Assembly (NCBI GenBank): GCA_001771505.1
Contig: MEUA01000005.1
Location: forward strand, 10,808 to 74,807
Length of the DNA: 64,000 nucleotides
Direction of reading: 5' to 3'
Source of the DNA: a candidate division WOR-1 bacterium RIFOXYB2_FULL_36_35
Lineage (GTDB): Bacteria > Margulisbacteria > WOR-1 > XYC2-FULL-46-14 > XYC2-FULL-37-10
Shown here: one piece after another, positions 1 to 64,000 of the stretch
How the letters are laid out: each line of letters opens with the position of its first letter
How positions within the stretch are numbered: position 1 is the first letter of the stretch
The notes under the pieces: generated by a model
Databases searched by the model: none
Told to the model about the DNA's origin: nothing
The model's input: only the letters and a program-made list of their open reading frames with translations
Made by a program: the position numbers and the translations under genes

Positions 1-1046
1 ACAAAGAAAAAGTAAAAGGAACACTGGTATAGACGGTTAATATCGTCCAAATCAATATACGAAAAACCCAAGCGGCAGAATAATATTTATGACCGAAAAC
101 AAGCAAAACTATTGATTCACTTAAAATCATCCCTCCAATTGCAATAGGAATTCCCAAAAATAAATTGAAATTATATATTGCCGAAACTAATCTCTTCATT
201 TTTTCCATGTTGTTATTATATAAACGCGAGAGAACGGGAAAAATTGATTTACCCAGAACGGTCGAAAAGAGAAGCAAAGCAAATATAATTTTATAGGCGG
301 CATTATACAACCCCACACTTTCCACATTACGCATTATTCCTAACATAACAGTGTCTATAGTAAAATATACTTGGAGTAAAATGTAAGAAATCCCGAGAGG
401 CGCCGCTTCAATAAAATATTGTTTCCATTTGTGAACGTTAATTTCATTAACCTTAAAAGGAATAAAACGCAAAAAGAGCGCCAGAATCAAAATCAAGGCA
501 ACAGTTATACTGATTACAAATTCAAGAAAAGGGACTTTTATAAGATCGTTCGCACTTTTTACAAATAAAACAATAAATAACATAAGCAACAATCTATTTA
601 TGATCTTCTCCAATCCAACACACTCAAACTTTTCAATGCCTTGAAAAATCCATTCGGGCGATATATTCTTTGAAATAATAAGCAAAAACGTCACTACAAA
701 CAGCACTTTCAATTCAAACGGCATGGGAAGCAGCAAAACAATAATTATTGACAACAAATAAACCACTATTCCCCAAGTAATTCTTAACAATGCTATATTT
801 ATAGACAAGTGTTCAATCTTTATTTTATCTTTGGCCGTTTCTCTCGTGCCATATGTTGAAAATCCAGCATCGACAATTAATAAAAGATATATAAATATAG
901 CTTGAACAAAGTTGAGTAGACCAAAGGCTTTGACCCCTAAAACTCGGGCCAAATATATTACAATGATCAAGCTAAGGACTCCACTTGCAAGTTCACTAAA
1001 AAACAACCAAAAAAAATTTCTAGTAATCTGTCTGGCTATTCCCATC
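1..1046 (-). CDS. Wzx-like polysaccharide/O-antigen flippase (Polysacc_synt-type multi-TM protein). 3' end runs off the window edge (partial)
   Basis: The reverse complement from 1046 translates MGIARQITRNFFWLFFSELASGVLSLIIVIYLARVLG..., a run of hydrophobic helices typical of the Wzx/MATE-like flippase family. The ORF track shows no competing ORFs between 1 and 1050, which fits one long frame leaving the window. Confidence 0.55.
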
Positions 1047-1052
1047 TTATAA

Positions 1053-1739
1053 TTAATTATCCTTTTTAAGCAAAAACAGGAATTGATTCCCAAACATTTC
1101 CTTGAAAAATCGCTTAAATATTTTATCCATTTTTAAATAATAGACCAGTTTATTTAATCCTTTAGGCAAACTTATAAAAACATCGTATTTTTCTATCTTA
1201 TATCCCGCACTAATTATCATCCTCACCGCACTATTAAAAGTAAAGAACCTGATATGCCCGTCATCTAATAATCCTGATTCTTCATAGTTAAATCTTCCAA
1301 GCAACAACTTAAACCTTATAGACCAATGAGCAATATTCGGAAGAGAGACTATTAAGAGCCCATCATCTTTAATATATTTATGAAGTTTTTTTAATATCTT
1401 AATGGGCTGAAAAAGATGTTCCAAAACATCCGCACAAACAATTACATCAAATTGTTTTTCAGAATAAGGCAAAACAATATCTTCTATATTTCCAATAATG
1501 ACATGATCAAGAACCTTTTTTGCGCTTTGTGCCGCAACATCAGATATCTCTATGCCAAAAACTTTGTTGTTGTTTTTCTTAAGTTCTGCGCCCAAATATC
1601 CTGTCGCGCAACCAACATCCAAAACAGTCTTCTCTTTCCCCACAAAATCAATAATAGATTGATGTACCCCTCCCGGGCATAAAAACAACTTATAATTATT
1701 CGCTTTACTTTTATAATACTCTTGAGCTTGCGCTACCAT
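1053..1739 (-). CDS. class I SAM-dependent methyltransferase
   Basis: Motif I VLDVGCATGYLG plus an acidic motif II, in the Methyltransf_11/12-like layout. Confidence 0.7.
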   Translation of the reverse strand: MVAQAQEYYKSKANNYKLFLCPGGVHQSIIDFVGKEKTVLDVGCATGYLGAELKKNNNKVFGIEISDVAAQSAKKVLDHVIIGNIEDIVLPYSEKQFDVIVCADVLEHLFQPIKILKKLHKYIKDDGLLIVSLPNIAHWSIRFKLLLGRFNYEESGLLDDGHIRFFTFNSAVRMIISAGYKIEKYDVFISLPKGLNKLVYYLKMDKIFKRFFKEMFGNQFLFLLKKDN

Positions 1740-1743
1740 TAAC

Positions 1744-2664
1744 TTACTCCCAATCCTTTTTCCTCGAAAACAAAGAAAAAATCATCTTATATAAAACAGC
1801 CATCATAAAAAAAGAAACTTCTCTGAAAAAAGAAAGAAGAAACCGCTGATACAGAGGCATTTTTAAATAATTAATCTGAAAATATCTTTCACTCTCCAAA
1901 TAGCTCTTTTTTCTTTTATGAAGCGGTATCAATGCGCTATCCTTTGTAACTTTGTGAAAAATCACGCTTTTTGGAACTACATATGTAGCATATTGATATT
2001 TTAATAATTTTTCTGCAATAATACACTCTTCCCAGCCTAAAAATGTGTTTTCATCAAACATTCCTATTTTTGCAAGAATATCTGAACTAAACAACATACA
2101 ACAACCCGGAATAGCATATACTTTAAAAGGCTTTTCTCCTTTTTGCAAAACAGGTTCTACCGCCATTTTAGTCTTTACAAAAATCTCCCTTAAAGGAGTT
2201 AAAAAAGCAATGTATGAAAAAAAATTAATCCTTTTTAAAAAATATCCCTGCCAATGAAGGCGTTTATTATCTTCTATTATTTTAGGGCCAACCAATGCAA
2301 CATTTGAATTATTAAAGACTTCCAGCAATAAAGGGAGAAAATCAGGACTAACAAGCGTATCATTATTTAAGGCTAATATATATTTACTTTTATATTTTGA
2401 CAGAGCAAACCTTATTCCTATATTATTCCCGCGGGCAAAACCTAAATTCTCTTTATTTTCAATAATATCAACCCTATCCTCAAATTCGCTGTTCTGTTTG
2501 AGCCATTCTTTTATTTTTAAGATTGAATCATTAAAAGAGCCATTATCCACTAATACTATTTTATAATCACTAAAGTCCATTTTAAAAAGCGATTCCATGC
2601 AATAAATAGTATCTTGGTACCCGTTATAATTTAATATAATTATAGAAATATCTGAACTATTCAT
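1744..2664 (-). CDS. family 2 glycosyltransferase (GT-A fold)
   Basis: N-terminal SIIILNYNGYQDTIYCMESL ... VLVDNGSFNDS, the typical GT2 start with a DxD-type region. Confidence 0.7.
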   Translation of the reverse strand: MNSSDISIIILNYNGYQDTIYCMESLFKMDFSDYKIVLVDNGSFNDSILKIKEWLKQNSEFEDRVDIIENKENLGFARGNNIGIRFALSKYKSKYILALNNDTLVSPDFLPLLLEVFNNSNVALVGPKIIEDNKRLHWQGYFLKRINFFSYIAFLTPLREIFVKTKMAVEPVLQKGEKPFKVYAIPGCCMLFSSDILAKIGMFDENTFLGWEECIIAEKLLKYQYATYVVPKSVIFHKVTKDSALIPLHKRKKSYLESERYFQINYLKMPLYQRFLLSFFREVSFFMMAVLYKMIFSLFSRKKDWE

Positions 2665-3796
2665 TTTTATTTTTCAATATACGCTGATAAGCCTTTAGTG
2701 TAGAGGCTGCCGCCTTATCCCACGTATAATTTTTGAGGATATGTTCTTTAAGCTTTGGGTTTAAGGGGGCATTATAAGCTTTTAAAACAGCATCTCTTAT
2801 GGAAGATATATCAGAAGGATCACAATAATAAGCCATATCAAGAAAATATTCTTTCGTGTATCCACGATTGGTTATTACAACATTGCAATCAGCCAAAGCT
2901 CCTTCCAAACAAGACAGACCGGTTGTTTCTCCCCAACTCGGCAAAACAATTGTTTTTGCTCCCCAATAAATTGAAACAAGTTCTTCCTGAGTAGTTTTAT
3001 CAAGCAAAAACATTTTCCCTTTATTTTGATCACACATCTGTTTTAATCTTCTGTAATAACCTATATGAGTATTGGCAACACTGCCAATCATAATCAAAGG
3101 GATTTCGGTATCTTGAATTGCTTTTATAAGGTCATACTGATTTTTTCTGACAATATAGTTAGCAACACACAGAATATAATCTTTTACGCCAAACTTTTCA
3201 ACAAAAGAATCATCTCTTTTTGTAAAAATAAGATCTACGGCATTAGGCACTATTTCAAAATCTTTTATCTCTTCATACTTTTCTTTGATTTTTTCAAGTT
3301 CCATATAAGAATTGGGTAAAATGATATCTGCTCCCATAATTACACTCTTTTGCTGCTCAATAAATCCCATCGTCAACTGTTTCCACATAGCTTTTAATTG
3401 TCTAAAATCCATTATTGTTCTATATATACATTTTATTTTTTCCCTATTATCTTTATTGAATCTTTTTAAAATAACTCCCTTGATTCCATATGTAGCCTTG
3501 GTATCAAGTTCATTATAATCAGAATAAATAGTAGAAAGAGCAATCGGCTTATTTTGCCTTCTCGCGTTAATATATTGAAGATAGGTTTCATGCACTCTGG
3601 TAACATTAAAAAGATGGACAAGATCATATTTATCAAGATTAGGTTCAAGATCAAGAGAAATATCGACAGAAAGCTCAAGCTTCTCCAAAAATTCTTTTGT
3701 CTTTTTCATTTGGATGGTATCTCCACCAGGCGCGGAAAAAGCATCAACTCGATTTTGCATTAAGACTTTCATTTTATCTCTAATCACTCCAAGCAT
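2657..3796 (-). CDS. GT4-type (GT-B fold) glycosyltransferase
   Basis: C-terminal LPSWGETTGLSCLEGALADCNVVITNRG, the E-x7-E signature of the GT1/GT4 superfamily. Confidence 0.7.
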   Translation of the reverse strand: MLGVIRDKMKVLMQNRVDAFSAPGGDTIQMKKTKEFLEKLELSVDISLDLEPNLDKYDLVHLFNVTRVHETYLQYINARRQNKPIALSTIYSDYNELDTKATYGIKGVILKRFNKDNREKIKCIYRTIMDFRQLKAMWKQLTMGFIEQQKSVIMGADIILPNSYMELEKIKEKYEEIKDFEIVPNAVDLIFTKRDDSFVEKFGVKDYILCVANYIVRKNQYDLIKAIQDTEIPLIMIGSVANTHIGYYRRLKQMCDQNKGKMFLLDKTTQEELVSIYWGAKTIVLPSWGETTGLSCLEGALADCNVVITNRGYTKEYFLDMAYYCDPSDISSIRDAVLKAYNAPLNPKLKEHILKNYTWDKAAASTLKAYQRILKNKNE

Positions 3797-4613
3797 GTAG
3801 CATGACAGGCTTCCCCCATTTTTCTTCTATCCCTTTTGTCAATATTTTATATCCAGGATTTATTTTCAGGAGAAAGGATGAAATCATCTCTGCATCTTCT
3901 TTTTTATGATAAGTTGTAATTGCTATTTTTGGTCTGTTTTTCTCTATTGTACGAACAGCCCCTTCAAGCATTTGAAGCTCAAACCCTTCAAGATCCGCTT
4001 TTAAATAATTTACATCAATCTCCTTTTCAAAAAACAGACTATCAATAGTAGAAATAGATATTCGATTTGATAAGTTATTTTTATTATCTTTTGACAAAGT
4101 TATAGATGAAAAAATCCCATTATTTGATATTACCCCTTCCCCTGTTTTATTAGACACAGCAACAGGCAAAAGAACAATATTGTCAATATTTTTAAAGCTC
4201 AATCTCATGGATTCAATAAATTCAGGTAATGGTTCAATCGCATAAACTCTTTTGCATCTGTCAGCTATCAACATGCCAAATAATCCTTCGGCAGCTCCAC
4301 AATCCACAACTATATCTTCCTTAGAAACCTTTGTTTCATCAACCTCATAATAATGCCAATCATTTGGATAAAACAGTTCAGCAATTACCTGATATAACAT
4401 TTTAAGGCTTGCGTTTTTAGGGTAATAAAAAGGTTTTTCAAAATTATTAAAATATATTTCAATGTCATTTTCTCTAATGTTTAAGCTTTTAATGACCTTT
4501 TTTGCTTTTCTCACATATGGCAGACCAAAGATTCTTTCAAGTAATGCAAAAAACGAAACTCCATTTTTGTTACCATCAAGCCACTGTTTTAAGATTGTAA
4601 AGCGTCCGAACAT
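3780..4613 (-). CDS. FkbM-family methyltransferase
   Basis: VVDCGAAEGLFGMLIADRCKRVYAIEPLPEF, the characteristic FkbM MTase core. It overlaps its neighbours (coupled translation). Confidence 0.6.
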   Translation of the reverse strand: MFGRFTILKQWLDGNKNGVSFFALLERIFGLPYVRKAKKVIKSLNIRENDIEIYFNNFEKPFYYPKNASLKMLYQVIAELFYPNDWHYYEVDETKVSKEDIVVDCGAAEGLFGMLIADRCKRVYAIEPLPEFIESMRLSFKNIDNIVLLPVAVSNKTGEGVISNNGIFSSITLSKDNKNNLSNRISISTIDSLFFEKEIDVNYLKADLEGFELQMLEGAVRTIEKNRPKIAITTYHKKEDAEMISSFLLKINPGYKILTKGIEEKWGKPVMLHAWSD

Positions 4614-5959
4614 AATATTTTATCTCCCAATGAGTCATGACGTTTAGTTTCTTTATAAATTTTACCAGAAAAATAATATAAAAAGATAAAGAAAAACATT
4701 CCATCAACAAAATAATTACCATACCTAATAAGCCTTAATAGAATCAGGACAAAAATACCATTATTGATGATTGACATGCGATTATAATAATCAAAATTAT
4801 TATCTGTTTTTTTGCTACTGTTTTTTGGAAAAATAAAAAATTTAATCAAAAAATAAAGAAGAATGATTACTCCAAAAAGCCCTGTTTCTGTTAATAACCT
4901 TAAAAACATTGAATTTGCATCATTTTTTGATACAAACAAGCCCCAGCCATGCACCAAAAAATCCCTATTATTTTTAAAAATCTCAGGGCCGATAAATTGC
5001 TCAACATATTTATCAAAAGCCTCAGGATAAGTGCCAAGTCCTGTGCCAAATAATGGAGTATTTTTTAATGACTCTATGGTAACTCCAAAATTTGCATACC
5101 AAATAAAGACACTTGCATCAACCAACATATTTGATGATTGCAATAATGAAGTTACTCCGTCAACCCTATTCTTAAAATCGGGAATTTTTGAATAAAAATT
5201 AGAAGCCAATATTGAAATTAAGATCAACGCTATAGGCAAATAAAAAATCCGTTTATTTTTCAAGCTAAAAAATCGATTTCTATATAAAATAAGAATCAAC
5301 GCAAAAAACAACCCCATATAACCAGTTGATGAAAATGTCAAGACAAAAGTCGACAAAATAATTATACTTCTAAAGAAATTCATATAAATTGAACTCCGTG
5401 TAAGAATATTATTCAACGCAACAAACATTGCAGGTGACAGTATAATTGACAAAACTGAAGGCTCTTGCATAATTGAATCTATTCTTACAAGACCGGACAA
5501 TCCATAAATAACGCGCTTCCCAGGGATAAAAAAACTCCAGTCATATCCATAACGGAATTTGATTAAAAAAGAAAATTCCTGAATCAGACCTAAAAGACAA
5601 ACAAAAAAAACCACATTTAAATATATACGAAAGAGATAATCAACATCATAATCATTTATTTTAATAAGCAGATAATAAGCTGATGCAGAAAAAAGGATTC
5701 CTAGCTGCTTCAAAACAAGAAGAACGGAAAAACCGCTAAAAGAAATATTAATAATAGAAAGAAAAAAAACAACAGAAAACAAAACAAAAAAAGTTGTATT
5801 GATAATTTCTACTCTATTCAAAAAAGCAATAACTAAAAAAACAAAAAATATTATATAAAATAGATAAAAGTCAAAAGCCCCTCGCAATAGAACAAAACTC
5901 CCCAAAAACATTGTCAAAACCATAATATAATTAACAATCACCTTAAATTCTAAACGCAC
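4589..5959 (-). CDS. O-antigen ligase / Wzy-like polymerase family integral membrane protein
   Basis: About 10-12 predicted TM helices and a large loop containing PLFGTGLGTYPEAF, which resembles the Wzy_C/O-antigen ligase loop motif. Confidence 0.5.
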   Translation of the reverse strand: MRLEFKVIVNYIMVLTMFLGSFVLLRGAFDFYLFYIIFFVFLVIAFLNRVEIINTTFFVLFSVVFFLSIINISFSGFSVLLVLKQLGILFSASAYYLLIKINDYDVDYLFRIYLNVVFFVCLLGLIQEFSFLIKFRYGYDWSFFIPGKRVIYGLSGLVRIDSIMQEPSVLSIILSPAMFVALNNILTRSSIYMNFFRSIIILSTFVLTFSSTGYMGLFFALILILYRNRFFSLKNKRIFYLPIALILISILASNFYSKIPDFKNRVDGVTSLLQSSNMLVDASVFIWYANFGVTIESLKNTPLFGTGLGTYPEAFDKYVEQFIGPEIFKNNRDFLVHGWGLFVSKNDANSMFLRLLTETGLFGVIILLYFLIKFFIFPKNSSKKTDNNFDYYNRMSIINNGIFVLILLRLIRYGNYFVDGMFFFIFLYYFSGKIYKETKRHDSLGDKILCSDALQS

Positions 5960-6777
5960 AAAATATCCTTCATTCTAGAAAAATACACTTTTAAATTCAG
6001 CAGTTTAAACTTAAATAATATTAACAAAGAATAAAACAATCTATGGCCTTTTTTTTTAAAAAATCGATATTTCTCCTGAATCTGCTTCCTCTCTTCTATT
6101 GCCTGCTTTTCCTTAGATTCAGACAATCTTTTTTTATGAAATCTAAACTTTGTTATCGGATACTTTAATCTCTTAGCTTTATATCTATCCCCTAATCTCA
6201 AAAAAAAGTCATAGTCTGCAGATAGTTTATATCTATCATCAAGATGTCCCACCTGATTAAAAACTTCTTTCCTAAAGAATGTTGTTGGATGAGGAATATA
6301 ACAATAGTTAGAAAATAATAGCATTTTCCAGTTATAGTTAGGGATTCTATAAATATTTTTTATTTTGGAATTTTCATCAATAGAACAAAAATCACCATAA
6401 ACCCAATACAACTCATTGTCTTTCATAAACTCATCAACAACTCTTTTCACTACATTATTATAAAAATACAAATCATCAGAATGCAAAGAGGCAATTATTT
6501 CACCTTTCGCAACACTTATTCCTTTATTTATTGCATCATATAATCCGTGATCCGGTTCACTTACCCAATAATCAATATTTTTTTCATATTTTTTGATTAT
6601 ATCTAATGTACTATCTGTTGATCCTCCATCAATTATGATATATTCGATATTTGGATAATTTTGATTTATAACGCTTTGTATGGTTTCCTCGAAATATTTT
6701 TCACCGTTTAAGACAACTGTGATAATGCTTACAAATGGAGGTTTGTCTATTCTTTTGTATTTTTTATTACTAAACAT
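5950..6777 (-). CDS. family 2 glycosyltransferase
   Basis: VSIITVVLNGEKYFEETIQSVINQNYPNIEYIIIDGGSTDST. Confidence 0.7.
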   Translation of the reverse strand: MFSNKKYKRIDKPPFVSIITVVLNGEKYFEETIQSVINQNYPNIEYIIIDGGSTDSTLDIIKKYEKNIDYWVSEPDHGLYDAINKGISVAKGEIIASLHSDDLYFYNNVVKRVVDEFMKDNELYWVYGDFCSIDENSKIKNIYRIPNYNWKMLLFSNYCYIPHPTTFFRKEVFNQVGHLDDRYKLSADYDFFLRLGDRYKAKRLKYPITKFRFHKKRLSESKEKQAIEERKQIQEKYRFFKKKGHRLFYSLLILFKFKLLNLKVYFSRMKDILCV

Positions 6778-7882
6778 TATATTTAGTTTTTAATATTAAT
6801 TTTATGTTTTCACAAATATATTTGATTTCAGATTTTTTCAGGCCTGGATAAGAAGGAAGATTTATTCCTCTCTGATATATTTTATGGGTAATCGGGGTAT
6901 GTGCCTTATCATACATTGGCATATCAGAAACAGGATAAAAATAAGGTCTACTATCTATCCCATTCTTTCTTAATTCCAAAACAAGCTTATCTCTTTGATC
7001 TTTAACAAAACCTTCTATTTCAAGAGAAATCATCCAATAAACATTTTTTGCCCACTTAGAAGTATAATTCAATTTTAATTTATCATGACCGGATAATTGT
7101 GCATGGTACAGTTTAAATATTTCTCTTTTGTATTCCAACAACTCATCAATCCTCTCAAGCTGTGCAAAACCTAATGCTGCCTGAAGATTGGTAATGCGAT
7201 AATTATATCCGATCATACAATGCCAATATCTCTGCTTTTTGCTCATTGCATGATCTCTTAAGTTTTTTGACTTTTCATAAAAAACACTATCATTAGTGGT
7301 AATCATGCCACCTTCACCTGAAGTTATTATTTTATTACCATAAAAACTAAATATCGCAGCATCTCCAATGGATCCAACCTTTTTAGTATTGATTTCGGCG
7401 CCATGCGCTTCAGCCGCATCCTCAATCACTAAAAGATCATATTTCTTGGCAATTTTTATAACCTCAGACATATTTGCAGGATGACCATACAAGTGAACAG
7501 GAATGATAGCCTTAGTCTTTTTGTTTATAGCCCTTGTTATGCTTTTTGGATCAATACATAAGTTATTTTCATCTATATCAACAGTTACAACTTTTGCGCC
7601 AGTATAAGTTATAGCATTGGCTGTAGCAATAAAGGTTAGATCAGGAATTATCACTTCATCCCCAGGTTTAATCCCGTAAGCTATCAATGATAAATGCAAT
7701 GCAGTTGTACCATTAGATACAGCTAAAGCATGCTTTACCCCACAAAACTCAGCAAAATTATTTTCAAATTTATCTATAAATTCGCCACTTGAGGATACCC
7801 ATCCTGATTTTATCGCTTTGTTAACATATTCAATTTCTTTTTTTGTAATCGAGGGTCTAGAAATTGGTATAAACTTTTCCAT
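6770..7882 (-). CDS. DegT/DnrJ/EryC1/StrS-family PLP-dependent sugar aminotransferase
   Basis: ALAVSNGTTALHLSL ... EDAAEAHGA ... GDAAIFSFYGNKIITSGEGG, the typical fold-type I sugar aminotransferase motifs. Confidence 0.8.
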   Translation of the reverse strand: MEKFIPISRPSITKKEIEYVNKAIKSGWVSSSGEFIDKFENNFAEFCGVKHALAVSNGTTALHLSLIAYGIKPGDEVIIPDLTFIATANAITYTGAKVVTVDIDENNLCIDPKSITRAINKKTKAIIPVHLYGHPANMSEVIKIAKKYDLLVIEDAAEAHGAEINTKKVGSIGDAAIFSFYGNKIITSGEGGMITTNDSVFYEKSKNLRDHAMSKKQRYWHCMIGYNYRITNLQAALGFAQLERIDELLEYKREIFKLYHAQLSGHDKLKLNYTSKWAKNVYWMISLEIEGFVKDQRDKLVLELRKNGIDSRPYFYPVSDMPMYDKAHTPITHKIYQRGINLPSYPGLKKSEIKYICENIKLILKTKYNV

Positions 7883-7934
7883 TATTCACCTCCAAACAAA
7901 CTTAAACCGACTAATTTTCGATAAACTCTGTTAT

Positions 7935-8918
7935 CTACAAAATACTTTTATATACATCAAGATATGCCTGGCTAACTTCTTTCCATGTGGGTACTAGATA
8001 TTTTTTATTTATTCTATCAGGACAATTATAAAAAGATTGTATTTGGCATTGCAATTTACTCATATCTTTTAAATCCCCAAATTCAGCATATCCATCATAT
8101 AATCCCCTTGCCCATCCCAAATCAGGCAAAAAGACCGGACACCCTAATGCAAAAGCCTCCAAAGTTGCGTAATTAAAAGACTCTGTCTTGCTCAAGAGAA
8201 TAAAACCTCTCGCTCTTTTCAAATATTCAATTTTTTCTGCTTCTCCTACAAATCCTTTATAAATAACATTTTTATTATCAACAAGAGATAAAAATTCAAG
8301 ATAATAAGGATCATTCTTCCCATATGGTTTTCCAAGAAATATTATTGGTAAATTTAACTTCTTTGCTATTTTGCCTAAAAGAACGTTATTTTTCCTTTCA
8401 TGAATTGTACTAATACTGATTAAATAATTAGATCGTACAGGGAGGTTCTTTTCTATAAAATATTTATCATCAATTCCATGCGAAATAACATAAGACTTAT
8501 CTAACTCCGCATTAAAAAGATAATTTCCCATTAGTTTATCAGGGTTTGAAGGATAAATATAAGCGTCTGCAATAATGGGATACTTAAAGCCTAGACTGGT
8601 TGCATAGTTAGCAAATACTCTATTAAAAGCTTTTATGAACAATTTTCTGCCGAATAATTCTTTTTTCCCTTTAGAAGTATATCCATCAAGATAAACATAA
8701 CTAACAATTTTAATGCCTTTTATCTTTGCAAATTTAGCAGCATTACTTGGCAAATAAAACATATTTATTATATCTCCATGCTGCTTTTCATCCCACCATT
8801 TTAAAGGCTCCACTTCAACACCCAACTCAGGCAAATGCGTCATTAACCCCTCAACCAGAACCTGCTCTCCCCCATGCGCCCAAGCAAACGGATACTCAAC
8901 ATCAAATAATATTTTCAA
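7935..8918 (-). CDS. GT4-type (GT-B) glycosyltransferase
   Basis: C-terminal KTESFNYATLEAFALGCPV, the E-x7-E motif. Confidence 0.55.
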   Translation of the reverse strand: MKILFDVEYPFAWAHGGEQVLVEGLMTHLPELGVEVEPLKWWDEKQHGDIINMFYLPSNAAKFAKIKGIKIVSYVYLDGYTSKGKKELFGRKLFIKAFNRVFANYATSLGFKYPIIADAYIYPSNPDKLMGNYLFNAELDKSYVISHGIDDKYFIEKNLPVRSNYLISISTIHERKNNVLLGKIAKKLNLPIIFLGKPYGKNDPYYLEFLSLVDNKNVIYKGFVGEAEKIEYLKRARGFILLSKTESFNYATLEAFALGCPVFLPDLGWARGLYDGYAEFGDLKDMSKLQCQIQSFYNCPDRINKKYLVPTWKEVSQAYLDVYKSIL

Positions 8919-8945
8919 ATTAATCCCCTTTATAATATTTGCTAA

Positions 8946-9791
8946 CTAATCCATGCGTTTTTGGCAAACACAAACAATCATATGATAAAACAAATTAGGA
9001 AATAGTTTTAATAAGATTCTTGCAAGCAAACTTAACTCTGCACGACCATTTTCATAATCCCATTTACCACCAAAAGGAGTAATGTCATGAAAAACTGCAT
9101 CAGTCTTGAAGGCCGGAAAGATTTCAAGAACTTTAAAACCCGCATTTCTCACATATCTATCAAACGTTTTTAGTGGAATTCTATATTCAAAAAAATAATA
9201 ACCTTTGTCATTTATTCCGTGCATAAGCTGTAATCCATTTATCTGCTTTTTTAAGAGTGTTATCAAATCATTAAATTTATCTCCGTTTTTTCGCTTTAAC
9301 ATAAAAGATTTTATAAGCTGAAAAGGTTTTTTTATTGTGTAAACTAATTTCCGTACCGGGGTTACTATGGGAACAGTGATTATCAACGTTCCGTCATTTT
9401 TAAGTGTTCGATAAGCTTCTTTCAGCGCCAACTCCGGACCATCAACAGAATGTTCTACTGTTCCTAAGGATAAAATCATATCATATTCTTCATCGTTTAT
9501 TTTTGTGTCCCGAGCATCACCTTGAATTATTTTAATATTTCCATCGTATGTTTTAATTCTGTCAACAGTCTGTTGACTCCAATCTAATCCGGTAATATCA
9601 TATCCCTTTCTGTGGAAATAGAATACCCATTTGCCAGAACCGCAACCGGACTCCAGTATTTTCATTCCTTTTTTAATATATTTTTCAAATATTGAAAATA
9701 TTTCAGTAGATGGGCAATCTTTGATATGTTTTTCGATATCCTGGGATGCCCATTGAGTATCAAATTTTTCCTTAATTGGATTAATGTTCAT
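8946..9791 (-). CDS. class I SAM-dependent methyltransferase
   Basis: ILESGCGSGKWVFYF motif I. Confidence 0.65.
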   Translation of the reverse strand: MNINPIKEKFDTQWASQDIEKHIKDCPSTEIFSIFEKYIKKGMKILESGCGSGKWVFYFHRKGYDITGLDWSQQTVDRIKTYDGNIKIIQGDARDTKINDEEYDMILSLGTVEHSVDGPELALKEAYRTLKNDGTLIITVPIVTPVRKLVYTIKKPFQLIKSFMLKRKNGDKFNDLITLLKKQINGLQLMHGINDKGYYFFEYRIPLKTFDRYVRNAGFKVLEIFPAFKTDAVFHDITPFGGKWDYENGRAELSLLARILLKLFPNLFYHMIVCVCQKRMD

Positions 9792-11014
9792 GTAATTAGT
9801 AACTCCTTATTATTTAGTAAACTTTTATATATCTGTGCAATTTTTACCCCATATTCACTTATGTCACACATTGCACGTACTTTTAGATAACCTTGTTTAC
9901 CTAAATCATTTCTCAAACTTGAATCATTAATCAGATCAATAACTTTTTCTGCAATCTTCTCAGGATGCCCCGAAGGAATAAGATACCCGGACAAACCATC
10001 TTTGATAAAAAAATCTGATGTTCCTGTTGCAACAATTGGTTTAGAGCAAGCCATTGATTCAATGATATCCCGTCCCCAAGGGTCTCCTGCCAAAGAAGGT
10101 CTAACAATAATATCTATAGCTTCAAGAATATTAAATACTTCATATGAATAAGGTACCATCATTACATGTTCTCCAATATTATTATCTTTAATATATTTTA
10201 ACACTTCTTGTCTATAATTACTTCTAAAAACAAGCCTCTTTACAACTCTCTTCCATATTGGCAATTGAGGATAAATACCCAATAGTACAAATAAAAAAGG
10301 ATATTTTGTCTCTTTTCTATCAATTATTATTTTCAAAGCTTTTAAAAAATCAAAATGCCCTTTTGATTTATGAAATTGTCCCATCATACCAACAAGAACA
10401 GTTTCATTTTTAATCTGATTATCTTCCCTAAACGTACTTTGTATTTTATCGATCTTAGAAAAATCAAAGGGATTAGGAATAATATGAAGGTTCGGATGCC
10501 CGATAAAATTTTGGGCTTCATTATCACTAATTGTAATAATAGCATCGGAATATTTCATGATTTGATTTATCATATATTTCTGAACTATTCCAAAGCCATA
10601 TTTTGGAATCATTTCTCTAACATGTGTAACAATTTTTATATTGGAATGTTTCTTAATAAATTTATGAACATGAGGAAAAACACTGCTGTTAACATGTAAA
10701 ATATCTATTTCTTCTTTTTTTAAAAGCCCAACAAGAGCCTTAGGTTTGTACAATTTTTTAAGATAAAAACTCAAAAGAGAAGTTCTTCCTCCTGCCTGAT
10801 CGTTATATATATGAGGCATTTTAATCAGCTCTATCTTCTCACAATGTTTAAGAAAATCCTTTTTCATTTGTTCTGATTTACAGGAAGTAATATAAAGATT
10901 TTTTTCATATTCATTGTTATCTATAGATTTTATAAGAAGATACAAACTCGTGGTCGCACCCCCATAATATAGGCCATGTCCTAAGTATGCAATTTTCTTT
11001 CTGTTTTTTTTCAT
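9788..11014 (-). CDS. GT4-type (GT-B) glycosyltransferase
   Basis: RPSLAGDPWGRDIIESMACSKPIVATG, an E-x7-E-like C-terminal motif, and a length typical of GT4. Confidence 0.65.
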   Translation of the reverse strand: MKKNRKKIAYLGHGLYYGGATTSLYLLIKSIDNNEYEKNLYITSCKSEQMKKDFLKHCEKIELIKMPHIYNDQAGGRTSLLSFYLKKLYKPKALVGLLKKEEIDILHVNSSVFPHVHKFIKKHSNIKIVTHVREMIPKYGFGIVQKYMINQIMKYSDAIITISDNEAQNFIGHPNLHIIPNPFDFSKIDKIQSTFREDNQIKNETVLVGMMGQFHKSKGHFDFLKALKIIIDRKETKYPFLFVLLGIYPQLPIWKRVVKRLVFRSNYRQEVLKYIKDNNIGEHVMMVPYSYEVFNILEAIDIIVRPSLAGDPWGRDIIESMACSKPIVATGTSDFFIKDGLSGYLIPSGHPEKIAEKVIDLINDSSLRNDLGKQGYLKVRAMCDISEYGVKIAQIYKSLLNNKELLIT

Positions 11015-11048
11015 GTCTTATATCTTAAATATATCAAAAACAAAAAAC

Positions 11049-12182
11049 TTATTTACTGAACAAATTTATAATTTTTTTGCCAAATGCTACTATTTTTTTG
11101 TGCCAATAATCATAAGAAGGATAATCATAATGCGATTTTTTCTTGAGATCCATGATTTCTTCAAATACAGTTTCAGAAAACCCCATTTTTTTAAGAAAAA
11201 AATCCTTATCTTCTTTTAGTTTTTCGCGCGAATACAATTCTTTAGTTACTTTTTCTAGGGCTTCATCACGAGAAATTTGACCAGAAGAAATCAAGCAAGA
11301 AAGAAATGCACGTCGTTTATCCACATTATATTTAGTCGGTAAAATATAAGATTGATAAAACTGTGTTATTTTTGATTCACCATGTTTCCCTCCATAATCA
11401 CGCCAATCTAATTTATTTTTTAAAATATCAATAGCTTCTTCTTTTTTATAGGAAACATAATTTAAAATAGATATTACTTTGACACTATTAAAATATCTAT
11501 ATCTTATATATTCAAAAAAATTTAACAATGGAAACGTTTTAAGTTTCATACCACTTCCAAATCTTTTATATATTGATTTTATGTTTAAACTGTCATATTT
11601 TATATTAAAAAACCAACTTGGAGGCATTATAGATTCAGTTGCAAGATTAGTTCCAGCTAAAAAATATTTTATTTTCTCCCCTCTTGCTATCCTGTCAATT
11701 GCTACAACAATTGCATTATCTGAAAGCATTTCAAGATCAACGATAGATGCTCTTAAAAAAGAGATTTGTAAATCTTTAAATTCCTCCCAATCTATAACAT
11801 ACGTATACAAATCAATACCAAGTTTCCTCACGATGTTTTCTATGTTTTTAATTGCTAATTCTGAATTCCATCCATTATCAACATGTACGGCAAGAGGTCT
11901 AAGCCCCATATTTTTGACAAGGTAAGCAACATATGAACTATCAACCCCTCCACTTAAGCCAATGATACAATCATATTCTCTACCTTTTCCTGCCTTTTTC
12001 ATCTCAGAAAGCAGGTGTTTTAATGCTTCATCTTTAAGTTTCTCATCATTAAGGCCTATCTCTCTAAAAAGTTTTTGGTTGTTGTTGCAATAGTTACATA
12101 TGCCTCTCTCATCAAATTTTATATCAGGATCAGTTGTATCCATAATACACTTTTTGCAAATTTGATAATGACTAGTCTTCAT
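11049..12182 (-). CDS. N-acetyl sugar amidotransferase (WbpG/WbuX/PseA-like PP-loop enzyme, forms acetamidino groups)
   Basis: An N-terminal Cys-rich ribbon (CKKC ... CNYC) and a PP-loop GLSGGVDSS. It sits next to HisH/HisF paralogs, as in the WbuXYZ and Cj1314c-1316c arrangements. Confidence 0.75.
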   Translation of the reverse strand: MKTSHYQICKKCIMDTTDPDIKFDERGICNYCNNNQKLFREIGLNDEKLKDEALKHLLSEMKKAGKGREYDCIIGLSGGVDSSYVAYLVKNMGLRPLAVHVDNGWNSELAIKNIENIVRKLGIDLYTYVIDWEEFKDLQISFLRASIVDLEMLSDNAIVVAIDRIARGEKIKYFLAGTNLATESIMPPSWFFNIKYDSLNIKSIYKRFGSGMKLKTFPLLNFFEYIRYRYFNSVKVISILNYVSYKKEEAIDILKNKLDWRDYGGKHGESKITQFYQSYILPTKYNVDKRRAFLSCLISSGQISRDEALEKVTKELYSREKLKEDKDFFLKKMGFSETVFEEIMDLKKKSHYDYPSYDYWHKKIVAFGKKIINLFSK

Positions 12183-12191
12183 ATGTTTTAT

Positions 12192-12959
12192 TTATATATC
12201 CTTAAAAATATTTTCCAACTCATCTATTAATGGATAAGTAATTAATACCGCTCGATGCTTACCCTGAAAAACAAATATACTTCCAGCAGCAACAGCAGAA
12301 GCGCCCCCATCTTTAATAGCTAATTTAAAATCCTCAGTTTTTGAAGCTCCTCCACAAGCAACAACTGGAATTCGAACTACCTCACTAATAGATTTTATTA
12401 ATTTTATATCATAACCTTGTCCTGTCCCATCTCTATCTATGGAATTAATAAATAGTTCTCCAGCACCCAAACTTTCTACCTGTTTTGCATGTGTTACAGG
12501 ATCTAATCCTGTTTTCTGTTTCCCTCCCCTAATGTAGACTTCATGTTTTCCCCACAGATTACTTTTTACATCAATGGAAACAACAACACTTTGGCTTCCA
12601 AATATATTAGAAACGGATCTAATAAACTCTTGATTTTCTACTGCATAGCTATTTATAACAACTTTTTCAATGCCTAGATTAAATAATTTTCTTACGTCTT
12701 CAATGCTATTGACTCCCCCTCCATACCCTAAGGGCATAAAACATTCGCTTGCTATATCAGACAATAATGAATAATTTGGCTTTTTCCCTTCAATTGTAGC
12801 TGTAATATCAAGTATTATCAATTCATCAACTTCTTTGTCATTAAATATATTTACAGCATTTATGGGATCTCCAACATATTTAGGATTGGAAAATTTTATT
12901 GTTTTAACTAGTCCATTATTTTTTAATAACAGACAGGGAATAACCCGATTTTTCAACAT
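12192..12959 (-). CDS. HisF-like imidazole glycerol phosphate synthase cyclase-subunit paralog (WbuZ-like)
   Basis: NAVNIFNDKEVDELIILDITA ... GGASKTEDF, a HisF (beta/alpha)8 barrel signature. Confidence 0.8.
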   Translation of the reverse strand: MLKNRVIPCLLLKNNGLVKTIKFSNPKYVGDPINAVNIFNDKEVDELIILDITATIEGKKPNYSLLSDIASECFMPLGYGGGVNSIEDVRKLFNLGIEKVVINSYAVENQEFIRSVSNIFGSQSVVVSIDVKSNLWGKHEVYIRGGKQKTGLDPVTHAKQVESLGAGELFINSIDRDGTGQGYDIKLIKSISEVVRIPVVACGGASKTEDFKLAIKDGGASAVAAGSIFVFQGKHRAVLITYPLIDELENIFKDI

Positions 12960-13570
12960 AATTCAACAAAATTCCTTAATAATTTCATGCCAAACTTATG
13001 ACTCTTTTCCGGGTGAAATTGAACGCCATAAATATTTTCCTTTTGGACGCTTGAAACAAAATCATAGCCATAAAATGTTTTAGTTAATTCAGCACTAATA
13101 TCATTACATATAAGGTGATATGAATGCACAAAATAGAACTTGGGATCGCTAAACATTTCACTGAAAAGCAAACTTTTTTTCTGTGGAACAATCTGATTCC
13201 ATCCCATATGAGGAATTTTTAAGTTTTGGTCATGATCTTTTAAATTAAATCTAACTGTCTCAGCATCAATCCAGCCAAGTCCCGGCAATTCACCTTCTTC
13301 ACTTTTTTTGGTAAACAACTGCATGCCTAAACAGATGCCTAATATTGGACTTTTTTCTTTAAGAACTTTTTCTTCAAGAATCTCTATCAATCCTAATTGC
13401 TTAATCTTCCTCATCCCATTATCAAAAGAACCAACACCTGGAAATATAAACTTGCTCGCTTTTGCAATCACTGAAAGATCAGAAGATATTTGAGCCTCTA
13501 CCCCGATTTTTTTCAACATATTAAGGATTGAACCAAGATTTCCCATTCCATAATCAATAATAACTATCAT
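12953..13570 (-). CDS. HisH-like class I glutamine amidotransferase paralog (WbuY-like)
   Basis: MIVIIDYGMGNLGSILNMLKKIG ... GICLGMQLF ... FHPE, the Cys-His-Glu triad of a HisH-type GATase. Confidence 0.8.
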   Translation of the reverse strand: MIVIIDYGMGNLGSILNMLKKIGVEAQISSDLSVIAKASKFIFPGVGSFDNGMRKIKQLGLIEILEEKVLKEKSPILGICLGMQLFTKKSEEGELPGLGWIDAETVRFNLKDHDQNLKIPHMGWNQIVPQKKSLLFSEMFSDPKFYFVHSYHLICNDISAELTKTFYGYDFVSSVQKENIYGVQFHPEKSHKFGMKLLRNFVELC

Positions 13571-15051
13571 TCAATAATTCCTTTAACAGATAAACGTCCA
13601 TAATAATTCTTCATGAAGGTATTCATGGCTATTAATTTCAAAGGATTTTTAATTAATTTCAGTAAAAATCCTTTGAATAGTAAAAAGAACAGTTTAACCC
13701 ATAGAAACACTTTAAACATTCGTTTAAACTTATTTGACTCTAATTTTATTAAAGTATTAAAATTTAATGAATAGAAAAATAAAGATAACTTAGATAAATT
13801 TGGATGTTTTATTACAATATTTTCATAATAATTCGTATTTGGCTCCGCAATAATTAGTTTTTTGTCTTGATACCATTCAAATATTGGCGTTTTTTTAAAC
13901 GGCATAAAAATTGTACAAGCAGCAGAATCAACCTTTGCTTTGATATTTAAATCAATTCCTTCCCAAATAGTTTTTTCTGTATCCCCTGGCAAGCCAATCA
14001 TATTAAATGAATTAGTTCGAATATTATATTTTTTTAATATATGAAAAGCTTTTATAATTTGATCGTTTTTCATTTTACGATTCAGATATTTTTCTCTTAT
14101 ATACTCATTGCCAGATTCAATCCCTAAAGTAATGCTTTCACAACCAGAATTTGTTAATTCTTTAGCAATATCATCATTTATCGCTTCAACTCTTGTTTGA
14201 CATTCGAATGGAAGATTTACCTTGCTCTTATATAATTCTAAAAGTTTAAAAAGATTGTTTTTATTCATTGTAAAGGTTTCATCTGAAAAAATCACTTTTT
14301 TCAATTCAAACTTTGCCTTTACCTCTATAATCTCATCAATAACATTTCCCGGGCTTCTGAACCGCAGATATCCTTTATTTTGATTAAGCATAGCAGCATT
14401 ACAATAAAAACAATTATAAGGGCACCCTCTTCCAGTTATAAAATTAGCAGAATCCAAGACACCTTCTCTATAATAATATTTTAAAGGTTCTCTATCAGGA
14501 AAAGGATATTCATCTAAAGATAAAAAGACTTGTTCTTTCTTACTATTAATAATTTTGCCTTTTAACTTATAAGTTATATTTAGAGAATTTTCTTGAGTTA
14601 ATTTATTATTTAATATTAATTCAAGATACTGAGGCAACGAAAATTCTCCTTCACCAAGACAGACAGCATCAACATAATCCAACTTAATTATATTCTCCCC
14701 TTCTATCATAGAATGAATTCCGCCAAAGATTATGTGAGTTGTATTAAAGTTGGTTTTAATGTATTCTGCCCATGACTTAGATAAATTATAATTCGTACTT
14801 AATACCGAAAAGGTTACTACTTCTGGCCGAATTTGCTTCATAATATAATCTAGTTGATGCTGTATAAAATCATATTTTATCGGAAAGTGCATTATCAAAG
14901 ACAAATCAGGGAAAAAAACAACGCTATCAAATCCAGCTTTTTTGAGGGCTGATGAAATATACAAAGGCCCCAAACTAACCTCTCCACTACCTATTGATAT
15001 AGGAACAATGTTTAGTATTCTAGGCTTATTTGTTTTTTTGTAACTTTCCAT
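13567..15051 (-). CDS. B12-binding-domain radical SAM enzyme (class B radical SAM, probable methyltransferase/modifying enzyme)
   Basis: CxxxCxxC present as GRGCPYNCFYCNAAM. The N-terminal region matches the cobalamin-binding domain layout of this family. Confidence 0.65.
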   Translation of the reverse strand: MESYKKTNKPRILNIVPISIGSGEVSLGPLYISSALKKAGFDSVVFFPDLSLIMHFPIKYDFIQHQLDYIMKQIRPEVVTFSVLSTNYNLSKSWAEYIKTNFNTTHIIFGGIHSMIEGENIIKLDYVDAVCLGEGEFSLPQYLELILNNKLTQENSLNITYKLKGKIINSKKEQVFLSLDEYPFPDREPLKYYYREGVLDSANFITGRGCPYNCFYCNAAMLNQNKGYLRFRSPGNVIDEIIEVKAKFELKKVIFSDETFTMNKNNLFKLLELYKSKVNLPFECQTRVEAINDDIAKELTNSGCESITLGIESGNEYIREKYLNRKMKNDQIIKAFHILKKYNIRTNSFNMIGLPGDTEKTIWEGIDLNIKAKVDSAACTIFMPFKKTPIFEWYQDKKLIIAEPNTNYYENIVIKHPNLSKLSLFFYSLNFNTLIKLESNKFKRMFKVFLWVKLFFLLFKGFLLKLIKNPLKLIAMNTFMKNYYGRLSVKGIIE

Positions 15052-16180
15052 AAATTAATTCCAGTTTTCTATAATTAATATCCCAATTGGCTCTTTCTTG
15101 AGCAATTAAAAAATTTCTATGTCCCATTTTTATCCTAAGATTATGATTTGATAATAAATTTATCACTTTTGCAGAAATATCATTTGGACTTCTTGTCGGT
15201 ACAATGTATCCATTTTCACCATCATTTATCCACTCTAAATAAGAAGGAATATCTGTCGTAACAACAGGCAAAGAACAAGCCATTGCTTCTAAGAGAGATA
15301 AAGAAGTTCCATCGCTAAGAGAACAAGAAAGATATATATCTGCACTGTTGAAATACTCAGGCATTTTATCGTTAGGAATTGACTCCGCAAAATAAACATA
15401 GTCTCTTATGCCTAAATTAACCGTTAATTGTTCTAACTCCGAACGTAGTGGGCCATCCCCCACTAAAATAATACGAGTATTTGGATATGCTTTTATAATT
15501 TTTGGTATGGCTTTTATAAAATCATCCACAGCATAGATAGGGAAAAAAGATCTCGTCATTAATAAAATTTTTTTATCCTCCCAGCCTAAGGCTTTTCTTA
15601 TAAGGTTGTTTTTTTTATTTGGTTTAAATAAATCCAAATCTATTCCCCAAGGAAAAACTATTATTTTTTCGGAATCATAGTTTGAAAATTCAATAATTTT
15701 TTTCTTAACTATTTCACAATCACAAGTAATCATATCTGCTTTTGATAAAACATATTTTGTTTTACTCATCGTTCTTTTACTCTTCTCAGGAAAAACTAAT
15801 ATATCAGACCCCCAAGGCATTAATAAAAATGGATGAAAATCAGAAACTGCAGCTAAGAACCCATCTCCTTGCACCCAACCGGCATGAACAATATCAGGTT
15901 TTATTTTTTTTAGTTCTCTTTTAAACTTAATATAGCTTTGCATAAATGCTAACCAACATCTTATTTTTCTGGTAAAAATCGAATATTTTTCTGTCCCCAA
16001 TAAAACGGCATTAGGATTATAACGAATTATTTTTAGGCCTCTAAGGCCAGAAATATCTTGAGGCAAATCCTTTCCAGCAAAATGAGTAACAAGGTAAACA
16101 TCATGATCAAATTCACAAAGTTTTTTTAAGAATCTATAATCATGGACAATTAAATCTGAACTAATATAAAGAATACGCAT
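15026..16180 (-). CDS. GT4-type (GT-B) glycosyltransferase
   Basis: CSLSDGTSLSLLEAMACSLPVVTTD, the E-x7-E motif. Confidence 0.65.
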   Translation of the reverse strand: MRILYISSDLIVHDYRFLKKLCEFDHDVYLVTHFAGKDLPQDISGLRGLKIIRYNPNAVLLGTEKYSIFTRKIRCWLAFMQSYIKFKRELKKIKPDIVHAGWVQGDGFLAAVSDFHPFLLMPWGSDILVFPEKSKRTMSKTKYVLSKADMITCDCEIVKKKIIEFSNYDSEKIIVFPWGIDLDLFKPNKKNNLIRKALGWEDKKILLMTRSFFPIYAVDDFIKAIPKIIKAYPNTRIILVGDGPLRSELEQLTVNLGIRDYVYFAESIPNDKMPEYFNSADIYLSCSLSDGTSLSLLEAMACSLPVVTTDIPSYLEWINDGENGYIVPTRSPNDISAKVINLLSNHNLRIKMGHRNFLIAQERANWDINYRKLELIYGKLQKNK

Positions 16181-17280
16181 TAATAAAAATCCTTACCACT
16201 AACATTTTCCATGATTTCTTTAAACTTTGGAATAAAAATTTGAGAATATTTTTCCATTCCATCTGGAGACAAATGAGTTTCATCTATAAAAAATTCTCGA
16301 TCAAACTGAAAGTTTTTTTCGATGTCTATAATTGGAACATGACATTTATCTGCAGTTCTTCGAATATTTACATTTTCAATCAAAACACCTTTTTTAAGTT
16401 TTTTATATGTTGGTTTATTTTTTATTTCATCATAAACATAATATAAATAGGTAGTTAGTATGGGTAAAATGTTGTGTTCTTTGCATATTCCAATCATGGA
16501 TCTAATATTTTGATTTTCAACTGTAAGATTAAAATTATTAGAAAATAAGGGATAAGACTTTCTAATTAATCTGTTCAAGTCATAATTTATATTTCCAGTT
16601 CCCATATACTTATCTAACAAGTATTCATACAAATGCCAAAATTTAATTTTGGGTAATATATCTCTTGTTATCCTAATCAATTTAGATTCAGATAAATTTC
16701 GAAATAAATGGCTATAATCACTTTTAAACTCTGGCGCTAACGCAGGAATAAGATCATTAAGACCAAATCCAAATACAATAGCTTTAGGCTTAAGCTTAAC
16801 AAGAGTTGTGTAAAGATAAAATATAATATCCATGCTCGTCCATCCACCCCTTGCAACAGGTATAAAAGTATAATTGTCGCCAATCTTTTTATTTAAATAA
16901 TAAGGCAAAGAATAAAAAACTTCTTTATAATAATATCCTGTGCCAAAAGTGCAGTTACCTAAAAAAATAATTAAATTGTTTTTACTAACTAATTTCTCAT
17001 CAAACAATAAACCATATGAATTTGTTTTCATCGATGGATATATTAATTTATCATGAGTAATTGGTGATTCAACCTTTTCTTCTGGAATTGTACAATTTGT
17101 TTTATATGCGACTGGCAAGTATGGATGAGAAATAAAATGACTTTTATTAAATTCAATCTTATCAACCGGCTCATAAAATCTTCGATTTTTTAGTTTAAAA
17201 ACTATCCTAAAAACAATTTCACCTAAAACAATTAATAGTAAAATTATTGAAACCATTATATACAACACAATGTAAACCAA
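16180..17280 (-). CDS. membrane-anchored SGNH/GDSL-like hydrolase or O-acyltransferase-associated protein
   Basis: N-terminal TM helix. SGNH-like blocks FLGNCTFG (Cys where the Ser nucleophile sits), GFGLNDL (GxND) and DETHLSPDG (DxxH). Confidence 0.4.
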   Translation of the reverse strand: MVYIVLYIMVSIILLLIVLGEIVFRIVFKLKNRRFYEPVDKIEFNKSHFISHPYLPVAYKTNCTIPEEKVESPITHDKLIYPSMKTNSYGLLFDEKLVSKNNLIIFLGNCTFGTGYYYKEVFYSLPYYLNKKIGDNYTFIPVARGGWTSMDIIFYLYTTLVKLKPKAIVFGFGLNDLIPALAPEFKSDYSHLFRNLSESKLIRITRDILPKIKFWHLYEYLLDKYMGTGNINYDLNRLIRKSYPLFSNNFNLTVENQNIRSMIGICKEHNILPILTTYLYYVYDEIKNKPTYKKLKKGVLIENVNIRRTADKCHVPIIDIEKNFQFDREFFIDETHLSPDGMEKYSQIFIPKFKEIMENVSGKDFY

Positions 17281-17282
17281 TT

Positions 17283-18176
17283 TTATCTCCTTAACAATAA
17301 ATGTTCGCTTTTGTTTTTTAATTGTCTCAATATCAAGAGGATTAATTTTATTGGATTAAGCAATAATAAACTCCATGACTCCTTAATAACTTCTATTAGT
17401 CTACCATTTTTATAATATCCAAGCATAGTTGCTAAATGTATATTGTAAAAAGCTTCTTTTTTTAAGGTGGCAGGTAATAAGGGATTTCTTGCATATGCTT
17501 TTGCAATGACCGCTAAACTATCTTTTTTGTAATCTTCAGTGTGTGCCACTAAATAGTCTCTAACAATTCGATACTTTGATAATGTTTCGGCTATATGTTT
17601 TATTTGATAATGTTCTGAAATTCTAAGCCACATATCCCAATCAGCAGCACAAAACATTTTTTCATCAAAAAACCCAACAGAAGAAAAACACTCTTTTTTA
17701 ACAATAACAGTAGGGTTATTAATAAAATTCGATAATAACAATCTTTTAGAAACATATCCTGAGAAACCTGAACATTTATTTTCTGAAATTATTTCTCCTG
17801 CGAAATCTATTAAAAATATGTTTGTATAAACCAATCCAACATCCTCATCCATAAAACCTTTTAAACTTTCTTCCAATTTATTTGACAACCATAAATCATC
17901 ACAATCCAAAAAAGCAATGTATTTGCCCTTCGCTACTTTAATTCCTAAATTTCTTGCACTTGATACTCCACCATTTTCTTTATAAATGTAATAAATTTTA
18001 TCGCCAAAATTTCTCATGGCATCTCTTGTTCCATCAGTTGAGCCATCATCAACAACAATTATTTCAAAATCACAAAATGTCTGGGCTAAAACACTTTCTA
18101 CCGCCTGAGCTGTATAAGTTGCATAATTGTATGCAGGGATGACAACACTTACTTCAGACATTTCCTCTCCAATCAT
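17283..18176 (-). CDS. family 2 glycosyltransferase
   Basis: VSVVIPAYNYATYTAQAVESVLAQTFCDFEIIVVDDGSTDGT. Confidence 0.7.
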   Translation of the reverse strand: MIGEEMSEVSVVIPAYNYATYTAQAVESVLAQTFCDFEIIVVDDGSTDGTRDAMRNFGDKIYYIYKENGGVSSARNLGIKVAKGKYIAFLDCDDLWLSNKLEESLKGFMDEDVGLVYTNIFLIDFAGEIISENKCSGFSGYVSKRLLLSNFINNPTVIVKKECFSSVGFFDEKMFCAADWDMWLRISEHYQIKHIAETLSKYRIVRDYLVAHTEDYKKDSLAVIAKAYARNPLLPATLKKEAFYNIHLATMLGYYKNGRLIEVIKESWSLLLLNPIKLILLILRQLKNKSEHLLLRR

Positions 18177-19032
18177 TTATATACTCTTTTAAAGCTTCTT
18201 CCCAGTCTCTCATTATATTCATTTCCATAAGCTCCAATTTATAGTTTCTAATTCCTTCAGATTCAGCACGAGGAGCAGGCAATGGAAATTCTTCTGAAGA
18301 AACAGGTATTACTTTAATATTCTTTCCTATTATTTCTACAATTTTACAGGCAATATCATATCGACTGCAACAACCATTATTTCCAAGATGATATAATCCA
18401 TAACTACCTGTTTTAATAATTTTTTTAATACCTTCAACCAAATCTTTTGCGAAAGTTGGAGTACCATATTTATCATTTACCGCTTTAATTTCTTTTCTAC
18501 CTTCCAGGCAAAACTGGATAATTTTCCCAACAAATTTTTTATCCTTTTCTCTTCCGCCACCAATCATCCATCCAGCACGAAAAATATAATATCTGTTCAA
18601 TAAATTTTGAACAATTTTTTCCCCTTCATACTTCGATTTAGCATAAAAGCTTAGAGGCTCAGGAGAAGAAAATTCTGTCTGTATTTCCATTTTTTTGCCA
18701 TTAAAAACGCCACCTGTACTTACATAAACCATTTCACAATCAAATTTCTGACAGGCTAAAGCAATATTTTGAGTACCTAAAGTATTAGTTCGATAAGCAT
18801 GATCAATTTCTGTCTCACATTTATCAACATCTGTTTCTGCCGCAAGATGAAGAACAATATCCGGCTTATTCTTTTTAAAAAGACCAAAAACGTTATCTTT
18901 ATCTTTAATATCCATTTCAGGCAAATCAGTTAAAACCAAGGCTTCATCACTGAAAACTGCTCCAACATAACTTCCTACCATTCCATTTGCGCCGGTTACT
19001 AAAATCATGTATTCCCTCCAATAAATTATCAA
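18154..19032 (-). CDS. RmlD-like NAD(P)H-dependent 4-keto-6-deoxy-sugar reductase (dTDP-4-dehydrorhamnose reductase family)
   Basis: MILVTGANGMVGSYV ... LHLAAETDVDKCE. Length 292 aa, matching the RmlD substrate-binding fold. Confidence 0.6.
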   Translation of the reverse strand: MIIYWREYMILVTGANGMVGSYVGAVFSDEALVLTDLPEMDIKDKDNVFGLFKKNKPDIVLHLAAETDVDKCETEIDHAYRTNTLGTQNIALACQKFDCEMVYVSTGGVFNGKKMEIQTEFSSPEPLSFYAKSKYEGEKIVQNLLNRYYIFRAGWMIGGGREKDKKFVGKIIQFCLEGRKEIKAVNDKYGTPTFAKDLVEGIKKIIKTGSYGLYHLGNNGCCSRYDIACKIVEIIGKNIKVIPVSSEEFPLPAPRAESEGIRNYKLELMEMNIMRDWEEALKEYINDWRGNV

Positions 19033-20865
19033 TTAAGTATAAAAAGGCAATAAAGTTTGTTCTGTTAATGGCGAAAAAAAACTCTCCATCAACTGTCGTC
19101 CCCGAATTTTTATTTGATCAAGCTGCTTGTTAGTAAGCGTCAAAATCTTTTTTATTTCTCTTCCAATGTCTTCTGACGTTCGAGCTACAAACTGAGTTTC
19201 ATCCATTGAGATCCAATCCATAGGATCAAGAGTTAAATCAATATCGCTTCGCACTCTAATTACAGGCAATCCATAAGCGATAGCATCTAAAATTGTAGCT
19301 GAGGCTGTTGCAATCAACAACTTAGATTGTGCCATAAGATCATTAATATTTCCTTCTGTAATCTCAAATTTAAAAAAAGAATCAAACGTAACATTTAAAA
19401 TATCTTGCAATTCTTTCCTAGGCATCATTGGATGAGGCTTTATCAAGACTTTTAAATCCGAAATACTTTTTAATATTTTATAAGATTTTGATAATAATTC
19501 AAGAGCTGTAGATCGTAATAATGGAAGAGTTATCAAAATATAGAATTTCTCAATAGAATTACTAATATTTGCCTTTAATAAATATTGATAGCGCAAAGCT
19601 GGCCCCTCTGCCAAAACATTTGAAGGATATCCTTCTTTCAAAAGAATCTCTTTGAAAAACTTTCCTGAACAAATTACTTTATCCGGCAATGGTAGAACTT
19701 TCAGTTCATTAAATGAGGTATAGCAAGACAATAAAAGAGGAGGAATAGATGTATGTTGAAATCCAAGTAGCTTTGTTTTGGAATAATATTTTAATTTACC
19801 CATTATCAAGGGCTTCTCAGATATCATATTCTCAAAAGGTATAATGATTTTTTTTATTATAATTCCATTTTTTCTTAATTTCTCAACAAGAAAATAGTGC
19901 ATTATAAGACTTGACAAAGACCCTTCAAAAAAATCTCTTTTAAATGCTTGACGAAATATTAGCTTGAGGTTCCAGTCGTTGAATACAAAATCTTTTTTAA
20001 ACAAATGCCTTGATTTTAATATAATAAAAATAGTTTTTAAATAATCCGCTAAAGAATAAAAATCTTCAGGGATAATAAATTGAGCCTTTGCTTTTCTAAA
20101 CCACAAGATTGCTTCTTTATATGAACGTTTTATATTGTAAATTATTGGAATAATAGCAACAGTTTCTCCTTTTCTTTTTAAGTTTTCATGGAGGTCAACA
20201 AAATAAGAATCTTTAAATAGGCCCTCATCTCCCAAATTTCTTTCTCCTACCCAAGTTCTCAAAATTGTCAATGGTATATTTTTATTAATATGTTTTACAC
20301 CATAAATACGTGAATATATAACATATATTTTCTCTATAAAACTTCTTTTTGCAAAGCGGATTAAACTTATACAAGATTTCAAATAAAAACTCATCAATGC
20401 TTCTTTTTTATAGAATTTTGACACAGTATATTCTTTAAATAACTCAGATTCATAAATTGTCTCCAACAATTCAGGACTTTCAGAGAAAATACAAATGTTT
20501 TTATTTCTAATTTCATTTCCTTTTAATTGCTTAATAATATCCAAATAACAAACATACAGAAAAACGGGACTATCCATAACATTTTTTTCTGCTATTTTAG
20601 ATACCCACCAGTAAAAAGAAGAAAATCGACAGCTCAAATTGCCAATGAAATCAATATATTGTCTACGAAGTTTATATGATGTTGCGTATAAAAAGTCCCC
20701 TATGTCAATATAATGAAAATTTGAAGGCAAAGTTTTTTTTAGCTTTAATAATTTCTCATAGTCTCTACCCAAAAAAAAACAGTAAAAATCTCTATCCATA
20801 TCTTCTTTAGGAAAAGAAGCCTCCTCAGAAATTAATATTAACTTTTTTTTCTTTGAATTAGACAT
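19033..20865 (-). CDS. large (610 aa) GT-B-like transferase of uncertain specificity (capsule/teichoic-acid-type or CMP-sugar-dependent transferase)
   Basis: The C-terminal half, KVLIKPHPMM...LLIATASATILDAIAYGLPVIRV, matches the donor-binding half of GT-B enzymes. It lies directly upstream of a cytidylyltransferase. It is a paralog of the N-terminal region of the 32615-35122 ORF. Confidence 0.35.
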   Translation of the reverse strand: MSNSKKKKLILISEEASFPKEDMDRDFYCFFLGRDYEKLLKLKKTLPSNFHYIDIGDFLYATSYKLRRQYIDFIGNLSCRFSSFYWWVSKIAEKNVMDSPVFLYVCYLDIIKQLKGNEIRNKNICIFSESPELLETIYESELFKEYTVSKFYKKEALMSFYLKSCISLIRFAKRSFIEKIYVIYSRIYGVKHINKNIPLTILRTWVGERNLGDEGLFKDSYFVDLHENLKRKGETVAIIPIIYNIKRSYKEAILWFRKAKAQFIIPEDFYSLADYLKTIFIILKSRHLFKKDFVFNDWNLKLIFRQAFKRDFFEGSLSSLIMHYFLVEKLRKNGIIIKKIIIPFENMISEKPLIMGKLKYYSKTKLLGFQHTSIPPLLLSCYTSFNELKVLPLPDKVICSGKFFKEILLKEGYPSNVLAEGPALRYQYLLKANISNSIEKFYILITLPLLRSTALELLSKSYKILKSISDLKVLIKPHPMMPRKELQDILNVTFDSFFKFEITEGNINDLMAQSKLLIATASATILDAIAYGLPVIRVRSDIDLTLDPMDWISMDETQFVARTSEDIGREIKKILTLTNKQLDQIKIRGRQLMESFFSPLTEQTLLPFYT

Positions 20866-21595
20866 ACAGATTTTTTATTTTGTCTTTTTTCATAACATCT
20901 CTTACAATTGCCAGGTCTTCTGGTGTATCAACACTGATTTTTGCATCTTTAATTACAACTGCCCTTATTTTAATCCCGTGTTCCAAAATTCTTAAGTATT
21001 CATTATACTCTATAACTTCAAGAGGAGTTGGATCCCAAGAAGAATACTGCAACAAAAATTCTTTCCTAAATGGAACAATAAAACACATTTTCAACATTTC
21101 TCTTACATTTGTCCTGGCATTGCTTGGCAAATCTGCCCTAGAACAGTATAAAATATTTCCTTCCAAATCCAGTACTGCCTTTATATCAGAAGAACTTTCT
21201 TTTTTTGCATAAGATGTAACTCCTACTGAAATGTTAAGAGAAGAGTCTTCTATTAGTGGAGTAATAACCAAATCGATATGATCAGGGCTAACCAAAGGCT
21301 CATCACCCTGAACGTTAACAACAATATCACATTCTATTTGTTGACAAGCCTCGGCAAGACGATCAGATCCTGTTTTATGATGTTTTCCTGTCATGATAAC
21401 TTTAACACCATATTTCTCTCCTGCAACCTTTATCTCGTCACTATCTGTCACCAAATAAACTTCAGAAAGAAGTTTTGACCTTTGAGCTCGTTTGCAAGTA
21501 TGTATCACCATGGGAATTCCTTCTATGTCTATTAAAGCCTTCCTTGGCAACCTGCTTGATTCAAGCCTTGCCGGAACCATACCTACAATTTTCAT
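20858..21595 (-). CDS. KdsB/NeuA-family CMP-ulosonate cytidylyltransferase
   Basis: MKIVGMVPARLESSRLPRKAL, the signature N-terminal motif of the CMP-Kdo / CMP-NeuAc synthetase family. Confidence 0.75.
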   Translation of the reverse strand: MKIVGMVPARLESSRLPRKALIDIEGIPMVIHTCKRAQRSKLLSEVYLVTDSDEIKVAGEKYGVKVIMTGKHHKTGSDRLAEACQQIECDIVVNVQGDEPLVSPDHIDLVITPLIEDSSLNISVGVTSYAKKESSSDIKAVLDLEGNILYCSRADLPSNARTNVREMLKMCFIVPFRKEFLLQYSSWDPTPLEVIEYNEYLRILEHGIKIRAVVIKDAKISVDTPEDLAIVRDVMKKDKIKNLYV

Positions 21596-21602
21596 TTATC
21601 TC

Positions 21603-22373
21603 TTACACTCCCTTAAAATCTTGAATTATTTTTTTAAAAATCCTAAAAAGCTCGGTTACTTCCAAAGAATAAGTTATAAACTGTATTCCAATTTCCTTAA
21701 ACCATTTAAGCTGTTCTTGATTGTCAGTAAAAGCTCCAACAGAAATTCCTTTCTCTCTCACCTTAGCAACAGCTCTTAAAACGGCATCTTTTACTTTTGG
21801 GTGAGTTATTTGTCCTGGCAAACCAATTGATTGGGAAATATCACAAAGCCCTAAGTAAATAACATCAATATCTTTATCCTCAATAATAGAATCAAGGTTT
21901 TCTAGTCCATTTTTACCTTCTACAATAAAAATACTCATAGTCTCTTCATTGGCTTTTTTAGTATGAAGAGTAAGATCAGAGGGTGAATAACCTGCAGAAC
22001 GAGTGAAAGGAGAAAAGCCACGATTTCCTATGGGAAAATATTTAATAGACTGTAATGCCTTTTCTTTATCTGCCCTGTTTTCAATATGTGGAACCACAAC
22101 TCCATACGCCCCAATGTCTAAAGCTCGCAGTATATCTGATTCATCGTTTTTTGGGACACGAATAAAAGGTGTACAGCCCTCAACTTCAGATGCTCGAATC
22201 ATACCCTCTGCAGTTTCAAAACTAATAGGCCCATGTTCCATATCTATTATTACAAAATCCAAGCCCGAAGCTCCCAAAACATTAACAGAAGATTCTGAAG
22301 GTAAAATACACCAAGTACCTAAAAGAATTTCTCCTTTTTTTAATTTTTCCTTAATAATATTCTTTCTTATCAT
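21603..22373 (-). CDS. HpcH/HpaI-family class II (pyruvate-specific) aldolase
   Basis: A TIM-barrel pattern, EHGPISFETAEGMIRA ... PFIRVP ... VEGKNGLENLD, typical of 2-keto-3-deoxy-acid aldolases. Confidence 0.7.
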   Translation of the reverse strand: MIRKNIIKEKLKKGEILLGTWCILPSESSVNVLGASGLDFVIIDMEHGPISFETAEGMIRASEVEGCTPFIRVPKNDESDILRALDIGAYGVVVPHIENRADKEKALQSIKYFPIGNRGFSPFTRSAGYSPSDLTLHTKKANEETMSIFIVEGKNGLENLDSIIEDKDIDVIYLGLCDISQSIGLPGQITHPKVKDAVLRAVAKVREKGISVGAFTDNQEQLKWFKEIGIQFITYSLEVTELFRIFKKIIQDFKGV

Positions 22374-22388
22374 ATATTTATTTTCTCC

Positions 22389-23144
22389 TTAAAAAACTTC
22401 TATTTTAGAAACATCATCAATTAAGAATTTAGTTAAAGCGCCTAACTGTTCTTTTGGAGTTATCCCAGAAGAAACAGCAATAGATGCTTTTACTTTTGCA
22501 TTATCACCCATTTTTATATCTGTTATGGCATCCCCGATCATCACACTTTCTTCTTTTTTAATATTCAATTTCTTTGTAATATAATCAATCATGTCTGAAG
22601 CAGGCTTAGGATTGTCAACTGCATCACAACCAATAATACAGGCAAATTTATCAGTTAATTTTAAGTAATCCATAGACAACTCAGCCCTTGATGTTTTATC
22701 TGTAGTTGCAATGGCTAGTTTGCAAGATTTTGAATGTAAAGAATCAATTAAACTCAACATTCCATTTATTGGTTTTATCAAACCATCCAACTTGTTTTCT
22801 GTTTGAACATCAATATCTTTAAAACAATCCAAACAAACTTCATAAGCTTTTTTATACCCTTTTGCCTCTAAATAATCAACAGCCGCCTGCATAACTATTT
22901 CTCTCTTTTTGATCCCAACGGGTCCTTCTGGACGAAGACAATTATTTTCTTGGTCAACCCCCATCTCAAAAACAATCCGGTTTGTATCATCTTTTGATAA
23001 AAAAAACTTTTCTGATATAAGATAAGCCCGCATCTTTATCATTTGAGACCAATAATGATACAAATCAATTAATGTACCATCCCTGTCAAAAATGACTAAA
23101 TTAATATTATTAATAATTTCGTTATTAACTTTTAAATTAACCAC
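22389..23144 (-). CDS. HAD-superfamily hydrolase (phosphatase)
   Basis: Motif I VIFDRDGTLID (DxD), plus later K and DD motifs. Confidence 0.65.
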   Translation of the reverse strand: MVNLKVNNEIINNINLVIFDRDGTLIDLYHYWSQMIKMRAYLISEKFFLSKDDTNRIVFEMGVDQENNCLRPEGPVGIKKREIVMQAAVDYLEAKGYKKAYEVCLDCFKDIDVQTENKLDGLIKPINGMLSLIDSLHSKSCKLAIATTDKTSRAELSMDYLKLTDKFACIIGCDAVDNPKPASDMIDYITKKLNIKKEESVMIGDAITDIKMGDNAKVKASIAVSSGITPKEQLGALTKFLIDDVSKIEVF

Positions 23145-24141
23145 TAATTGCCTCCAAATTTTGATCGACTAATTTTTTTGCAATCACAAGCCCTTTTTTT
23201 AAAATCCTCAAATCACTGTCAAAATCTTTATGATTTATAAATTCAGCAACCAGTTTACGGGCATAAGTCCCAATGGAAACCCCATTAACTTTAACCCCAC
23301 AAAGATGACAAAGTTCACCTGTTCTACTATTAGTACCACCTGAAGCCAAAATAATAACCGGCAATTTACTTTTTCTTACAATATCAGAAATTGCAACTGC
23401 CTGAAGAGTAGTATTGTAATCATCGCTTCCCCCACTCATTGGAACGCCATCTGCTTGAATAATCATTCTATCAGGAGCAAAAGCCAAAGCATCCTTTATT
23501 CTCTTCAAAAGATGTATATCAGACAATTGTGAACGATCTAAACACATACTAATATAATTATTTTTTAAATACTTATTCACCAATTTCCAATCCTGCATGA
23601 CAGAATCATCATCGGAAATAATTGCATGCAATTCAAATGTTTCCACTCCATTTACTAAACAAGCAGGGAGTATTTTATCTAATTCTCTCCTTTTATCAAA
23701 AAACTGAACTGCGCTTGAAGGGCAAATTTTTGAACATTCACCACAACCGATACAACGTTTTTCTATTATTTGATGCTCATTACTAATTGCATTTTGAACA
23801 CACACAGACAAACAAGCCCCGCAATGGAGACACTTGGCCTGGGCAACATTCGCTTTCCTAATATGAGGATCACCACGCATACCAATGCTAACATTAATAA
23901 ATGGTCTTGTTCTAAGCTCTATTCCAAGTTTTGGCGCAATCTCGTAGGCTTGATTAACTCCAAGGACAGAACTTTTTACTACATCAAGATTTGCTGAAAT
24001 ATCAATACCAAGTGCGCCAGCTAAAGTATAAAGAAGAGACAACTTTCGAACCTCTTCTGCATCTTCATTTCCAGCTCCACACACAATTTTAAAGTATTGA
24101 CTCTTCTCAAAAATCGATTTTAACTCTTCAAATCTATTCAT
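23137..24141 (-). CDS. 4Fe-4S dicluster (ferredoxin-type) domain protein with an additional uncharacterised domain
   Basis: Two CxxCxxCxxxCP motifs, CLHCGACLSVC and CIGCGECSKICP. The flanking ~250 aa are unrecognised. Confidence 0.6.
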   Translation of the reverse strand: MNRFEELKSIFEKSQYFKIVCGAGNEDAEEVRKLSLLYTLAGALGIDISANLDVVKSSVLGVNQAYEIAPKLGIELRTRPFINVSIGMRGDPHIRKANVAQAKCLHCGACLSVCVQNAISNEHQIIEKRCIGCGECSKICPSSAVQFFDKRRELDKILPACLVNGVETFELHAIISDDDSVMQDWKLVNKYLKNNYISMCLDRSQLSDIHLLKRIKDALAFAPDRMIIQADGVPMSGGSDDYNTTLQAVAISDIVRKSKLPVIILASGGTNSRTGELCHLCGVKVNGVSIGTYARKLVAEFINHKDFDSDLRILKKGLVIAKKLVDQNLEAISG

Positions 24142-25853
24142 AAGTAATTATTTATCCCTTTGTAAAACTTCCTATAATTTGTAGGAGTAATAATGTGAAT
24201 CCCTTCCCCTCCCTTACCACACAGATATTCCTCAATTTCCTCCAAATGCTTTAAATTTCCAAAATGTTTATCCAAAATCACATCTCTATCCCCAGTTTCA
24301 TCATTTTCTTTATAAAAATGAACATCCCCATCAGCAGTAGCGCGCATATAACCATCAAGTCCTGCGACAAAAATACGTTTTGCTCCAAAAACCCATGATA
24401 AAGCAATTAAGAAGATAGAAACAGTTCTGCAATTTGAACTAATTAATCCATCTTTGATATCAAAGGCAACATCATCTAGATCATTATAATAAATAAGTTC
24501 ATACTCGCGTCTTACATAATCATCAATCATCTCCTTTGGAATATGTTGACCAATTAAAAGCTTAGATTTGAGAGAAACAGTATCCACATAGTCAACAAAC
24601 CGACGCTTATTGGTAAATAAGTGATAATCAGGAACAAAAAGCCCTCCTAAGTAATTAGCCCCTAAAACTATTGGTTTGTACTTTTCAATAAAAAGAGAAA
24701 TTAAGTCTTTATACTTTTTTAAACTTGGTCCATTTGCCAAAACCAAAAAATCTGACCCATTATGTCTATTAACATAAGAAATTTTGTCACTGTTTTCGTT
24801 TATCCCTTTTTGTTCATTTTCAGCAGGTTTTAAAGCCTTTTTCTTGCCAAATAGTCCATCACGAATAATTTGATCAACAATGTCTTTTTTAAAGCCTATT
24901 GGTTTCTTGGCTTTTATGACTTCAAAAATATTCCAGATATCTTCAATGTCATACTCTTTTCGCTCAACCAAATTTTTAGCATAGTTTGGATGACATTCAT
25001 TAATACCTGAAAGCATATAGGGTAAATTATATCCCCAAAAGTTTTTTTCTTTTAGTTCAACAAAAAATCGATCAATCAAATTTAATACTGGGATTACGTT
25101 ATACTTGCCTGGCATCATTTGATGAAAATAGGAAAGTAAAATTTCTGTTGGTAAATTACCAGCACCACGCCCCATACCAAAAACAGAAGAATCAACAATA
25201 TCTACTCCAGCATCAATTGCAGCAAAAGTATTAGCAAAAGACATTAGTAAATTATTATGTGGATGAAATCCTAATTTAAAGTTTCTATCCTTTAACAAAG
25301 GGGTAAACAACTCTTTTATTTCATGAGGAAACATGGACCCATAGCTATCAGCTATATATACGTAATCTATCCCCTCTTGATTAATTAAAAAAACTAATTC
25401 ATTTAACTCGTCAGTAGAATAACTAATGTATCCCATCAAATTTACAGACACTAAAAAGCCAAGTCTTTTTATTTGTCCCGCAATATTAACTGCTTCCTTT
25501 GCTTTATCTTTATGAAAGGCCAACCTAATTAATGAAACATTGGTACCAAGATATTGGTTTAAATCATTTAAATCAAACTTACCATAATCAACCATTAAAG
25601 CAATTTTTGCCCCATTTATTCCTCCTGTAACACTTTTTATATCTTCAAAAGAAGTAAAACGAAATCTCCCAAACTTTTTAGGATCAAAAAAATGTTCTAC
25701 TCCATGATAGCCCAATTCTATATAATCAATACCAGCTTTTGAGAGTGCTCGATAGGTTTCACGTACTAATTTGAGATCAAAATCCCAATTGTTAACATAT
25801 CCCCCATCACGAATGGTACAATCAAGAATTTCTATTTTATTCTTATCCTTCAC
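24138..25853 (-). CDS. fusion protein: N-terminal HMGL-like (DRE-TIM metallolyase / pyruvate carboxyltransferase) aldolase domain + C-terminal CstII/Maf (DUF115)-like sialyltransferase-like domain
   Basis: N-terminal ILDCTIRDGGY ... FHPHNN (DRE-TIM family). C-terminal VLANGPSLKKY ... VAGLDGY resembles the GNGPSL and SGIDFY regions of GT42 sialyltransferases and Maf proteins. Confidence 0.45.
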   Translation of the reverse strand: MKDKNKIEILDCTIRDGGYVNNWDFDLKLVRETYRALSKAGIDYIELGYHGVEHFFDPKKFGRFRFTSFEDIKSVTGGINGAKIALMVDYGKFDLNDLNQYLGTNVSLIRLAFHKDKAKEAVNIAGQIKRLGFLVSVNLMGYISYSTDELNELVFLINQEGIDYVYIADSYGSMFPHEIKELFTPLLKDRNFKLGFHPHNNLLMSFANTFAAIDAGVDIVDSSVFGMGRGAGNLPTEILLSYFHQMMPGKYNVIPVLNLIDRFFVELKEKNFWGYNLPYMLSGINECHPNYAKNLVERKEYDIEDIWNIFEVIKAKKPIGFKKDIVDQIIRDGLFGKKKALKPAENEQKGINENSDKISYVNRHNGSDFLVLANGPSLKKYKDLISLFIEKYKPIVLGANYLGGLFVPDYHLFTNKRRFVDYVDTVSLKSKLLIGQHIPKEMIDDYVRREYELIYYNDLDDVAFDIKDGLISSNCRTVSIFLIALSWVFGAKRIFVAGLDGYMRATADGDVHFYKENDETGDRDVILDKHFGNLKHLEEIEEYLCGKGGEGIHIITPTNYRKFYKGINNYL

Positions 25854-27681
25854 AGGCTACCTCTTTTCGAACAAACTGGTTCGACAAACTACTTCTTTCT
25901 TTATTATATATTGCCCAATAAAACCCTTTCATTGAAAGAAGCTCTTCATGTTTTCCCTCCTCAACAACCTCTCCCTTTTCAAGCACAATAATTTTGTCAG
26001 AATCAATCACTGTAGAAAGCCGATGAGCTATAACAATAACAGTTCTATTTCTAGAAATATTATTTATTGCTTTTTGAACTATTGCTTCTGAAATGTTGTC
26101 TAAAGAACTTGTAGCTTCATCTAAAATAAGTATTTCAGGTTTATGAACCAAAGCTCTAGCAATTGCAATACGCTGCCTCTGCCCTCCAGATAATTTCATT
26201 CCCCTATCTCCAACAACAGTTTCATATCCGTCAGCAAGAGATGCTACAAAGTCATGAACATTCGCATCTTTTGCAGCTTGAATAATCTCATTCATATCAA
26301 CATTTAGACCAAAAGCAATATTCTCTGCAAGTGACGCATTAAATATAAAGGTATCTTGAGTAACAAATCCTATTTTTGAAAGCCAGGAACTTATTTTACA
26401 ATCTTTAATATCTATGCCATCAATTAAAATTCTGCCATAATTAACATCAAAAAGCCTTATAATTAAATCTGCAATCGTAGACTTGCCCGCGCCAGAATGA
26501 CCAACAATAGCAGTCATTTTCCCCTTTTCAAAAGAAAGCTTCAATCCCTTCAACACTCCTTTACGCCCAGGATAAGAAAAACTTACATCCTCAAATTTTA
26601 TCTCTTTCTTAAATTCTTTTATCTCCTCGGGCCCATCCTTAATTTGCTTAATATTCTTATTTAAAAGTGAGTAAAGAATTTCTACAATAGGCAAAGTTCC
26701 CATAATTTGAATTCTCAAATTCCCAAGTTGTGAAAGAGAAGGCATTATTTTTTGAAAAGCATACGCAAATGTCCCAAGTATTGGCAAAATAACTGCAAAA
26801 TCAGCAGAATATAAAACTTTGGCTAAAATCAGCAATAACGATAAAAGCACGATAGTCATCGTATCCAATAAATACCCTGGTATAAGTGAGAACTCCCTAT
26901 CTTTTTTTGCCAATTTAAAATAGTCCTGCATAGCTGCAAAAAAGTTCTTTATCCAACGATTTTCAGAAGAAAACACTTTTATTTGTCTTATCCCGCTTAT
27001 TGTTTCACCAAGTAAAACATTTTGTTTCTCACAAGCCACCACTCGCCCCTTCCCCATGTTGTAAGAAATATTACTTGCTATATACTTAGTTAAATAATAA
27101 TATAAAACACCGACCAAAATTATCGCGCCTGATGCATAAGGTGAAATCCCGATCAAAATAAACCCAACTGCCAATAATTTAGCAAACTCTGAAAGAGCTT
27201 GAGGTAAATAAGTAAGAATACTGCCAAGGGACGATGGCGCAGAATAAACCCGATATATAATTTCTCCTTGTTTATGATCAAGGAAATACTGATAATCTGC
27301 AGAAATACATTTTACAAATACTTTTTCTTGAATGTCCTGCCAAACTTTAAAGCCAGCAACAGAACTAACAATGCTCTGTAAATATCCAAACCCATTCTTA
27401 AAAATTACTGAAAAAATAAGCAATAGACAAGAGCTAATAAGTTTGTCTTTTATAGGAAAAAAATTTAAAATAAAAGTTATTATCTTGGCAATTCCTCCTG
27501 CATCAGCATTAATTCCAACCGCAGAATTTAATATTGAGAATAATATCAATACATTGATACCATCAAAAAAAGAACTCGCAAAAGTTAATATAGTAATTCC
27601 AAAAATATAATGCGGATACGGCTTTAAAAAATACCAACATATTTTCAAGCGAGGATTATTTATAAAATTTAAGAATTTCAT
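25843..27681 (-). CDS. ABC exporter, fused TMD-NBD (MsbA/PglK-like lipid-linked glycan or lipid flippase type)
   Basis: Six predicted N-terminal TM helices. Walker A GHSGAGKST, signature LSGGQRQRIAIARAL, Walker B ILILDEATSSLD. Confidence 0.85.
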   Translation of the reverse strand: MKFLNFINNPRLKICWYFLKPYPHYIFGITILTFASSFFDGINVLILFSILNSAVGINADAGGIAKIITFILNFFPIKDKLISSCLLLIFSVIFKNGFGYLQSIVSSVAGFKVWQDIQEKVFVKCISADYQYFLDHKQGEIIYRVYSAPSSLGSILTYLPQALSEFAKLLAVGFILIGISPYASGAIILVGVLYYYLTKYIASNISYNMGKGRVVACEKQNVLLGETISGIRQIKVFSSENRWIKNFFAAMQDYFKLAKKDREFSLIPGYLLDTMTIVLLSLLLILAKVLYSADFAVILPILGTFAYAFQKIMPSLSQLGNLRIQIMGTLPIVEILYSLLNKNIKQIKDGPEEIKEFKKEIKFEDVSFSYPGRKGVLKGLKLSFEKGKMTAIVGHSGAGKSTIADLIIRLFDVNYGRILIDGIDIKDCKISSWLSKIGFVTQDTFIFNASLAENIAFGLNVDMNEIIQAAKDANVHDFVASLADGYETVVGDRGMKLSGGQRQRIAIARALVHKPEILILDEATSSLDNISEAIVQKAINNISRNRTVIVIAHRLSTVIDSDKIIVLEKGEVVEEGKHEELLSMKGFYWAIYNKERSSLSNQFVRKEVACEG

Positions 27682-27691
27682 TATTTAATTG

Positions 27692-28702
27692 CTAATTCCT
27701 TTTCCTGGCTAACATTGTCATATTGCTACTAAGGTTGTTATCAGATAAAAATTCCTGAAATTTTTTCTTAATATTATCTTTAGCATTCAAAATAAATTCC
27801 GTAAATTTATCAATATTAAGACCAATTTTCTCTTTGTACTTATTTTCCAAAATATTAACATCCAACTGTCCAGGAGTTTGAACTTCTATCACATCAAAAC
27901 CACACGCATTTAATAATATAGACAAAGAAAAAATATTAAAATAATTCAAATGATTTGGAGCATTAATATTATCAGACAACCTTCCTAAAAGTAATAGATC
28001 AAATCCCAAAATATTAGGAGTTGTAAGATAAAGCAATCCATTTGGCCTTAAATGACTATAAGCCTTTAAAATAAATTCTTTAGGCGAAAACAGGTGTTCT
28101 ATTAATTCAAAGGCCACAATAACATCCGCCTCAGCTTCATATCCAGAAAATTCCTCAAAGACACCTTCGTAAACATCTATTCCGCGATTTACACACAATT
28201 TACAAGCTTGAGTAGACGGCTCAATGTTTAAATGTTTTTTAAAATTACCACTTTTTTCTTTAAGTTTTTCTAAAAAAAGCCCGTTTCCGCCTCCAATCTC
28301 AATAATCATTTCTCTATTATCACAATATCTATCCAATAAATTTAAAAACATATTGACCCGGGGTAGGAAAATTTTTTCTTTTCTAATTTCCGCTGTTTTT
28401 TCTAGAACTTCTGACATGAATAAACTTATAGATTCTGCTTCAGAATAAAATTTGGCCAAAACTTCTTTTTTGGGCCTTGGGTTCACAAATAATGTATTGC
28501 AATCACATCTAAAAAAACTAAAAGATTCTTTTTTAAATTCAATCGTTGCTTTTGTTTCCCCGCATGCAGGACAATCAATATAAACCATTCTATCAATATC
28601 AAGTTCATTAGAGTCATTCATAAAGAACTTTTTGATATCTAAATTATGTTTTTCTGTAATCATTTTAAGTGTATCTTTAGGTCTTATTTCTTCTTCTTTC
28701 AT
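27692..28702 (-). CDS. class I SAM-dependent methyltransferase with N-terminal zinc-ribbon
   Basis: CPACGE ... CDCN ribbon, then IIEIGGGNGLFLEKL motif I. Confidence 0.6.
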   Translation of the reverse strand: MKEEEIRPKDTLKMITEKHNLDIKKFFMNDSNELDIDRMVYIDCPACGETKATIEFKKESFSFFRCDCNTLFVNPRPKKEVLAKFYSEAESISLFMSEVLEKTAEIRKEKIFLPRVNMFLNLLDRYCDNREMIIEIGGGNGLFLEKLKEKSGNFKKHLNIEPSTQACKLCVNRGIDVYEGVFEEFSGYEAEADVIVAFELIEHLFSPKEFILKAYSHLRPNGLLYLTTPNILGFDLLLLGRLSDNINAPNHLNYFNIFSLSILLNACGFDVIEVQTPGQLDVNILENKYKEKIGLNIDKFTEFILNAKDNIKKKFQEFLSDNNLSSNMTMLARKRN

Positions 28703-28763
28703 TCATTTCTTCCTTTGATTTTTATATAGTAAACATTAATATAAAATAATTTATTTTTTTGTT

Positions 28764-29813
28764 TTACTCAATTACAAGATCCCAAGTTATCGGGGTTCCT
28801 TTCTTTGTATTTTTAGAAATTTTTTTACCCAATAAATCATTTATATGTTTTGGAGAAATTCCGCCAGCAGGTCTAATAGATTTTAAATTATCTAAAGTGA
28901 ATAGATCTCCTGCTTTCATATCATTTACAACATAAAGTGAACGCCTAAATCTCATTGTTTTTTTCTCTTCGGCAGTAGGGATATAATTAACCGTCCCCAA
29001 TGCTTGCCATGCACGTTCAGACTCAATCACTAAATCATGCATCTCTTGTGGCTCCATTGAAAAGGCTGAATCAATTCCTCCATCAACTCGTGATAACGTA
29101 AAGTGCTTCTCAATAACTGTTGCACCTAAAGCAACACTAGCAACAGAAACACCTAGGCCTAAAGTGTGATCAGATATTCCAACAGAACAATTAAATCTAG
29201 CCATCATGTCTGGAATTGTTAATAAATTAGAGCTAGATGGAATTGCAGGATAAGAACTTGTACATTTAAGAAGAACAATCTTGTCATTCCCTTCATTTTT
29301 ACAAGCATCAATAGCTTCTTGAATTTCTTCTATTGTTGCCATCCCTGTAGACATAATTATAGGCTTTCCTGTTGAAGCTATTTTTTTAATTAATGGAATA
29401 TCAACAATTTCAAAAGAAGCTATTTTATAACAAGGAACATTTAAAGATTCCAAAAAGTTAACTGCAGGTTCATCAAACGGAGTGCTAAACCCAATAATTC
29501 CTAATTCTTTACATTTATCAAAAATAGGCTTATGCCATTCCCATGGGGTATAAGCTTCTTTGTATAAATCGTAAAGTTTTTTTCCCTTCCACAGACTATT
29601 AGAGTCATTAATAATAAACCCTTCCGCATTTGAATCAAGTGTCATTAAATCTAACGAAAATGTTTGAAGTTTAAGCGCATCTACTTTACACTTTGCGGCT
29701 GCTTCAACAATATGCAAAGCTCTTTCAATCGACTGATTGTGATTGCCAGACATTTCAGCAATAATGAAAGGTTTAATTTTTTCCCCAATCTTTATATTAA
29801 TACGTTCTTTCAT
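28764..29813 (-). CDS. NeuB-family nonulosonic acid synthase (PseI/LegI/NeuB-like, PEP-dependent), copy 1
   Basis: PFIIAEMSGNHNQSIERALHIVEAAAKCKVDALKLQTF (NeuB N-terminal TIM-barrel motif) and a C-terminal SAF/antifreeze-like domain. Confidence 0.8.
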   Translation of the reverse strand: MKERINIKIGEKIKPFIIAEMSGNHNQSIERALHIVEAAAKCKVDALKLQTFSLDLMTLDSNAEGFIINDSNSLWKGKKLYDLYKEAYTPWEWHKPIFDKCKELGIIGFSTPFDEPAVNFLESLNVPCYKIASFEIVDIPLIKKIASTGKPIIMSTGMATIEEIQEAIDACKNEGNDKIVLLKCTSSYPAIPSSSNLLTIPDMMARFNCSVGISDHTLGLGVSVASVALGATVIEKHFTLSRVDGGIDSAFSMEPQEMHDLVIESERAWQALGTVNYIPTAEEKKTMRFRRSLYVVNDMKAGDLFTLDNLKSIRPAGGISPKHINDLLGKKISKNTKKGTPITWDLVIE

Positions 29814-30520
29814 AGATTAATGCTCCTCACTAGCTCAAAGGCTTCTGCATATGCCAAGCCAACTTCACACCCACGTTTTTCAGCAAGGATTTCAATCCCT
29901 TTAATTGATCTAGGATGTGGCCATTCTTTCAATTCATTTTTATAGGCTTTCATAGCGTCTATTTTTTTCTCAATAGTTTTAGAAATATCCACATAAACAT
30001 TTGGCTTAAATGTATTAGGCCAGCTCCACTCAGTTGAAGATAATGTTTCAAAACAGTATATTTGCTTCACCATTTCTCCTGCAATTGCTCTACAAGCGGT
30101 CAAAACAGCATTAAAGGTTATCTGATGATCTATATTCAAATCCTCCCCGTGATGAGTAAAAATGACATCGGGGATAAACTTGTTTTTTACATTTTCTATA
30201 ACTTTTACTAAATCTAAAAGTGGAACGGAATCAAAACGATTATCAGGAAAATTTAAAACAAAATTCTTTTTAACTTTTAATATCTTTGCCGCATCATTAA
30301 TATGATTTTTTAACTCTTTCATTTGTTCAATATCCATGGCCTTTTCTCTGTTTTCATATCTCGAAGTAATTCCTTCTCCTAAAATTAATATGGCAACGTC
30401 TATTCCTTTTTTCAGTAATTTTGAAATTGTTCCCCCACAACCTAAAACCTCATCATCAGGGTGTGCAGCTACAACTAAAACATTCTTCATATTAGAAAAC
30501 ATCATTATCCCCCAATTCAA
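29810..30520 (-). CDS. PIG-L/LmbE-family N-acetylglucosaminyl deacetylase-like protein
   Basis: VLVVAAHPDDEVLGCGG ... HQITF (a Zn-dependent PIG-L motif). Confidence 0.75.
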   Translation of the reverse strand: MNWGIMMFSNMKNVLVVAAHPDDEVLGCGGTISKLLKKGIDVAILILGEGITSRYENREKAMDIEQMKELKNHINDAAKILKVKKNFVLNFPDNRFDSVPLLDLVKVIENVKNKFIPDVIFTHHGEDLNIDHQITFNAVLTACRAIAGEMVKQIYCFETLSSTEWSWPNTFKPNVYVDISKTIEKKIDAMKAYKNELKEWPHPRSIKGIEILAEKRGCEVGLAYAEAFELVRSINL

Positions 30521-31343
30521 ATTTATAATTATTTACATTTTCTAGTAATTGCATATTTGTGTATAGAATAAATTCATTAAACAATATAGGAGAAAATCCC
30601 TTTGACCGGAGTTTTTCATTATTTTCTGAGTTTTTGAATGCCCATACATCAACAACACCATTAAATCCTTCCAATAAATTACAATCTGACAACTCAAGAA
30701 TCTGCTTTTTATTATTATATTCTTTCCAAATAATATAATTATATTCATCAATAATACTTTGATAATAAATTGTTTGAGGCTTAGAGTATCTCCATTTAAT
30801 AAAATCCAAATTCTTTTGTATCTTAAAATAAATATCTTTTTTAGATTCAATATATTTAAACTGATTAATATCTAATTTTTCATATCCTTCACCTGAAACA
30901 AAGCCACTTAATAATTCTAAGCCTCCATAGCTTTTCCACCCTATCCTCTTATGCCCTTTTACAGCTTTAGAATTAGGAACACCAATAACTAAAGGGAACT
31001 TAGAATCATTAAGAGAAAATTCTCCCATAGCTTGGAACAAACCTGTCCCTTGAAATCGAGGAATAACTCCCACGTTATTACATAAGGCGCCTTTTATAAT
31101 TACTCCATCAACTTTTATCAAAATAGGAAGCAATCCATACATAGCAACAGGTTCATCATTTTTGAAAGCTGCATACCATAAATTCGCCCCTATCGGACAG
31201 GAAGAGAACCAATCAATCAAATCTTTTTTAAATTCTCTGTTAAAAATCAACTTAAACAGAAGCAATATGTCTGAGCTTTTATTTAATTTTCCAAATTTCA
31301 TTTTTGATTTATCAAATAAAATAGGGTATTTGTTTTGATTCAT
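30492..31343 (-). CDS. putative acyl-CoA N-acyltransferase (GNAT-like) protein, 283 aa
   Basis: VGVIPRFQGTGLFQAMG resembles GNAT motif A. Otherwise unrecognised. Confidence 0.3.
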   Translation of the reverse strand: MNQNKYPILFDKSKMKFGKLNKSSDILLLFKLIFNREFKKDLIDWFSSCPIGANLWYAAFKNDEPVAMYGLLPILIKVDGVIIKGALCNNVGVIPRFQGTGLFQAMGEFSLNDSKFPLVIGVPNSKAVKGHKRIGWKSYGGLELLSGFVSGEGYEKLDINQFKYIESKKDIYFKIQKNLDFIKWRYSKPQTIYYQSIIDEYNYIIWKEYNNKKQILELSDCNLLEGFNGVVDVWAFKNSENNEKLRSKGFSPILFNEFILYTNMQLLENVNNYKFELGDNDVF

Positions 31344-31858
31344 AAATTTATCTCTCTTGATTTACGCATAAACTTCTTACAATTCATTGCCATTTTAACA
31401 AATGCAACTATTTCTCCATGTTTTACATCAACACAATTAAATAATTCAAAGAAACCAGCATTTCTAAATGATTTAATAGAAGCTAAATTACTACTTTTTA
31501 TCCTTGCAATAAAAATATCCACATTATTTTCTTCTAAAAATATTTCACAAGACAATTCAATCATCTGTCTTGCATACCCATTTCCTCTCATTTTTGGGAC
31601 TACATTAATATCAAATTCAGCAACATGATTATTTAATTTATCAAGTCTAACTATTCCAATTTTATTTTTTTCCCCATCTTCTGCAATATAAATAAATCTA
31701 TTAGGATTTTTCAATGAATCATTAAACCAAATCTTATGATCTTCATAAGATATTATCCCTGAGCAAAAATTAGCGTTTCTTGTTTTTTCGTCGTTTCGCC
31801 AAGAAAAAACATCATTACAATCTTCATCTAATACAGTTCTTAAATAAATTTTATTCAT
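31340..31858 (-). CDS. GNAT-family N-acetyltransferase (PseH-like aminosugar N-acetyltransferase)
   Basis: 172 aa. IGIVRLDKLNNHVAEFDINVVPKMRGNGYARQMIEL (GNAT motif A). It lies inside the pse-like gene set. Confidence 0.6.
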   Translation of the reverse strand: MNKIYLRTVLDEDCNDVFSWRNDEKTRNANFCSGIISYEDHKIWFNDSLKNPNRFIYIAEDGEKNKIGIVRLDKLNNHVAEFDINVVPKMRGNGYARQMIELSCEIFLEENNVDIFIARIKSSNLASIKSFRNAGFFELFNCVDVKHGEIVAFVKMAMNCKKFMRKSREINL

Positions 31859-32618
31859 AAATATTCTTCAAATTTCTGATATCTCCTACAAAATCATTTA
31901 AATTCTTCATTGATGATTTCAATGTTTCTATTGTTAGCATAGATCCATTTTGTATAAAAGACAAAGTAAATTTCATATCGAAGCTCCCCTCTCCGATATG
32001 CAAATGTTTATCATAAATTCCTTGAATATCTCCATCTGTTAAATGGTACATTGTAGGTTTTAAAGAAATAAAATTTTTAATGTAGTGGGAGCTATCAATA
32101 TTATGCGCATTTGCAGAACAGATAGCATGGCCAATATCCAAACAAAATCCAATTTGAACCTCTTTGATTAAAAACTCGATTTCTTCAGGTGTGGTTCCAT
32201 TGCAGATTAATCCATTATCTAAAGCATAATAAGGCTTATTCTCTATTAATATCCTAGAATCATTAATATATTTCAATTGACTAGCCGTTTCTTTAATATT
32301 TCCATCAATTCCAGGATGGAATATTATCCAATGAGCATTTAATTTATCTGCAAAATGCTGAGCTTCATGAGCTAATTCCATGTTTTTATAAAACTTATTT
32401 TTTTCAGCTAAATTAAGCCCATCTCTAAAATGAGGAGCATGAATAATAAATGGTATATTTAATTCCTGCCAAACTTTTATATAATTTTCATAAGAATCAG
32501 GAATTACATAAAGTTCAATGTAATCATATGTGCTATTCTTATAAAGCTTTATTGCTTCTTCTATATAATTATTATTCGTCGACCATAGTTTCAAACCAAA
32601 CTTAAATTTCTTCATCAT
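31851..32618 (-). CDS. xylose-isomerase-like TIM-barrel protein (sugar phosphate isomerase/epimerase family)
   Basis: IELYV ... IIHAPH ... IIFHPG ... LIENKP ... CLDIGH, a metal-binding pattern of the AP-endonuclease-2/xylose-isomerase TIM barrel. Confidence 0.45.
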   Translation of the reverse strand: MMKKFKFGLKLWSTNNNYIEEAIKLYKNSTYDYIELYVIPDSYENYIKVWQELNIPFIIHAPHFRDGLNLAEKNKFYKNMELAHEAQHFADKLNAHWIIFHPGIDGNIKETASQLKYINDSRILIENKPYYALDNGLICNGTTPEEIEFLIKEVQIGFCLDIGHAICSANAHNIDSSHYIKNFISLKPTMYHLTDGDIQGIYDKHLHIGEGSFDMKFTLSFIQNGSMLTIETLKSSMKNLNDFVGDIRNLKNIYE

Positions 32619-35122
32619 ATTGCTAGTCCCTTCTGAACTATATGTGAATTTAACATGGTAAGATGATCATGTTGTTTTAAAAACCTCAACACATCATTTA
32701 GTGTAAAATAATTATTTACTGGATAAATCCCATCATATATTTCCCTAATCAACTCAAAATCCTCTTGTGTATCTAACGTAAGCCTATATTTTGAATCGTC
32801 TCCATTTCCTATAAATTGTTTTATCTTGAATTTTTCTTCATTCTGATAAATATATGGAGTAACATGCTCTCGCTGGCAGTTCTCTTTGGCAAAATTAAAA
32901 GCTTTTTTAAGAGAAGAAAAATTCATGATTTCAACATCAAGGCCTCTTGGAAAAGTACGCTTTATGGTATTAGATAAATAATCTACGGATGGATCCTTTA
33001 AAAAGGTTGCTACCATGCTATCAATTATATCCGCATCTACAAAAGGACAATCTGAAGTAATCCGAATTATCACATCAAGATTGTTTTCTTTTGCTGCATA
33101 ATAGTATCTCGAAAGAACGTCTTCCTCGCTTCCTCTAAAATATTTCAGATTATTTGATTTAGCCAGAGAAACGATAAGATCATCTCTTGCATCAATAGTA
33201 GTTGCAATGATTATTTCATGGACATTTTTACAGCCTTTTAATCTGTCAATAATATGTTCAAGAACAGGTTTATTTTGAACAGGAAGCATAATTTTACCCG
33301 GCAATCTAGTAGATCCCATTCTTGCCTGAATTATTATTCCAACTTTTCTCTGATTTATATAACCATTAATTAAAAATTCTTGCAATAACTCTATGGAACG
33401 ATCATCAGGACATTCATCGTATTCTCTTAATAAGTAATAAGGAATATCTTTTAAAGGAGATACTTCACCCAAAATAATCTTATGAGTCATTTCAATTAAC
33501 TTATCGGGATCATCAAACACTAGTTTATCTTTAAAGATTTTAGAAAAAGGATGATTATAGTGTACTTGATCAAAATAAAGTCCTTCGACACCAGAAATAA
33601 TGGCAATTGTGGAAGAACTGGTCATACCCTGTGTAACAACAATATCTGAAATGCCTATTACCTTTACATAAGACCAGTCCTTTGGATTTAAGATATAAAC
33701 ATTATTGAGATTATTTAGCTGTGCTATTATTTTATCAAGTTTCTCTCTACAACCATCAGAAAAGCTATGGGTTTGAATTGGAACCTTAGGTTTTAACAAA
33801 ATTGTAAGATCATTATTCAATAAAGCCATTTTTAATGCTATTTCATAAAAAATGACAAAATGATCTTCTGTCATTTTGCATTCTATCCCAAATGACTCAT
33901 CAAAAAAACTAACTACTTTTCTTGATACGTCAATCCCTGCATCTGCAAGTATTTTATGCCTAAAAGCCCTTGATTCTTTAATATATCTTTTATTGAAAAA
34001 TCCTATAGGCAACAACATCTCCTCAGGGCCTTCAACGCCCTTTACATGCGCTTTTCCCCATAAAAAATATTTATCACATCCTAAGAAAGAAAGAACTGAT
34101 TTATTCAAATCAACAGATAAATCAGACCAGTGAAACAAATAATACTTAGATCCGTAATTCTGGCAAACAATAGACTCTGCAATATGACTAAAACTATAAA
34201 AAGAATATCCGAGTTCAGAAGTAATTTTATAATTAGAAAATATTTTTTCATATTGTAAAGCAGAAGCTTTGAAATGATAAAAAACACTGTAAAACAACGT
34301 ATAGTAGTTAGAATTTATTAAATTAATTAAAATTCTAACGCCAGAAAACACATATTTGGGCAAAACCCTAAAAATAAATTGTTTTAACCCCATTGGCAAC
34401 GAATTAAACACAAAATGTTCATAATCAGAGTTTATAGCATCATTATATCCGACCAACCTACATCCCTCCAAATAAATACCTCTTGAATAAAGCAATAAAT
34501 CTTCTTTTTTTATATTTTTATCATCTACAAAAAAATCATCTCCACAACAATGATCTATTCCTGTGTGCAAACCACTAACAGCTTCAGTCATAACCTTAAA
34601 TTTTTTAACTTTCAAAAAAAGTTTTATTCCGCGAAACAAACTAACACAAAATACAGAATAAACAATTATTAACAAATTAAGAAGTTTTATTACTGTTGAT
34701 GGTTGATTTTTCCATTTAATTGGCGGTATCGTTTTAAATTTAATTAAGTATTTCTCTGCTGCAAAACGATTTAGAGGATTATCTTCTAAGACTATAACAT
34801 TATTAATATTATTTTTATATGACATTTCATCTAAACACCTAAGAGCAATAGATAAATATTCAACTATCCATTTTTTCAGCAATGGATTAAAACGGTCAGT
34901 ATCAAATAATTTATTCATTGATTTTGTAAAATATGAATCTAATAAGGCATTTTTTTCAACAAACTCATTTGTCAATTCTACTAGATCTGAATAAATCCAA
35001 TTTAAATATTCAATTCTTCGTTTCCCATTAAAACTTCCCAACAAATTTACTTCTGCAAGCAAATCAATTTGAATGGCTTTCCTTATATTTCTAATTTTTC
35101 CTCTTATAGTTTCAAGCATCAA
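32615..35122 (-). CDS. bifunctional fusion: N-terminal ~600-aa GT-B-like domain + C-terminal CMP-nonulosonate cytidylyltransferase (PseF/NeuA-like)
   Basis: C-terminal VGIIIQARMGSTRLPGKIMLPV (cytidylyltransferase). Upstream of it, LLKPKVP...ISDIVVTQGMTSSSTIAIISGVEGLYFDQ (the GT-B donor half). Immediately downstream of the PseB/PseC homologs. Confidence 0.55.
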   Translation of the reverse strand: MMLETIRGKIRNIRKAIQIDLLAEVNLLGSFNGKRRIEYLNWIYSDLVELTNEFVEKNALLDSYFTKSMNKLFDTDRFNPLLKKWIVEYLSIALRCLDEMSYKNNINNVIVLEDNPLNRFAAEKYLIKFKTIPPIKWKNQPSTVIKLLNLLIIVYSVFCVSLFRGIKLFLKVKKFKVMTEAVSGLHTGIDHCCGDDFFVDDKNIKKEDLLLYSRGIYLEGCRLVGYNDAINSDYEHFVFNSLPMGLKQFIFRVLPKYVFSGVRILINLINSNYYTLFYSVFYHFKASALQYEKIFSNYKITSELGYSFYSFSHIAESIVCQNYGSKYYLFHWSDLSVDLNKSVLSFLGCDKYFLWGKAHVKGVEGPEEMLLPIGFFNKRYIKESRAFRHKILADAGIDVSRKVVSFFDESFGIECKMTEDHFVIFYEIALKMALLNNDLTILLKPKVPIQTHSFSDGCREKLDKIIAQLNNLNNVYILNPKDWSYVKVIGISDIVVTQGMTSSSTIAIISGVEGLYFDQVHYNHPFSKIFKDKLVFDDPDKLIEMTHKIILGEVSPLKDIPYYLLREYDECPDDRSIELLQEFLINGYINQRKVGIIIQARMGSTRLPGKIMLPVQNKPVLEHIIDRLKGCKNVHEIIIATTIDARDDLIVSLAKSNNLKYFRGSEEDVLSRYYYAAKENNLDVIIRITSDCPFVDADIIDSMVATFLKDPSVDYLSNTIKRTFPRGLDVEIMNFSSLKKAFNFAKENCQREHVTPYIYQNEEKFKIKQFIGNGDDSKYRLTLDTQEDFELIREIYDGIYPVNNYFTLNDVLRFLKQHDHLTMLNSHIVQKGLAI

Positions 35123-36288
35123 AATATCTCTCTTATTTTAAATTTTTCAACAATTTTTTTTGTAACTTTAACAACTCTTTTGATGTCACAATCAGACATT
35201 TTAGGATAAAGAGGCAAAGTTATCGAGCACTCATAATATTTTTCCGCATTAAGACAAAGTCCCTTTTTATAACCTATTTTTTTGTAATAAGGCTGATAAT
35301 ATACAGGAATATAATGGACATTTACGCAAATCCCATACTTGAGATACTCATTAAATATTTCTCTTCTAGTAGCGGATAATTTATCAAGATTAAATTTCAA
35401 AATATAAAGATGATGTACATGGTCAATATAAGGTTTAATGCTTAAAGGCTGAAGCTCTTCATATCTACAAAAAACCTTATCATACTCATTTGTTATTTGT
35501 TTTCTGCGTTTAATAAAAACTGAAAGTCTTTTAAATTGACTAATCCCCAAAGCACTTTGAATATCTGTCAATCTATAATTAAAACCTAGAGCCTGCATCT
35601 CATAAAACCATGGTTCTGGATTTATTTTTAATAAATTTGGATCTCTTATTATTCCGTGACTTCTGAACAATTTCAATTTTTTATAAAAATCTTTATTATT
35701 AGTTAATACCATTCCCCCTTCACCGGTGGTAATATGTTTTACAGCATGAAAGCTTAAAATCGTAAAATCAGCATATTTCCCTGAGCCAACAATTTCCCCT
35801 TTATATTTAGCCCCCAAAGCATGTGCAGCATCTTCAATAATTATAATATTTTTTCTATTTGCAATGCTTCGTATTTCTGACAAATCAGCAGGCTGTCCTG
35901 CAAAATCTATAGGTATAATTGCTTTAGTCTTTTTTGATATTTTTTTTTCTATCTCTTTTGGATTTATATTAATAGTATCTTCAAGCACATCAGCAAATAT
36001 AGGCTTAGCCCCACAATACAATATACAATTAGCAGAAGCAACAAAAGTAATCGGAGACGTTATAACTTCATCTCCCCTTTTGATACCTGCAGCTAAACAA
36101 GCAATATGAAGGGCAGATGTCCCGCTATTTACGGCTACAACATATTTTGCTCCGCAATGTTCAGCAACTATTTTTTCAAATTTTTCAATTAAAGGGCCTT
36201 GAGTCAAATAAGAAGACTCTAAAGCCAACTTAACAGCTTCAATATCTTGAGCATCTATCCATTGTGTTGCATAAGGAATTTTTTTCAC
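35119..36288 (-). CDS. pseC: DegT-family aminotransferase, PseC-like (UDP-4-keto-6-deoxy-sugar 4-aminotransferase)
   Basis: AVNSGTSALHIACLAAGI ... EDAAHALGA ... FHAVKHITTGEGG. Directly follows the PseB homolog. Symbol assigned from gene context only. Confidence 0.65.
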   Translation of the reverse strand: MKKIPYATQWIDAQDIEAVKLALESSYLTQGPLIEKFEKIVAEHCGAKYVVAVNSGTSALHIACLAAGIKRGDEVITSPITFVASANCILYCGAKPIFADVLEDTININPKEIEKKISKKTKAIIPIDFAGQPADLSEIRSIANRKNIIIIEDAAHALGAKYKGEIVGSGKYADFTILSFHAVKHITTGEGGMVLTNNKDFYKKLKLFRSHGIIRDPNLLKINPEPWFYEMQALGFNYRLTDIQSALGISQFKRLSVFIKRRKQITNEYDKVFCRYEELQPLSIKPYIDHVHHLYILKFNLDKLSATRREIFNEYLKYGICVNVHYIPVYYQPYYKKIGYKKGLCLNAEKYYECSITLPLYPKMSDCDIKRVVKVTKKIVEKFKIREIF

Positions 36289-37266
36289 TTAAATATTCGC
36301 CATCTCCTGAACTTCTTGAATGCTTAACCACCTATCATTTTTATCACTTGAATACCTAAATCCGTCTGAAACATTTCTGCCTAAAATATGATTATCTTTA
36401 TCCCACCAATTAAATGCCGGCTGAATAACATAGCAATCATCCAATTCTTTAGTATTTCTAGAATCATCTTCAGAAATCATCACCTCATGCAATTTTTCTC
36501 CAGGACGAATTCCAACTATTTTTGTCTTGCAATCTGGAGCAATAGCTTTTGCTATATCTAAAATTTTTACACTTGGAATTTTTGGAATGAAAATTTCTCC
36601 ACCGCTCATCCGCTCAAATCCACTTACAACAAATCGAACTCCCTGTTCCAAGGTTATAAAAAATCGTGTCATTTCCGCATGAGTAATTGGCAAAACGCCT
36701 TCTTCTCTCTTCTTTTTGAAAAAAGGGATAACACTGCCACGACTTCCCACAACATTTCCATAACGAACAACCGCAAATTTTGTACCATCTTTCCCAGCAT
36801 ATGAATTAGCAGCAACAAACAGCTTATCAGAACATAATTTGGTAGCACCATATAAATTAATTGGATTGCAAGCTTTGTCAGTACTTAGAGCTATTACTTT
36901 TTTTACCTTTGAATCAAGGGAAGCTTCAATTACATTCATTGCCCCTAAAATATTTGTTTTTATTGCTTCTGTAGGATTGTATTCCATGGCAGGGACCTGC
37001 TTTAAAGCTGCTGCATGCACAATATAATCAACTCCATGTAAAGCACGCATTAAACGTTCTCTATCGCGAACGTCTCCAATAAAAAACCTGATATTCTCAT
37101 ATTTATCATATTCCTGTTGCATCTCAAATTGTTTTAGCTCATCACGGCTATAAATTATCAATTTTGCCGGGTCAAATTCATCCAAAACAATTTTTGCAAA
37201 TTTTTTACCAAAAGAACCTGTTCCTCCCGTAATTAATATGACCTTATCTTTAAATATATTCATCAT
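36289..37266 (-). CDS. pseB: UDP-GlcNAc 4,6-dehydratase (inverting), PseB/FlaA1-like short CapD-family SDR
   Basis: MNIFKDKVILITGGTGSFGKKF ... YSRDELKQFEM ... FFIGDVRDRERL ... ALSTDKACNPINLYGATKLCSDKLF. This is very close to Helicobacter/Campylobacter PseB as I recall it. Confidence 0.7.
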   Translation of the reverse strand: MMNIFKDKVILITGGTGSFGKKFAKIVLDEFDPAKLIIYSRDELKQFEMQQEYDKYENIRFFIGDVRDRERLMRALHGVDYIVHAAALKQVPAMEYNPTEAIKTNILGAMNVIEASLDSKVKKVIALSTDKACNPINLYGATKLCSDKLFVAANSYAGKDGTKFAVVRYGNVVGSRGSVIPFFKKKREEGVLPITHAEMTRFFITLEQGVRFVVSGFERMSGGEIFIPKIPSVKILDIAKAIAPDCKTKIVGIRPGEKLHEVMISEDDSRNTKELDDCYVIQPAFNWWDKDNHILGRNVSDGFRYSSDKNDRWLSIQEVQEMANI

Positions 37267-37296
37267 TTTTCTCCTTATATTAAACTATTTGTTTAA

Positions 37297-39066
37297 TCAA
37301 TTTTTAATTAAACGCTCAAATTCTTCAATCCATTTCTCATCAGATTCTGATGATACACGTGCAAAATAATTGCAAAATTTTTTGCGCGCGGCTTGTCTTT
37401 TTGAATCATTCCACCAGGTTTCAACATCAATATAAATAGAATTAATAGCCATAGCCGCATCTTTCGGCGAATCATAAAGTATTCCTACATTACGCAATTC
37501 ATCAAAAATAACCCGTGCTTCAGATTTCAACTGATAAGTTTTCGCAAATGAAATTACTGGTTTATTTAAAGCCATTACTTCCATAAAAGAAGTAAAAAGA
37601 TGATCAAGCACAACAAGACGACAATTATTAATTCTTTCTAAAAATGGAACCGTCATATCTTCTAAAATTATTTCAGGGAACATATCTTTCAAGCGATCAG
37701 AACACCCCCAATCAAAATCAATAAAATATAAACGAACACGTAAGTTATGTTTCCTATTTGAATCAAGCATATCCACAAAGCTAAATTGTTCATTTATATA
37801 ATTTATAAAAGCATCACTATTGAAATATTGAAATCTAAAAAAATATCTGGGCATACTTGTTACCATAAAAAGAATATCTTCTTTTTTATTATTAGCGGAC
37901 ATTTCTTTTACACCTGCCATCTTATTGGCAAAAAAAGGTATGACTTTAGCAGCACAGTCCAATTGCTCCCAACCCCAAGAATAATATTGATCTGTTATTG
38001 CTAATTCATGCTTCTCAACTGCCATATAGTTATGAATTCCATATATTCCTCCATGTTGAGTGCCTATTAAAATAGTTTCTTTTTCAGAAGATATAGCGGC
38101 CAACTGCTTAAAATATTCATTAGAATACCAGGCGTTTGCACTAAATATCGCTTTCGGATTCACAGGATAATCTTTCTCGACTTCCTTTTTAAGCTTTGGA
38201 TAACCTTCAAGATAAATTAATGGCAAATCAAATGGAAGCATACCATTAAAAATCGGCTCAAATCCTTCCAAGTTGCAATCAAAAGTTTTTAATTTTTTCC
38301 GCATTTCCAGATCAATTAAAATTGATTTACAATCAACTTTCTTATCAACCAAAAGCCTAACATTCTCTCTTTCTTTTTCAAGAATTTTTTTCCCGAAATC
38401 AGAAGTAAAATATGGATTAAAGATAAGAAGTGTTTTTTTATTGACGAAAAATTCATGGAAAAACTTTTTTATAAATTGATAAAGGTAAGATTTAAAAGAT
38501 CTTTTATCCTCTTTTTCAGATTCAATGTATTTTTGGGTTACTTTATAACTTTTTTTTTGGGATTTTTCACCCAATAAATCAAGAATTTTTGTATATAATT
38601 GAAGATTATAGGAATCATCACTAATTAATTTAATAAATTCATTGTAATCTTGAGGAATAACAAAAGATTCTTCAGATAATCCAATAGTTACAAGATTTGG
38701 ATATTTATTTAAGGCTCCCTTTAAAGAAAGGTAACGGTCATAAAGCACATGTACATAATGAAAAAGCCATGGGCCGATTAGAATCCTCCAATATTTTTTA
38801 CCAAAATTCACCCCATGAATAGTATTTAATTTATCAGCTAGGATTGGAAGCATACACTCATAAAAATCATCAACATATTTAAAAGCAGCATAAAGTCGCT
38901 CTTTATCTTCCCAAGGACTTGGCAAAACAACCCCTTTAAGAGGCTCCCAAAAGGATCGACGACGATACAATCGGCATCTCTCCCCCAAAAACACAATTGG
39001 TTTTGAAGTATCCCAAAATTCTTCAATTGCTGTAGTTGCTAAAAATTTTTTTTCTTCTGAATTCAT
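37297..39066 (-). CDS. 589-aa putative transferase of unknown specificity (GT-B-like C-terminal half)
   Basis: WRILIGPWLFHYV near the N-terminus. The C-terminal CRLVVLDHLFTSFMEVMALNKPVISF is GT-B donor-half-like. No confident family assignment. Confidence 0.3.
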   Translation of the reverse strand: MNSEEKKFLATTAIEEFWDTSKPIVFLGERCRLYRRRSFWEPLKGVVLPSPWEDKERLYAAFKYVDDFYECMLPILADKLNTIHGVNFGKKYWRILIGPWLFHYVHVLYDRYLSLKGALNKYPNLVTIGLSEESFVIPQDYNEFIKLISDDSYNLQLYTKILDLLGEKSQKKSYKVTQKYIESEKEDKRSFKSYLYQFIKKFFHEFFVNKKTLLIFNPYFTSDFGKKILEKERENVRLLVDKKVDCKSILIDLEMRKKLKTFDCNLEGFEPIFNGMLPFDLPLIYLEGYPKLKKEVEKDYPVNPKAIFSANAWYSNEYFKQLAAISSEKETILIGTQHGGIYGIHNYMAVEKHELAITDQYYSWGWEQLDCAAKVIPFFANKMAGVKEMSANNKKEDILFMVTSMPRYFFRFQYFNSDAFINYINEQFSFVDMLDSNRKHNLRVRLYFIDFDWGCSDRLKDMFPEIILEDMTVPFLERINNCRLVVLDHLFTSFMEVMALNKPVISFAKTYQLKSEARVIFDELRNVGILYDSPKDAAMAINSIYIDVETWWNDSKRQAARKKFCNYFARVSSESDEKWIEEFERLIKN

Positions 39067-39074
39067 TATATTAT

Positions 39075-39824
39075 CTAATTAATAATTAACTGTATTAATT
39101 TCCAATTCAATATTACGTTTCCGTTTATTTCTAAACGATCTCCTGATTTGGTTGAAACTGTATATGTTTGAAGATCATTCATATTATTGGATTCAGGCAG
39201 ATCAAAATCCAACTTCATATTAATTGAATTTATTTCTTTTACATCTATAGATTCACAATATTTTTTAAACTTAGGAAAAGAATAAGTGTTTAAATAGGTA
39301 TAATTATCAGCCGTCCCTTTAGATGCATTTGAGTAAATTTTAGTTATAAAATCAACATCCCCATCATAAAAAAGTGAAGTTATATAAATTTTATTTTTTG
39401 TTGCTTTAATCAATTCAGTAAGAATAGTTTTATAATAAGGCAACCAAGATAATGTTTTGTAATTAATTGTTATATCAAATGCCTTATGATATTTATCGGA
39501 AAGCTTCATAATGTCATAAACCTCAAAGTCAATATTTTTATTATTAGTAAAATGCTTTTTCCCTTGATTAATTAGCTCGTCAACATAATCAACACCTGTA
39601 TAAAATTGATTAGTGTCAAATTCATTAAGAAAATGTATTAATCTTCCATATCCACAACATGCATCCAAAATTTTTTGATTTTTCTTCTCGAAATCTTCCT
39701 TAAGCAGAGAGAATAAATAATCCATTTGTTTCTCTTTTCTTAAAGGACAAAAATCATCTTTGTTGTCATACAAAGTTGCTTTAATTACATCTTTATAAAT
39801 CAGATTTTCAGATCTTTCGTTCAT
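39075..39824 (-). CDS. class I SAM-dependent methyltransferase
   Basis: ILDACCGYGRLIHFL motif I. Confidence 0.6.
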   Translation of the reverse strand: MNERSENLIYKDVIKATLYDNKDDFCPLRKEKQMDYLFSLLKEDFEKKNQKILDACCGYGRLIHFLNEFDTNQFYTGVDYVDELINQGKKHFTNNKNIDFEVYDIMKLSDKYHKAFDITINYKTLSWLPYYKTILTELIKATKNKIYITSLFYDGDVDFITKIYSNASKGTADNYTYLNTYSFPKFKKYCESIDVKEINSINMKLDFDLPESNNMNDLQTYTVSTKSGDRLEINGNVILNWKLIQLIIN

Positions 39825-39839
39825 ATTAAATACTAAACA

Positions 39840-41138
39840 TCACTTTGCGATACATTTTTTAATTGCCTCAGCTATATCATAAACATCATTAATACTATGA
39901 GGGAAACGAACGTGTTCATTGATCAACATTTCATTAAAATAAAGCCTTTCCGCATTTGGACATGTTCCAGAAGAATAATGCATAAAACATTCTTTATTTT
40001 CTGTGGCACTAAAAGGATAGCCATTCTTAAATAAATGCTTATTTTGATAAACCGGTTGAAGGTATAATGGCTTTGTATACCCTTGATAAAAGTTGATTCC
40101 TTCAGCATTAACTACTTTCACAAACTCACTTCGAGAAACTTTGGCAACTTCTGGCAAGAATCTTACTGGATAAACATAATATGTGCTCTTGCAATCTTTT
40201 CGACCTTGAAAAGGAGATAAAAAATCAATCTCTTTTAATTCATTAGTCAAATACTCGACCATTTCTAATCTTTTATCATTTAAATCATCAAGTTTTTTAA
40301 GCTGTTCTTTAGCGATTGCAGCTTGAATTTCAGTTAGACGATAATTGAATCCAGCAATATTTGTAATCTTTGCATATTGAGCCGGTCCAACAACCGCTTC
40401 ACCATGGTTTCTAATTAAGGCTAATCTGTATCTTAATTCTTCACTGTTTGTTACACAAACCCCTCCTTCACCAGTTTGAATGGTCTTATTAACATTCAGG
40501 CTAAATACACCAATATCCCCTATCGTTCCCACAAATTTATCTTTGTATTTTGCTCCGTGAGCTTGGGCGCAATCCTCTATTACGCGAAAATCATTTTCTT
40601 TTGCTATATTCATTATTTTATCCATATTCGCAGGTATACCAAATTGATGAACCACAAGAATCGCTTTTGTTCTCTTAGTTATAAGCTTTTCTATAGACTT
40701 AGGATCAAGAGATCCTGTATCTAATTCAACATCAGCAAAAACAGGAATTGCACCATAAATCATCGGAGCCATTGCACAGGCAGACATAGTATATGGAGAA
40801 ACAATAACTTCATCACCATAGCCAAGTTCTAAGGCTCCGACAGCTGCATAGAGTCCAGACGTTGCACTGTTAACTGCTACTGCGTAACCACACTTATAAT
40901 AATCACACCACATTTTTTCCAAAGATTGAACTTCCGTACCACCGTAAAAAGAAAAAGGAGGATCAGGAACATGTGATCCCTCAAAAAGTGATAAATAACC
41001 ACTATCTAACACTCTTAAAACTGCTTGTTTTTCTTCATTCCCAACCGTAAAGTTATCCATCCATGGTTTGGTTCTAACAGGCGTACCCCCATTAATTGCT
41101 AACTCTTCATTTTTTAAATCTAGATGCATATTTTTCAC
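39840..41138 (-). CDS. DegT/DnrJ/EryC1-family sugar aminotransferase
   Basis: AVNSATSGLYAAVGALEL ... EDCAQAHGA ... FSLNVNKTIQTGEGG. Confidence 0.75.
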   Translation of the reverse strand: MKNMHLDLKNEELAINGGTPVRTKPWMDNFTVGNEEKQAVLRVLDSGYLSLFEGSHVPDPPFSFYGGTEVQSLEKMWCDYYKCGYAVAVNSATSGLYAAVGALELGYGDEVIVSPYTMSACAMAPMIYGAIPVFADVELDTGSLDPKSIEKLITKRTKAILVVHQFGIPANMDKIMNIAKENDFRVIEDCAQAHGAKYKDKFVGTIGDIGVFSLNVNKTIQTGEGGVCVTNSEELRYRLALIRNHGEAVVGPAQYAKITNIAGFNYRLTEIQAAIAKEQLKKLDDLNDKRLEMVEYLTNELKEIDFLSPFQGRKDCKSTYYVYPVRFLPEVAKVSRSEFVKVVNAEGINFYQGYTKPLYLQPVYQNKHLFKNGYPFSATENKECFMHYSSGTCPNAERLYFNEMLINEHVRFPHSINDVYDIAEAIKKCIAK

Positions 41139-42096
41139 CTTTCCAAATAATATTCATCACTGTCTTTGCTTCATCGATAGAATAATCCTTGATCAAATTA
41201 GCTTTTTTCAATTTCAAATACCTGCTTATTACATTTATAGCATTTTGGATGCAAGATGAATTCTTTTTACCTAAGTTTAACCGTCGTGGAATCAACTCAC
41301 TTTCCATTTTAGAATTTGTAAATTTTTCATCAAAAATATACCTATTCTCGAAATTTTCAATTTTCAATCTTGCTTTCTCAAACTTAAAATCAAAATCAAA
41401 TAGCTGATAGTACTTTTCATCAAAAGCATGCAAATATATTTTTGCCTTGTTTTTATCAAATAATAGTTCTACGTCTAAAGTTAAATCATTTTGATATTGG
41501 GTAGTCATATATCCATAAATTTTTCTGATAAAAAGATTTTCATTAAACAAAAACAAAAGTGTATCTATTACATGTACGCCATTATGTTTCCACCCTCCAT
41601 AATAAAAGACATCAGCTCTTATCAACTTTCCGAAAACATTCCTTTGAATCATTTTTTTTAAATTGATATATTTTGGATTAAAACGTCTTGAATGATTTAT
41701 TAAAATAGCAACATTTTTACGTTTAGACAAAAGTTTAATTTTATTAAATTCGTTACTATTAGAACAAATAGGCTTTTCAACAAAAATCACTGAAGGAGTA
41801 ACCTTATTTATCAGCATCCTATTTATAATTTCAAAATGAGTATTATCAGGAGTACATACGGAAACTACATCAGGTCGATGTTTATTGATGAATGAAATAT
41901 AATCATTTCCATAACTATCACAATTATAAATTTTTGCCAGCTTTTGGGCTTTATCTAAATCTGTATCAATAAAAGCCACAACGTCAATGTTTGGCACATT
42001 ATCATAAGCACGGGCATGACTAGATACAGAAGAATCTAAGTCACTATCAAAATATCCAGCAATCTTGCCACAACCAATTATTATTGCTTTAAACAT
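41107..42096 (-). CDS. Gfo/Idh/MocA-family NAD(P)-dependent oxidoreductase
   Basis: MFKAIIIGCGKIAGYF Rossmann N-terminus ... EKP motif. Confidence 0.65.
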   Translation of the reverse strand: MFKAIIIGCGKIAGYFDSDLDSSVSSHARAYDNVPNIDVVAFIDTDLDKAQKLAKIYNCDSYGNDYISFINKHRPDVVSVCTPDNTHFEIINRMLINKVTPSVIFVEKPICSNSNEFNKIKLLSKRKNVAILINHSRRFNPKYINLKKMIQRNVFGKLIRADVFYYGGWKHNGVHVIDTLLFLFNENLFIRKIYGYMTTQYQNDLTLDVELLFDKNKAKIYLHAFDEKYYQLFDFDFKFEKARLKIENFENRYIFDEKFTNSKMESELIPRRLNLGKKNSSCIQNAINVISRYLKLKKANLIKDYSIDEAKTVMNIIWKGEKYASRFKK

Positions 42097-42859
42097 TTTC
42101 TCTAAACCTCTTCCATCTTCTCACTACTTTTTGATTTATTTTCTTCAATGCCTCATTCTGATCTAAATAATCCAAAATTTCAGCTAAAGAAAAATAATCC
42201 TTTCCTATACTGTTAAAATGTTTAAATATCCTAGATATAAGTTCAAAATCTTCACACGTATCGACTTCCAAATAAATATCTGGATGATAATAATGAGAAG
42301 GGGCTTCCAAATTACAAATTCTATATTTATGCTTATTTTGCGTAATGTGTATACTAACGTGCTCCCTTAATGGATCATTTCTTAAAACAAATTCATCGGC
42401 TTTTATTAATGCTTTTCCATTATATACTATTACTTCTTGCCCAGGAGGGTAAGTTGTTTTTAGTGAATTTGATACAAAATCATACACATTTTTATATTTT
42501 AGATAATAACCAATGAATTCATCAACGATTTGCGGATCTGGAAGAGGAGAATCCCCAAAAAACTCAACATGTACATCTACTTTAAATTTTTTTATTAAAG
42601 AAGCAATTCTATTTAAAACATCATTTTCGCTACCTCGGAAATATTTAATGTTATGATTATAACAAAGACTAACAATTTCATCATCGCTTGAACTAGTAGT
42701 TGTAGCAACTACTATATCATCTAATAATCTAGACTTTTTTATTCTCTCTATTTGCTGCAAAAGCATGGGTTTACCGGAAATTTCTTTTAAGACTTTTCCT
42801 GGCAAACGAGTCGAACCCATCCTTGCTTGAATAGAACCAATTATTCTTAATTTTTTCAA
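42089..42859 (-). CDS. NeuA/PseF/LegF-family CMP-nonulosonate cytidylyltransferase
   Basis: LRIIGSIQARMGSTRLPGKVL. Confidence 0.75.
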   Translation of the reverse strand: MKKLRIIGSIQARMGSTRLPGKVLKEISGKPMLLQQIERIKKSRLLDDIVVATTTSSSDDEIVSLCYNHNIKYFRGSENDVLNRIASLIKKFKVDVHVEFFGDSPLPDPQIVDEFIGYYLKYKNVYDFVSNSLKTTYPPGQEVIVYNGKALIKADEFVLRNDPLREHVSIHITQNKHKYRICNLEAPSHYYHPDIYLEVDTCEDFELISRIFKHFNSIGKDYFSLAEILDYLDQNEALKKINQKVVRRWKRFRENV

Positions 42860-43878
42860 TCTAAATATCCTTTTACAAAGTCAACAATTCTTTCTGTAGA
42901 CCCTTTAAATTTTTCTGCAAAGTTAGATTTGTCGAATTTTATTCCCTTTTCAAATATTTCATTTAAAGATTGTTTATCTTGGACAAGAATTGTAGCCCCT
43001 ATCCTATTTCCTATAAAACCTTTTTTATCATTAGGACGATAACTTATAACAACATCCCTAAGGACTGCGGCCTCCATAAGCAACATTGACCCCATTCCTA
43101 TAAAGATATCAGAATATATTATCAATGGATTTAAATCTATTCCGTAAAGTATTGATACATTTTTCCTCTTATATTTATCATACTTATCCATTTTTTCTGA
43201 AGGATGCAGTTTTATTAAGAGGTGTTCTTTTTCTCCTATTAGGTCAAGGATATCTTCCAATACTTGGTATTCATCAAAACCTTGGTAATAACTACTGTCC
43301 ATAGGAAAATCTTTTGCGTATTCTTCTGAAATAAATGTTATTATTTTTTTGTCAGCTAAATTCAAATTCTTCAGCCACTGGTCTTTTCCAATAATATTTG
43401 TTGCTTTTGTAACCTTATTTTCTAAAACCGGATTGCCTATTGCATAGATGATATTTCCATCCAAGCCTTCTTTTTTTGCTTCATCTCTGGCATATTCATC
43501 GTTTACTAATATAAAATTTGGCAAAACTAAAGCATTTTTTAGTAAAAATCTTTCTTTATACCATGACCAATGATCTATTATAGAAATAACATTAATATTT
43601 TTTTCTATTCCAAATTTAATAAAAGCTTTATCGATAGAATTTCCCCAACTTGTGCCGGTAATAATGAGTTTTATGGGTATTTCTTTAAAATTGGCTTCTA
43701 CAAACTTACCATATTCTTCTTGCGTACTAAAATCGATAACAGTACTTTTTATATTATTTACATCAAATATTTTTTGAGCAAAAGAAGAAGCAACACAGAT
43801 ATAAGGTTCATTTAAAACCTTTATAATTTCGCTTAAATAAGCTGCTGGCCCTGCATCCTTAGTTGAGAAAATTATCAC
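42856..43878 (-). CDS. 340-aa GT-B-like protein (possible PseG-type UDP-sugar hydrolase or glycosyl/glycerophospho-transferase)
   Basis: C-terminal SDIFIGMGSMLLMEAAVLRDVVIS, a GT-B donor-half pattern. It sits between a methyltransferase and a cytidylyltransferase. Confidence 0.3.
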   Translation of the reverse strand: MIIFSTKDAGPAAYLSEIIKVLNEPYICVASSFAQKIFDVNNIKSTVIDFSTQEEYGKFVEANFKEIPIKLIITGTSWGNSIDKAFIKFGIEKNINVISIIDHWSWYKERFLLKNALVLPNFILVNDEYARDEAKKEGLDGNIIYAIGNPVLENKVTKATNIIGKDQWLKNLNLADKKIITFISEEYAKDFPMDSSYYQGFDEYQVLEDILDLIGEKEHLLIKLHPSEKMDKYDKYKRKNVSILYGIDLNPLIIYSDIFIGMGSMLLMEAAVLRDVVISYRPNDKKGFIGNRIGATILVQDKQSLNEIFEKGIKFDKSNFAEKFKGSTERIVDFVKGYLD

Positions 43879-43879
43879 T

Positions 43880-44485
43880 TTATTTACGTTTGCTCCTTGC
43901 TAGTATCAATATGTTCTCATTGTTAAGTAATATTTCATGTTCAATTATATAATTATCTTTTACTTCATTTATCAGCTCATTTCGGCTCCTCACATAGCCA
44001 ATTGGGTTTTGCGGCAAAAACAAAGATATATATATTTTTTTTGTTTTTTTACGCGTTTTCCTCAAAATATCTTTCCAGTTTTTAATATAAGAAAGTATTT
44101 CCATCATTACAATTAAATCCCATTTTCTTTTTGTTTTAACAACTTCATCTACTGTTAATTGCAAAAATTCAATGTCAGGGTGTTTTTGCTTTGTCTTCAT
44201 TATCGCTGTTTTTGAAATATCAATTCCAACAACTTTATTTCTACCTCTTTTTAAAAATGAAGTAAATGTTCCTTTCCCACAACCAACATCAAGAATAGGA
44301 TTAAATTCATATTTATTGTTATTAATAATTAATAACGAAATTTGCTTATCTAAATGATTCATTTTCTCCTGAAACCAACTATCGTATCCAAATATATCTT
44401 CATTTTTATACATTTCTTCAAACTTGCCAATAAATTTTCTCTTTTTTGAATCAAATATATATTTATGATAAGGTTGACTATTCAT
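43880..44485 (-). CDS. class I SAM-dependent methyltransferase
   Basis: ILDVGCGKGTFTSFL motif I. Confidence 0.65.
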   Translation of the reverse strand: MNSQPYHKYIFDSKKRKFIGKFEEMYKNEDIFGYDSWFQEKMNHLDKQISLLIINNNKYEFNPILDVGCGKGTFTSFLKRGRNKVVGIDISKTAIMKTKQKHPDIEFLQLTVDEVVKTKRKWDLIVMMEILSYIKNWKDILRKTRKKTKKIYISLFLPQNPIGYVRSRNELINEVKDNYIIEHEILLNNENILILARSKRK

Positions 44486-44488
44486 AGG

Positions 44489-45568
44489 TTATTTACCTCC
44501 AAGCATTCCCCATGTAATTACTGTATCCTCATTGATATCAAGTTTAACTTTTTTATTCAATGCATCTACTAAGAACTTAGGTGAAATACCCGTTCCTGGC
44601 CTTTTACATACTATCATCTCTCTAGTTAAGACTGTCCCTTTTTTTATATCTCTGCTTGCAACCAAACTTCGACGTGCATAACTAACAGCATCATGTTCAG
44701 CAGCAACTGGGATTTTATCCGCTCTTCCTTTTGATAATTCTGCATTTCTTATATCTTGGACCATTCGCTTCAATTCAGGAGGATCAACTGACATAAAATG
44801 ATCTGTCGACATAGAAAGAGATTTATCAATAGTAAAATGCTTTTCAATAACTTTTGCACCAAGCATTACGGATAATGACGGGACTAATGTACCAAGCGAA
44901 TGATCTGATAATCCAATTGCAATATCAGGAAATTCTTTTTGTAAGGTTTGCATCATATTAAGATTTGCATCTTCATATTTTGTAGGATAACTCAAAATAC
45001 AATGCAAAATAATTATTTGTTTATTTCCTGTCTCTTCGATAATTTCAACAGCTTCTTTAACTTCATTAAGAGTTGATGCCCCTGTAGAAAGAATTATTGA
45101 TCTATTTTTTTTTGCAACATATCTTAAAAATTCATGATAAGTTATATCTGCAGAAGCTATTTTATACGCAGGAACATTCAATTCCTCCAGAAAATCAACA
45201 TTTTCTTTATCGAAAGGAGTTGACAAAAATATAATATTTAATTCTTTTGCTAATTTAACTAAGTTAAAATAAACCGATTTAGGAAGAGAATCAAGTTGCT
45301 TAAATTCATCTATTTGAAAACCTTTAGGCCTTGCATTGTTTAAAAACTCATCCATATTATCAACATAGTATTTTGGGGCTGTCTTTGTAACTAAGTTCTC
45401 AGCACTATAACTTTGAAATTTAATTGCATCTGCGCCTGATTCAGCAGCTTTGATTATAAGGTTTTCAGCTAATATTGGATCTGAGTTAGCATTTGCTCCA
45501 GCCTCAGCAATAATAAAACAAGGATCATTAGGACCAACCCATTTATTCCCGATATTAATTCTTCTCAT
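44489..45568 (-). CDS. NeuB-family nonulosonic acid synthase, copy 2
   Basis: CFIIAEAGANANSDPILAENLIIKAAESGADAIKFQSY, plus a C-terminal SAF domain. Confidence 0.8.
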   Translation of the reverse strand: MRRINIGNKWVGPNDPCFIIAEAGANANSDPILAENLIIKAAESGADAIKFQSYSAENLVTKTAPKYYVDNMDEFLNNARPKGFQIDEFKQLDSLPKSVYFNLVKLAKELNIIFLSTPFDKENVDFLEELNVPAYKIASADITYHEFLRYVAKKNRSIILSTGASTLNEVKEAVEIIEETGNKQIIILHCILSYPTKYEDANLNMMQTLQKEFPDIAIGLSDHSLGTLVPSLSVMLGAKVIEKHFTIDKSLSMSTDHFMSVDPPELKRMVQDIRNAELSKGRADKIPVAAEHDAVSYARRSLVASRDIKKGTVLTREMIVCKRPGTGISPKFLVDALNKKVKLDINEDTVITWGMLGGK

Positions 45569-46289
45569 AAATCCACTCTATATCAAAAGGAAAGGAGTAT
45601 TGTGGAAACTGTTTCTTTACATTGCCTAAAATAGCTGGACCATACTTATTAATAAGTTGTTTCAATCCGTTTTTCCATTCTTTCTCTTTATCAGTAAGAC
45701 TTTTGCCATGCTTGTAATATTTAAAAAGTGATTTATTTACATAAAGCCCTTTATACTTTTTAAATAACCTAAAATACAGATCATACTCTTCAAAATACAT
45801 ATCTTCATAATATCCGATTTTTTCAAAGCATTCTTTTCTAATTAAAATGTTAGTTCCTACCATCTTGAACAAATTGAAATCTTCTAAACTTATTCTGACT
45901 TGTTTATCAGATTTCTCATAAACAATCGCATAATCAAAATAAACATATCCTATTTGATTGTTTTTATCCAATAAAGGAACAGTTTCATACAATGCTTTAT
46001 CATCTAAAACATCATCTGCATCTAAACGCATAATATATTTGCCCTTTGAATTTTTTATGGCAATATTTATAGCCGATGACAAGCCTTTATGCTCTTGATG
46101 TATTAAATTAATGTGCTTTGAATGCTTTTTTAATAATTCCAAACTTTTATCGGTTGATCCATCATCGACAACTATTACTTCCATCAAATTCAAATCATAA
46201 GCTTGAGATATCGCGCTATTTACAGCACGTTCAATATAATTCTCATAATTGTAGTTAGTAATAATTATAGACGCATCAATCTCGCTCAC
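45555..46289 (-). CDS. family 2 glycosyltransferase
   Basis: ASIIITNYNYENYIERAVNSAISQ ... VVDDGSTDKS. Confidence 0.7.
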   Translation of the reverse strand: MSEIDASIIITNYNYENYIERAVNSAISQAYDLNLMEVIVVDDGSTDKSLELLKKHSKHINLIHQEHKGLSSAINIAIKNSKGKYIMRLDADDVLDDKALYETVPLLDKNNQIGYVYFDYAIVYEKSDKQVRISLEDFNLFKMVGTNILIRKECFEKIGYYEDMYFEEYDLYFRLFKKYKGLYVNKSLFKYYKHGKSLTDKEKEWKNGLKQLINKYGPAILGNVKKQFPQYSFPFDIEWIYEKN

Positions 46290-46291
46290 AC

Positions 46292-47686
46292 TTAATTCTC
46301 CCCAACATTATAATATCTCGGTTGTTTAACATCTTTTATTAAGCCACTATCTAAAGTTTTTTTGATCTCTTTTACTGCAAAAGGAATGGTTACATTTGTT
46401 GCAAAACCTAATTGTTTATTTATCTTTTTAAAAGAAACCAAATAATCTCGAGGATCTGACGAATCTTCATTAATTATAAGTTCAGCATCTTTAACAATAC
46501 TTTTAACTTTTTTTCCTATTTCAGAAATTCGATAATTCTGATCATCTGATCCCACATTAAATATTTGTCCTTTAATTTTATCTATTGGAGCTTTGAGGCA
46601 TTTTATATATGCATCTGCAGCATCAGAAGTATGTAATAATGGTCGAAATTGTTTTCCTCCAAAGACAGTTATCTTCCCTTCGGTTACTGCTTTCATAGTC
46701 ATGGTGTTAACCACCAAATCAAAACGCATTCTGGGAGATAAACCATATAATGTGCTCATTCTTAATATACAAGGAGAAAAATTTTCATCCATTAATGATA
46801 AAATAGCCTCTTCAGATTTAATTTTGGACCGCGCATATAATGAAACTGGGTTTAAAGCTGAATTTTCATCTAATTTACCATTACCTATGCCATAAACACT
46901 ACAAGTTGAAGCATAAACAAAGCGATTAATTTGGTGATATTTACATGCTTCAGCTAATAATTTATTAGCAAGATAATTGGTTTCTATCGCACTTTCAGGA
47001 TATTTTTGGCATGCTGGATCACCAACAATTGCCGCTAAATTTACAACAGCATTTATCCCCTTTAATGCGCTAACAACTGTCGTAATATTTCTCATATCTC
47101 CTTCTACCAATTCAAAACTCGGATGGCTTAAAAGCTCTTTAAGAGACTCCTTGCCAAACAATAATAAATCAAGGACTCGTACTTTATATCCAGCTTTAAT
47201 AAGCTTTCTACATAATATAGATCCAAGATATCCAGCTCCTCCTACAATTAATATACTTTTTGGCAAAGAATTTTTCAAACTATTACCTTTTTCAAATTTT
47301 ATCAGTTTGGAGCATAATATTAATTTAATTAAAACTTTGTCTTTATTTACTACAGGCATATAAAGGTTTGCTTCGGATCTATTCAATAGCTTACTTACTG
47401 CTTCAAAGACAATATGCGTACGCGATAAAGAATCCTCATATAAAAATACCGGATCAACATTCATAACACTTGAAATTTTGCTATTTATATCGGCACCCTT
47501 AAGAATTGCTTGACGAATATCTCCGTCTGTTACCGAACCAATTAATATGCTCTTTTCATTTATTACAAATGCAGTCCCTATTCCACCACGATCAATCACA
47601 CGCATTACATGTTTAATTGAATCTTCTTTCTTAACTAAAGTTGAATCTACTTCTGGTTTAAACATAAAATATTCTCCTTGAACCAT
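46292..47686 (-). CDS. CBS-pair domain fused to NAD-dependent epimerase/dehydratase (extended SDR)
   Basis: N-terminal tandem CBS-like segments (IGSVTDGDIRQA..., GTAFVINEKS...). C-terminal ILIVGGAGYLGSILCRKL Rossmann motif and a YxxxK region. Confidence 0.6.
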   Translation of the reverse strand: MVQGEYFMFKPEVDSTLVKKEDSIKHVMRVIDRGGIGTAFVINEKSILIGSVTDGDIRQAILKGADINSKISSVMNVDPVFLYEDSLSRTHIVFEAVSKLLNRSEANLYMPVVNKDKVLIKLILCSKLIKFEKGNSLKNSLPKSILIVGGAGYLGSILCRKLIKAGYKVRVLDLLLFGKESLKELLSHPSFELVEGDMRNITTVVSALKGINAVVNLAAIVGDPACQKYPESAIETNYLANKLLAEACKYHQINRFVYASTCSVYGIGNGKLDENSALNPVSLYARSKIKSEEAILSLMDENFSPCILRMSTLYGLSPRMRFDLVVNTMTMKAVTEGKITVFGGKQFRPLLHTSDAADAYIKCLKAPIDKIKGQIFNVGSDDQNYRISEIGKKVKSIVKDAELIINEDSSDPRDYLVSFKKINKQLGFATNVTIPFAVKEIKKTLDSGLIKDVKQPRYYNVGEN

Positions 47687-48573
47687 GGTATATATTTTTT
47701 CATAGCCTCTTCATAACTATGTTTCGGCTTCCAATTTAAAAGATTCAAAGCCTTAGATGAATCAACTAATCTACCTTTAAAATCACCTTCCCTGGCATCT
47801 AAGAAGTTTATTTTCACCTCTTTTTCAGGCAAAAGTTTTTTAATTGTTTCAGCAATTCTTTTTACGGAGACCTTTTCCGGTCCATTTAAATTAAATATCT
47901 CGTTTCGAGCATTATTATGCAAACAAGAAACACATCCTTCAGCAAGATCCTCAACATAAATAAATTGCCTAAATTGTTCGCCACTCCCATGGATCGTAAT
48001 GGGTTCTAAGTTAAAAGCTTTTGATAAAAATATATAAGTAACAGTAGCTGCTCGAGCACGAGGCCCAAATGGAATTCCAAAACGCATAACCGTAGAATCA
48101 ACGCCATAAAGTTTTTGGTAATTTGCTAAATACATTTCAGACGCAATTTTGCCTGCCATGTAAATATGATCAGGAGAAGGGGGATATAAAGATGTTTTCT
48201 CGTCAACATTCAAATCTTTTGTCCCACCATAAACCCAATCTGTAGAAGCAAATATTACTCTTTTACATTTATTTTTTCGCGCAGCTTCCAGAACATTAAT
48301 AGTCCCTATCGTATTAACCTGAGTAGAATATACCGGATTTTTTAAAATTATATCAACATTGGCTTCTGCAGCAAGATGATATATAACATCAATTCCTTGT
48401 GTAGCGTCAATTAATCTCCCCAAATCAAGAATATTTCCTTTTATATAGATGGCTTTACTTTTATAAATAGGATCATCTTTATCAAAGATTACAACCTCAT
48501 GTCCAGATAAAAACAATTTATCAACAAGATGGCTGCCTATAAAACCCGATCCCCCTGTAACCATTATCTTCAT
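47647..48573 (-). CDS. NAD-dependent nucleotide-sugar epimerase/dehydratase (extended SDR)
   Basis: MKIMVTGGSGFIGSHLVDKL ... YMAGKIASE (YxxxK). Confidence 0.75.
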   Translation of the reverse strand: MKIMVTGGSGFIGSHLVDKLFLSGHEVVIFDKDDPIYKSKAIYIKGNILDLGRLIDATQGIDVIYHLAAEANVDIILKNPVYSTQVNTIGTINVLEAARKNKCKRVIFASTDWVYGGTKDLNVDEKTSLYPPSPDHIYMAGKIASEMYLANYQKLYGVDSTVMRFGIPFGPRARAATVTYIFLSKAFNLEPITIHGSGEQFRQFIYVEDLAEGCVSCLHNNARNEIFNLNGPEKVSVKRIAETIKKLLPEKEVKINFLDAREGDFKGRLVDSSKALNLLNWKPKHSYEEAMKKYIPWFKENILCLNQK

Positions 48574-48582
48574 ATTTAGCTC

Positions 48583-49554
48583 CTATTCTCCCTTATAATA
48601 TAAAGGTAAACACCAATGATTTTTCGCAATCCAGTCAGTATTTGGAAGCTCATAATCTTTATTCAATATTTTGTGACATGGCTGATCATAAACTTTACCA
48701 GTTGATTTTTCAATTGGATCAAAAATTATATATTTATAGTATCCTGAAATCATCCCCTCGGGCAATTTAACTCGATTTTGATATTTGGGATCAAGATGTT
48801 TCTTTGCATAATCATTCTTCCATGCAACAATTTCATCAAGTCTATCTACCTGCAAACAGCCAATTGCGGCTCCAAACTCATTTATTCTAAAGTTTATTCC
48901 ATGTACATTATAATCAAATTTACCATAATTTCTATATTTTACTGCATATTCATAAATAGCTTTATCGCTTGAGACCAGCATACCCCCTTCACCAGTTGAA
49001 ATGGTCTTTGTAGAATAAAAGGAATAAGTACCTACATCTCCCCAAGTTCCAGCCTTTTTACCATTCCATGACGCACCGTGAGCATGAGCACAATCTTCTA
49101 AAAGAATTATTCCCTTATCTTTACAAAATCGAGAAATTTCATTTATTTGAAAAGCAATATGTCCTCCAATATGCACAACAAAAACAGCTTTAGGCTTGTA
49201 TTTTTCAACTTTTATTTTAAGATCATCAAAACTCATACAGAGATCACTTTTATTACAATCAACAAATTCAACTTTTCCTCCCGCTTTGATAACACTTAAG
49301 GGTGTAGCCATAAAAGTATTTGAAGGACATAAGACTGTTTCATCTTTTACATTATAATATTCCAAAGCAGCTATTGCTGCCCCTGCCCAGCTTGAAAAAG
49401 ATAAAGAATAATTCACCTTATTATATTGCATCCATTTTTCTTCAAACATTTTAGTAAACTTGCCCTCTGCCCACTTTTGTGTCTCTATAATTTCATCCCA
49501 ATAACCATGAAGCTTCTTAGTATCTTCTTTCTCAAATCCAATAGTAAATTTCAC
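48583..49554 (-). CDS. DegT-like PLP-dependent aminotransferase (short form)
   Basis: EDCAHAHGASWNGKKAGTWGDVGTYSFYSTKTISTGEGGMLVS. Confidence 0.55.
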   Translation of the reverse strand: MKFTIGFEKEDTKKLHGYWDEIIETQKWAEGKFTKMFEEKWMQYNKVNYSLSFSSWAGAAIAALEYYNVKDETVLCPSNTFMATPLSVIKAGGKVEFVDCNKSDLCMSFDDLKIKVEKYKPKAVFVVHIGGHIAFQINEISRFCKDKGIILLEDCAHAHGASWNGKKAGTWGDVGTYSFYSTKTISTGEGGMLVSSDKAIYEYAVKYRNYGKFDYNVHGINFRINEFGAAIGCLQVDRLDEIVAWKNDYAKKHLDPKYQNRVKLPEGMISGYYKYIIFDPIEKSTGKVYDQPCHKILNKDYELPNTDWIAKNHWCLPLYYKGE

Positions 49555-49566
49555 TGTTGCCCTCCT

Positions 49567-50664
49567 TTAAATAGTATTCAATATAGATACAATAAACTCA
49601 ACTTGTCCGGAAGTAAGCTCCGGATACATCGGCAGAGATAAAACCTCCTCCTGAGCCTTTTCAGCTTCCGGAAAATCACCTTTCTTATATCCTAAATTTT
49701 TATAAACCTCCTGCAAATGCAAACAAAGCGGATAATAAACCATATTGCCAATTCCGGCTTTATTTAGTCCCTCAATAATTGAAACCCTATTTTTTACGCG
49801 CACAGTATAATAATTAAAAGAATGTTTTATTCTATCTTCAACAACAGGAGTAAGAACTTCCTTATAATTTCCAAATAATTCAGCGTACAATTTTGCATTT
49901 TTTCTTCTCATTTCATTCCATTTATCAAGATATTTAAGCTTCACCCTCAAAATAGCGGCCTGAATAGTATCTAATCTGCTATTAAATCCATTTATAGAAT
50001 GATAATATTTCTTTTTTGAACCATGTTGCCTTAGCATTTTTGACATTTCATAAACTTTTTCATCATTCGTAACAACCATCCCACCATCCCCAAAACAGCC
50101 AAGATTTTTTCCCGGAAAAAAACTCAAACAGCCAACATCGCCGATTGCGCCAACCTTTTTCATATCATATTCTGCTCCAAGTGATTGGGCACAGTCCTCA
50201 ATTATTTTTAAATTATGTTTTTTCGCTAATGAAGCAATTTGATCCATTTCTACCGGATGACCGTAAAGATGAACAGGCAAAATAACCTTAGTTTTTTTAG
50301 TAATCGTGTCTTCAATTAAGCCAGGATTTATACAATATGTTTTTGGATCAATATCAACAAAGACAGGCTTTGCTCCAACATTAACAATAGCTTCCGTTGT
50401 TGCAATAAAAGTAAAAGGGGTTGTAATTACTTCATCTCCCGTTCCAATCCCTAAAGCCAAAAGAGCAATCTCCAAAGCATCTGTCCCTGACGCAACCCCC
50501 ACCGCGTATTTAACTCCCAGATAAGAACATACCTCATCTTCAAATAGTTTAACATCGGGACCAAGAATAAATTTGCCTTCTTTAATAACCCGCATTATAG
50601 CTTCATCTATTTCATTTTTAATAGATTCATATTGAATCCCAAGATCAATTAAAGGAACATTCAT
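49567..50664 (-). CDS. DegT-family aminotransferase, WbpE-like (UDP-3-keto-sugar 3-aminotransferase)
   Basis: [20 protein letters not shown] ... EDCAQSLGA. Adjacent to WbpD/WbpB/WbpA-like genes. Confidence 0.7.
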
Positions 50665-51236
50665 AAAGTTTTCTCAACCTTTTCCAGATTTTTTAAGTAT
50701 TTAAGTCCGCACTTGCCACATTTGGCAGAATTTTCCTGAAATTCAAGTTTTTGCCCACATTCACACATCCATCCCATAATTTTAGCAGGATTTCCATAAA
50801 CTAAAGCATAAGCAGGGATATCTTTTGTCACAACAGCGCCTGCTCCCACAAAAGCATTAATCCCTATTGTAACACCGCAAACAACAGTACAGTTTGCTCC
50901 TAAAGAAGCTCCTTCTTTTATTAGTGTTTTATAATATTTATCAGAAGTCTCTTGAGGATATTTGCAACGGGGATTTACAATATTTGTAAAAACCATCGAT
51001 GGACCACAAAAAACATAATCTTCAAGCTCAACCCCTCCATAAATTGAAACATTGTTTTGAATCTTGCAATTATTCCCGATTTTAACATTATTCTGGACAA
51101 ACACATTCTGGCCAAGTTTGCAATTTTTTCCAATTTTTACCCCCGAAGATATATGTGAAAAATGCCAGATCTTGGTCCCATCCCCTATTTCAACAGGAGT
51201 ATCAATAATTACTGTTTCATGTTTAAAATAATTCAT
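50661..51236 (-). CDS. left-handed beta-helix (hexapeptide-repeat) N-acetyltransferase, WbpD-like, with C-terminal Cys4 zinc-ribbon
   Basis: Hexapeptide repeats [32 protein letters not shown]-terminal CECGQK...CGKCG. Confidence 0.65.
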
Positions 51237-52227
51237 TTACTTTTCCATTTTCCAAAGATTTTTGAGCAGAAGTCAACACTTTTAATACATCTAAACCATT
51301 TTTTCCGTTACTCAAAGGTTCGCTGCCATTTTTTATTGATTCAATAAAATGTTCACATTCTAATTTTAACGGAGTCTCTTTATCTACCTCAATTACAAAC
51401 TTTCCAGAATCCCTTAAAGTAAGTTTGTTGTTTAATTCCACTCCTTTATCAAACAGAACCAATGTCTCCTTTTCTGAAACCTCATCAAAAACAGCCATTT
51501 TTCTGCTGCCAACAACCACTGTTTGCCTTTTCTTATTAGGATCAAGCCAGCTTACATGAACATGCCCAATTTTACCGGAAGAAAATTTCATACTCAGATA
51601 AACAACATCCTCTATCCCAGACTGAATAAAAGATGATCCCAAAGCAAAAACCGTTTGTGGATGTTCATCTAACAAGTGCAAAATAATTGATATGTCATGC
51701 GGAGCCAAACTCCACATGGCATTTTCTGCTTTTCTTATTGTGCCAAGATTTAGGCGATGAGTATATATGCAATAAATATCACCCAATTCACCGGTTTTTA
51801 TCAACTGTTTCAGCTTTATAATGGCAGGATGATAAAGCATAAGGTGCCCAACCATTATTTTTTTATTCACTTTTTGCGCTAATTCAACCAGCTCCTGCGC
51901 TTCAGAAAACTTTAAAGTTATAGGTTTTTCTATGAAAACATGTTTATTTCGCTCAAGAACCTTTTTAGCAACAGAATAGTGATCAACTGCCGGAATCGCA
52001 ACAACAATGGCAGAAACCTCTTTGTCCTCAAGAATTTCATCATAATTATCTGTAAAAATCACATCAGGATATATCTTTGAAAATTTTTCTGTTTTTGATC
52101 GGTCAAAATCACAAGCATATTTAAGCTTACAATCAGGCAACAAATAAAAGTTCTTTAAAAGATTCTGCCCCCAATTCCCAAGACCTATCTGACCAATTAT
52201 CGTTTTTTTATCGGCATCTTTTTTCAT
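51223..52227 (-). CDS. Gfo/Idh/MocA oxidoreductase, WbpB-like (UDP-GlcNAcA 3-dehydrogenase type)
   Basis: [17 protein letters not shown] ... EKP. Gene context. Confidence 0.65.
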
Positions 52228-53534
52228 AATTTTATTATATTTGCCCCAGATTTTTTTGAAACGCAGCTCATAGCATTGCGAGTATCAACTATCAAGACAG
52301 CTTTATTAAGTATCAATTTATAATCATAACTTGAATGAGCAGTTGCTATGACAACGCAATCATAATCCGAAATGGTTTTTCCATCCAGCTTTAAAGAAGA
52401 ATAATCTTTTCCGCAAATCTTAATTTTAGGAATAAAGGGGTCATTATAATCAACTTTTGCCCCTTTTTTATCAAGTATTTCTATGATTTTTAAAGAAGGC
52501 GACTCTCTGTAATCATCAATATCTTTTTTATAAGCAACACCCAAAACTAAAATTTTTGAGTTTTTTAAGCTCTTTTTGTCCTGATTTAGTCCATCTTGCA
52601 CAAGCTGCACAACATAATATGGCATTTGATCATTTAACTCACCTGCTAATTCGATGAAACGAGTATTCATATGATATTCTTTAGCTTTCCAAGAAAGATA
52701 AAACGGATCAAGCGGAATACAATGCCCTCCAAGACCTGGCCCGGGATAGAAAGGCATAAAACCATAAGGCTTTGTTTTGGCGGCATCTATTACTTCCCAT
52801 ATATCTATATCCATTTTTTTACAGAGAATAGCCAACTCATTAACTAATGCAATATTTACGCTTCTAAAAATATTTTCCAAAAGCTTTTCCATCTCCGCAA
52901 CTCTTGGAGTCGACACCAAATAAGTCTCCTTGATTATTTGAGAATAAAGTTTTCTTGTAAGCTCGCTGCATACAGGTGTCACTCCACCTATAACTTTGGT
53001 AATATTTTGGGTCCTAAATTTTTTATTGCCGGGATCTACTCTTTCAGGAGAAAAAGCCAAATAAAAATCTTTACCGACCTTCAATCCTGATTTCTCTAGC
53101 TTGGGAAGGACTACTTCTTCTGTTGTCCCAGGATAAGTTGTGCTTTCTAAAACCACAAGCTGGCCTTTTTTTAGTGTTTTTGAAATGTGAAAAGTCACTG
53201 ATTTAACATAAGATATATCCGGTTGTTTGTTCTTATCAAGGGGAGTAGGAACACAGATAATAATCGCATCAACAGCCTTAAGCTCGAAAAAATCATCTGT
53301 TATTTTTATTTTCTTATTTCTAACAGCTTTAAGCAAATCTTTTGAAGAGACATCAGAAATGTAGTTTTGCCCTCTATCAAGCATCTCCCTTCTTTTTGGG
53401 TTCTGCTCTATCCCAACAACACAAAAACCAGCTTTGCAAAACTCAACAGCTAAAGGAAGACCAACATAACCCAACCCAACAATGCCTATTTTTGCTTTTT
53501 TAGATCCTATTTTATCTAGTAAAACTTTATCCAT
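52224..53534 (-). CDS. UDP-N-acetyl-D-hexosamine 6-dehydrogenase (WbpA/WecC/Ugd-family nucleotide-sugar dehydrogenase)
   Basis: KIGIVGLGYVGLPLAVEF ... catalytic GGHCIPLDP (a Cys-containing motif). Confidence 0.8.
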   Translation of the reverse strand: MDKVLLDKIGSKKAKIGIVGLGYVGLPLAVEFCKAGFCVVGIEQNPKRREMLDRGQNYISDVSSKDLLKAVRNKKIKITDDFFELKAVDAIIICVPTPLDKNKQPDISYVKSVTFHISKTLKKGQLVVLESTTYPGTTEEVVLPKLEKSGLKVGKDFYLAFSPERVDPGNKKFRTQNITKVIGGVTPVCSELTRKLYSQIIKETYLVSTPRVAEMEKLLENIFRSVNIALVNELAILCKKMDIDIWEVIDAAKTKPYGFMPFYPGPGLGGHCIPLDPFYLSWKAKEYHMNTRFIELAGELNDQMPYYVVQLVQDGLNQDKKSLKNSKILVLGVAYKKDIDDYRESPSLKIIEILDKKGAKVDYNDPFIPKIKICGKDYSSLKLDGKTISDYDCVVIATAHSSYDYKLILNKAVLIVDTRNAMSCVSKKSGANIIKL

Positions 53535-53604
53535 TTTTAGATACTAAAAGATTTATTTATCGCCTATATATAACTTAAAATTAAGTATACCACTTACGAA
53601 AATT

Positions 53605-53641
53605 TTGTCTATAACTAATCAAGACCAGTCAACACCAGTCA
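53605..53641. repeat. ~37-nt direct repeat copy A, built from three 10-bp iterons (TGACTGGTNT-like)
   Basis: ttgtctataactaatcaagaccagtcaacaccagtca. Near-identical to 54759-54795. It overlaps the stop codon of the FAD oxidoreductase gene and sits ~70 nt upstream of the next gene start. Confidence 0.7.
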
Positions 53642-54748
53642 CAAGGAGATTATGCCGCCAACATGCTTCCCAATTGCCAAACAAGCTGTTAACCCTGGAG
53701 ATTCAATTCCTATCAAATTTACAAAGCCAGGAAACCCATTTTCAGTCTCCTCTTTTATCATAAAATCTCTAACCCCATCATTTAATCCTTGTAATTTTGG
53801 TCTCATTCCGGATGTATCCGGCATAAGTTGTTCCTCTCTTAAAAATGGCAAATAATGCTTTGCGGCTTTATAAAAAGCCTCTCTTTTACTGGAATCAACA
53901 TCATAATAAATATGATCAACATAAGTTGCATCAGGACCCAATTTTACACATCCTTCAAGATCAAGTGTCGCATGAACACCAAGCCCATATCCTTTTTCAT
54001 GAGGAACCGGATATACAAGATGATGCAGCATACCCGAGGCTCTAGATATCGAAAAATAGTCGCCTTTGCAATAATGGAGCCTGTACCCAAGCAAATCAAC
54101 ATCAAATCCCGTAATTTTAGCTATTTTATCCGAATAAAGACCCGCGGCATTCACAACTATTTCTGAAAGAATTTTTTCTCCTCTTAAAGTTTCAATAATA
54201 TATCCCTCAAAAGTTTTTACAATCTTTACAACCTCATTCTCAAAGGCAAACATTGTCCCATTATTTTGAGCTTCTTCATGCAAAATTTTCATTAAACCAT
54301 GAGAATCAATTATTCCAGTGGTAGAAGAAAATACGCCATTTAACGCGTAAACTTGGGGCTCTATCTTAAAGATTTCATCTTTGGTTAAAAGTGTAAGACC
54401 TGGAACACCAATTGAAGTTGATTTTTCATAAATAGATCTTATTTGTATTGCCTCTTGTTCATTTGTAGAAACTATAATTTTACCGCAATTTTTATGTCTA
54501 ATTCCTTTTAATTTACAAAACTCGTATAAGAGTTTATTGCCGAAAAGGCAAAGATTACTCTTTAAGGAATTTTTGGGATAATAAATACCAGCATGGATAA
54601 CCTCACTATTACGGCTGCTTATTTCCTGACCAAAATGCGCATTTTTTTCAAAAACAACAATATCTCCGCATATTTTCTCTGACAGTTCTCTTGCAATTGC
54701 AAGCCCAACAACTCCCGCACCAATTATTGAAACTTTAATTTTATCCAT
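53639..54748 (-). CDS. FAD-dependent oxidoreductase (DAO/LhgO-like)
   Basis: KVSIIGAGVVGLAIAREL (GxGxxG dinucleotide fold). Length 369 aa. Confidence 0.7.
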   Translation of the reverse strand: MDKIKVSIIGAGVVGLAIARELSEKICGDIVVFEKNAHFGQEISSRNSEVIHAGIYYPKNSLKSNLCLFGNKLLYEFCKLKGIRHKNCGKIIVSTNEQEAIQIRSIYEKSTSIGVPGLTLLTKDEIFKIEPQVYALNGVFSSTTGIIDSHGLMKILHEEAQNNGTMFAFENEVVKIVKTFEGYIIETLRGEKILSEIVVNAAGLYSDKIAKITGFDVDLLGYRLHYCKGDYFSISRASGMLHHLVYPVPHEKGYGLGVHATLDLEGCVKLGPDATYVDHIYYDVDSSKREAFYKAAKHYLPFLREEQLMPDTSGMRPKLQGLNDGVRDFMIKEETENGFPGFVNLIGIESPGLTACLAIGKHVGGIISL

Positions 54749-54758
54749 TTAAATTTTT

Positions 54759-54795
54759 TTGTCTACAACTAATCAAGACCAGTCAAAATTAGTCA
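54759..54795. repeat. ~37-nt direct repeat copy B (three 10-bp iterons)
   Basis: ttgtctacaactaatcaagaccagtcaaaattagtca. It lies in the 55-nt intergenic gap immediately upstream of the FAD oxidoreductase start codon. Confidence 0.7.
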
Positions 54796-54803
54796 TATCT
54801 TCT

Positions 54804-56369
54804 CTAATATTTCACTTTTTCCGTTACATTTATAAATTTATAAGGCCTAAAATAACTTGAAAAATAGCTTTTATCTTCCAATATCTGGAAATTACCTCCA
54901 AAATACCAATTAAATATTAGACGAAAAGTATTCACAGGACTTATGCTCGTATTTACAAACTCCACATCTGGCAAATAGTATGCATTTAAAATACGCATTT
55001 GACCTTTTAAGTTAGCATCGGAAAAGAGTTTTCCCATATGTTTTGGCTTATTTCTTATATCCGTAGGTTTGTTTTTTATATCCTGTTCAAATAAATAACC
55101 GGCGCCATGGTCACCCTGTATTATAATAATAGGTTTTACTTTTGACTTTGATAACAAAGAGTCAACCAACTGCATCACCTTTTTATTGATAAATCGAAGC
55201 TGAGGAACATATAAACTGTGATCAAACCACCCAGCAACCCCTTTAGGCAACTTTAACTTTGAACCATTCGAATTAAAAATAAAAGGAGGATGAGGGGATA
55301 ATATATGGGCAAATACAAATGTTGGATTTTTATTATTTGAAACCTCTTCTATCTCTTTAAACTGATCAATGACCCTACACCTTAAAACCGGAAAAGTAAT
55401 CTGTATGCTAAAAGGATGAAATATGCTACTTTCTAATAAAAGCATATTAAATTCATCAAGTAAGATCTTATCCATGAAAGAAGCTGTACTCGGAGTTGAA
55501 GAAGTAGCCTTCCACCACGAACCTATATTTATAATTTCATATCCGTTTTGTGCAAAAGTTTTTTCCACGACAGCATTTTTCATCATCTCTTGTAAATACG
55601 AAATATCATTAGATTCTTGCCCCATTATCCTTCCAACAAAATCCAAGTAAGTCATATTTAAAGACGAGGAAAGAGAGGCTAGAGTAAAAGCATAATTACT
55701 AAAACTTTTATCCGCGACATAAAAACCTCTTTTTTTTAAGGAGTTTGTAAAACTCGAATTATCATAACCAAATAAACCTTTTAAAACACTGTCAGACGAA
55801 TAAGCATCAAGAATTATATAATAAACATCTCTTTTCTTTGATTTTTCAGAAAAAATAAAACCCAAAGAATTCATCTTTTTAACACTTTTTAGGGCATTAA
55901 CATCAACCCTTTTATGAATATTATTTAATTTATAAGACAAAAAGTTAAACACTAATCCCAAAACCAAAACAAAAGCAACTACATTAAAAAAATAATTAAT
56001 CTTCTCCAATTGCTTATTTCTCCTAAAATAAATCATCAACGCAACAAACAAGCAAACTAGCACAAAAACCCAAAATGCCAATAAAAACCTTTCCCTAATA
56101 AATATATATTCAATTAAAAGATTTGAAAATAAAAAACAAAAACTCCCGTATAAAAAAATCCATAAAAAGAGAACAGAAGAAATTACAGAAGCTAGGTTTA
56201 AGTTCCTTAAAACAATAAATAAAACAACCCATAACAGAAAATAGATAAATATAAAAAATAATAATTTTGGAAAAACATCAAAAAAACCAAGTTCACCTAA
56301 ATTATTAAAAAACAAAAACAGAACAGGATATACGGCAAAAACAAAAGGATATATTATGATTTTTTTCAT
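54804..56369 (-). CDS. membrane-anchored sulfatase / alkaline-phosphatase-superfamily protein (LtaS / phosphoethanolamine- or phosphoglycerol-transferase-like)
   Basis: Five N-terminal TM helices. C-terminal domain with YYIILDAYSSD ... IIIIQGDHGAG (the GDHG motif of the sulfatase family). Confidence 0.6.
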   Translation of the reverse strand: MKKIIIYPFVFAVYPVLFLFFNNLGELGFFDVFPKLLFFIFIYFLLWVVLFIVLRNLNLASVISSVLFLWIFLYGSFCFLFSNLLIEYIFIRERFLLAFWVFVLVCLFVALMIYFRRNKQLEKINYFFNVVAFVLVLGLVFNFLSYKLNNIHKRVDVNALKSVKKMNSLGFIFSEKSKKRDVYYIILDAYSSDSVLKGLFGYDNSSFTNSLKKRGFYVADKSFSNYAFTLASLSSSLNMTYLDFVGRIMGQESNDISYLQEMMKNAVVEKTFAQNGYEIINIGSWWKATSSTPSTASFMDKILLDEFNMLLLESSIFHPFSIQITFPVLRCRVIDQFKEIEEVSNNKNPTFVFAHILSPHPPFIFNSNGSKLKLPKGVAGWFDHSLYVPQLRFINKKVMQLVDSLLSKSKVKPIIIIQGDHGAGYLFEQDIKNKPTDIRNKPKHMGKLFSDANLKGQMRILNAYYLPDVEFVNTSISPVNTFRLIFNWYFGGNFQILEDKSYFSSYFRPYKFINVTEKVKY

Positions 56370-57739
56370 TTTTTCGCTCTCATAAGATATAGTGTTCTAT
56401 GAGAACCGGGTATTTCAACCGTTTTCTCAGTAATAAATTTTTTTTCAAATGTCGCCTTAAAATTTTCAGAATTATAATGAGGAAATATATCCTTTCTTGA
56501 ATTGAAAAGTTTCTGTGCCATAGAATCCTCTTTTTCCACAAATTCTATTATAAGCCAATTACAAATTTTGCTAAAAAAATCGGCAATCTTTATAAAAGGG
56601 ATATTGCAACTTATCGCTAAATGATGAATCAACGCCAAAGCCATAACCAAATCAGCAGGTCCCCTCTTTATTAAAGAATCTCTCTCTAAATTTGCCCAAC
56701 CTAAAGAGGGAGTAGGATTTAACAAATCCAAAAACAATGGCAATATCTTTTCAAACTTAGATTTATTGTAAATATCTTCAATACAAAAAAAATCATTGTC
56801 AAAGGCTATTGTTTCTATGTTTTTACTGGCTGCTATTTCAGAAAAACCACCTGTATTACAACCCAAATCCCAAACATTAAAAGGCTTCAGAATATCAATA
56901 AAATCTAAAATTACACTTTTTTTAAATTCAAAAGAGTGTGGAGAATAATTATTACTAACATAGTAATCTTTCCAATGACTATGTTTTTTGTTTAACTTTA
57001 ATTTTTCAACAACCGATTGAAGATTATCTATAAGCGCGTAAAAATGGGTTTTACTAAAAAACACCTTCTTTGAAAATATTCTTCTCTCCTCATATTTTTT
57101 TTGAGCTTTTGAATGCAAATGAATATGAATAAAAATACCAGGATTCAACCAACTTGTCTTTGGCAAAACAGAGCTAACCAAATCAAGGGGAATCCCATTT
57201 ATAAAAACCTTAAAAAGCTGAGAAAGCCTATAATCCTTAAAAGCCATTAACACTAAAGGCCCTAAAAAATGTTCGCAAAACTGCTTATACGCAATCCAAG
57301 GTTCACCTTCATCGTATTTTTCAAAAGATAGAGTATCTATTAATTTAGGATTCCCCTTCACAAACTGAATATTAAAAGCGCTAGCATCTTTAAGCGTCAT
57401 ATCAAAATCAAGCGCTGTTTTTTGTAAATTTAAAGTGAGCAATGCAGCATCTTTTAGTTGTCCAAAACACCACTCATATGGATAAGAAATAAAAGAAATA
57501 CGTTCCGGTTTAATTATCTTATATGCTATATTTGAATTTTGAGCTTCAACTGAAACTTCTTTGTGAGAAATTAGAGTGTTTGCCTCCACAAGCTTATCAT
57601 AAAGCCCGCAGCGCATAAACATTTCATAATTATTTTTATAGGTAAAATTTATCTGTCTATAAATCTCTCCGTCTTTACTGAAAACAAAACCTGAAGGGTC
57701 TTTAAAGGAACCACCTATTAACGAACTATCACTTTGCAT
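56366..57739 (-). CDS. hypothetical 457-aa protein with C-terminal SAM-methyltransferase-like motif
   Basis: VWDLGCNTGGFSEIAASKN resembles MTase motif I. The N-terminal ~280 aa are unrecognised. Confidence 0.35.
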   Translation of the reverse strand: MQSDSSLIGGSFKDPSGFVFSKDGEIYRQINFTYKNNYEMFMRCGLYDKLVEANTLISHKEVSVEAQNSNIAYKIIKPERISFISYPYEWCFGQLKDAALLTLNLQKTALDFDMTLKDASAFNIQFVKGNPKLIDTLSFEKYDEGEPWIAYKQFCEHFLGPLVLMAFKDYRLSQLFKVFINGIPLDLVSSVLPKTSWLNPGIFIHIHLHSKAQKKYEERRIFSKKVFFSKTHFYALIDNLQSVVEKLKLNKKHSHWKDYYVSNNYSPHSFEFKKSVILDFIDILKPFNVWDLGCNTGGFSEIAASKNIETIAFDNDFFCIEDIYNKSKFEKILPLFLDLLNPTPSLGWANLERDSLIKRGPADLVMALALIHHLAISCNIPFIKIADFFSKICNWLIIEFVEKEDSMAQKLFNSRKDIFPHYNSENFKATFEKKFITEKTVEIPGSHRTLYLMRAKK

Positions 57740-57944
57740 CTTTTTTTTCTTTAAAACGGGGGATTTTTTTTGATGCTTTAGAGATAAAAACTTTTATAGA
57801 ATAAATAGAGCCTATAAAAAAAGCTAGTAATATTTGAAAAATATAGCTCCCTGCTCCTGGATCAAGATAAGCAAAAGCTTGATTGGAAAATGAAGAACAA
57901 AAAAATAAAACTAAACAAAAAAAACAACTTGTATAAAGAAACAT
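57729..57944 (-). CDS. small (71 aa) hydrophobic protein, possible single-pass membrane peptide
   Basis: The ORF fits the 17-nt gap after the Wzz-like gene. It has a strongly hydrophobic core, LAFFIGSIYSIKVFI. No homology recognised. Confidence 0.3.
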   Translation of the reverse strand: MFLYTSCFFCLVLFFCSSFSNQAFAYLDPGAGSYIFQILLAFFIGSIYSIKVFISKASKKIPRFKEKKDAK

Positions 57945-57961
57945 CAGCTACTCCTTTTAAA

Positions 57962-58855
57962 TTAAATATTGCTCTTCTTCCAATACTCTCTAAAGAAAAC
58001 AACAAAAACACCCGTAAACAAACCAACAACAAAACCTATCATCAAATTCAGTTTGATTTTAGGTTTGCTGCGCCCCAAAGGCTTTTCCGCAGGATCTAAA
58101 ACAGAAAATGGGGAGAGCTCTTTTGAAGCTTCAAGTTTTGTGGCTTCAAGCTCTTTTTTAAGCATTGTGTAAACCGAATTATAAATCTCATAATCGCGTT
58201 GAATTCCACTCTGTCCTGAGAAAGAAAAACCAGTAGCGCCCCTTGGCACAAGCTTTAACTTATCTTCTATATTTTTTAATTCCTCTTCAACTCTAGGCAA
58301 TTCAGCTTTTATATAATCAAGCTTTTTATGCGCTTCTGTATAATTTAGCTCATTCCAATAATAGGACAAAGCATTAACAAATCCATTTGCGACATCTGCC
58401 GCAAGCTGAGGATCAAAAGCTGCTGCTTTTATCTGCAGAACATTTCCTGAAGAGTCAGGAGGTAACAACATCCCACTTACTGAAGAGATTAAAGTCCTCG
58501 TTTCTATTCCAGGGTCATCCCAACCCTTTATTCTGTGAACCAAGTCAAGATCCTTAAGCACTTTTGCCGCAACAGCTTTACTCTTTAATAATTCCTGTAA
58601 TTCTGCAATATTCCCTCCTCCACTTAAATTAATGCCTAATGCGCCAGCAATTCCGGCATACTGAGAAACAGAAGACTGGCTTCCACGAAGCAAGACAGTA
58701 GCTGAAGCTTCGTATACAGGCTTTTGCCTTACGCTTAAAAAGAAAGCAAATAAAACAAAAACAAAAGCTGTAAAAACAACTAACACCCAACGCTTCAGCA
58801 AAACATCTAAATATTCTCTCAAATTTATTTCATCGTCATCATAATTTTGATCCAC
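57962..58855 (-). CDS. Wzz-like polysaccharide co-polymerase (PCP, chain-length determinant), without kinase domain
   Basis: LREYLDVLLKRWVLVVFTAFVFVLF (N-terminal TM), a coiled periplasmic region, and a C-terminal TM LMIGFVVGLFTGVFVVFF. Confidence 0.6.
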   Translation of the reverse strand: MDQNYDDDEINLREYLDVLLKRWVLVVFTAFVFVLFAFFLSVRQKPVYEASATVLLRGSQSSVSQYAGIAGALGINLSGGGNIAELQELLKSKAVAAKVLKDLDLVHRIKGWDDPGIETRTLISSVSGMLLPPDSSGNVLQIKAAAFDPQLAADVANGFVNALSYYWNELNYTEAHKKLDYIKAELPRVEEELKNIEDKLKLVPRGATGFSFSGQSGIQRDYEIYNSVYTMLKKELEATKLEASKELSPFSVLDPAEKPLGRSKPKIKLNLMIGFVVGLFTGVFVVFFREYWKKSNI

Positions 58856-58901
58856 AGCTAAACTCCTATTAAAGCAACAACCTTTCTATGTCTGATTCTC
58901 C

Positions 58902-60002
58902 TCATTTAACCAACGAGCTATACAATGTCAAAGTAAGTAAAATTGTATTAGCAAAACTGGCAAAGTCTGAAAAATAGAAGAAATTCCCCGGAACATTTAT
59001 AACATCCCCGCCTAAAACCTCCATATCTTTCTGTGTATCACCGTTATATATAACGTCACCGACGCTAACAGAATATTTTTCTGATCTGTCACTTATTTTT
59101 CTTGTCAGTTGAACAGAGTTAAGAAGAGCTTTATCTTTAGGGCCTCCAGCATAACTTATATAATCAGAAACACTTTTGCCAGGAACATACTCAAACCTAC
59201 CGCTTCTTGATACCTCCCCATATACATAAACAAAAACCTCTTTTCCTTCAAAGATAAGTTTGTCCTTGGATTCGTCTATCTTAGTCTGACTTATACGAAT
59301 ATTGTCGACACTTGGAACTTCAATAATATCCCCCGAACGAACATAAATATCTTTTGACAAATCTTTGCCTCGATAAGCATCAAAAAGATCGGCTTTTATA
59401 ACCTTGCTCTCACTTCCATCAAAAGACCTACGTTTTATATAAATATATCGATTAGACCCGCCACTGGCAATTCCACCTGCCTGAGCAATTACTTCTGAAA
59501 CTCTTAATCCGTCATAAATAGCCAAAGGTCCTGGATTTTTAACCATCCCAATCAAATAAATCTTAACTTTTTTGGGCTGAGTCAGCAATACAAAAATCTC
59601 AAATTTCTCCTGATACATGTTTTTTATAGTAGAATTTATCTTGTTTTTTGCTTGGCTTAAACTCAAACCGGAAAGATATATAGCTCCTATATTGGGGAAA
59701 AACACATTGCCGTCCGCACCGACAAAAAGATTATGGTTAATTGACAACTCTTCATCACCGACAATAATATGAACAGAAATATTATCCCCCGGCCCCAAAA
59801 TATAGGATTTGGCATCTATAGGACCCTCCATCGCCATATCTCCAAAACTTTTCGGAGCGGAATGTTCAGACGCCGGAACCTCTTGAATAGCAGGAACAGT
59901 CAATCCAAGAGAATTGATATCTACCGCGTAAACAAGTGTTATAGCGCCGAATATGCTAAAAAGCAAAAAAAGCGGAATTATTTTAAAAATCTTTTTCATC
60001 AA
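58902..60002 (-). CDS. Wza-like outer-membrane polysaccharide export protein (OPX; Poly_export + SLBB domains)
   Basis: N-terminal signal peptide. YILGPGDNISVHI (Poly_export motif). Repeated soluble-ligand-binding beta-grasp-like segments. Confidence 0.65.
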   Translation of the reverse strand: MMKKIFKIIPLFLLFSIFGAITLVYAVDINSLGLTVPAIQEVPASEHSAPKSFGDMAMEGPIDAKSYILGPGDNISVHIIVGDEELSINHNLFVGADGNVFFPNIGAIYLSGLSLSQAKNKINSTIKNMYQEKFEIFVLLTQPKKVKIYLIGMVKNPGPLAIYDGLRVSEVIAQAGGIASGGSNRYIYIKRRSFDGSESKVIKADLFDAYRGKDLSKDIYVRSGDIIEVPSVDNIRISQTKIDESKDKLIFEGKEVFVYVYGEVSRSGRFEYVPGKSVSDYISYAGGPKDKALLNSVQLTRKISDRSEKYSVSVGDVIYNGDTQKDMEVLGGDVINVPGNFFYFSDFASFANTILLTLTLYSSLVK

Positions 60003-60027
60003 AAAACACTTAGTTGTTATTATAACA

Positions 60028-61467
60028 TCAATTTAATAAAAACGCTTTTACAACTTCCCTGTCATCCAAATAAACTTTTTCCCCATTAAAATCCTGATAT
60101 TTTTCATGTCCGCGACCCGCGATAACAACAATATCTCCCTTATTTGCTAATTCCAAGGCTTTTTGGATGGCCATTTTTCTGTCAATAATAAAGTAATTAG
60201 CTTTTTGAAATTCGATATTAGAAATCGGACATTGGTCATTGATCATTCCGCCCTTTATGTCATTTATTATGTTTTGAGGATCTTCAGCATGAGGATCATC
60301 AGTTGTTACAAAAACAAGATCAGCTGCTTCCGAGGCTATTCTCCCCATAATAGGCCTTTTAGTTTTATCTCGATCCCCCGGACAACCAAAAACCAAAATC
60401 AACCGCCCCTCAACAAAAGGCTTAACAGTCTTTAAAAGTTTCTTAAGCGCATCAGGAGAATGAGCAAAATCCACAATAACATAAAAACCATTCTTACTCT
60501 TAAAAAGCTCGAAACGACCCGGGACTTTGGCTTTTTCCAAACCATGCTTAATAATTTTCGGACTTAAATTAAAATAGAGTCCACACTGATAAGCAGCTAA
60601 AATATTATATACATTAAATTCTCCTATCAAACTTGTTTTAATCTCTTCTGAATCTATTTTAACTTGCATAGAATTAATATTATCGACTTTAAAGTCTTTT
60701 AATGTTCCGTCTAAATCACTGTGTTTAGCCGATCTAAGTTCATGCCTCCCCTCTTTAAAACCATAAAAAACAACCTCGGTTTCAACAACCGAGGCTATAT
60801 CCTTTGAATAAGGGTCATCAACGTTTATTATCGCCGCGCCACTTGGCTTTAACATTTTAAAAAGCTTCTTCTTCTCCTCTAAATAGCTATTCATATCTTT
60901 GTGAAAATCAAGATGGTCATGTGTCAAATTAGTATATATCGCAACATCAAAATCACAACCGTAAACTCTATACTGGGCTAAAGCGTGAGAAGAGACCTCC
61001 ATTACAACGTGGGTTACCCCAGCTCGTAACATTTCTGCAAGAAGTTCCTGAAGCTCAAGAGATTCCGGAGTTGTAAGCTTTGAGTCAATCGACTTCCCGC
61101 CTATTTTATTTTCAACCGTCCCTATTAATCCTACCCTAAACCCGGCTGCAGAAAGAATTGATTCTATAAGATAAGCTGTAGTAGTTTTTCCATTAGTCCC
61201 TGTAATTCCTATGATTTTTAACTTTTTAGAAGGACAATCATAGAATCTGTTTGAAAGTTCCGCCAAAGCTTTTCGGCTGTTATCAACAATAACTTTCTTC
61301 ACACTTGGGGGAGCGTCAAAATCTTTTTCCGCGACAATAGTAGATGCCCCAGCTTTAATCGCATGAGCTATAAAATCGTGGCCATCAACCTTTAATCCGG
61401 GGATTGCAACAAAGAGATCTCCGCTTTTTACTTTGCGGGAATCGTAGGCGATATTGTTTGTCTTCAT
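60028..61467 (-). CDS. murE: Mur ligase, MurE-like (UDP-MurNAc-L-Ala-D-Glu : diamino-acid ligase)
   Basis: YDSRKVKSGDLFVAIPG ... IIGITGTNGKTTTAYL (P-loop) ... VVMEVSSH ... GCPGDRDKTKRP ... VTTDDPHAEDP (the DNPR-equivalent position reads DDPH). Confidence 0.65.
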   Translation of the reverse strand: MKTNNIAYDSRKVKSGDLFVAIPGLKVDGHDFIAHAIKAGASTIVAEKDFDAPPSVKKVIVDNSRKALAELSNRFYDCPSKKLKIIGITGTNGKTTTAYLIESILSAAGFRVGLIGTVENKIGGKSIDSKLTTPESLELQELLAEMLRAGVTHVVMEVSSHALAQYRVYGCDFDVAIYTNLTHDHLDFHKDMNSYLEEKKKLFKMLKPSGAAIINVDDPYSKDIASVVETEVVFYGFKEGRHELRSAKHSDLDGTLKDFKVDNINSMQVKIDSEEIKTSLIGEFNVYNILAAYQCGLYFNLSPKIIKHGLEKAKVPGRFELFKSKNGFYVIVDFAHSPDALKKLLKTVKPFVEGRLILVFGCPGDRDKTKRPIMGRIASEAADLVFVTTDDPHAEDPQNIINDIKGGMINDQCPISNIEFQKANYFIIDRKMAIQKALELANKGDIVVIAGRGHEKYQDFNGEKVYLDDREVVKAFLLN

Positions 61468-61568
61468 CTCAAAAGTTCAAGATATTTTTTAAATTCTTTA
61501 GGCAGTTTTATATCTTTTATTTTCTTCTTCATAATCGTTATTTAACCAAATATTGGTTATTCCTATAA

Positions 61569-61582
61569 ATATGATATCATAT
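61569..61582. promoter_or_regulatory. perfect 14-bp palindrome ATATGATATCATAT in the divergent promoter region between murE-like and the plus-strand GT2 gene
   Basis: The sequence is its own reverse complement. It ends 12 nt before the ATG at 61594. Confidence 0.3.
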
Positions 61583-61593
61583 AAAATAATCAG

Positions 61594-62274
61594 ATGAAAT
61601 TATCAATTATTATTCCAGTTTTTAATGAGAAAAAAACATTAGAAGAGATTTTAAATCGCGTTTTGGCAGTTAACATTGAAAAAGAGATTTTAATAGTAGA
61701 TGATTTTTCCACAGACGGAACACGAGATCTTTATCCTTTATTTCAATCCGACGAGATAAAAGTAATCCTGCAAAAAAAAAATCAAGGAAAAGGATCCGCA
61801 GTTAAAACAGGCATTGCCGCCGCAAATGGCGATTATATTATTATCCAGGATGCAGACTTAGAATATGATCCTCAAGACTATAAAAAACTTTTAAATCCGA
61901 TAATTCAAGGCAAAGCTAAAGTGGTCTACGGTTCAAGGTTTTTAGGCGAACATAAGTTTTCTTCTTTTGCTCATTTTATAGGGAATAAAGTTCTTACCGT
62001 TATCACAAACATTTTATATGGGATTAAAATAACCGATATGGAAACCTGTTATAAACTGATACCTACAGATTTGGCAAAAACATTGGATATAAAATCAAAA
62101 AAATTTGACATGGAACCGGAAATAACAGCAAAAATATCAAAAAAGGGATACAAAATTCTAGAAGTCCCGATATCTTACAAAGGAAGAGCATTTGATGAAG
62201 GAAAAAAGATATCATGGAAAGACGCTTTTTCTGCAATTTGGACGTTGGTCAAATACAAGTTTACAAAGATATAA
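61594..62274 (+). CDS. family 2 glycosyltransferase (polyprenyl-phosphate sugar synthase, DPM1/ArnC-like)
   Basis: [18 protein letters not shown] ... [11 protein letters not shown] ... [11 protein letters not shown], the pattern of dolichyl-P-mannose synthase-like GT2 enzymes. Confidence 0.75.
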
Positions 62275-62297
62275 ACCCCGATTAGGATAATCGGGGT
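62275..62297. terminator. perfect stem-loop (8-9 bp GC-rich stem ccccgatt / aatcgggg) immediately after the GT2 stop codon
   Basis: accccgattaggataatcggggt. The same stem sequence recurs at 63193-63220. Confidence 0.5.
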
Positions 62298-62347
62298 AAA
62301 GAGCCATAAAGAGATAAAAAGGTAAAGAGAGTTAAGGATTCAAAAAC

Positions 62348-63196
62348 ATGAAACTTAGTGTCGTTATAGGAACTTATAATCAAAAAGAGAAGTTAAAAAA
62401 GGTTTTGGATTCTTTACTTAACCAAACGCTCTCAAAAGACCTTTATGAAATTATTGTTGTTGATAGCTCCTCAACAGACGGCACAGAACAAATGATAAAA
62501 GAATTAAAGATTAAAGGAGTAAGGTACATTAAACAAGAAAACCTCGGAAGGCCTGGAGCACGTAACCGCGGAATTAATGAAGCAGAAGGAGAGATTGTTT
62601 TTCTAACAGATGCCGATATGCTTGCCGACCCAAAACTGCTAGAAGAGCATTTAAAGGCGCACGAAGCAAAAACACATTCCTCTTTTGAAGGTTTAACTAT
62701 CAATCCTGACGGAAACCCATATATAAAAAAAGAGTTTAAAGACGGACAAAAACTTAAGTGGGCCTATTTTCTGACAGGAAATTTATCCATTTCAAAAAAT
62801 ATCATACAAAAGTCAGGTATGTTTGACATGGCATTCACAGGTTATGGCTGGGAAGATATAGAACTCGGATATCGTCTGTCAAAAATAAAAATCCCCTTAT
62901 TCTATCTGCCAAGCGCGATTAACCACCATTTACACCCCATAACACAAGAAGATATGCTCAAAAGAAAATACAATATGGGAATGTCCGCCAAAATTTTCCT
63001 TAATAAACATCCAAACTTTGAAATAAAGATGTTTTTAGGTTTTAATCCAATTGCCTATGGGATATATTTTTTAATAAAAAGAATATATCCTCTCAAAAAA
63101 ATCATAGAAGCAAAATCAAAGACTTCTAGATTCTTTCAATATCTATGGGAAGAATTCTTGTATAGGCAGGGTTTTGAAGAAAATATCAAAAATTAA
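62348..63196 (+). CDS. family 2 glycosyltransferase
   Basis: LSVVIGTYNQKEKLKKVLDSLLNQT ... VVDSSSTDGT ... DAD. Confidence 0.7.
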   Translation: MKLSVVIGTYNQKEKLKKVLDSLLNQTLSKDLYEIIVVDSSSTDGTEQMIKELKIKGVRYIKQENLGRPGARNRGINEAEGEIVFLTDADMLADPKLLEEHLKAHEAKTHSSFEGLTINPDGNPYIKKEFKDGQKLKWAYFLTGNLSISKNIIQKSGMFDMAFTGYGWEDIELGYRLSKIKIPLFYLPSAINHHLHPITQEDMLKRKYNMGMSAKIFLNKHPNFEIKMFLGFNPIAYGIYFLIKRIYPLKKIIEAKSKTSRFFQYLWEEFLYRQGFEENIKN

Positions 63197-63220
63197 CCCC
63201 GATTAGGAAATCGGGGTTAA
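63193..63220. terminator. bidirectional rho-independent-type terminator hairpin (12-bp stem ttaaccccgatt / aatcggggttaa) shared by convergent genes
   Basis: On the minus strand a T-rich tract follows the hairpin (TTAATTTTTGATATTTTC). It overlaps the stop codons of both the 62348-63196 (+) and 63203-63946 (-) ORFs. Confidence 0.6.
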
Positions 63221-63946
63221 TTGGTTGTCATATATATCGTCTACTAAAACATTTTTCTCGGAAGAAGCAAACAAAAGAATTTTTTCCCCGGCAAAACAAA
63301 ACTGCAGGCAATTTCTTGCATCCACATCCAACCCTTTGAGGAAGAAAGTCCGTCTTCTGAAATAAAATGATCCAAAAGGGATATCTTCGATCATAACAAA
63401 ATCAACATCATATTTGCCATTTCGAAGATTTTCACAAAAAATCTGAAAGCCTAATCCCGCAATTCCAAAGCTAAAAACTCCGCCCTTAGCCTCAAAAGAA
63501 GAGGCAATCCTCTTAGAAAAATAACCTGATTTATCACCGTGCACCCCAAAAATAAAAAAAGGTTCTTCTGTCTCAGGAGGAGGAGCTATTTTATATAAAC
63601 CTTCTATATAACAGGGCGTAACACTAAAAAAAGAATTCTCTTCATTCGTTGAATATTCAGAATATAATGACGATAAAGAAAATAGTATCTCTCCAATTTT
63701 TAAACGATAAGATTTATTTTCATCCAAATAACTTTCCAGCAATACTTTTCCTTCAATGCCGTAAGCTATCAATTTAGCTTCCCCTTTTTTAATAATAACC
63801 TTTAAAACAATTCTTTCATTACCAACATAAAGTTCGCTAAAATAATGACGCTCAATCCTGCCTGGGAGGCCGACAAAGGTTGCAAAATTCATGGGTCTTT
63901 CTATGCCATCTCTAACTAAAGACGGACAATATGAATCTGAAACCAT
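63203..63946 (-). CDS. hypothetical protein. The true start may lie upstream of the annotated Met, beyond 63946 or the window edge
   Basis: The ORF in the track has no recognisable family. The 54 nt upstream of the Met (to position 64000) contain no in-frame stop, so the gene may be 5'-extended or partial. Confidence 0.4.
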   Translation of the reverse strand: MVSDSYCPSLVRDGIERPMNFATFVGLPGRIERHYFSELYVGNERIVLKVIIKKGEAKLIAYGIEGKVLLESYLDENKSYRLKIGEILFSLSSLYSEYSTNEENSFFSVTPCYIEGLYKIAPPPETEEPFFIFGVHGDKSGYFSKRIASSFEAKGGVFSFGIAGLGFQIFCENLRNGKYDVDFVMIEDIPFGSFYFRRRTFFLKGLDVDARNCLQFCFAGEKILLFASSEKNVLVDDIYDNQLTPIS

Positions 63947-64000
63947 AAAATTATTTACAGAGGAAGATCCTTTCTGAGACTCAAGTAAAACCTTTTTTCT

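Follow-up and report, generated by a model that had tools for sequence, protein, structure and literature searches.

Giant O-antigen loci have been described in Leptospira, where the boundary genes of the locus are MarR and DASS (PMC10958091). It is also generally known that flagellins and S-layers often carry pseudaminic acid and related nonulosonic acids (for background see PMC3438082). The window, i.e., the whole stretch of 64,000 nucleotides analyzed here, likely constitutes most of a 72-kb, 68-gene composite region for cell-surface glycans in an uncultured diderm bacterium, Candidatus Saganbacteria, and the region is best described as a mosaic of modules.

Extent, Strand, and Spacing of the Array

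The array comprises 68 genes in the same direction over 72,126 bp (~72 kb), including the part beyond the window. In the ORF listing every credible gene from window position 1 to murE at 61467 is carried on the minus strand, as 57 ORFs of at least 90 aa and one of 71 aa, and all but three or four of the 57 have Pfam or NCBIfam matches. Each plus-strand ORF of at least 90 aa within the array is nested inside a longer annotated minus-strand ORF, and public gene calls (ENA, NCBI, JGI) hold no opposite-strand gene wherever they cover the array, that is, outside window 11740–15842, where the minus-strand ORFs all have strong Pfam matches. The earlier note had described about 58 genes, all convincing ones on the minus strand, with a Wzx gene leaving the window and an array continuing beyond it, and on each point it was correct. 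The full wzx gene encodes 475 aa, and beyond the window the array continues for 10.7 kb, with ten further co-directional genes after Wzx, to its end at window coordinate -10658. Genes in the flanking DNA of the same genome are mixed in orientation, and the single direction of the array is therefore far beyond chance. As all paralogs in the array are less than 38% identical, its size does not stem from recent duplication.

Overlaps were found at 35 of the 67 junctions of the whole array, 13 by 4 nt and 6 by 8 nt, and re-deriving the junctions by hand from the start codons gave equal counts. The remaining junctions measure 0–20 nt (23/67), 21–60 nt (7/67) or more (2/67), the two longest being 61 nt (28703–28763) and 104 nt, the maximum of the array. 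Among gaps of at least 100 nt the note had named this last one, and had rightly called it repeat-containing, but had left out the 222 nt between large ORFs at 57740–57961, which the 71-aa ORF fills.

Table 1. Features of the window, in the order of reading on the minus strand.
Feature	Position	Strand	Details
Two GT2 genes outside the array	61594–63222	+	REP-like palindromic hairpin after each (62275–62297, 63191–63222)
Divergent intergenic region	61468–61593	.	126 nt, between murE and plus-strand GT2; candidate first-promoter site
murE	60028–61467	-	First gene of the run; NCBIfam NF001126 566.7 bits (cutoff 373); Pfam Mur_ligase N, M, C
Wza-type outer-membrane polysaccharide export protein (OPX)	58902–60002	-	Pfam Poly_export PF02563 and two SLBB
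Wzz-type polysaccharide co-polymerase	57962–58855	-	297 aa; Pfam Wzz PF02706 and GNVR only
Small hydrophobic ORF	57729–57944	-	71 aa; called in public annotations of the stretch; AGGAG 6 nt before ATG
457-aa protein	56366–57739	-	C-terminal class-I SAM-methyltransferase motif VWDLGCNTGG, read by eye
Membrane protein	54804–56369	-	521 aa; five N-terminal TM helices and outward-facing alkaline-phosphatase/sulfatase-fold domain
DAO-family FAD oxidoreductase	53639–54748	-	Pfam DAO 184.9 bits; NCBIfam 240.7 bits, below cutoff 299
Largest intergenic gap	53535–53638	-	104 nt; repeat and best internal promoter-like site
WbpA/B/D/E-like four-gene block	49567–53534	-	NDP-sugar 6-dehydrogenase, GFO oxidoreductase, hexapeptide acetyltransferase, DegT aminotransferase (Pfam)
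Short DegT-like protein, two SDR dehydratase/epimerases (one with CBS domain), GT2	45555–49554	-	Pfam, NCBIfam
Second nonulosonic-acid module	37297–45568	-	Pfam, NCBIfam
Pseudaminic-acid module	28764–37266	-	Bordered by 30-nt and 61-nt gaps
Fused TMD-NBD ABC exporter (ABCB/type IV half-transporter)	25843–27681	-	Pfam ABC_membrane PF00664 and ABC_tran PF00005
KdsB-like cassette, tightly coupled	19033–25853	-	Pfam, NCBIfam
RmlD reductase, GT2, membrane-anchored GDSL/SGNH hydrolase, GT1, B12-binding radical SAM enzyme, HisH/HisF/WbuX trio	11049–19032	-	Pfam, NCBIfam
Assembly block	1053–11014	-	Three GT1, two GT2, LegC-like DegT aminotransferase, two class-I methyltransferases, FkbM methyltransferase, Wzy_C protein (Pfam)
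Wzy_C protein	4589–5959	-	PF04932 38.3 bits (cutoff 31.7); ~10 TM-like segments
Wzx/MOP-family flippase	1–1048	-	First 349 of 475 residues; PF01943 Polysacc_synt 132.8 bits; full gene L001 10695–12122

Gene Content

The assignments of a true MurE and of Wza- and Wzz-like export genes at the head were upheld by their family matches (Table 1). MurE is a housekeeping peptidoglycan ligase that is probably co-transcribed with the array and is not specific to the glycan; murE-wza-wzz synteny was found in one relative (L018) and is absent from the closest Saganbacteria loci. NCBIfam EpsE/pepcterm_export matches of the Wza-type protein are weak and below cutoffs, the Wzz-type protein has two TM-like segments, at its ends, and lacks a tyrosine-kinase domain, and Wza has neither a BY-kinase nor a phosphatase alongside it. 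The 457-aa protein has no Pfam or NCBIfam family match, and its motif suggests that it is methyltransferase-like. The 521-aa membrane protein belongs to a family with over 11,900 cluster representatives; Pfam Sulfatase is matched by 19 of 30 aligned family members, while the protein itself scores 18.4 bits (cutoff 25). Its AlphaFold model (pLDDT 83, pTM 0.85) has MCR-1, EptA, EptC, LtaS, PbgA and sulfatases as top Foldseek matches in the PDB (probability 1.0, TM 0.33–0.54). With this EptA/MCR-1/LtaS-like architecture, it probably decorates the glycan with a phospho-substituent. The DAO protein is closest to L-2-hydroxyglutarate or glycerol-3-phosphate oxidase, and its homolog in relative L108 is located upstream of wza instead.

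The gene content of the WbpA/B/D/E-like block points to UDP-2,3-diacetamido-2,3-dideoxy-hexuronic acid as the product; its NDP-sugar dehydrogenase reaches 449 bits in NCBIfam (cutoff 189.8) and the other members, i.e., the WbpB/D/E-like assignments, are below equivalog cutoffs. The second nonulosonic-acid module encodes a divergent NeuB-type synthase (Pfam NeuB 278 bits; NCBIfam NeuB_NnaB 335 bits, short of the 399.65 cutoff), a methyltransferase, a DUF354-like protein, a CMP-transferase (CTP_transf_3), a GFO oxidoreductase, a DegT protein, a further methyltransferase, and a LIC12162-family transferase (525.7 bits, cutoff 225). In the pseudaminic-acid module PseB (537.3 vs. 407.75), PseC (494.2 vs. 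423.5) and PseI (492.7 vs. 340.25) are above their NCBIfam equivalog cutoffs, PseH is assigned from a score below it (44 vs. 93.1), and PseG was not identified. The module further holds an 835-aa fusion of a PFTS-motif N-terminus and a cytidylyltransferase, a xylose-isomerase-like TIM-barrel protein, two GNAT acetyltransferases and a PIG-L deacetylase.

Both a Wzx-type flippase and an ABC exporter are present, as had been noted. The exporter, whose gene shares 11 nt with the next one and which has ABCB1, Sav1866 and MsbA as sequence matches in the PDB, has the architecture implied by the earlier label "MsbA/PglK-type", but its best NCBIfam scores are all below cutoff, i.e., HepA family 426.6 (725), MsbA 345.7 (602) and PglK 259.7 (1000). 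The KdsB-like cassette encodes an HMGL-like aldolase (571 aa), an LdpA-like 4Fe-4S protein, a HAD phosphatase, an HpaI-like class II aldolase (151.8 bits, below cutoff), a KdsB-like CMP-transferase (NCBIfam KdsB subfamily PRK13368, 256.5 bits, cutoff 255) and a 610-aa TIGR04326-like putative transferase (58.7 bits, below the cutoff of 250). We propose that it is a third CMP-activated 2-keto-3-deoxy acid module, the product being predicted from the genes.

In total the array holds ~16 glycosyltransferases, many methyltransferases and four B12-radical-SAM enzymes. In the region of the HisH/HisF/WbuX trio, RmlD (230.1 bits, cutoff 224.05) and WbuX (274.9, cutoff 203.2) are above their NCBIfam cutoffs and Pfam matches include His_biosynth, GATase, and Radical_SAM with B12-binding; the amidotransferase trio is predicted to serve acetamidino formation. 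The LegC-like aminotransferase of the assembly block is below the LegC family cutoff (381.8 vs. 420 bits), and the Wzy_C match fits a polymerase, a WaaL ligase or a PglL-type O-oligosaccharyltransferase alike. Beyond the window, the tail adds three more B12-radical-SAM enzymes and a polyprenyl-phosphate-sugar synthase/DUF2304/GT-C (PMT_2) set. The lack of an initiating phosphoglycosyltransferase, noted for the window, extends to the whole array; two such transferases (WecA-like and WbaP-like) adjoin heptosyltransferases on another contig of the same genome, and in two relatives the homologous tail module closes with a WecA-type gene.

Transcription

Scans with consensus sigma-70 and terminator models, which may not suit this phylum, identified no promoter with confidence in the divergent region upstream of murE. 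Terminator-like sites in the array are near chance (17 vs. 11.1, 9 vs. 8.4, 9 vs. 8.8 and 8 vs. 6.5), and no long-stem site on the array strand falls between genes. Seven copies of the REP-like hairpin, each at the end of a gene, occur in the ~19 kb of flanks, and one lies in the last 37 nt of the array; there is no copy inside the 72 kb. As no credible terminator was seen inside the array, read-through over very long stretches is the most likely mode of transcription. It is probably supplemented by internal promoters, for which the 104-nt gap is the best candidate: it contains a promoter-like site with a TG extension (TAGACA-16 nt-TGgTATACT, 53611–53584), and a promoter-like 39-nt direct repeat flanks the DAO gene on both sides (54757–54795 and 53603–53641).

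It is conceivable, but unlikely, that all 68 genes (72 kb) form a strict super-operon with one promoter upstream of murE or wza. The overlapping junctions, the short gaps, the absence of strong internal terminators and the hairpin, present at the 3' end of the array but not inside it, would agree with this; the single super-operon of the earlier note is unproven. A single promoter would however require a processive antitermination mechanism, and neither a JUMPstart/ops-like or other leader RNA (Rfam) nor a NusG/RfaH paralog (window and flanks) was found. The extended -10 element and the repeat around DAO also argue against it, as do GC3, which is unequal between head, middle and tail, and the separate occurrence of modules in relatives, with differing contexts for head and tail. 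GC is low in the array (31.5%; flanks 33–37.5%), and GC3 dips in its middle. Composition and relatives indicate that the array is a mosaic of modules on one strand.

Proposed Function

The glycan itself is predicted from its genes, and the sugars, the number of glycans and the transcript structure are predictions as well. In the composite region proposed here, the head carries murE, Wza and a kinase-less Wzz, together with a small membrane peptide and two further proteins, one methyltransferase-like and the other an EptA/LtaS-like membrane enzyme. Precursors would come from the WbpA/B/D/E-like, pseudaminic-acid and second nonulosonic-acid modules and from the KdsB-like CMP-ketodeoxy-acid cassette coupled to the ABCB-type exporter, each CMP-sugar module being closed by its own putative transferase of LIC12162, TIGR04326 or PFTS type. 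The assembly block would contribute GT1 and GT2 enzymes, acetamidino-forming WbuX/HisH/HisF, Wzy_C and Wzx. Repeat units would be begun on undecaprenyl phosphate by the WecA-like/WbaP-like transferases encoded elsewhere, built by the ~16 transferases and then flipped by Wzx, after which the Wzy_C protein may polymerize or ligate them under Wzz control, with export via Wza. A second lipid-linked or CMP-acid-containing product may possibly take the ABC exporter, and the synthase/DUF2304/GT-C set of the tail would serve modifications made at the membrane's outer face.

It is rather improbable that the region is mainly a protein-glycosylation island, devoted to O-glycosylation of flagellin, pilin or S-layer with pseudaminic- or legionaminic-type sugars instead of to O-antigen or capsule, with the Wzy_C protein as a PglL/PilO-type O-oligosaccharyltransferase. 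Such enzymes belong to the Wzy_C family, the predicted sugars are those often found on flagellins and S-layers, the tail has a GT-C (PMT_2) enzyme, and in relatives an SLH-domain protein is located just past the homologous tail. On the other hand the presence of Wza and Wzz suggests a polymer that crosses an outer membrane, the ~16 transferases and the flippase fit a lipid-linked repeat unit, and neither the array nor its flanks contain a Maf-type flagellin glycosyltransferase or flagellar genes.

Assembly Integrity and Host

That the run is an assembly artefact, a chimera of different organisms or collapsed strains, is extremely unlikely. One low-coverage contig (L008, 2.85x) leaves the window sequence at 53050, but GC after the junction is 42.8%, foreign to the genome, and L008 is therefore the chimera. 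Beyond the array end, three assemblies part at a DUF559 repeat that is present in multiple copies, but the forks at the repeats flanking the unit all fall outside the array, and JGI contigs of 76 kb span one flanking repeat to the other. Wherever they overlap the window, 12 public loci show 100% identity to it; as these derive from several independent assemblies (ENA, JGI, NCBI), a chimeric window, raised earlier as a possibility, is excluded. On ENA contigs of 99,993, 129,902, and 143,147 bp the array extends into its flanks.

Exact protein matches are named for candidate division WOR-1 bacterium RIFOXYA2_FULL_36_21 (Candidatus Saganbacteria; MAG GCA_001771395.1). The nearest MurE, 62% identical, is also from Candidatus Saganbacteria, and the top-ranking relatives of MurE belong to Saganbacteria and Margulisiibacteriota (43–62% identity), with a spirochaete far lower in the list (42%). 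The host is an uncultured organism from groundwater of the Rifle aquifer.

Comparison with Leptospira

A spirochaete (Leptospira-like) rfb locus, suggested earlier and in keeping with a long, unidirectional and AT-rich region and with matches to families whose names come from O-antigen genes of Leptospira (LIC12162, TIGR04326, LA_3751/2, PFTS motif), is scarcely credible and was rejected on the MurE relatives, exact protein matches and taxonomy, and neither MarR nor DASS, which bound the locus in Leptospira (PMC10958091), is present here. Although unusually long, the array belongs to a known kind: its length and single direction are comparable to those of the giant O-antigen loci of Leptospira, and its genes include members of families named after the O-antigen genes of that genus, with LIC12162 above cutoff and TIGR04326 and LA_3751 as weak matches.

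Extent, Origin and Integrity of the Array

The window has a GC content of about 31%, and the GC skew of its plus strand is strongly negative throughout. Between positions 1 and 61467 the ORF listing gave 57 minus-strand ORFs of at least 90 aa, nearly all of which could be assigned by Pfam and NCBIfam to sugar-nucleotide, glycosyltransferase, methyltransferase or export families. Every plus-strand ORF within the array is nested in minus-strand genes. The public gene calls (ENA, NCBI, and JGI), covering all but window positions 11740-15842, contain no opposite-strand gene in the array, and in that segment the ORFs are all on the minus strand and have strong Pfam matches. Outside the array the window holds two plus-strand ORFs (61594-63196) and one minus-strand ORF at its edge. 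An earlier note on this DNA had counted about 58 genes, and this number is reached when a 71-aa hydrophobic ORF is added to the 57. The ORF has a good Shine-Dalgarno sequence, is called by the public annotations shown for the stretch and lies inside an apparent 222-nt gap that was missing from the gaps listed in that note. The locus was also expected to run past the window start, and it does so as far as window coordinate -10658, giving an array of 68 genes and 72,126 bp. Of its 67 junctions, 35 are overlapping, 23 measure 0-20 nt, 7 measure 21-60 nt, and two are longer (61 and 104 nt); the counts were unchanged when re-derived by hand using the public start codons. Paralogs in the array are all less than 38% identical and the large size is therefore not the result of recent duplication. 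In the order of transcription the head is followed by the 521-aa membrane protein, the DAO gene, the uronic-acid block, the second nonulosonic-acid module, the pseudaminic acid module, the ABC exporter with its cassette, the tailoring genes, and the assembly genes.

The window sequence was found by exact-sequence look-up in Rifle (Colorado) aquifer metagenomes and in the metagenome-assembled genome GCA_001771395.1. Two proteins of this genome carry the name candidate division WOR-1 bacterium RIFOXYA2_FULL_36_21, an organism assigned by the NCBI taxonomy to Candidatus Saganbacteria (Cyanobacteriota/Melainabacteria group). When species representatives were searched, the closest MurE proteins (43-62% identity) came from Saganbacteria and Margulisiibacteriota, and as taxonomy the idea that the organism might be akin to Leptospira is therefore wrong.

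The window is matched at 100% identity by twelve public loci, which come from several independent assemblies. One public contig, L008, joins position 53050 to thioredoxin and tRNA-synthetase genes. It was considered as an array-less strain variant and rejected, having 2.85x coverage and a GC content of 42.8% beyond the junction; we read L008, not the window, as chimeric. About 70 nt beyond the last array gene lies a repeat of ~560 bp with a 90-aa DUF559 gene, and a copy that is 96% identical and in the same orientation is found ~3.8 kb upstream of murE. These two copies flank a 76-kb unit, and additional copies with a 100-bp deletion are present on L093 and L094, two public contigs that match or extend the window. 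Most assemblies break at the repeat, three long contigs continue from it in three different ways, and two JGI contigs, each of ~76 kb, match the unit from one repeat to the other. The forks leave the array itself unaffected. It is conceivable that the repeats could act as recombination sites, or as a route to losing the entire glycan unit. On a smaller scale, the indel in the plus-strand GT2 gene (see table) may represent population-level glycosyltransferase variation.

Features of the array and its surroundings. Plain coordinates are those of the window, with negative values beyond its start; L007, L012, L093, L094, and L095 are public contigs matching or extending the window, and L103 is METR01000046.1, another contig of GCA_001771395.1.
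Feature	Position	Content
Array head, in transcription order		murE; Wza; Wzz; 71-aa peptide; 457-aa protein with SAM-methyltransferase motif
Hairpin in murE ORF	60770-60798	12-bp stem and TTTTTAT
71-aa hydrophobic ORF	57729-57944 (apparent gap 57740-57961)	
521-aa membrane protein	54804-56369	
DAO gene	53639-54748 (-)	DAO-family FAD oxidoreductase
39-nt direct repeat	53603-53641; 54757-54795	
ABC exporter and cassette	19033-27681	HMGL-like aldolase, LdpA-like 4Fe-4S protein, HAD phosphatase, HpaI-like class II aldolase, KdsB-like cytidylyltransferase, TIGR04326-like transferase
Radical-SAM genes of the array	13567-15051; L093 3072-5896; L093 7613-9034	four B12-binding, one other
Uronic-acid block		four WbpA/B/D/E-like genes, then more dehydratases and an aminotransferase
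Second nonulosonic-acid module		divergent NeuB; LIC12162-family transferase as last gene
Tailoring genes		RmlD, GDSL hydrolase, B12-radical-SAM enzyme, WbuX/HisH/HisF amidotransferase
Assembly genes		GT1 and GT2 transferases, Wzy_C, Wzx
Array beyond window start, in order		rest of Wzx; two B12-radical-SAM genes and a methyltransferase; radical-SAM gene and third B12-radical-SAM gene
Array 3' end, in order		two GT2 (one polyprenyl-phosphate-sugar-synthase-like), DUF2304, PMT_2 (GT-C), final GT2
ACCCCGATTAnnnTAATCGGGGT palindrome	62275-62297; 63191-63222; L093 13305-13327 (~window -10622), ~18272, ~20428; L094 ~16796, ~18218, ~20491	
DUF559 repeat, murE side	L007 1-560 (~window 65065-65624)	just past window end
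DUF559 repeat, array 3' side	L095 13378-13938 (~window -10694 to -11254)	
Second polysaccharide cluster, on one of the three alternative continuations	L095 14035-20723	Wzz-like gene first, then 867-aa Wza-like gene, small HTH protein, two epimerases, DegT gene
Indel of ~35 nt in one public contig	61660-61667 (L012 3454-3489)	truncates plus-strand GT2 gene (117 aa called)
Co-directional cluster on L103	L103 1-11038	2-3 Glyco_transf_9 heptosyltransferases, DUF2079, GT4, UbiA, SDR, WbaP-like (Bac_transf), WecA-like (Glycos_transf_4)

Transcriptional Organization

Terminator-like sites occur at chance frequency in every scanned segment, the extension beyond the window included, and the terminator scan of the array found no long-stem terminator between genes on the array strand. 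A single strong site occurs on this strand, the hairpin inside the murE ORF; it is on the coding strand and is probably fortuitous. A REP-like palindrome, ACCCCGATTAnnnTAATCGGGGT, is present in seven copies at gene ends in the ~19 kb of flanking DNA and in none in the 72-kb interior, while one copy is located at the 3' end of the array, within its final 37 nt. The palindrome probably serves throughout the genome as a bidirectional terminator or REP element. Rfam (gathering thresholds, and E <= 1 across the array head) detected neither a leader RNA, JUMPstart/ops included, nor a riboswitch, and no tRNA was found.

The 104-nt gap contains a promoter-like sequence, TAGACA-16 nt-TGgTATACT. A 39-nt direct repeat, 90% identical between its two copies, exactly brackets the DAO gene: one copy ends 9 nt ahead of the ATG and the other starts on the stop codon. 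The repeat includes TGACTGGT-nn-TGACTGGT as well as TAGACA. It has no further copy in the 83-kb composite, relatives and other contigs of the genome lack it, and the tandem- and long-repeat scans gave nothing else of note. The repeat may be the scar of a cassette insertion or a shared operator/promoter; in one relative (L108) the DAO homolog is located upstream of wza. GC3 drops from ~0.30 in the array head to 0.18-0.26 in the middle part and is 0.26-0.32 in the tail, and head and tail modules are found in other contexts in relatives.

Taken as a whole, the array is probably a co-directional mosaic that is transcribed across very long stretches, with internal promoters being probable. A strict single operon agrees with the tight spacing and with the lack of internal terminators and REP hairpins, but has the promoter-like repeat, the GC3 differences and the other contexts of head and tail in relatives against it, and we consider it unlikely.

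Export and Assembly Genes

Wza is an OPX protein with a Poly_export and two SLBB domains (Pfam). The Wzz/PCP protein of 297 aa matches Pfam Wzz (53.6 bits) and GNVR (41 bits), both above their cutoffs, and these are its sole domains; according to Pfam no array gene encodes a BY-kinase domain (Wzc), Wzb or an LMW-phosphatase domain. Wzx, a complete gene of 475 aa in the public contig L001, scores 132.8 bits against a cutoff of 28.2 with Pfam Polysacc_synt and matches the NCBIfam flippase equivalogs weakly. The candidate polymerase has ~10 TM segments and a Pfam Wzy_C domain (38.3 bits, cutoff 31.7), without any NCBIfam match. The Wzy_C domain is common to WaaL ligases and PglL/PilO O-oligosaccharyltransferases.

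None of the 68 array genes encodes an initiating transferase of the PF02397 (Bac_transf) or PF00953 (Glycos_transf_4) type. WecA-like and WbaP-like genes are found side by side on METR01000046.1, a contig of the same metagenome-assembled genome, next to heptosyltransferases, and this cluster has the look of an LPS-core-like locus, which would provide the initiating transferases that the array lacks. The homologous tail module of two other Saganbacteria has a PF00953 WecA-type gene as its last member, followed by glyQ and glyS. At the opposite end, murE was considered as a glycan gene and rejected, its adjacency being seen in a marine Margulisiibacteriota contig (L018) and absent in the eight other closest relatives. 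A metagenome scan based on Wza returned four related loci, too few for mapping the variability of the locus. A homolog search with a truncated PMT_2 fragment had no match at E <= 1e-20, and the extension of the array was reached through the adjacent GT2.

The ABC Exporter and its Coupled Cassette

The sole ABC protein of the array is a type IV half-transporter with fused ABC_membrane and ABC_tran domains; exporters of the Wzm/Wzt or KpsM/KpsT type, i.e., an ABC-2 permease and a separate nucleotide-binding protein, are absent from the array. It shares the fused TMD-NBD layout with PglK, MsbA, and HepA and is closest to the cyanobacterial HepA family (426.6 bits, cutoff 725), then MsbA (345.7, cutoff 602), with PglK at 259.7 (cutoff 1000). 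The description of it as an MsbA/PglK-type exporter thus holds for the architecture, while all equivalog cutoffs are missed. It differs from these exporters in that its translationally coupled partner is an aldolase/KdsB-like cassette and not a set of lipid A or N-glycan genes. The exporter overlaps the first gene of the cassette by 11 nt, which suggests a link to the aldolase/KdsB-like module. The cassette, of which we know no characterised equivalent, may make a CMP-activated 2-keto-3-deoxy acid that is so far undescribed; LdpA itself is a family associated with the cyanobacterial clock.

The presence of both Wzx and an ABC exporter had raised the question of two flipping routes, which is reasonable. 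A putative third route is implied by the tail of the array, where a polyprenyl-phosphate-sugar-synthase-like GT2 is accompanied by DUF2304 and a GT-C enzyme; such a set is typical of modification on the outer face of the membrane. The ~16 transferases make more than one glycan product likely.

These observations might also be combined speculatively: all 68 genes (72 kb) would be transcribed in one or two giant terminator-free units, which would imply an undescribed processive antitermination system of Saganbacteria, and they would direct a polymer with three different CMP-activated ketodeoxy acids. One of these acids would be undescribed, made by the HpaI-like/HMGL-like, LdpA-like, KdsB-like cassette and exported by the coupled ABC exporter, and the polymer would be C-methylated by four B12-radical-SAM enzymes. 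We regard this combination as very unlikely, and the mosaic with probable internal promoters remains the preferred reading.

Predicted Tailoring Enzymes

The B12-radical-SAM enzymes of the array are 23-31% identical to each other. One of them (L093 4424-5896) reaches 401 bits with the model for HpnJ, a hopanoid-associated enzyme (cutoff 577.6), and B12-radical-SAM genes also occur in the homologous tail module of two Saganbacteria relatives (L101 and L102).

The 521-aa protein has five predicted N-terminal helices and an AlphaFold model with a pLDDT of 83, for which Foldseek returned MCR-1, EptA, EptC, and LtaS with probability 1.0. On profile, AlphaFold and Foldseek evidence it is identified as a predicted membrane-anchored member of the alkaline-phosphatase superfamily with EptA/MCR-1/LtaS architecture. 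All its Pfam matches are below cutoff, Sulfatase giving 18.4 bits against a cutoff of 25 with 19 of 30 relatives matching, and a family profile matches sulfatases weakly (E = 0.025). Neither the 521-aa protein nor the LIC12162-family protein had a usable match in PDB sequence searches. Residues D188, S232, S235, S236, H355, H360, and D420 are invariant. With more than 11,900 cluster representatives at 50% identity, the family is apparently a large uncurated group of putative envelope-modifying enzymes.

Implications for the Saganbacteria Envelope

The Saganbacteria, an uncultured lineage of the Cyanobacteriota/Melainabacteria group, have a cell envelope that is so far undescribed. Polysaccharides and the outer membrane are not mentioned in the main genomic study of the group (PMC6349859), and literature searches turned up neither this locus nor any surface polysaccharide described for Saganbacteria. 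Judged by their genes, the array and the heptosyltransferase/WecA/WbaP cluster indicate a diderm envelope, and the predicted product of the array is an elaborate, acidic, heavily methylated, and amidinated surface glycan. Spending ~72 kb on one surface structure is a large investment and points to strong selection on the surface, e.g., by phage, grazers or sediment attachment. Conceptually the array is unsurprising. It would nevertheless be useful to the envelope biology of cyanobacterial sister lineages, and its nonulosonic-acid and B12-radical-SAM sugar-tailoring enzymes make up a compact natural collection that could be mined.

Comparison with Known Systems

The array resembles proteobacterial Wzx/Wzy O-antigen and group-1 capsule loci in having Wza, a PCP, Wzx, and Wzy_C, in its single direction and in its low-GC variable centre with better-conserved ends. 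It differs in being 3-5 times larger, in a PCP that is not joined to a BY-kinase, in having neither Wzb nor a separate kinase, and in that it carries no WbaP/WecA and no detected JUMPstart/ops.

The pseudaminic acid module is similar to the Campylobacter/Helicobacter Pse pathway. PseB (537.3 bits, cutoff 407.75), PseC (494.2, cutoff 423.5), and PseI (492.7, cutoff 340.25) all exceed their NCBIfam equivalog cutoffs, and a PseH-like GNAT (44 bits, cutoff 93.1) and a cytidylyltransferase domain are located in the same module. In contrast to that pathway, PseG was not found in the array with NCBIfam or Pfam, and the PseF-like domain (CTP_transf_3, 115 bits, without a PseF equivalog match) is fused to a 590-aa PFTS-motif region in a protein of 835 aa. 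Furthermore, the context is here a polysaccharide export locus and not a flagellar one. A modified derivative is suggested by additional genes of the module, for a PIG-L deacetylase, a second GNAT and a TIM-barrel protein.

The array does not overturn any current concept, since glycan loci of great length and a single direction have precedents in Leptospira, whose rfb loci are largely unidirectional. These rfb loci span 3.8-121 kb, those of pathogens having a median length of ~99.5 kb (PMC4758666). Wzy-dependent genes occur in them together with the transmembrane component of an ABC transporter and many SAM methyltransferases, between MarR at the start and DASS at the end (PMC10958091), and multiple aminotransferases, nonulosonic-acid synthases and CMP-synthetases occur within one cluster (PMC3438082). 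The array is likewise very long and contains Wzy-pathway, ABC and methyltransferase genes along with several aminotransferases, nonulosonic-acid synthases and CMP-synthetases; its LIC12162-family transferase is well above the TIGR04331 cutoff (525.7 bits, cutoff 225), and other families match weakly (TIGR04326, 58.7 bits, cutoff 250; PFTS, 36.7 bits, cutoff 100). However, the array belongs to Saganbacteria and, instead of MarR and DASS, starts with murE/wza and ends with a GT2 gene followed by the DUF559 repeat. Its dTDP-rhamnose set is reduced to RmlD, and Wza and a kinase-less Wzz are at the front. Finally, it is set apart from the Leptospira loci by its four B12-radical-SAM enzymes, its KdsB-like aldolase cassette and its unlinked initiating transferase.

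Follow-up and report, generated by a model that had tools for sequence, protein, structure and literature searches.

A B12-domain radical SAM protein encoded among the cell-surface sugar genes of an uncultured Saganbacteria (WOR-1) genome

Closest described enzymes and the gene under study

Antibiotics such as gentamicin, fortimicin and moenomycin contain sugars that are C-methylated by cobalamin-dependent (class B) radical SAM (rSAM) enzymes. The enzymes described for sugars include GenK, GenD1, Fms7 and MoeK5, and GenK, GenD1 (GntE) and Fms7 methylate unactivated sp3 carbons of glycosidically linked aminoglycoside sugars (PMC12931638, PMC9204698). MoeK5, which C-methylates a sugar of moenomycin, and HpnJ, which contracts the glucosamine ring in hopanoids, are class-B enzymes that modify the sugar part of lipid-linked glycoconjugates, and both group with Fom3 in a published sequence network (PMC9204698). 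Class-B structures have been solved for TokK, CysS, MgmA (QCMT), TsrM and OxsB, the substrates of which are carbapenem, cystobactamid, protein Gln, Trp and a nucleotide, respectively. In full-text literature searches we found no report of a class-B rSAM with a polysaccharide or a glycoprotein glycan of the cell surface as its substrate, and no relevant report of B12-rSAMs from loci for O-antigens, polysaccharides, EPS or glycans; a paper on the Kuenenia S-layer glycan was considered as a precedent and set aside, as radical SAM genes are not mentioned there.

The gene analyzed here belongs to an uncultured Saganbacteria (WOR-1) genome and lies within a giant cell-surface sugar locus, of which a stretch of 64,000 nucleotides (the window) was examined; wherever the window could be annotated, it contains glycan genes only. 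The gene (13567..15051, minus strand) has an ATG start and encodes 494 aa plus stop, and the window holds no second radical SAM gene, that is, no paralogue of it. Its product matches 'hypothetical protein A2230_08240' (candidate division WOR-1 bacterium RIFOXYA2_FULL_36_21) at 100% identity; renaming it a B12-domain rSAM is a solid annotation upgrade for this gene rather than a new kind of system. Considering that the operon is transcribed from high to low coordinates, in the order GT4 glycosyltransferase, rSAM and amidotransferase trio, the rSAM gene on the minus strand, a strand that the initial annotation had left unstated, lies upstream (5') of the trio, and not downstream as the initial annotation had placed it. 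A position between glycosyltransferases had also been claimed, which is right for the 5' side, whereas on the other side the next glycosyltransferase appears only beyond the trio. The rSAM gene begins, with its ATG, 26 nt before the end of the GT4 gene that precedes it, and its TGA stop shares bases with the start codon of the hisH-like gene (ATGA).

Radical SAM core and N-terminal cobalamin-type domain

The protein belongs to the radical SAM superfamily, as seen from the CxxxCxxC motif, the Radical_SAM profile and the partial TIM barrel. The motif CPYNCFYC (14401..14424, minus strand), found in the context GRGCPYNCFYC, supplies the ligands of the [4Fe-4S] cluster, and 64/64 relatives keep the cluster cysteines C210, C214 and C217. 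The core, with alternating β/α elements in the AF2 model, spans residues 201-381 (13909..14451, minus strand), and the Pfam family Radical_SAM (PF04055) matches residues 205-366 with 96.2 bits against a cut-off of 29.5. The top PDB profile match of this core is AprD4 (146 bits, profile positions 152-418). The model of the whole protein (pLDDT 90.1, pTM 0.87) resembles class-B radical SAM enzymes.

Upstream of the core, residues 11-147 (14611..15021, minus strand) form a Rossmann domain of the cobalamin-binding type according to the model and the domain profile. Five parallel strands (residues 11-15, 42-46, 78-82, 106-110 and 129-131) alternate with helices, and the Pfam B12-binding family (PF02310) matches residues 19-139 with 41.6 bits (cut-off 32.1). 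The initial annotation had described a 494-aa radical SAM protein with an N-terminal cobalamin-binding-like domain and had proposed both Pfam profiles as a check; the reading frame, the motif, both profiles and the predicted fold agree with that description, and the absence of a cobalamin fold, which it had named as an adverse outcome, is not what structure prediction gives. As a single sequence, the N-domain had no significant match in the PDB, and a clear answer was obtained only from the family profile, which matched TokK (1.3e-10), OxsB (2.7e-8), 4Q37 (6.8e-8), TsrM (1.6e-7) and CysS (5.5e-4). These matches were restricted to cobalamin-binding rSAM domains plus, weakly, corrinoid proteins; AprD4 was absent from them at E<=1.

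Three motifs of the domain were compared with those of known cobalamin proteins. The Gly-Gly motif on β4, which forms the pocket for the DMB tail, and the Gly-Glu motif at the start of α5 have been defined as cobalamin motifs (PMC9204698). In the aligned protein, G110-G111 at the end of β4 (14719..14724, minus strand) is invariant in 64/64 relatives and lies 28 residues past S82, which is the classical spacing. The Gly-Glu motif, G133-E134-G135-E136 (14644..14655, minus strand), is conserved at each position (61/64, 63/64, 58/64 and 60/64 relatives, respectively), stands where α5 begins in the model (residue 135) and aligns with GEGE of TokK, CysS and MgmA and with KEGE of OxsB. The 'downstream Cbl-binding motif' (SxL) is represented by S82-V-L84 (14800..14808, minus strand), and S82 is kept in 55/64 relatives. 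Within the longer G-x-S-x-L site the protein reads T80-F-S82-V-L84, with Thr at the Gly position (G35, A19, C5 and T2 in the family). Leu84 aligns with the lower-axial-face residues N186 of OxsB and R69 of TsrM, and the family mostly has M/L/V/T here; a hydrophobic lower axial face goes with radical methylases (PMC12931638). Taken together, fold and motifs of the N-domain classify the protein as a class-B-type (B12-domain) rSAM, and motifs, profile and fold all suggest that it binds a cobamide.

The known structures are distant, with 14-19% sequence identity to the protein and C-terminal domains unlike its own. Trp76 and Trp215 of TokK correspond to Thr86 and Ala219, and the TokK-type hydrophobic stack is thus not reproduced. 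GenK, GenD1 and Fms7, which can be likened to the protein by description only, have the same combination of an N-terminal B12 domain and a radical SAM core; they come from actinomycete antibiotic pathways, whereas this protein comes from a cell-envelope glycan locus.

Family assignment, conserved context and proposed reaction

Among the 25 NCBIfam families listed of the 35 that matched, none reached its cut-off, and the reaction can therefore not be assigned by homology. BchE gave the top match among those listed (116.7 bits vs a cut-off of 481, residues 28-446), followed by the ladderane-lipid B12-rSAM (105.8 bits vs 360); the models of PhpK (103.7 vs 600), HpnJ (91.7 vs 577.6), BzaD (77.1 vs 450), KedN5 (70.3 vs 700), MgmA (68.9 vs 360), AprD4 (NF033070; 65.3 vs 500, residues 206-421 only) and HpnR (48.2 vs 650) also fell far short. 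With 91.7 bits the protein is not a member of the HpnJ family, and no hopanoid or moenomycin genes were found in the window. We rejected a BchE identity, given the score below 481 and a window devoid of tetrapyrrole context, and regard the name as an over-annotation; some sources call relatives of this protein BchE. A HemN-like (anaerobic coproporphyrinogen oxidase-like) enzyme would carry a C-terminal HemN domain and lack a Rossmann N-domain, which does not describe this protein, and the non-methylating subgroup that the initial annotation had set against its own reading is therefore not where it belongs. Membership in the AprD4 family of diol dehydratases was likewise rejected, as NF033070 is far below its cut-off and the AprD4 N-domain is unmatched at E<=1. 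On sequence grounds, the protein is placed in an unstudied branch of the B12-type radical SAM enzymes.

Close relatives are few, namely P0002, P0004 and P0003 (90%, 57% and 50% identity), and a metagenome scan for nearer ones returned nothing above 33% identity. All eight contexts examined of relatives with at least 35% identity (8/8) are glycan loci. Several rSAM paralogues per locus are common among the relatives (often 2-8): in GTDB loci, 28 of 132 immediate neighbors are further rSAMs, and the others include DegT aminotransferases as well as glycosyltransferases and methyltransferases. Domain fusions occur too: some relatives carry a TIGR04371 domain, 'putative sugar O-methyltransferase' (95.5 bits vs a cut-off of 44), and others a WbbJ/Vat-like O-acetyltransferase. 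The conserved partner is the GT4 glycosyltransferase (Glyco_trans_4_2 + Glycos_transf_1 by Pfam) encoded next to the rSAM gene in the window (15026..16180, minus strand), homologs of which, scoring 174-349 bits, are encoded at a distance of 0.7-1.5 kb from the rSAM homolog in four independent contexts (L003/L004, L005, L006 and L039); in addition, a PF13477 glycosyltransferase adjoins the rSAM homolog in L001 and L088. The neighboring glycosyltransferase was also considered as one of a RiPP system and this was rejected (TIGR04157 'glyco_rSAM_CFB', 70 bits vs 400). Conserved context and domain fusions thus lend good support to the sugar or glycan substrate predicted by the initial annotation, and the rSAM probably methylates or otherwise radically alters a sugar.

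Our preferred reading, to which we would give a little under an even chance, is that a cobalamin-dependent class B rSAM tailors a sugar of the locus' cell-surface glycan by C-methylation, the reaction of GenK, GenD1 and Fms7. The [4Fe-4S] cluster held by CxxxCxxC would cleave SAM reductively to yield a 5'-deoxyadenosyl radical, which would take hydrogen from an unactivated sugar carbon. Methylcobalamin, bound base-off/His-off in the N-terminal Rossmann domain, would then donate its methyl group to the substrate radical, and a second SAM would re-methylate cob(I)alamin. The product would be a C-methyl (branched or chain-extended) sugar. The adjacent GT4 glycosyltransferase would probably be the partner in action. 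The rSAM may use a lipid-linked intermediate on the cytoplasmic side of the membrane, where its basic, amphipathic C-terminal tail could hold it. We infer both methyl transfer and a lipid-linked substrate from sequence. The class-B-type architecture claimed by the initial annotation stands, and the methylating activity that it predicted stays putative, no listed NCBIfam family being at its cut-off.

It is possible, if rather doubtful, that the protein is instead a non-methylating radical sugar enzyme, with cobalamin absent or serving as an electron sink, and no methyl carrier. It might perform an AprD4-like 1,2-diol dehydration, an oxidation to a keto-sugar passed on to DegT and SDR enzymes, or a ring contraction like that of HpnJ or OxsB. 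Non-methylating class-B enzymes do exist (BchE, HpnJ and OxsB), and two of them recur here: HpnJ gives the top NCBIfam match of the fused relatives P0048 and P0073 (145 and 155 bits), and BchE, as given above, tops those listed for the protein itself. Moreover, a DegT aminotransferase and an SDR gene directly adjoin the rSAM homolog in four loci (L001, L005, L006 and L090); however, such genes are common to any glycan locus and are not adjacent to the rSAM gene in the window. Many carriers of relatives are CPR/DPANN organisms, which rarely make cobamides, and this counts against cobalamin-dependent methylation. On the other hand, GG, GE and SxL are under strong conservation, which would be unexpected with cobalamin as a dispensable cofactor. 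Several results speak against the dehydratase variant: AprD4 (PDB 6FD2), the radical SAM enzyme that dehydrates a 1,2-diol in apramycin biosynthesis, binds no cobalamin (PMC12931638), the protein studied here keeps the three motifs, the AprD4 family model covers only part of this protein, and the N-domain profile finds five cobalamin-binding rSAM domains rather than that of AprD4.

Acetamidino trio, C-terminal tail and wider meaning

Immediately downstream of the rSAM gene lie the HisH-like, AglZ/HisF2 and WbuX genes (11049..13570, minus strand). The acetamidino-forming trio recognized by the initial annotation is genuine, as the WbuX family (274.9 bits vs 203.2) and AglZ/HisF2 (373.3 bits vs 310) score above their cut-offs and HisH gives 236.1 bits. 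We consider it highly improbable, however, that the rSAM acts with this trio on one sugar, either by methylating the acetimidoyl/N-acetyl methyl carbon (to propionimidoyl/propionyl) or by altering the amidine. Candidate amidination targets are present in the locus (two NeuB-type nonulosonate pathways and a WbpA/B/E-like di-N-acetyl-uronate pathway), and the ATGA overlap implies that the rSAM and hisH-like genes are co-translated, but gene overlaps are the rule across the operon and this one therefore weighs little. The trio is translationally coupled to the rSAM gene in the window, yet it is no conserved partner: in 119 loci with rSAM relatives (1.66 Mb), WbuX-like and HisF-like genes were found 0 times and a HisH-like gene once, GATase and His_biosynth families are absent from the top neighbor families, and the nearest relatives (50% and 57% identity) have no trio nearby. 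The functional tie drawn by the initial annotation is thus not borne out as a conserved system; the conserved partner of the rSAM is the GT4 rather than the trio.

The C-terminal residues 421-494 (13570..13791, minus strand) form a basic, hydrophobic tail, with helices at 421-436, 440-466 and 470-486 of lower pLDDT in the model. The last 75 residues contain 14 K+R and 2 D+E, the top 19-residue Kyte-Doolittle window is 1.91 (FLWVKLFFLLFKGFLLKLI), and a basic, amphipathic tail is present in 20/20 top relatives examined. Composition and model make a peripheral membrane anchor possible. That the substrate is not a sugar at all, with the gene merely lying within a glycan locus and its product acting on a polyprenyl or lipid carrier, a lipid anchor, a protein or a peptide, has only a very slim chance: the tail suggests membrane association, lipids or peptides are the substrates of several class-B rSAMs (PMC12931638) and the ladderane-lipid family ranks second among the NCBIfam matches listed, but lipid-type families score far below their cut-offs, the fusion partners of relatives are domains of sugar O-methyl- and O-acetyltransferase type, and the neighbors are glycosyltransferases, sugar aminotransferases and epimerases, with no lipid-synthesis or precursor-peptide gene in the 25 most frequent neighbor families.

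Beyond this gene, we tentatively consider that a broad, uncharacterized clade of cobalamin-dependent rSAMs might have been recruited to cell-envelope glycan assembly, radically modifying (by C-methylation or otherwise) unactivated carbons of lipid-linked surface glycans. With similar reserve, this clade may be found mostly in anaerobic bacteria and archaea, including CPR/DPANN, and be typically paired with GT4. If true, this would represent an undescribed class of glycan decoration and make the cell surface dependent on cobamides, which has not been described either; in many uncultured anaerobes, the surface glycans would bear radical-installed branches beyond the reach of ordinary SAM methyltransferases, glycan synthesis in the carriers would rely on community-supplied cobamides, and the many paralogs would offer new enzymes for regio-specific C-H functionalization. 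Because the locus carries many class-I methyltransferases, a +14 Da signal could not be interpreted unambiguously by itself. Among the carriers, Tenacibaculum xiamenense is cultured, which renders the surface-glycan idea testable.

The radical SAM gene and its predicted cobalamin site

The radical SAM gene is an ORF of 494 aa with an ATG start at 13567..15051 (-) in the ORF listing of the window. Pfam searches of its product detected Radical_SAM at residues 205-366 (96.2 bits, cut-off 29.5) and B12-binding at residues 19-139 (41.6 bits, cut-off 32.1), and the motif GRGCPYNCFYC (nt 14401-14424) includes C210, C214, and C217, so that the radical SAM protein with a CPYNCFYC motif described in the initial annotation is borne out by both the ORF and the Pfam match. 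The identical protein is recorded in candidate division WOR-1 (Saganbacteria) bacterium RIFOXYA2_FULL_36_21 as 'hypothetical protein A2230_08240', and no second radical SAM gene was found within the window. A run of approximately 56 consecutive genes has minus-strand orientation, so that the operon is read in the direction of decreasing coordinates, and the radical SAM gene is therefore located upstream of the acetamidino-forming amidotransferase trio (11049-13570, -) rather than downstream, as had been stated. The order from 5' to 3' is a glycosyltransferase gene (GT4, 15026-16180, -), the radical SAM gene, the hisH-like, AglZ/HisF2, and WbuX genes of the trio, and then more glycosyltransferases and a methyltransferase. 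The radical SAM start lies 26 nt within the GT4 gene, and its stop overlaps the hisH start (ATGA).

An AlphaFold2 model of the protein, built on 64 relatives, was confident (pLDDT 90.1, pTM 0.87) and divides into a Rossmann domain with five strands (residues 11-147), a β/α radical SAM core (residues ~201-381), and a helical region C-terminal to the core. Features of base-off/His-off cobalamin binding in class B enzymes include a parallel five-stranded Rossmann fold, Gly-Gly on β4, Gly-Glu at the start of α5, and G-x-S-x-L (PMC9204698). The five parallel strands are present in the model; the β4 motif corresponds to G110-G111 (kept in 64/64 relatives) and the α5 motif to G133-E134-G135-E136 (conserved in 58-63 of the 64), while the G-x-S-x-L site is S82-V-L84, 28 residues before the Gly-Gly, with Thr in place of the motif Gly and the Ser present in 55/64 relatives. 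The N-terminal cobalamin-binding-like domain proposed earlier is supported by the Pfam match and the predicted fold, and the protein probably binds cobalamin.

Association of the relatives with surface glycan loci

The combination of a B12 domain and a radical SAM domain is standard, and public databases already list relatives under the name 'B12-binding domain-containing radical SAM protein'. The novelty lies in the placement: the window protein falls in a branch that is uncharacterised and phylogenetically broad and that shows a consistent association with loci for cell-surface glycans and with a GT4 partner; full-text literature searches on B12-domain radical SAM proteins in such loci found no report. 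Close relatives are rare (P0002, P0004, and P0003 with 90%, 57%, and 50% identity, respectively), and a metagenome scan for closer ones yielded none above 33% identity. All eight contexts examined for relatives with at least 35% identity are glycan loci, containing GT1, GT2, DegT, SDR, class-I methyltransferase, Wzm/Wzt, STT3, or PMT genes, and context is a better guide to the substrate than homology. A conserved pairing of the GT4 with the radical SAM gene is indicated by several loci. The N-terminal domain of the window GT4 is PF13477; strong homologues of this GT4 (174-349 bits) lie 0.7-1.5 kb from the radical SAM homologue in loci L003/L004, L005, L006, and L039, and a PF13477 glycosyltransferase also adjoins it in L001 and L088. 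DegT and SDR genes flank the homologue in L001, L005, L006, and L090.

Among GTDB species representatives, relatives with 25-35% identity occur in archaea as well as bacteria, CPR and DPANN members among them. Their 132 immediate neighbours in 80 loci include 28 further radical SAM proteins, of which 24 have a B12 domain, as well as 11 GT2, 5 GT9, and 4 GT1 glycosyltransferases, 6 class-I methyltransferases, and 5 DegT proteins. B12-domain radical SAM paralogues number eight in L065, five each in L013, L063, L067, and L069, and four within 15 kb in L088, and they are interleaved with glycosyltransferases and methyltransferases in these glycan-type loci, which suggests several radical modifications per glycan. 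The five in L013 (NZ_CAZEQU010000039.1 38443-59756), from the cultured marine flavobacterium Tenacibaculum xiamenense WJ-1(T), lie beside an HldE-like heptose kinase/nucleotidyltransferase, a GT9 heptosyltransferase-like protein, GT87, a SPASM radical SAM protein, and methyltransferases; this species may lend itself to experiments on the function of the family. Two relatives are natural fusions. In P0048 (L091 5635-8199) the fusion partner matches TIGR04371, 'putative sugar O-methyltransferase' (95.5 bits, cut-off 44), and in P0073 it is a WbbJ/Vat-type hexapeptide O-acetyltransferase; these partners group the family with sugar-decorating enzymes. A broader reading, that its members are cobamide-dependent radical decorators of surface glycans, is possible but rather doubtful.

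Candidate reactions and substrates

We tentatively favor cobalamin-dependent radical C-methylation of a sugar carbon as the most likely function, although the odds are somewhat short of even. The enzyme would act on an unactivated carbon in a glycan intermediate, probably lipid-linked, that is made or used by the neighboring GT4. Known analogues (GenK, GenD1, Fms7, and MoeK5) C-methylate sugars that are already linked (PMC12931638, PMC9204698). The C-terminal 75 residues of the window protein have a strongly basic, amphipathic character that 20/20 top relatives share, and this may reflect a peripheral membrane enzyme that acts on lipid-linked intermediates.

The main alternative, a less probable one, is non-methylating radical sugar chemistry, such as AprD4-like dehydration, oxidation feeding DegT/SDR enzymes, or HpnJ/OxsB-like ring contraction; the recurrent DegT/SDR neighbors and the resemblance of the core to AprD4 speak for it. 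AprD4, a sugar 1,2-diol dehydratase, falls among class B sequences but is not a cobalamin binder (PMC12931638). Of the PDB entries, it scores highest against the family profile (146 bits), over the core and C-terminal part only (profile positions 152-418). A profile of the N-terminal domain only (A3) matched TokK (1.3e-10), OxsB (2.7e-8), 4Q37 (6.8e-8), TsrM (1.6e-7), and CysS (5.5e-4), with true corrinoid proteins matched marginally and AprD4 not matched even at E<=1. In favor of methylation, the alignment position of the lower-axial-face residues OxsB Asn186 and TsrM Arg69 is taken by Leu84, and relatives mostly have Met, Thr, Leu, or Val there; a hydrophobic lower face has been linked to radical methylation and a hydrophilic one to other chemistry (2026 review, PMC12931638). 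This may weakly favor methylation, the weakness arising because the equivalents of TokK Trp76 and Trp215 are Thr86 and Ala219. No curated NCBIfam family came near its cut-off for the window protein (BchE, 116.7 vs 481 bits; ladderane-lipid, 105.8 vs 360; PhpK, 103.7 vs 600; HpnJ, 91.7 vs 578; AprD4, 65.3 vs 500), and the reaction type is not fixed by sequence.

The trio is genuine by profile score (WbuX, 274.9 bits, cut-off 203.2; AglZ/HisF2, 373.3 bits, cut-off 310; HisH also matched). The radical SAM gene is translationally coupled to it in the window, and gene overlaps are the norm in this operon. The trio was not found near the closest relatives, and 119 loci (1.66 Mb) with relatives contained 0 WbuX-like, 0 HisF-like, and 1 HisH-like genes, counts that do not support a conserved four-gene system. 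It is possible that the radical SAM protein and the trio share one substrate in this organism. Action on the amidine or an N-acyl group and a non-sugar substrate are minor alternatives, both quite improbable.

The surrounding glycan locus

The ~56 minus-strand genes (1053-61467), with frequent start/stop overlaps, form one ~60-kb glycan locus; the window has a GC content of 31.4%. Encoded in the locus are a Wzy_C-type ligase/polymerase (4589-5959), an ABC exporter whose TMD is fused (25843-27681), seven or more class-I or FkbM methyltransferases, and a GDSL-like protein (16180-17280) just under the Pfam cut-off. Several large ORFs (340-610 aa) of the operon have no Pfam match (19033-20865, 37297-39066, 42856-43878, 54804-56369, and 56366-57739), and the sole match of 19033-20865 is a weak one to TIGR04326 'LIC13510 surface carbohydrate biosynthesis' (58.7 bits vs cut-off 250).

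A five-gene block at 20858-25853 (-) encodes a KdsB-like CMP-ulosonate cytidylyltransferase (256.5 bits, cut-off 255), an HpaI/GarL-like pyruvate aldolase, a HAD phosphatase, an LdpA-like double [4Fe-4S] protein (160 bits, below cut-off), and a 571-aa 4-hydroxy-2-oxovalerate-aldolase/HMGL-like protein. The block resembles a pathway for a 2-keto-3-deoxy (ulosonic) acid, one that is uncharacterised and has an unusual Fe-S component. Two NeuB-type nonulosonate synthases, two more CMP-sugar cytidylyltransferases (one of 835 aa, whose first ~595 residues have no Pfam match), and PseB-like and PseC-like genes are found among 28764-29813, 44489-45568, 32615-35122, 42089-42859, and 35119-37266, and the products of the locus seem to include two or more nonulosonic acids besides the Kdo-like sugar. 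Genes at 49567-53534 (-) for a UDP-sugar dehydrogenase, a GFO/IDH/MocA oxidoreductase, and DegT aminotransferases show a WbpA/WbpB/WbpE-like arrangement, a route leading to 2,3-diacetamido-2,3-dideoxy-uronic acids. These acids are a classic substrate of WbpG/WbuX-type amidotransferases, and the trio may therefore act on the product of these genes.

What the first reader, a model, noticed from the sequence alone, without database searches (positions are those of the whole stretch)
19033..25853. Unconventional candidate keto-deoxy (ulosonic) sugar module: pyruvate-type HpcH aldolase + HAD phosphatase + KdsB-like cytidylyltransferase + 4Fe-4S protein + aldolase/sialyltransferase-like fusion + 610-aa GT-B protein
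Known CMP-activated ulosonic acids (Kdo, Neu5Ac, Pse, Leg, Kdn) are all built by PEP-dependent KdsA/NeuB-type synthases. This 6.8-kb block instead combines an HpcH/HpaI class II pyruvate aldolase (21603-22373), a HAD phosphatase (22389-23144) and a KdsB/NeuA-type cytidylyltransferase (20858-21595). That is the logical trio for making and CMP-activating a 2-keto-3-deoxy acid by a pyruvate aldol route. Next to them are a ferredoxin-type 4Fe-4S dicluster protein (23137-24141), a second aldolase-type domain fused to a CstII/Maf-like CMP-sugar transferase domain (24138-25853), and a large GT-B-like protein (19033-20865). The locus already carries two canonical NeuB synthases elsewhere, so this block is not a redundant copy. 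It looks like a third, mechanistically different acidic-sugar branch with its own transferase, and it could be an undescribed pathway.
Basis: partly seen in the sequence, partly recalled or inferred. Interest (0 to 1): 0.78.

Follow-up and report, generated by a model that had tools for sequence, protein, structure and literature searches.

The report
Aldolase-based CMP-sugar-acid gene cassette
Six translationally coupled genes in a Saganbacteria surface-polysaccharide locus form a cassette, conserved from Bacteria to methanogenic Archaea, that probably makes, CMP-activates and transfers an acidic keto-deoxy sugar using pyruvate aldolases instead of the usual PEP-dependent synthase; no paper describing this route was found.

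Summary

- **Domains:** HpcH/HpaI class II aldolase; HAD-IA phosphatase; KdsB-family cytidylyltransferase. A 2x[4Fe-4S] protein, more exactly an LdpA-like barrel with an inserted ferredoxin module. A DmpG-like DRE-TIM domain fused to a Maf-like (DUF115) domain. A 610-aa GT-B protein.
- **Conservation:** the block recurs in the same order in about 20 loci. These include Saganbacteria, Margulisiibacteriota, Syntrophorhabdaceae, Planctomycetota/Brocadiaceae, Omnitrophota, Hydrothermarchaeota and the cultured methanogen Methanocalculus taiwanensis.
- **No PEP-dependent partner:** cassette loci carry no KdsA-like gene, and few carry a NeuB. In the window, each of the two NeuB genes has another cytidylyltransferase nearby.
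- **HpcH** forms its own clade, far from catabolic HpaI/GarL, with catalytic residues intact.
- **The cytidylyltransferase** just passes KdsB HMM cut-offs. Its sugar-pocket signature is MVEY, where canonical KdsB has HYEQ.

What is not shown: the product, the role of each aldolase, and the role of the Fe-S protein. The most constant partners across variants are the aldolase/Maf fusion and the cytidylyltransferase, not HpcH. Verdict: a real and probably undescribed variant of CMP-ulosonic-acid pathways.

The parts
24138..25853 (-). 571-aa fusion protein of a DRE-TIM (HMGL-like, DmpG-related) domain and a Maf-like/DUF115 domain. It is the most widely conserved member of the cassette.
   Evidence: ORF. 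PF00682 scores 96 bits and PF01973 gives E 0.002. The family has at least 1850 homologues, with the top 120 at 49% identity or more. Among A3 members, HMGL-like matches 37 of 37 and MptE-like 32 of 37. The AF2 model has pLDDT 79.5.
25044..25838 (-). N-terminal DRE-TIM barrel (aa 6-270). It carries an 'RDGGY' motif and an HxH metal site. The closest solved relative is the N-terminal domain of BVU_2661 (3dxi).
24141..24785 (-). C-terminal Maf-like / DUF115 (MptE-like) alpha/beta domain (aa ~357-571). It has ANGPSLK, CRT and GLDGY motifs and is a candidate CMP-ulosonate transferase domain.
23137..24141 (-). 334-aa LdpA-like protein, inferred to be a phosphate-binding TIM barrel, with an inserted 2x[4Fe-4S] ferredoxin module. 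Its enzymatic role is unknown.
   Evidence: LdpA_C scores 52.5 bits, several Fer4 families match, and DUF561 gives a faint N-terminal hit. NF045992 LdpA scores 160 bits against a cut-off of 450. Only ferredoxin modules match in the PDB by sequence. Both CxxCxxCxxxC motifs and SGGT are kept in all 13 orthologues. No structure was predicted.
23692..23853 (-). Inserted dicluster module (aa ~97-150), with motifs C104-x2-C-x2-C-x3-C114 and C130-x2-C-x2-C-x3-C140.
22389..23144 (-). 251-aa HAD-IA (C1-cap) phosphatase with motif I DRDGT. It is the inferred phosphatase for a phosphorylated ulosonate intermediate.
   Evidence: HAD_2 scores 94.7 bits and Hydrolase 82.8 bits. No equivalog cut-off is reached; the best is PpaX at 84 against 218. 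DxDGT is present in all full-length orthologues.
21603..22373 (-). 256-aa HpcH/HpaI-type class II (metal-dependent) pyruvate aldolase from a glycan-locus-specific clade.
   Evidence: PF03328 scores 94 bits. It is below the equivalog cut-offs for HpaI (152 of 369), GarL (136 of 407) and RhmA (99 of 441). H47, R72, E152 and D178 correspond to HpaI H45, R70, E149 and D175 and are conserved. Clade placement comes from the NJ tree.
20858..21595 (-). 245-aa KdsB-family cytidylyltransferase with a non-canonical sugar pocket. It is the inferred CMP-ulosonate synthetase.
   Evidence: CTP_transf_3 scores 143 bits. NF009905 scores 256.5 against 255 and TIGR00466 scores 160.1 against 155.2. The best PDB match is E. 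coli KpsU 1gq9 at 135 bits. The signature at E. coli KdsB positions 181/185/210/211 is MVEY versus HYEQ. Identity across phyla and domains is mostly 73-76%, ranging 50-76%.
19033..20865 (-). 610-aa GT-B-fold protein with an extra N-terminal region, distantly related to the TIGR04326 family. It is the inferred glycosyltransferase for the activated acid.
25843..27681 (-). 612-aa ABC half-transporter (ABC_membrane + ABC_tran) whose stop overlaps the fusion gene's start by 11 nt. It is frequently linked to the cassette but is not part of the core.
   Evidence: Pfam result. It lies directly upstream of the cassette also in L011, L016, L017 and L019.
18154..19032 (-). 292-aa RmlD-like NAD(P)-dependent reductase that abuts the GT-B gene. 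It is a frequent neighbour but not core.
   Evidence: RmlD_sub_bind scores 234 bits. Homologues lie near the cassette in L010, L011, L019 and L025.

Best explanation
The six genes form a self-contained, horizontally mobile cassette. It builds a 3-deoxy-2-ulosonic (alpha-keto-deoxy) acid sugar, activates it as a CMP-sugar and adds it to a surface glycan. The carbon backbone is made by metal-dependent pyruvate aldolase chemistry rather than by a PEP-dependent KdsA/NeuB-type synthase.

Proposed flow (all steps inferred):
1. The LdpA-like Fe-S protein supplies or tailors a phosphorylated carbonyl precursor.
2. A class II aldolase condenses pyruvate with that aldehyde to give a phosphorylated 4-hydroxy-2-oxo acid. 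This is either HpcH, whose catalytic residues are intact, or the RDGGY-type DRE-TIM domain. The second aldolase-type domain makes the precursor or tailors the product.
3. The HAD-IA phosphatase removes the phosphate and pulls the reversible aldol step forward.
4. The KdsB-like enzyme uses CTP to make the CMP-activated acid.
5. The GT-B protein and/or the Maf-like domain of the fusion transfer it to the glycan.

This logic parallels Kdo (KdsD-KdsA-KdsC-KdsB-WaaA) and animal sialic acid (GNE-NANS-NANP-CMAS-sialyltransferase) step by step, with aldolases in the synthase slot. The altered sugar pocket of the cytidylyltransferase suggests that the product is not Kdo.

Shown: gene content, domain and fold identities, conserved catalytic residues, conservation as a unit, and absence of KdsA/NeuB partners. 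Inferred: every chemical step and the product.
For: - **Operon-like packing** of the six genes.
- **Conserved cassette.** The order fusion > LdpA-like > HAD > HpcH > KdsB-like > GT-B recurs in L010, L011, L013, L016-L019, L025, L027, L032 and L090, with permuted orders in L029, L097, L099, L110 and L166. These span Bacteria and Archaea and include the isolate Methanocalculus taiwanensis.
- **Glycan context.** The loci also carry GT2, GT4, Wzx, an initiating transferase, and DegT and CDP-hexose genes.
- **No PEP-dependent synthase partner.** No KdsA-like hit was found in the window or in any cassette locus. The probe did detect a KdsA-like fragment in an unrelated locus, which shows it was sensitive. 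NeuB lies near only 3 of 19 related cassettes.
- **Spare cytidylyltransferase.** The window has three CTP_transf_3 genes for two NeuB genes.
- **HpcH.** The catalytic H, R, E and D residues are conserved. It forms its own clade, whose sister clades also sit in sugar-nucleotide loci, one of them again next to a KdsB-family gene and a 610-like GT-B.
- **Cytidylyltransferase.** Nucleotide and metal motifs are kept, but the pocket signature is MVEY where 68 of about 130 KdsB-family representatives have HYEQ.
- **GT-B fold** for the 610-aa protein, including similarity to the WaaA CMP-Kdo-binding domain.
- **Minimal variant.** L092 has fusion > HAD > cytidylyltransferase > GT-B, which matches a synthase-phosphatase-activase-transferase scheme.
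- **Precedent.** A preprint identifies AtGPP2 as the plant Kdo-8-phosphate phosphatase (bioRxiv 10.64898/2026.05.02.722439, abstract seen). That GPP2 and human NANP are HAD-type phosphatases outside the KdsC family is from my own knowledge.
Against: - There are no biochemical or glycan-structure data for any member.
- The cytidylyltransferase passes the NCBIfam and TIGRFAM KdsB cut-offs, so the product could be Kdo.
- Two aldolase-type enzymes are more than one backbone condensation needs, and their roles cannot be separated in silico.
- The DRE-TIM domain has Tyr in place of DmpG's catalytic His.
- HpcH and the Fe-S protein are dispensable in some variants (L092), and the cytidylyltransferase was not found in L014 and L040.
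- A related HpcH clade sits with DmpF/DmpG and a YerE-like ThDP enzyme. There the aldolase product is more likely a side-chain donor for a branched sugar than a CMP-sugar.
- Pyruvate aldol equilibria are less favourable than PEP-driven condensation.
- Whole genomes could not be searched for kdsA or neuB.
Confidence: 0.5

Rival explanations
1. The cassette is an accessory to NeuB-made nonulosonic acids. The KdsB-like enzyme, the Maf-like domain and the GT-B protein activate and transfer a Leg/Pse-type sugar made by the neighbouring NeuB genes. The aldolases and the Fe-S protein remodel it (for example C4 epimerisation by retro-aldol and aldol steps) or make an N-acyl or side-chain substituent.
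For: The window holds two NeuB modules, one only 2.9 kb upstream. In L092 the only cytidylyltransferase seen near a NeuB is the cassette-type one. Maf-family enzymes are nonulosonic-acid transferases. A 4-hydroxy-2-oxo-acid aldolase could in principle cleave and re-form an ulosonic acid (inference).
Against: Sixteen of 19 related cassette loci have no NeuB within the fetched flanks. The window already has other CTP_transf_3 genes near each NeuB. The cassette cytidylyltransferase belongs to the KdsB family, not the NeuA/PseF/LegF families (PseF model 39.9 bits against a cut-off of 205.7).
Confidence: 0.15
2. The cytidylyltransferase is simply a capsule-type CMP-Kdo synthetase paralogue, like E. 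coli KpsU. It uses Kdo made by a housekeeping KdsA elsewhere in the genome. The GT-B and Maf-like domains are Kdo transferases. The aldolases, the HAD protein and the Fe-S protein serve an unrelated sugar in the same locus.
Against: Three of the four positions that are HYEQ in canonical KdsB are changed to MVEY, and this holds across cassette orthologues. That these four residues contact Kdo is from my memory of the E. coli structures and was not checked against a paper. The gene stays tightly linked and co-oriented with the aldolase, HAD and Fe-S genes across phyla. The cassette also occurs in Archaea, which make no LPS. No kdsA was found in any locus.
Confidence: 0.15
3. The two aldolases build a non-glycosidic 2-oxo-acid building block, for example a branch or substituent donor as in yersiniose-type branched sugars. 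The CMP enzyme then activates something other than a ring-form ulosonic acid.
For: A sister HpcH clade is embedded in CDP-hexose loci with DmpF, DmpG and a YerE-like ThDP enzyme. CDP-hexose pathway genes and an RmlD-like reductase often flank the cassette. B12-radical-SAM genes are frequent neighbours.
Against: The cassette contains no ThDP enzyme. All characterised KdsB/NeuA-family enzymes activate the anomeric hydroxyl of 2-ulosonic acids (established knowledge). The presence of Maf-like and GT-B transferases fits a CMP-sugar donor.
Confidence: 0.1
4. The arrangement is a chance juxtaposition of catabolic aldolases with glycan genes and has no shared function.
For: HpcH and DmpG relatives are classically catabolic enzymes.
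Against: Order and orientation are conserved in about 20 loci from distant lineages. The reading frames overlap. HpcH falls outside the catabolic equivalogs. No DmpF partner or DmpG_comm domain is present.
Confidence: 0.02

Closest known systems
Kdo pathway (KdsD, KdsA, KdsC, KdsB, WaaA/KpsS/KpsC), including the capsule paralogue KpsU
   Same: It contains a KdsB-family cytidylyltransferase with CTP and metal motifs intact, whose best solved match is KpsU. It also contains a HAD phosphatase and a GT-B transferase. The overall logic is precursor, then keto-deoxy acid phosphate, then free acid, then CMP-acid, then glycan.
   Different: There is no KdsA (PEP-dependent DAHP-synthase-fold synthase) and no SIS-type KdsD. 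The phosphatase is HAD-IA rather than the KdsC type. The cytidylyltransferase pocket signature is MVEY rather than HYEQ. Two class II aldolase-type domains and an Fe-S protein are present. The cassette also occurs in Archaea.
Nonulosonic acid (Neu/Leg/Pse) modules: NeuB-type synthase + NeuA/LegF/PseF + Maf or GT42/GT52 transferases
   Same: It has a Maf-like (DUF115) transferase-type domain and a CMP-activation step. It sits in a locus that also carries two NeuB modules.
   Different: Most cassette loci have no NeuB in the cassette or nearby. The cytidylyltransferase is KdsB-type, not NeuA/PseF/LegF-type. The Maf-like domain is fused to a DRE-TIM barrel, an architecture not described for characterised Maf proteins.
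Class II pyruvate aldolases HpaI/HpcH, GarL, RhmA(YfaU) and DmpG/BphI
   Same: HpcH shares the fold and the catalytic His/Arg/Glu/Asp with HpaI. The fusion shares the DRE-TIM fold, the Arg-Asp motif and the HxH metal site with DmpG.
   Different: HpcH is about 30% identical or less and scores far below every equivalog cut-off, and its context is biosynthetic. The DRE-TIM domain has Tyr for DmpG's catalytic His, lacks the DmpG communication domain and lacks a DmpF partner. Its closest relative is the uncharacterised BVU_2661 (3dxi).
LdpA (cyanobacterial circadian redox-input Fe-S protein) / Ycf23 (DUF561)
   Same: It shares the LdpA_C domain, two [4Fe-4S] binding motifs and overall length.
   Different: It scores 160 bits against a cut-off of 450 for the LdpA equivalog. 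It sits in a sugar-biosynthesis operon in non-phototrophs and Archaea. No enzymatic function is known for either protein.

Membership tests
KdsB (CMP-Kdo synthetase) | Score at or above curated HMM cut-offs | tested here: met
   NF009905 scores 256.5 bits (cut-off 255) and TIGR00466 scores 160.1 (cut-off 155.2). It is below the cut-offs of NF003948 (168 of 281) and NF003950 (180 of 234).
KdsB (CMP-Kdo synthetase) | Nucleotide- and metal-binding motifs (PAR..S.RLP.K, QGDEP, VDTPEDL) | tested here: met
   Alignment to E. coli KdsB and KpsU.
KdsB (CMP-Kdo synthetase) | Canonical sugar-pocket residues (E. coli KdsB H181, Y185, E210, Q211; their role as Kdo contacts is from my memory of the crystal structures) | tested here: not met
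   The window protein has M, V, E, Y, as do its orthologues. HYEQ occurs in 68 of about 130 KdsB-family representatives.
KdsB (CMP-Kdo synthetase) | Partner KdsA in the locus or genome | tested here: inconclusive
   No KdsA-like hit was found in the window or in any cassette locus. Whole genomes could not be searched.
HpcH/HpaI class II pyruvate aldolase | Pfam domain and catalytic residues (HpaI H45, R70, E149, D175) | tested here: met
   PF03328 scores 94 bits. H47, R72, E152 and D178 are conserved or invariant.
HpaI / GarL / RhmA catabolic equivalogs | Equivalog HMM cut-off and clade membership | tested here: not met
   Scores are 152 of 369, 136 of 407 and 99 of 441. It forms a separate clade in the NJ tree.
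DmpG/BphI 4-hydroxy-2-oxovalerate aldolase | DRE-TIM fold with Arg-Asp and HxH metal ligands | tested here: met
DmpG/BphI 4-hydroxy-2-oxovalerate aldolase | Catalytic His (DmpG H21), DmpG communication domain, DmpF partner | tested here: not met
   The motif is RDGGY instead of RDGSH. There is no DmpG_comm hit and no DmpF in the cassette. TIGR03217 scores 126 of 286.
Maf / DUF115 (MptE-like) nonulosonic-acid glycosyltransferase | Pfam PF01973 at gathering score | tested here: not met
   This protein scores 18.2 bits against 34.6. However, 32 of 37 homologues match at E of 0.01 or lower, best 3e-9.
Maf / DUF115 (MptE-like) nonulosonic-acid glycosyltransferase | Fold similarity to solved Maf | tested here: met
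GT42 sialyltransferase (CstII) | Profile similarity including the CMP/carboxylate-binding motif | tested here: inconclusive
   hhalign finds only a local match of fusion residues 471-506 to CstII 124-160, E 0.0028, probability 11%. CST-I Pfam matches 1 of 37 members.
GT-B glycosyltransferase | Two-Rossmann GT-B fold | tested here: met
TIGR04326 surface carbohydrate biosynthesis protein family | HMM cut-off | tested here: not met
   It scores 58.7 bits against 250.
LdpA | Equivalog HMM cut-off | tested here: not met
   NF045992 scores 160 bits against 450. Pfam LdpA_C is met at 52.5 against 22.2.
2x[4Fe-4S] ferredoxin-type module | Two CxxCxxCxxxC motifs | tested here: met
   The motifs span C104-C114 and C130-C140 and are kept in all 13 orthologues.
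HAD phosphatase | Motif I DxDGT and HAD Pfam domains | tested here: met
   The motif is DRDGT at residue 20, and HAD_2 scores 94.7 bits. The substrate is unknown and no KdsC model appears among the matches shown.
PEP-dependent ulosonate synthase (KdsA/NeuB) as module member | Presence of such a gene inside the cassette | tested here: not met
   None is present among the six genes. The KdsA probe was negative, and NeuB lies near only 3 of 19 related cassettes.

The most novel reading that the evidence does not exclude
The cassette encodes a previously unknown, PEP-independent route to a new CMP-activated ulosonic acid that is neither Kdo nor a NeuB-type nonulosonic acid, and the route is shared by Bacteria and Archaea. 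Class II pyruvate aldolases would replace the KdsA/NeuB synthase. An LdpA/Ycf23-family Fe-S protein would act as a sugar-phosphate enzyme, giving that family its first biochemical function. A DRE-TIM/Maf fusion would couple synthesis to transfer.
Probability: 0.35. Interest if true: 0.85.

Novelty: new variant of a known kind. Interest (0 to 1): 0.7.

Why it matters
To my knowledge, every known CMP-activated keto-deoxy sugar acid (Kdo, sialic, legionaminic and pseudaminic acids, Kdn) has its backbone made by a PEP-dependent KdsA/NeuB-type synthase. An aldolase-based route would be a second biochemical solution to the same problem.

It would also mean that genome surveys which use NeuB and KdsA as markers miss a class of acidic surface sugars. 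That class is widespread in uncultured anaerobes, anammox bacteria, Omnitrophota, Saganbacteria and some methanogens.

It offers a first enzymatic context for LdpA/Ycf23-like Fe-S proteins and for the large uncharacterised 'aldolase catalytic domain-containing' BVU_2661 family, distant members of which turned up on human-gut metagenome contigs.

The cassette is present in a cultured organism, Methanocalculus taiwanensis P2F9704a, so the idea can be tested directly.

Tried and rejected
- **Literature.** Seven full-text searches ran (an eighth failed on term syntax). They covered HpcH/aldolase with cytidylyltransferase, LdpA with polysaccharide, 3DXI/BVU_2661/DUF115, DmpG-type aldolase with glycosylation, Maf with aldolase, and KdsB residue numbers. 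None found a paper describing the cassette. The SugarBase preprint reports new CMP-ulosonic acids but does not mention aldolases. The JBC paper on the KdsB mechanism is not held, and the PLoS One KdsB paper gave no residue list. The Kdo-contact assignment of H181, Y185, E210 and Q211 therefore rests on my memory plus the conservation count.
- **Sequence searches of the PDB.** A profile search with the fusion family found nothing for the C-terminal domain. The 610-aa protein found nothing either.
- **LdpA-like protein.** Pfam on a construct with the Fe-S insert removed gave only LdpA_C and a faint DUF561 hit.
- **Rfam.** Nothing was found in the window.
- **Rejected readings.** A catabolic HpaI/GarL role for HpcH was rejected on HMM scores, tree placement and context. 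The Fe-S protein as a plain ferredoxin was rejected because it is a 334-aa LdpA-like protein. The weak Radical_SAM Pfam hits in 12 fusion homologues were set aside as probably spurious (my judgement, not tested): the alignment's invariant Cys residues, C12, C287 and C475, do not form a CxxxCxxC motif.

Full report
**Observation**

- 24138-25853 (571 aa)
- 23137-24141 (334 aa)
- 22389-23144 (251 aa)
- 21603-22373 (256 aa)
- 20858-21595 (245 aa)
- 19033-20865 (610 aa)

Neighbouring genes overlap by 4-8 nt or are separated by 7-15 nt. The upstream ABC-exporter gene overlaps the first cassette gene by 11 nt, and an RmlD-like reductase gene abuts the last. The 64-kb window is almost entirely one minus-strand surface-polysaccharide locus. 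It carries Wza, Wzz, Wzy, many glycosyltransferases, two NeuB genes and an acetamidino-forming trio. It matches metagenome contigs of a candidate division WOR-1 (Saganbacteria) bacterium.

**Domain identities**

Pfam and NCBIfam confirm the following.
- An HpcH/HpaI aldolase.
- A HAD-IA phosphatase.
- A KdsB-family cytidylyltransferase.
- A protein with two 4Fe-4S motifs.
- An HMGL-like (DRE-TIM) domain followed by a weak MptE-like/DUF115 match.

The Fe-S protein is more than a ferredoxin. It is a 334-aa LdpA-like protein with an LdpA_C domain and a faint DUF561/Ycf23 hit. The dicluster module is inserted at residues ~97-150. Both cluster motifs and an SGGT motif are kept in all 13 orthologues examined. 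I infer that it is a phosphate-binding TIM barrel, but I could not predict its structure.

**Conservation**

A scan of species-representative genomes with an HpcH alignment, followed by local tblastn and ORF clustering, shows the order fusion > LdpA-like > HAD > HpcH > KdsB-like > GT-B in these lineages:
- Saganbacteria and Margulisiibacteriota.
- Several Syntrophorhabdaceae, Syntrophales and other 'delta' MAGs.
- A Hydrothermarchaeota MAG and a Methanobacteriota MAG.
- The cultured methanogen Methanocalculus taiwanensis (taxonomy).

Other loci carry permuted or partial versions:
- A permuted version occurs in a Planctomycetales MAG.
- A Brocadiaceae genome has the full set.
- Metagenome contigs add further examples, including the order HpcH > fusion > LdpA-like > HAD > KdsB-like > GT-B.

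The cytidylyltransferase is mostly 73-76% identical across these lineages (range 50-76%). HpcH is 43-64% identical and the GT-B protein only 23-30% outside close relatives. Flanking genes are typical glycan-locus genes: GT2, GT4, DegT aminotransferases, CDP-hexose pathway genes, an initiating transferase, Wzx and B12-radical-SAM enzymes.

**Is this a redundant or catabolic set?**

The window has three CTP_transf_3 genes for two NeuB genes, and the other two lie near the NeuB genes. An E. coli KdsA sequence that I recalled from memory served as a probe. It found no KdsA-like gene in the window or in any cassette locus. It did detect a KdsA-like fragment in an unrelated locus, which shows the probe was sensitive. 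NeuB is present near only 3 of 19 related cassettes.

HpcH scores far below the equivalog cut-offs for HpaI, GarL and RhmA. It keeps the catalytic residues H47, R72, E152 and D178. In a neighbour-joining tree the cassette-linked proteins form their own clade, distant from HpaI and from a solved dehydro-deoxyglucarate aldolase.

Two sister clades are also embedded in sugar loci.
- One lies directly downstream of a different KdsB-family gene. It is accompanied by FAH, GFO/IDH/MocA, SIS, DHQS-like, DegT and 610-like GT-B genes.
- The other lies between DmpF/DmpG and a YerE-like ThDP enzyme, in CDP-hexose loci.

**The cytidylyltransferase**

It just passes two KdsB models, and its best solved relative is the capsule enzyme KpsU. 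Alignment with E. coli KdsB and KpsU shows intact nucleotide and metal motifs. At E. coli positions 181, 185, 210 and 211 it has M, V, E, Y instead of H, Y, E, Q, and all cassette orthologues share this. In a search of 1.84 billion representative proteins, 68 of about 130 full-length relatives carry HYEQ. The closest relatives of the window protein carry MVEY, AVEY or AVEF. That these residues contact Kdo is from my memory of the crystal structures. The conservation pattern is a tool result. Together they suggest a sugar acid other than Kdo, but they do not prove it.

**Which aldolase is the synthase?**

This cannot be settled in silico. Across variants the most constant pair is the DRE-TIM/Maf fusion plus a KdsB/NeuA-family cytidylyltransferase.
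- L092, from a 171-kb contig, has fusion > HAD > cytidylyltransferase > GT-B, without HpcH or the Fe-S protein.
- A distant fusion subfamily, including human-gut contigs, almost always lies next to a cytidylyltransferase and often next to a PfkB kinase.

That pairing could mean either 'synthase plus activase' or just 'activase plus transferase', because the fusion contains the Maf-like domain. The DRE-TIM domain keeps the Arg-Asp and HxH metal site. It has an invariant Tyr where DmpG has its catalytic His, as does 3dxi, and it lacks the DmpG communication domain. It is therefore a distinct subfamily whose chemistry is untested.

**Best explanation**

I regard the block as a self-contained module that makes a phosphorylated keto-deoxy acid by pyruvate aldol chemistry, dephosphorylates it, CMP-activates it and transfers it. 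It parallels the Kdo pathway and the animal sialic-acid pathway step by step, with aldolases in the synthase slot. Confidence is about 0.5 for the general scheme and much lower for individual step assignments.

The rivals are:
- An accessory role for NeuB-derived nonulosonic acids.
- A plain KpsU-like CMP-Kdo branch that uses Kdo made elsewhere.
- Production of a 2-oxo-acid side-chain donor, as suggested by the DmpFG/ThDP sister loci.

**Novelty**

Seven literature searches found no description of this cassette. That does not prove absence, because subscription-journal papers are largely not held. The parts belong to known families, and the overall logic follows known CMP-ulosonate pathways. 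I therefore rate it a new variant of a known kind. If the product is a new ulosonic acid and the Fe-S protein proves catalytic, it would rank higher.

Noticed in passing
window 32615-35122 (-): In this 835-aa protein only residues 596-796 match CTP_transf_3, and the N-terminal ~590 residues have no Pfam hit. It sits in the NeuB (28764-29813) sub-cluster with AP_endonuc_2, two acetyltransferases and a PIG-L deacetylase. It may be an unknown domain, perhaps a transferase, fused to a CMP-nonulosonate synthetase.
   Followed up: no
window 13567-15051 (-); also L013, L025, L029, L090, L097: B12-binding radical-SAM genes recur right next to the cassette. One HpcH homologue (P0093) is fused to a Radical_SAM domain. 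A recent preprint reports CMP-ulosonic acids with extended carbon chains. A role for these enzymes in C-methylation of the sugar acid is only my speculation.
   Followed up: partly
L024, L035, L036, L037, L046, L051, L065, L070, L079 (around position 6000-13000 in each): A sister HpcH clade lies in a conserved block: glucose-1-P cytidylyltransferase, SDR, DmpF (acetaldehyde dehydrogenase), DmpG (with communication domain), HpcH, a ~600-aa ThDP enzyme that looks YerE-like (my reading of its three TPP_enzyme domains), SDR, and a DegT-family protein that I suspect is E1-like. This looks like a pathway for a branched-chain CDP-sugar with a longer side chain. I found no description of it.
   Followed up: partly
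L062, L064 (Coxiellaceae), L080, L081, L083 (around position 2000-14000): A second HpcH clade lies directly downstream of a different KdsB-family gene (motifs RPGLRVAEA and KQVxIMPFRK). Its neighbours are FAH-family, GFO/IDH/MocA, SIS, SDR, DHQS-like, DegT and 610-like GT-B genes. This is another candidate aldolase-based CMP-sugar-acid module.
   Followed up: partly
L141, L137, L144 (human-gut metagenome contigs), positions ~8000-16200: A distant relative of the fusion (530 aa) sits in the order DUF4422 > CTP_transf_3 > fusion > PfkB kinase > 933-aa DUF4422 + MptE-like protein, downstream of a sigma-70-family gene. It looks like a flagellin or surface glycosylation island of a gut bacterium. 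A Chloroflexota locus, L091, shares the fusion, cytidylyltransferase and PfkB trio.
   Followed up: partly
window 25843-27681 (-): An ABC half-transporter inside a Wzx/Wzy-type locus overlaps the fusion gene's start, and I read it as PglK/MsbA-like. It is also directly upstream of the cassette in L011, L016, L017 and L019. It may flip a lipid-linked intermediate that carries the acid sugar.
   Followed up: no
window 54804-56369 and 56366-57739 (-): Two overlapping ORFs of 521 and 457 aa have no Pfam hit on record. They lie between a DAO-type oxidoreductase gene and the Wzz gene.
   Followed up: no
window 37297-39066 (-); L091 6793-8781: A 589-aa protein carries a precomputed LIC12162-family hit (PF27859) but no hit in the Pfam copy searched here. 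Similar ~600-660-aa unannotated proteins recur beside cassettes and NeuB genes (clusters 17, 19 and 25). They may be further large glycosyltransferases for acidic sugars.
   Followed up: no
window 11049-13570 (-): A GATase (HisH-like) gene, a His_biosynth (HisF-like) gene and a gene with a weak NAD_synthase hit lie downstream of the cassette region. From my own knowledge this resembles the WbuX/Y/Z-type set that forms acetamidino groups on amino sugars.
   Followed up: no
L025 6452-8116: The Methanocalculus taiwanensis fusion orthologue (554 aa) keeps RDGGY but lacks the CRT and GMDGY motifs of the Maf-like domain. Its 610-like gene is on the opposite strand. The archaeal version may therefore have a divergent or lost transferase domain.
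   Followed up: partly
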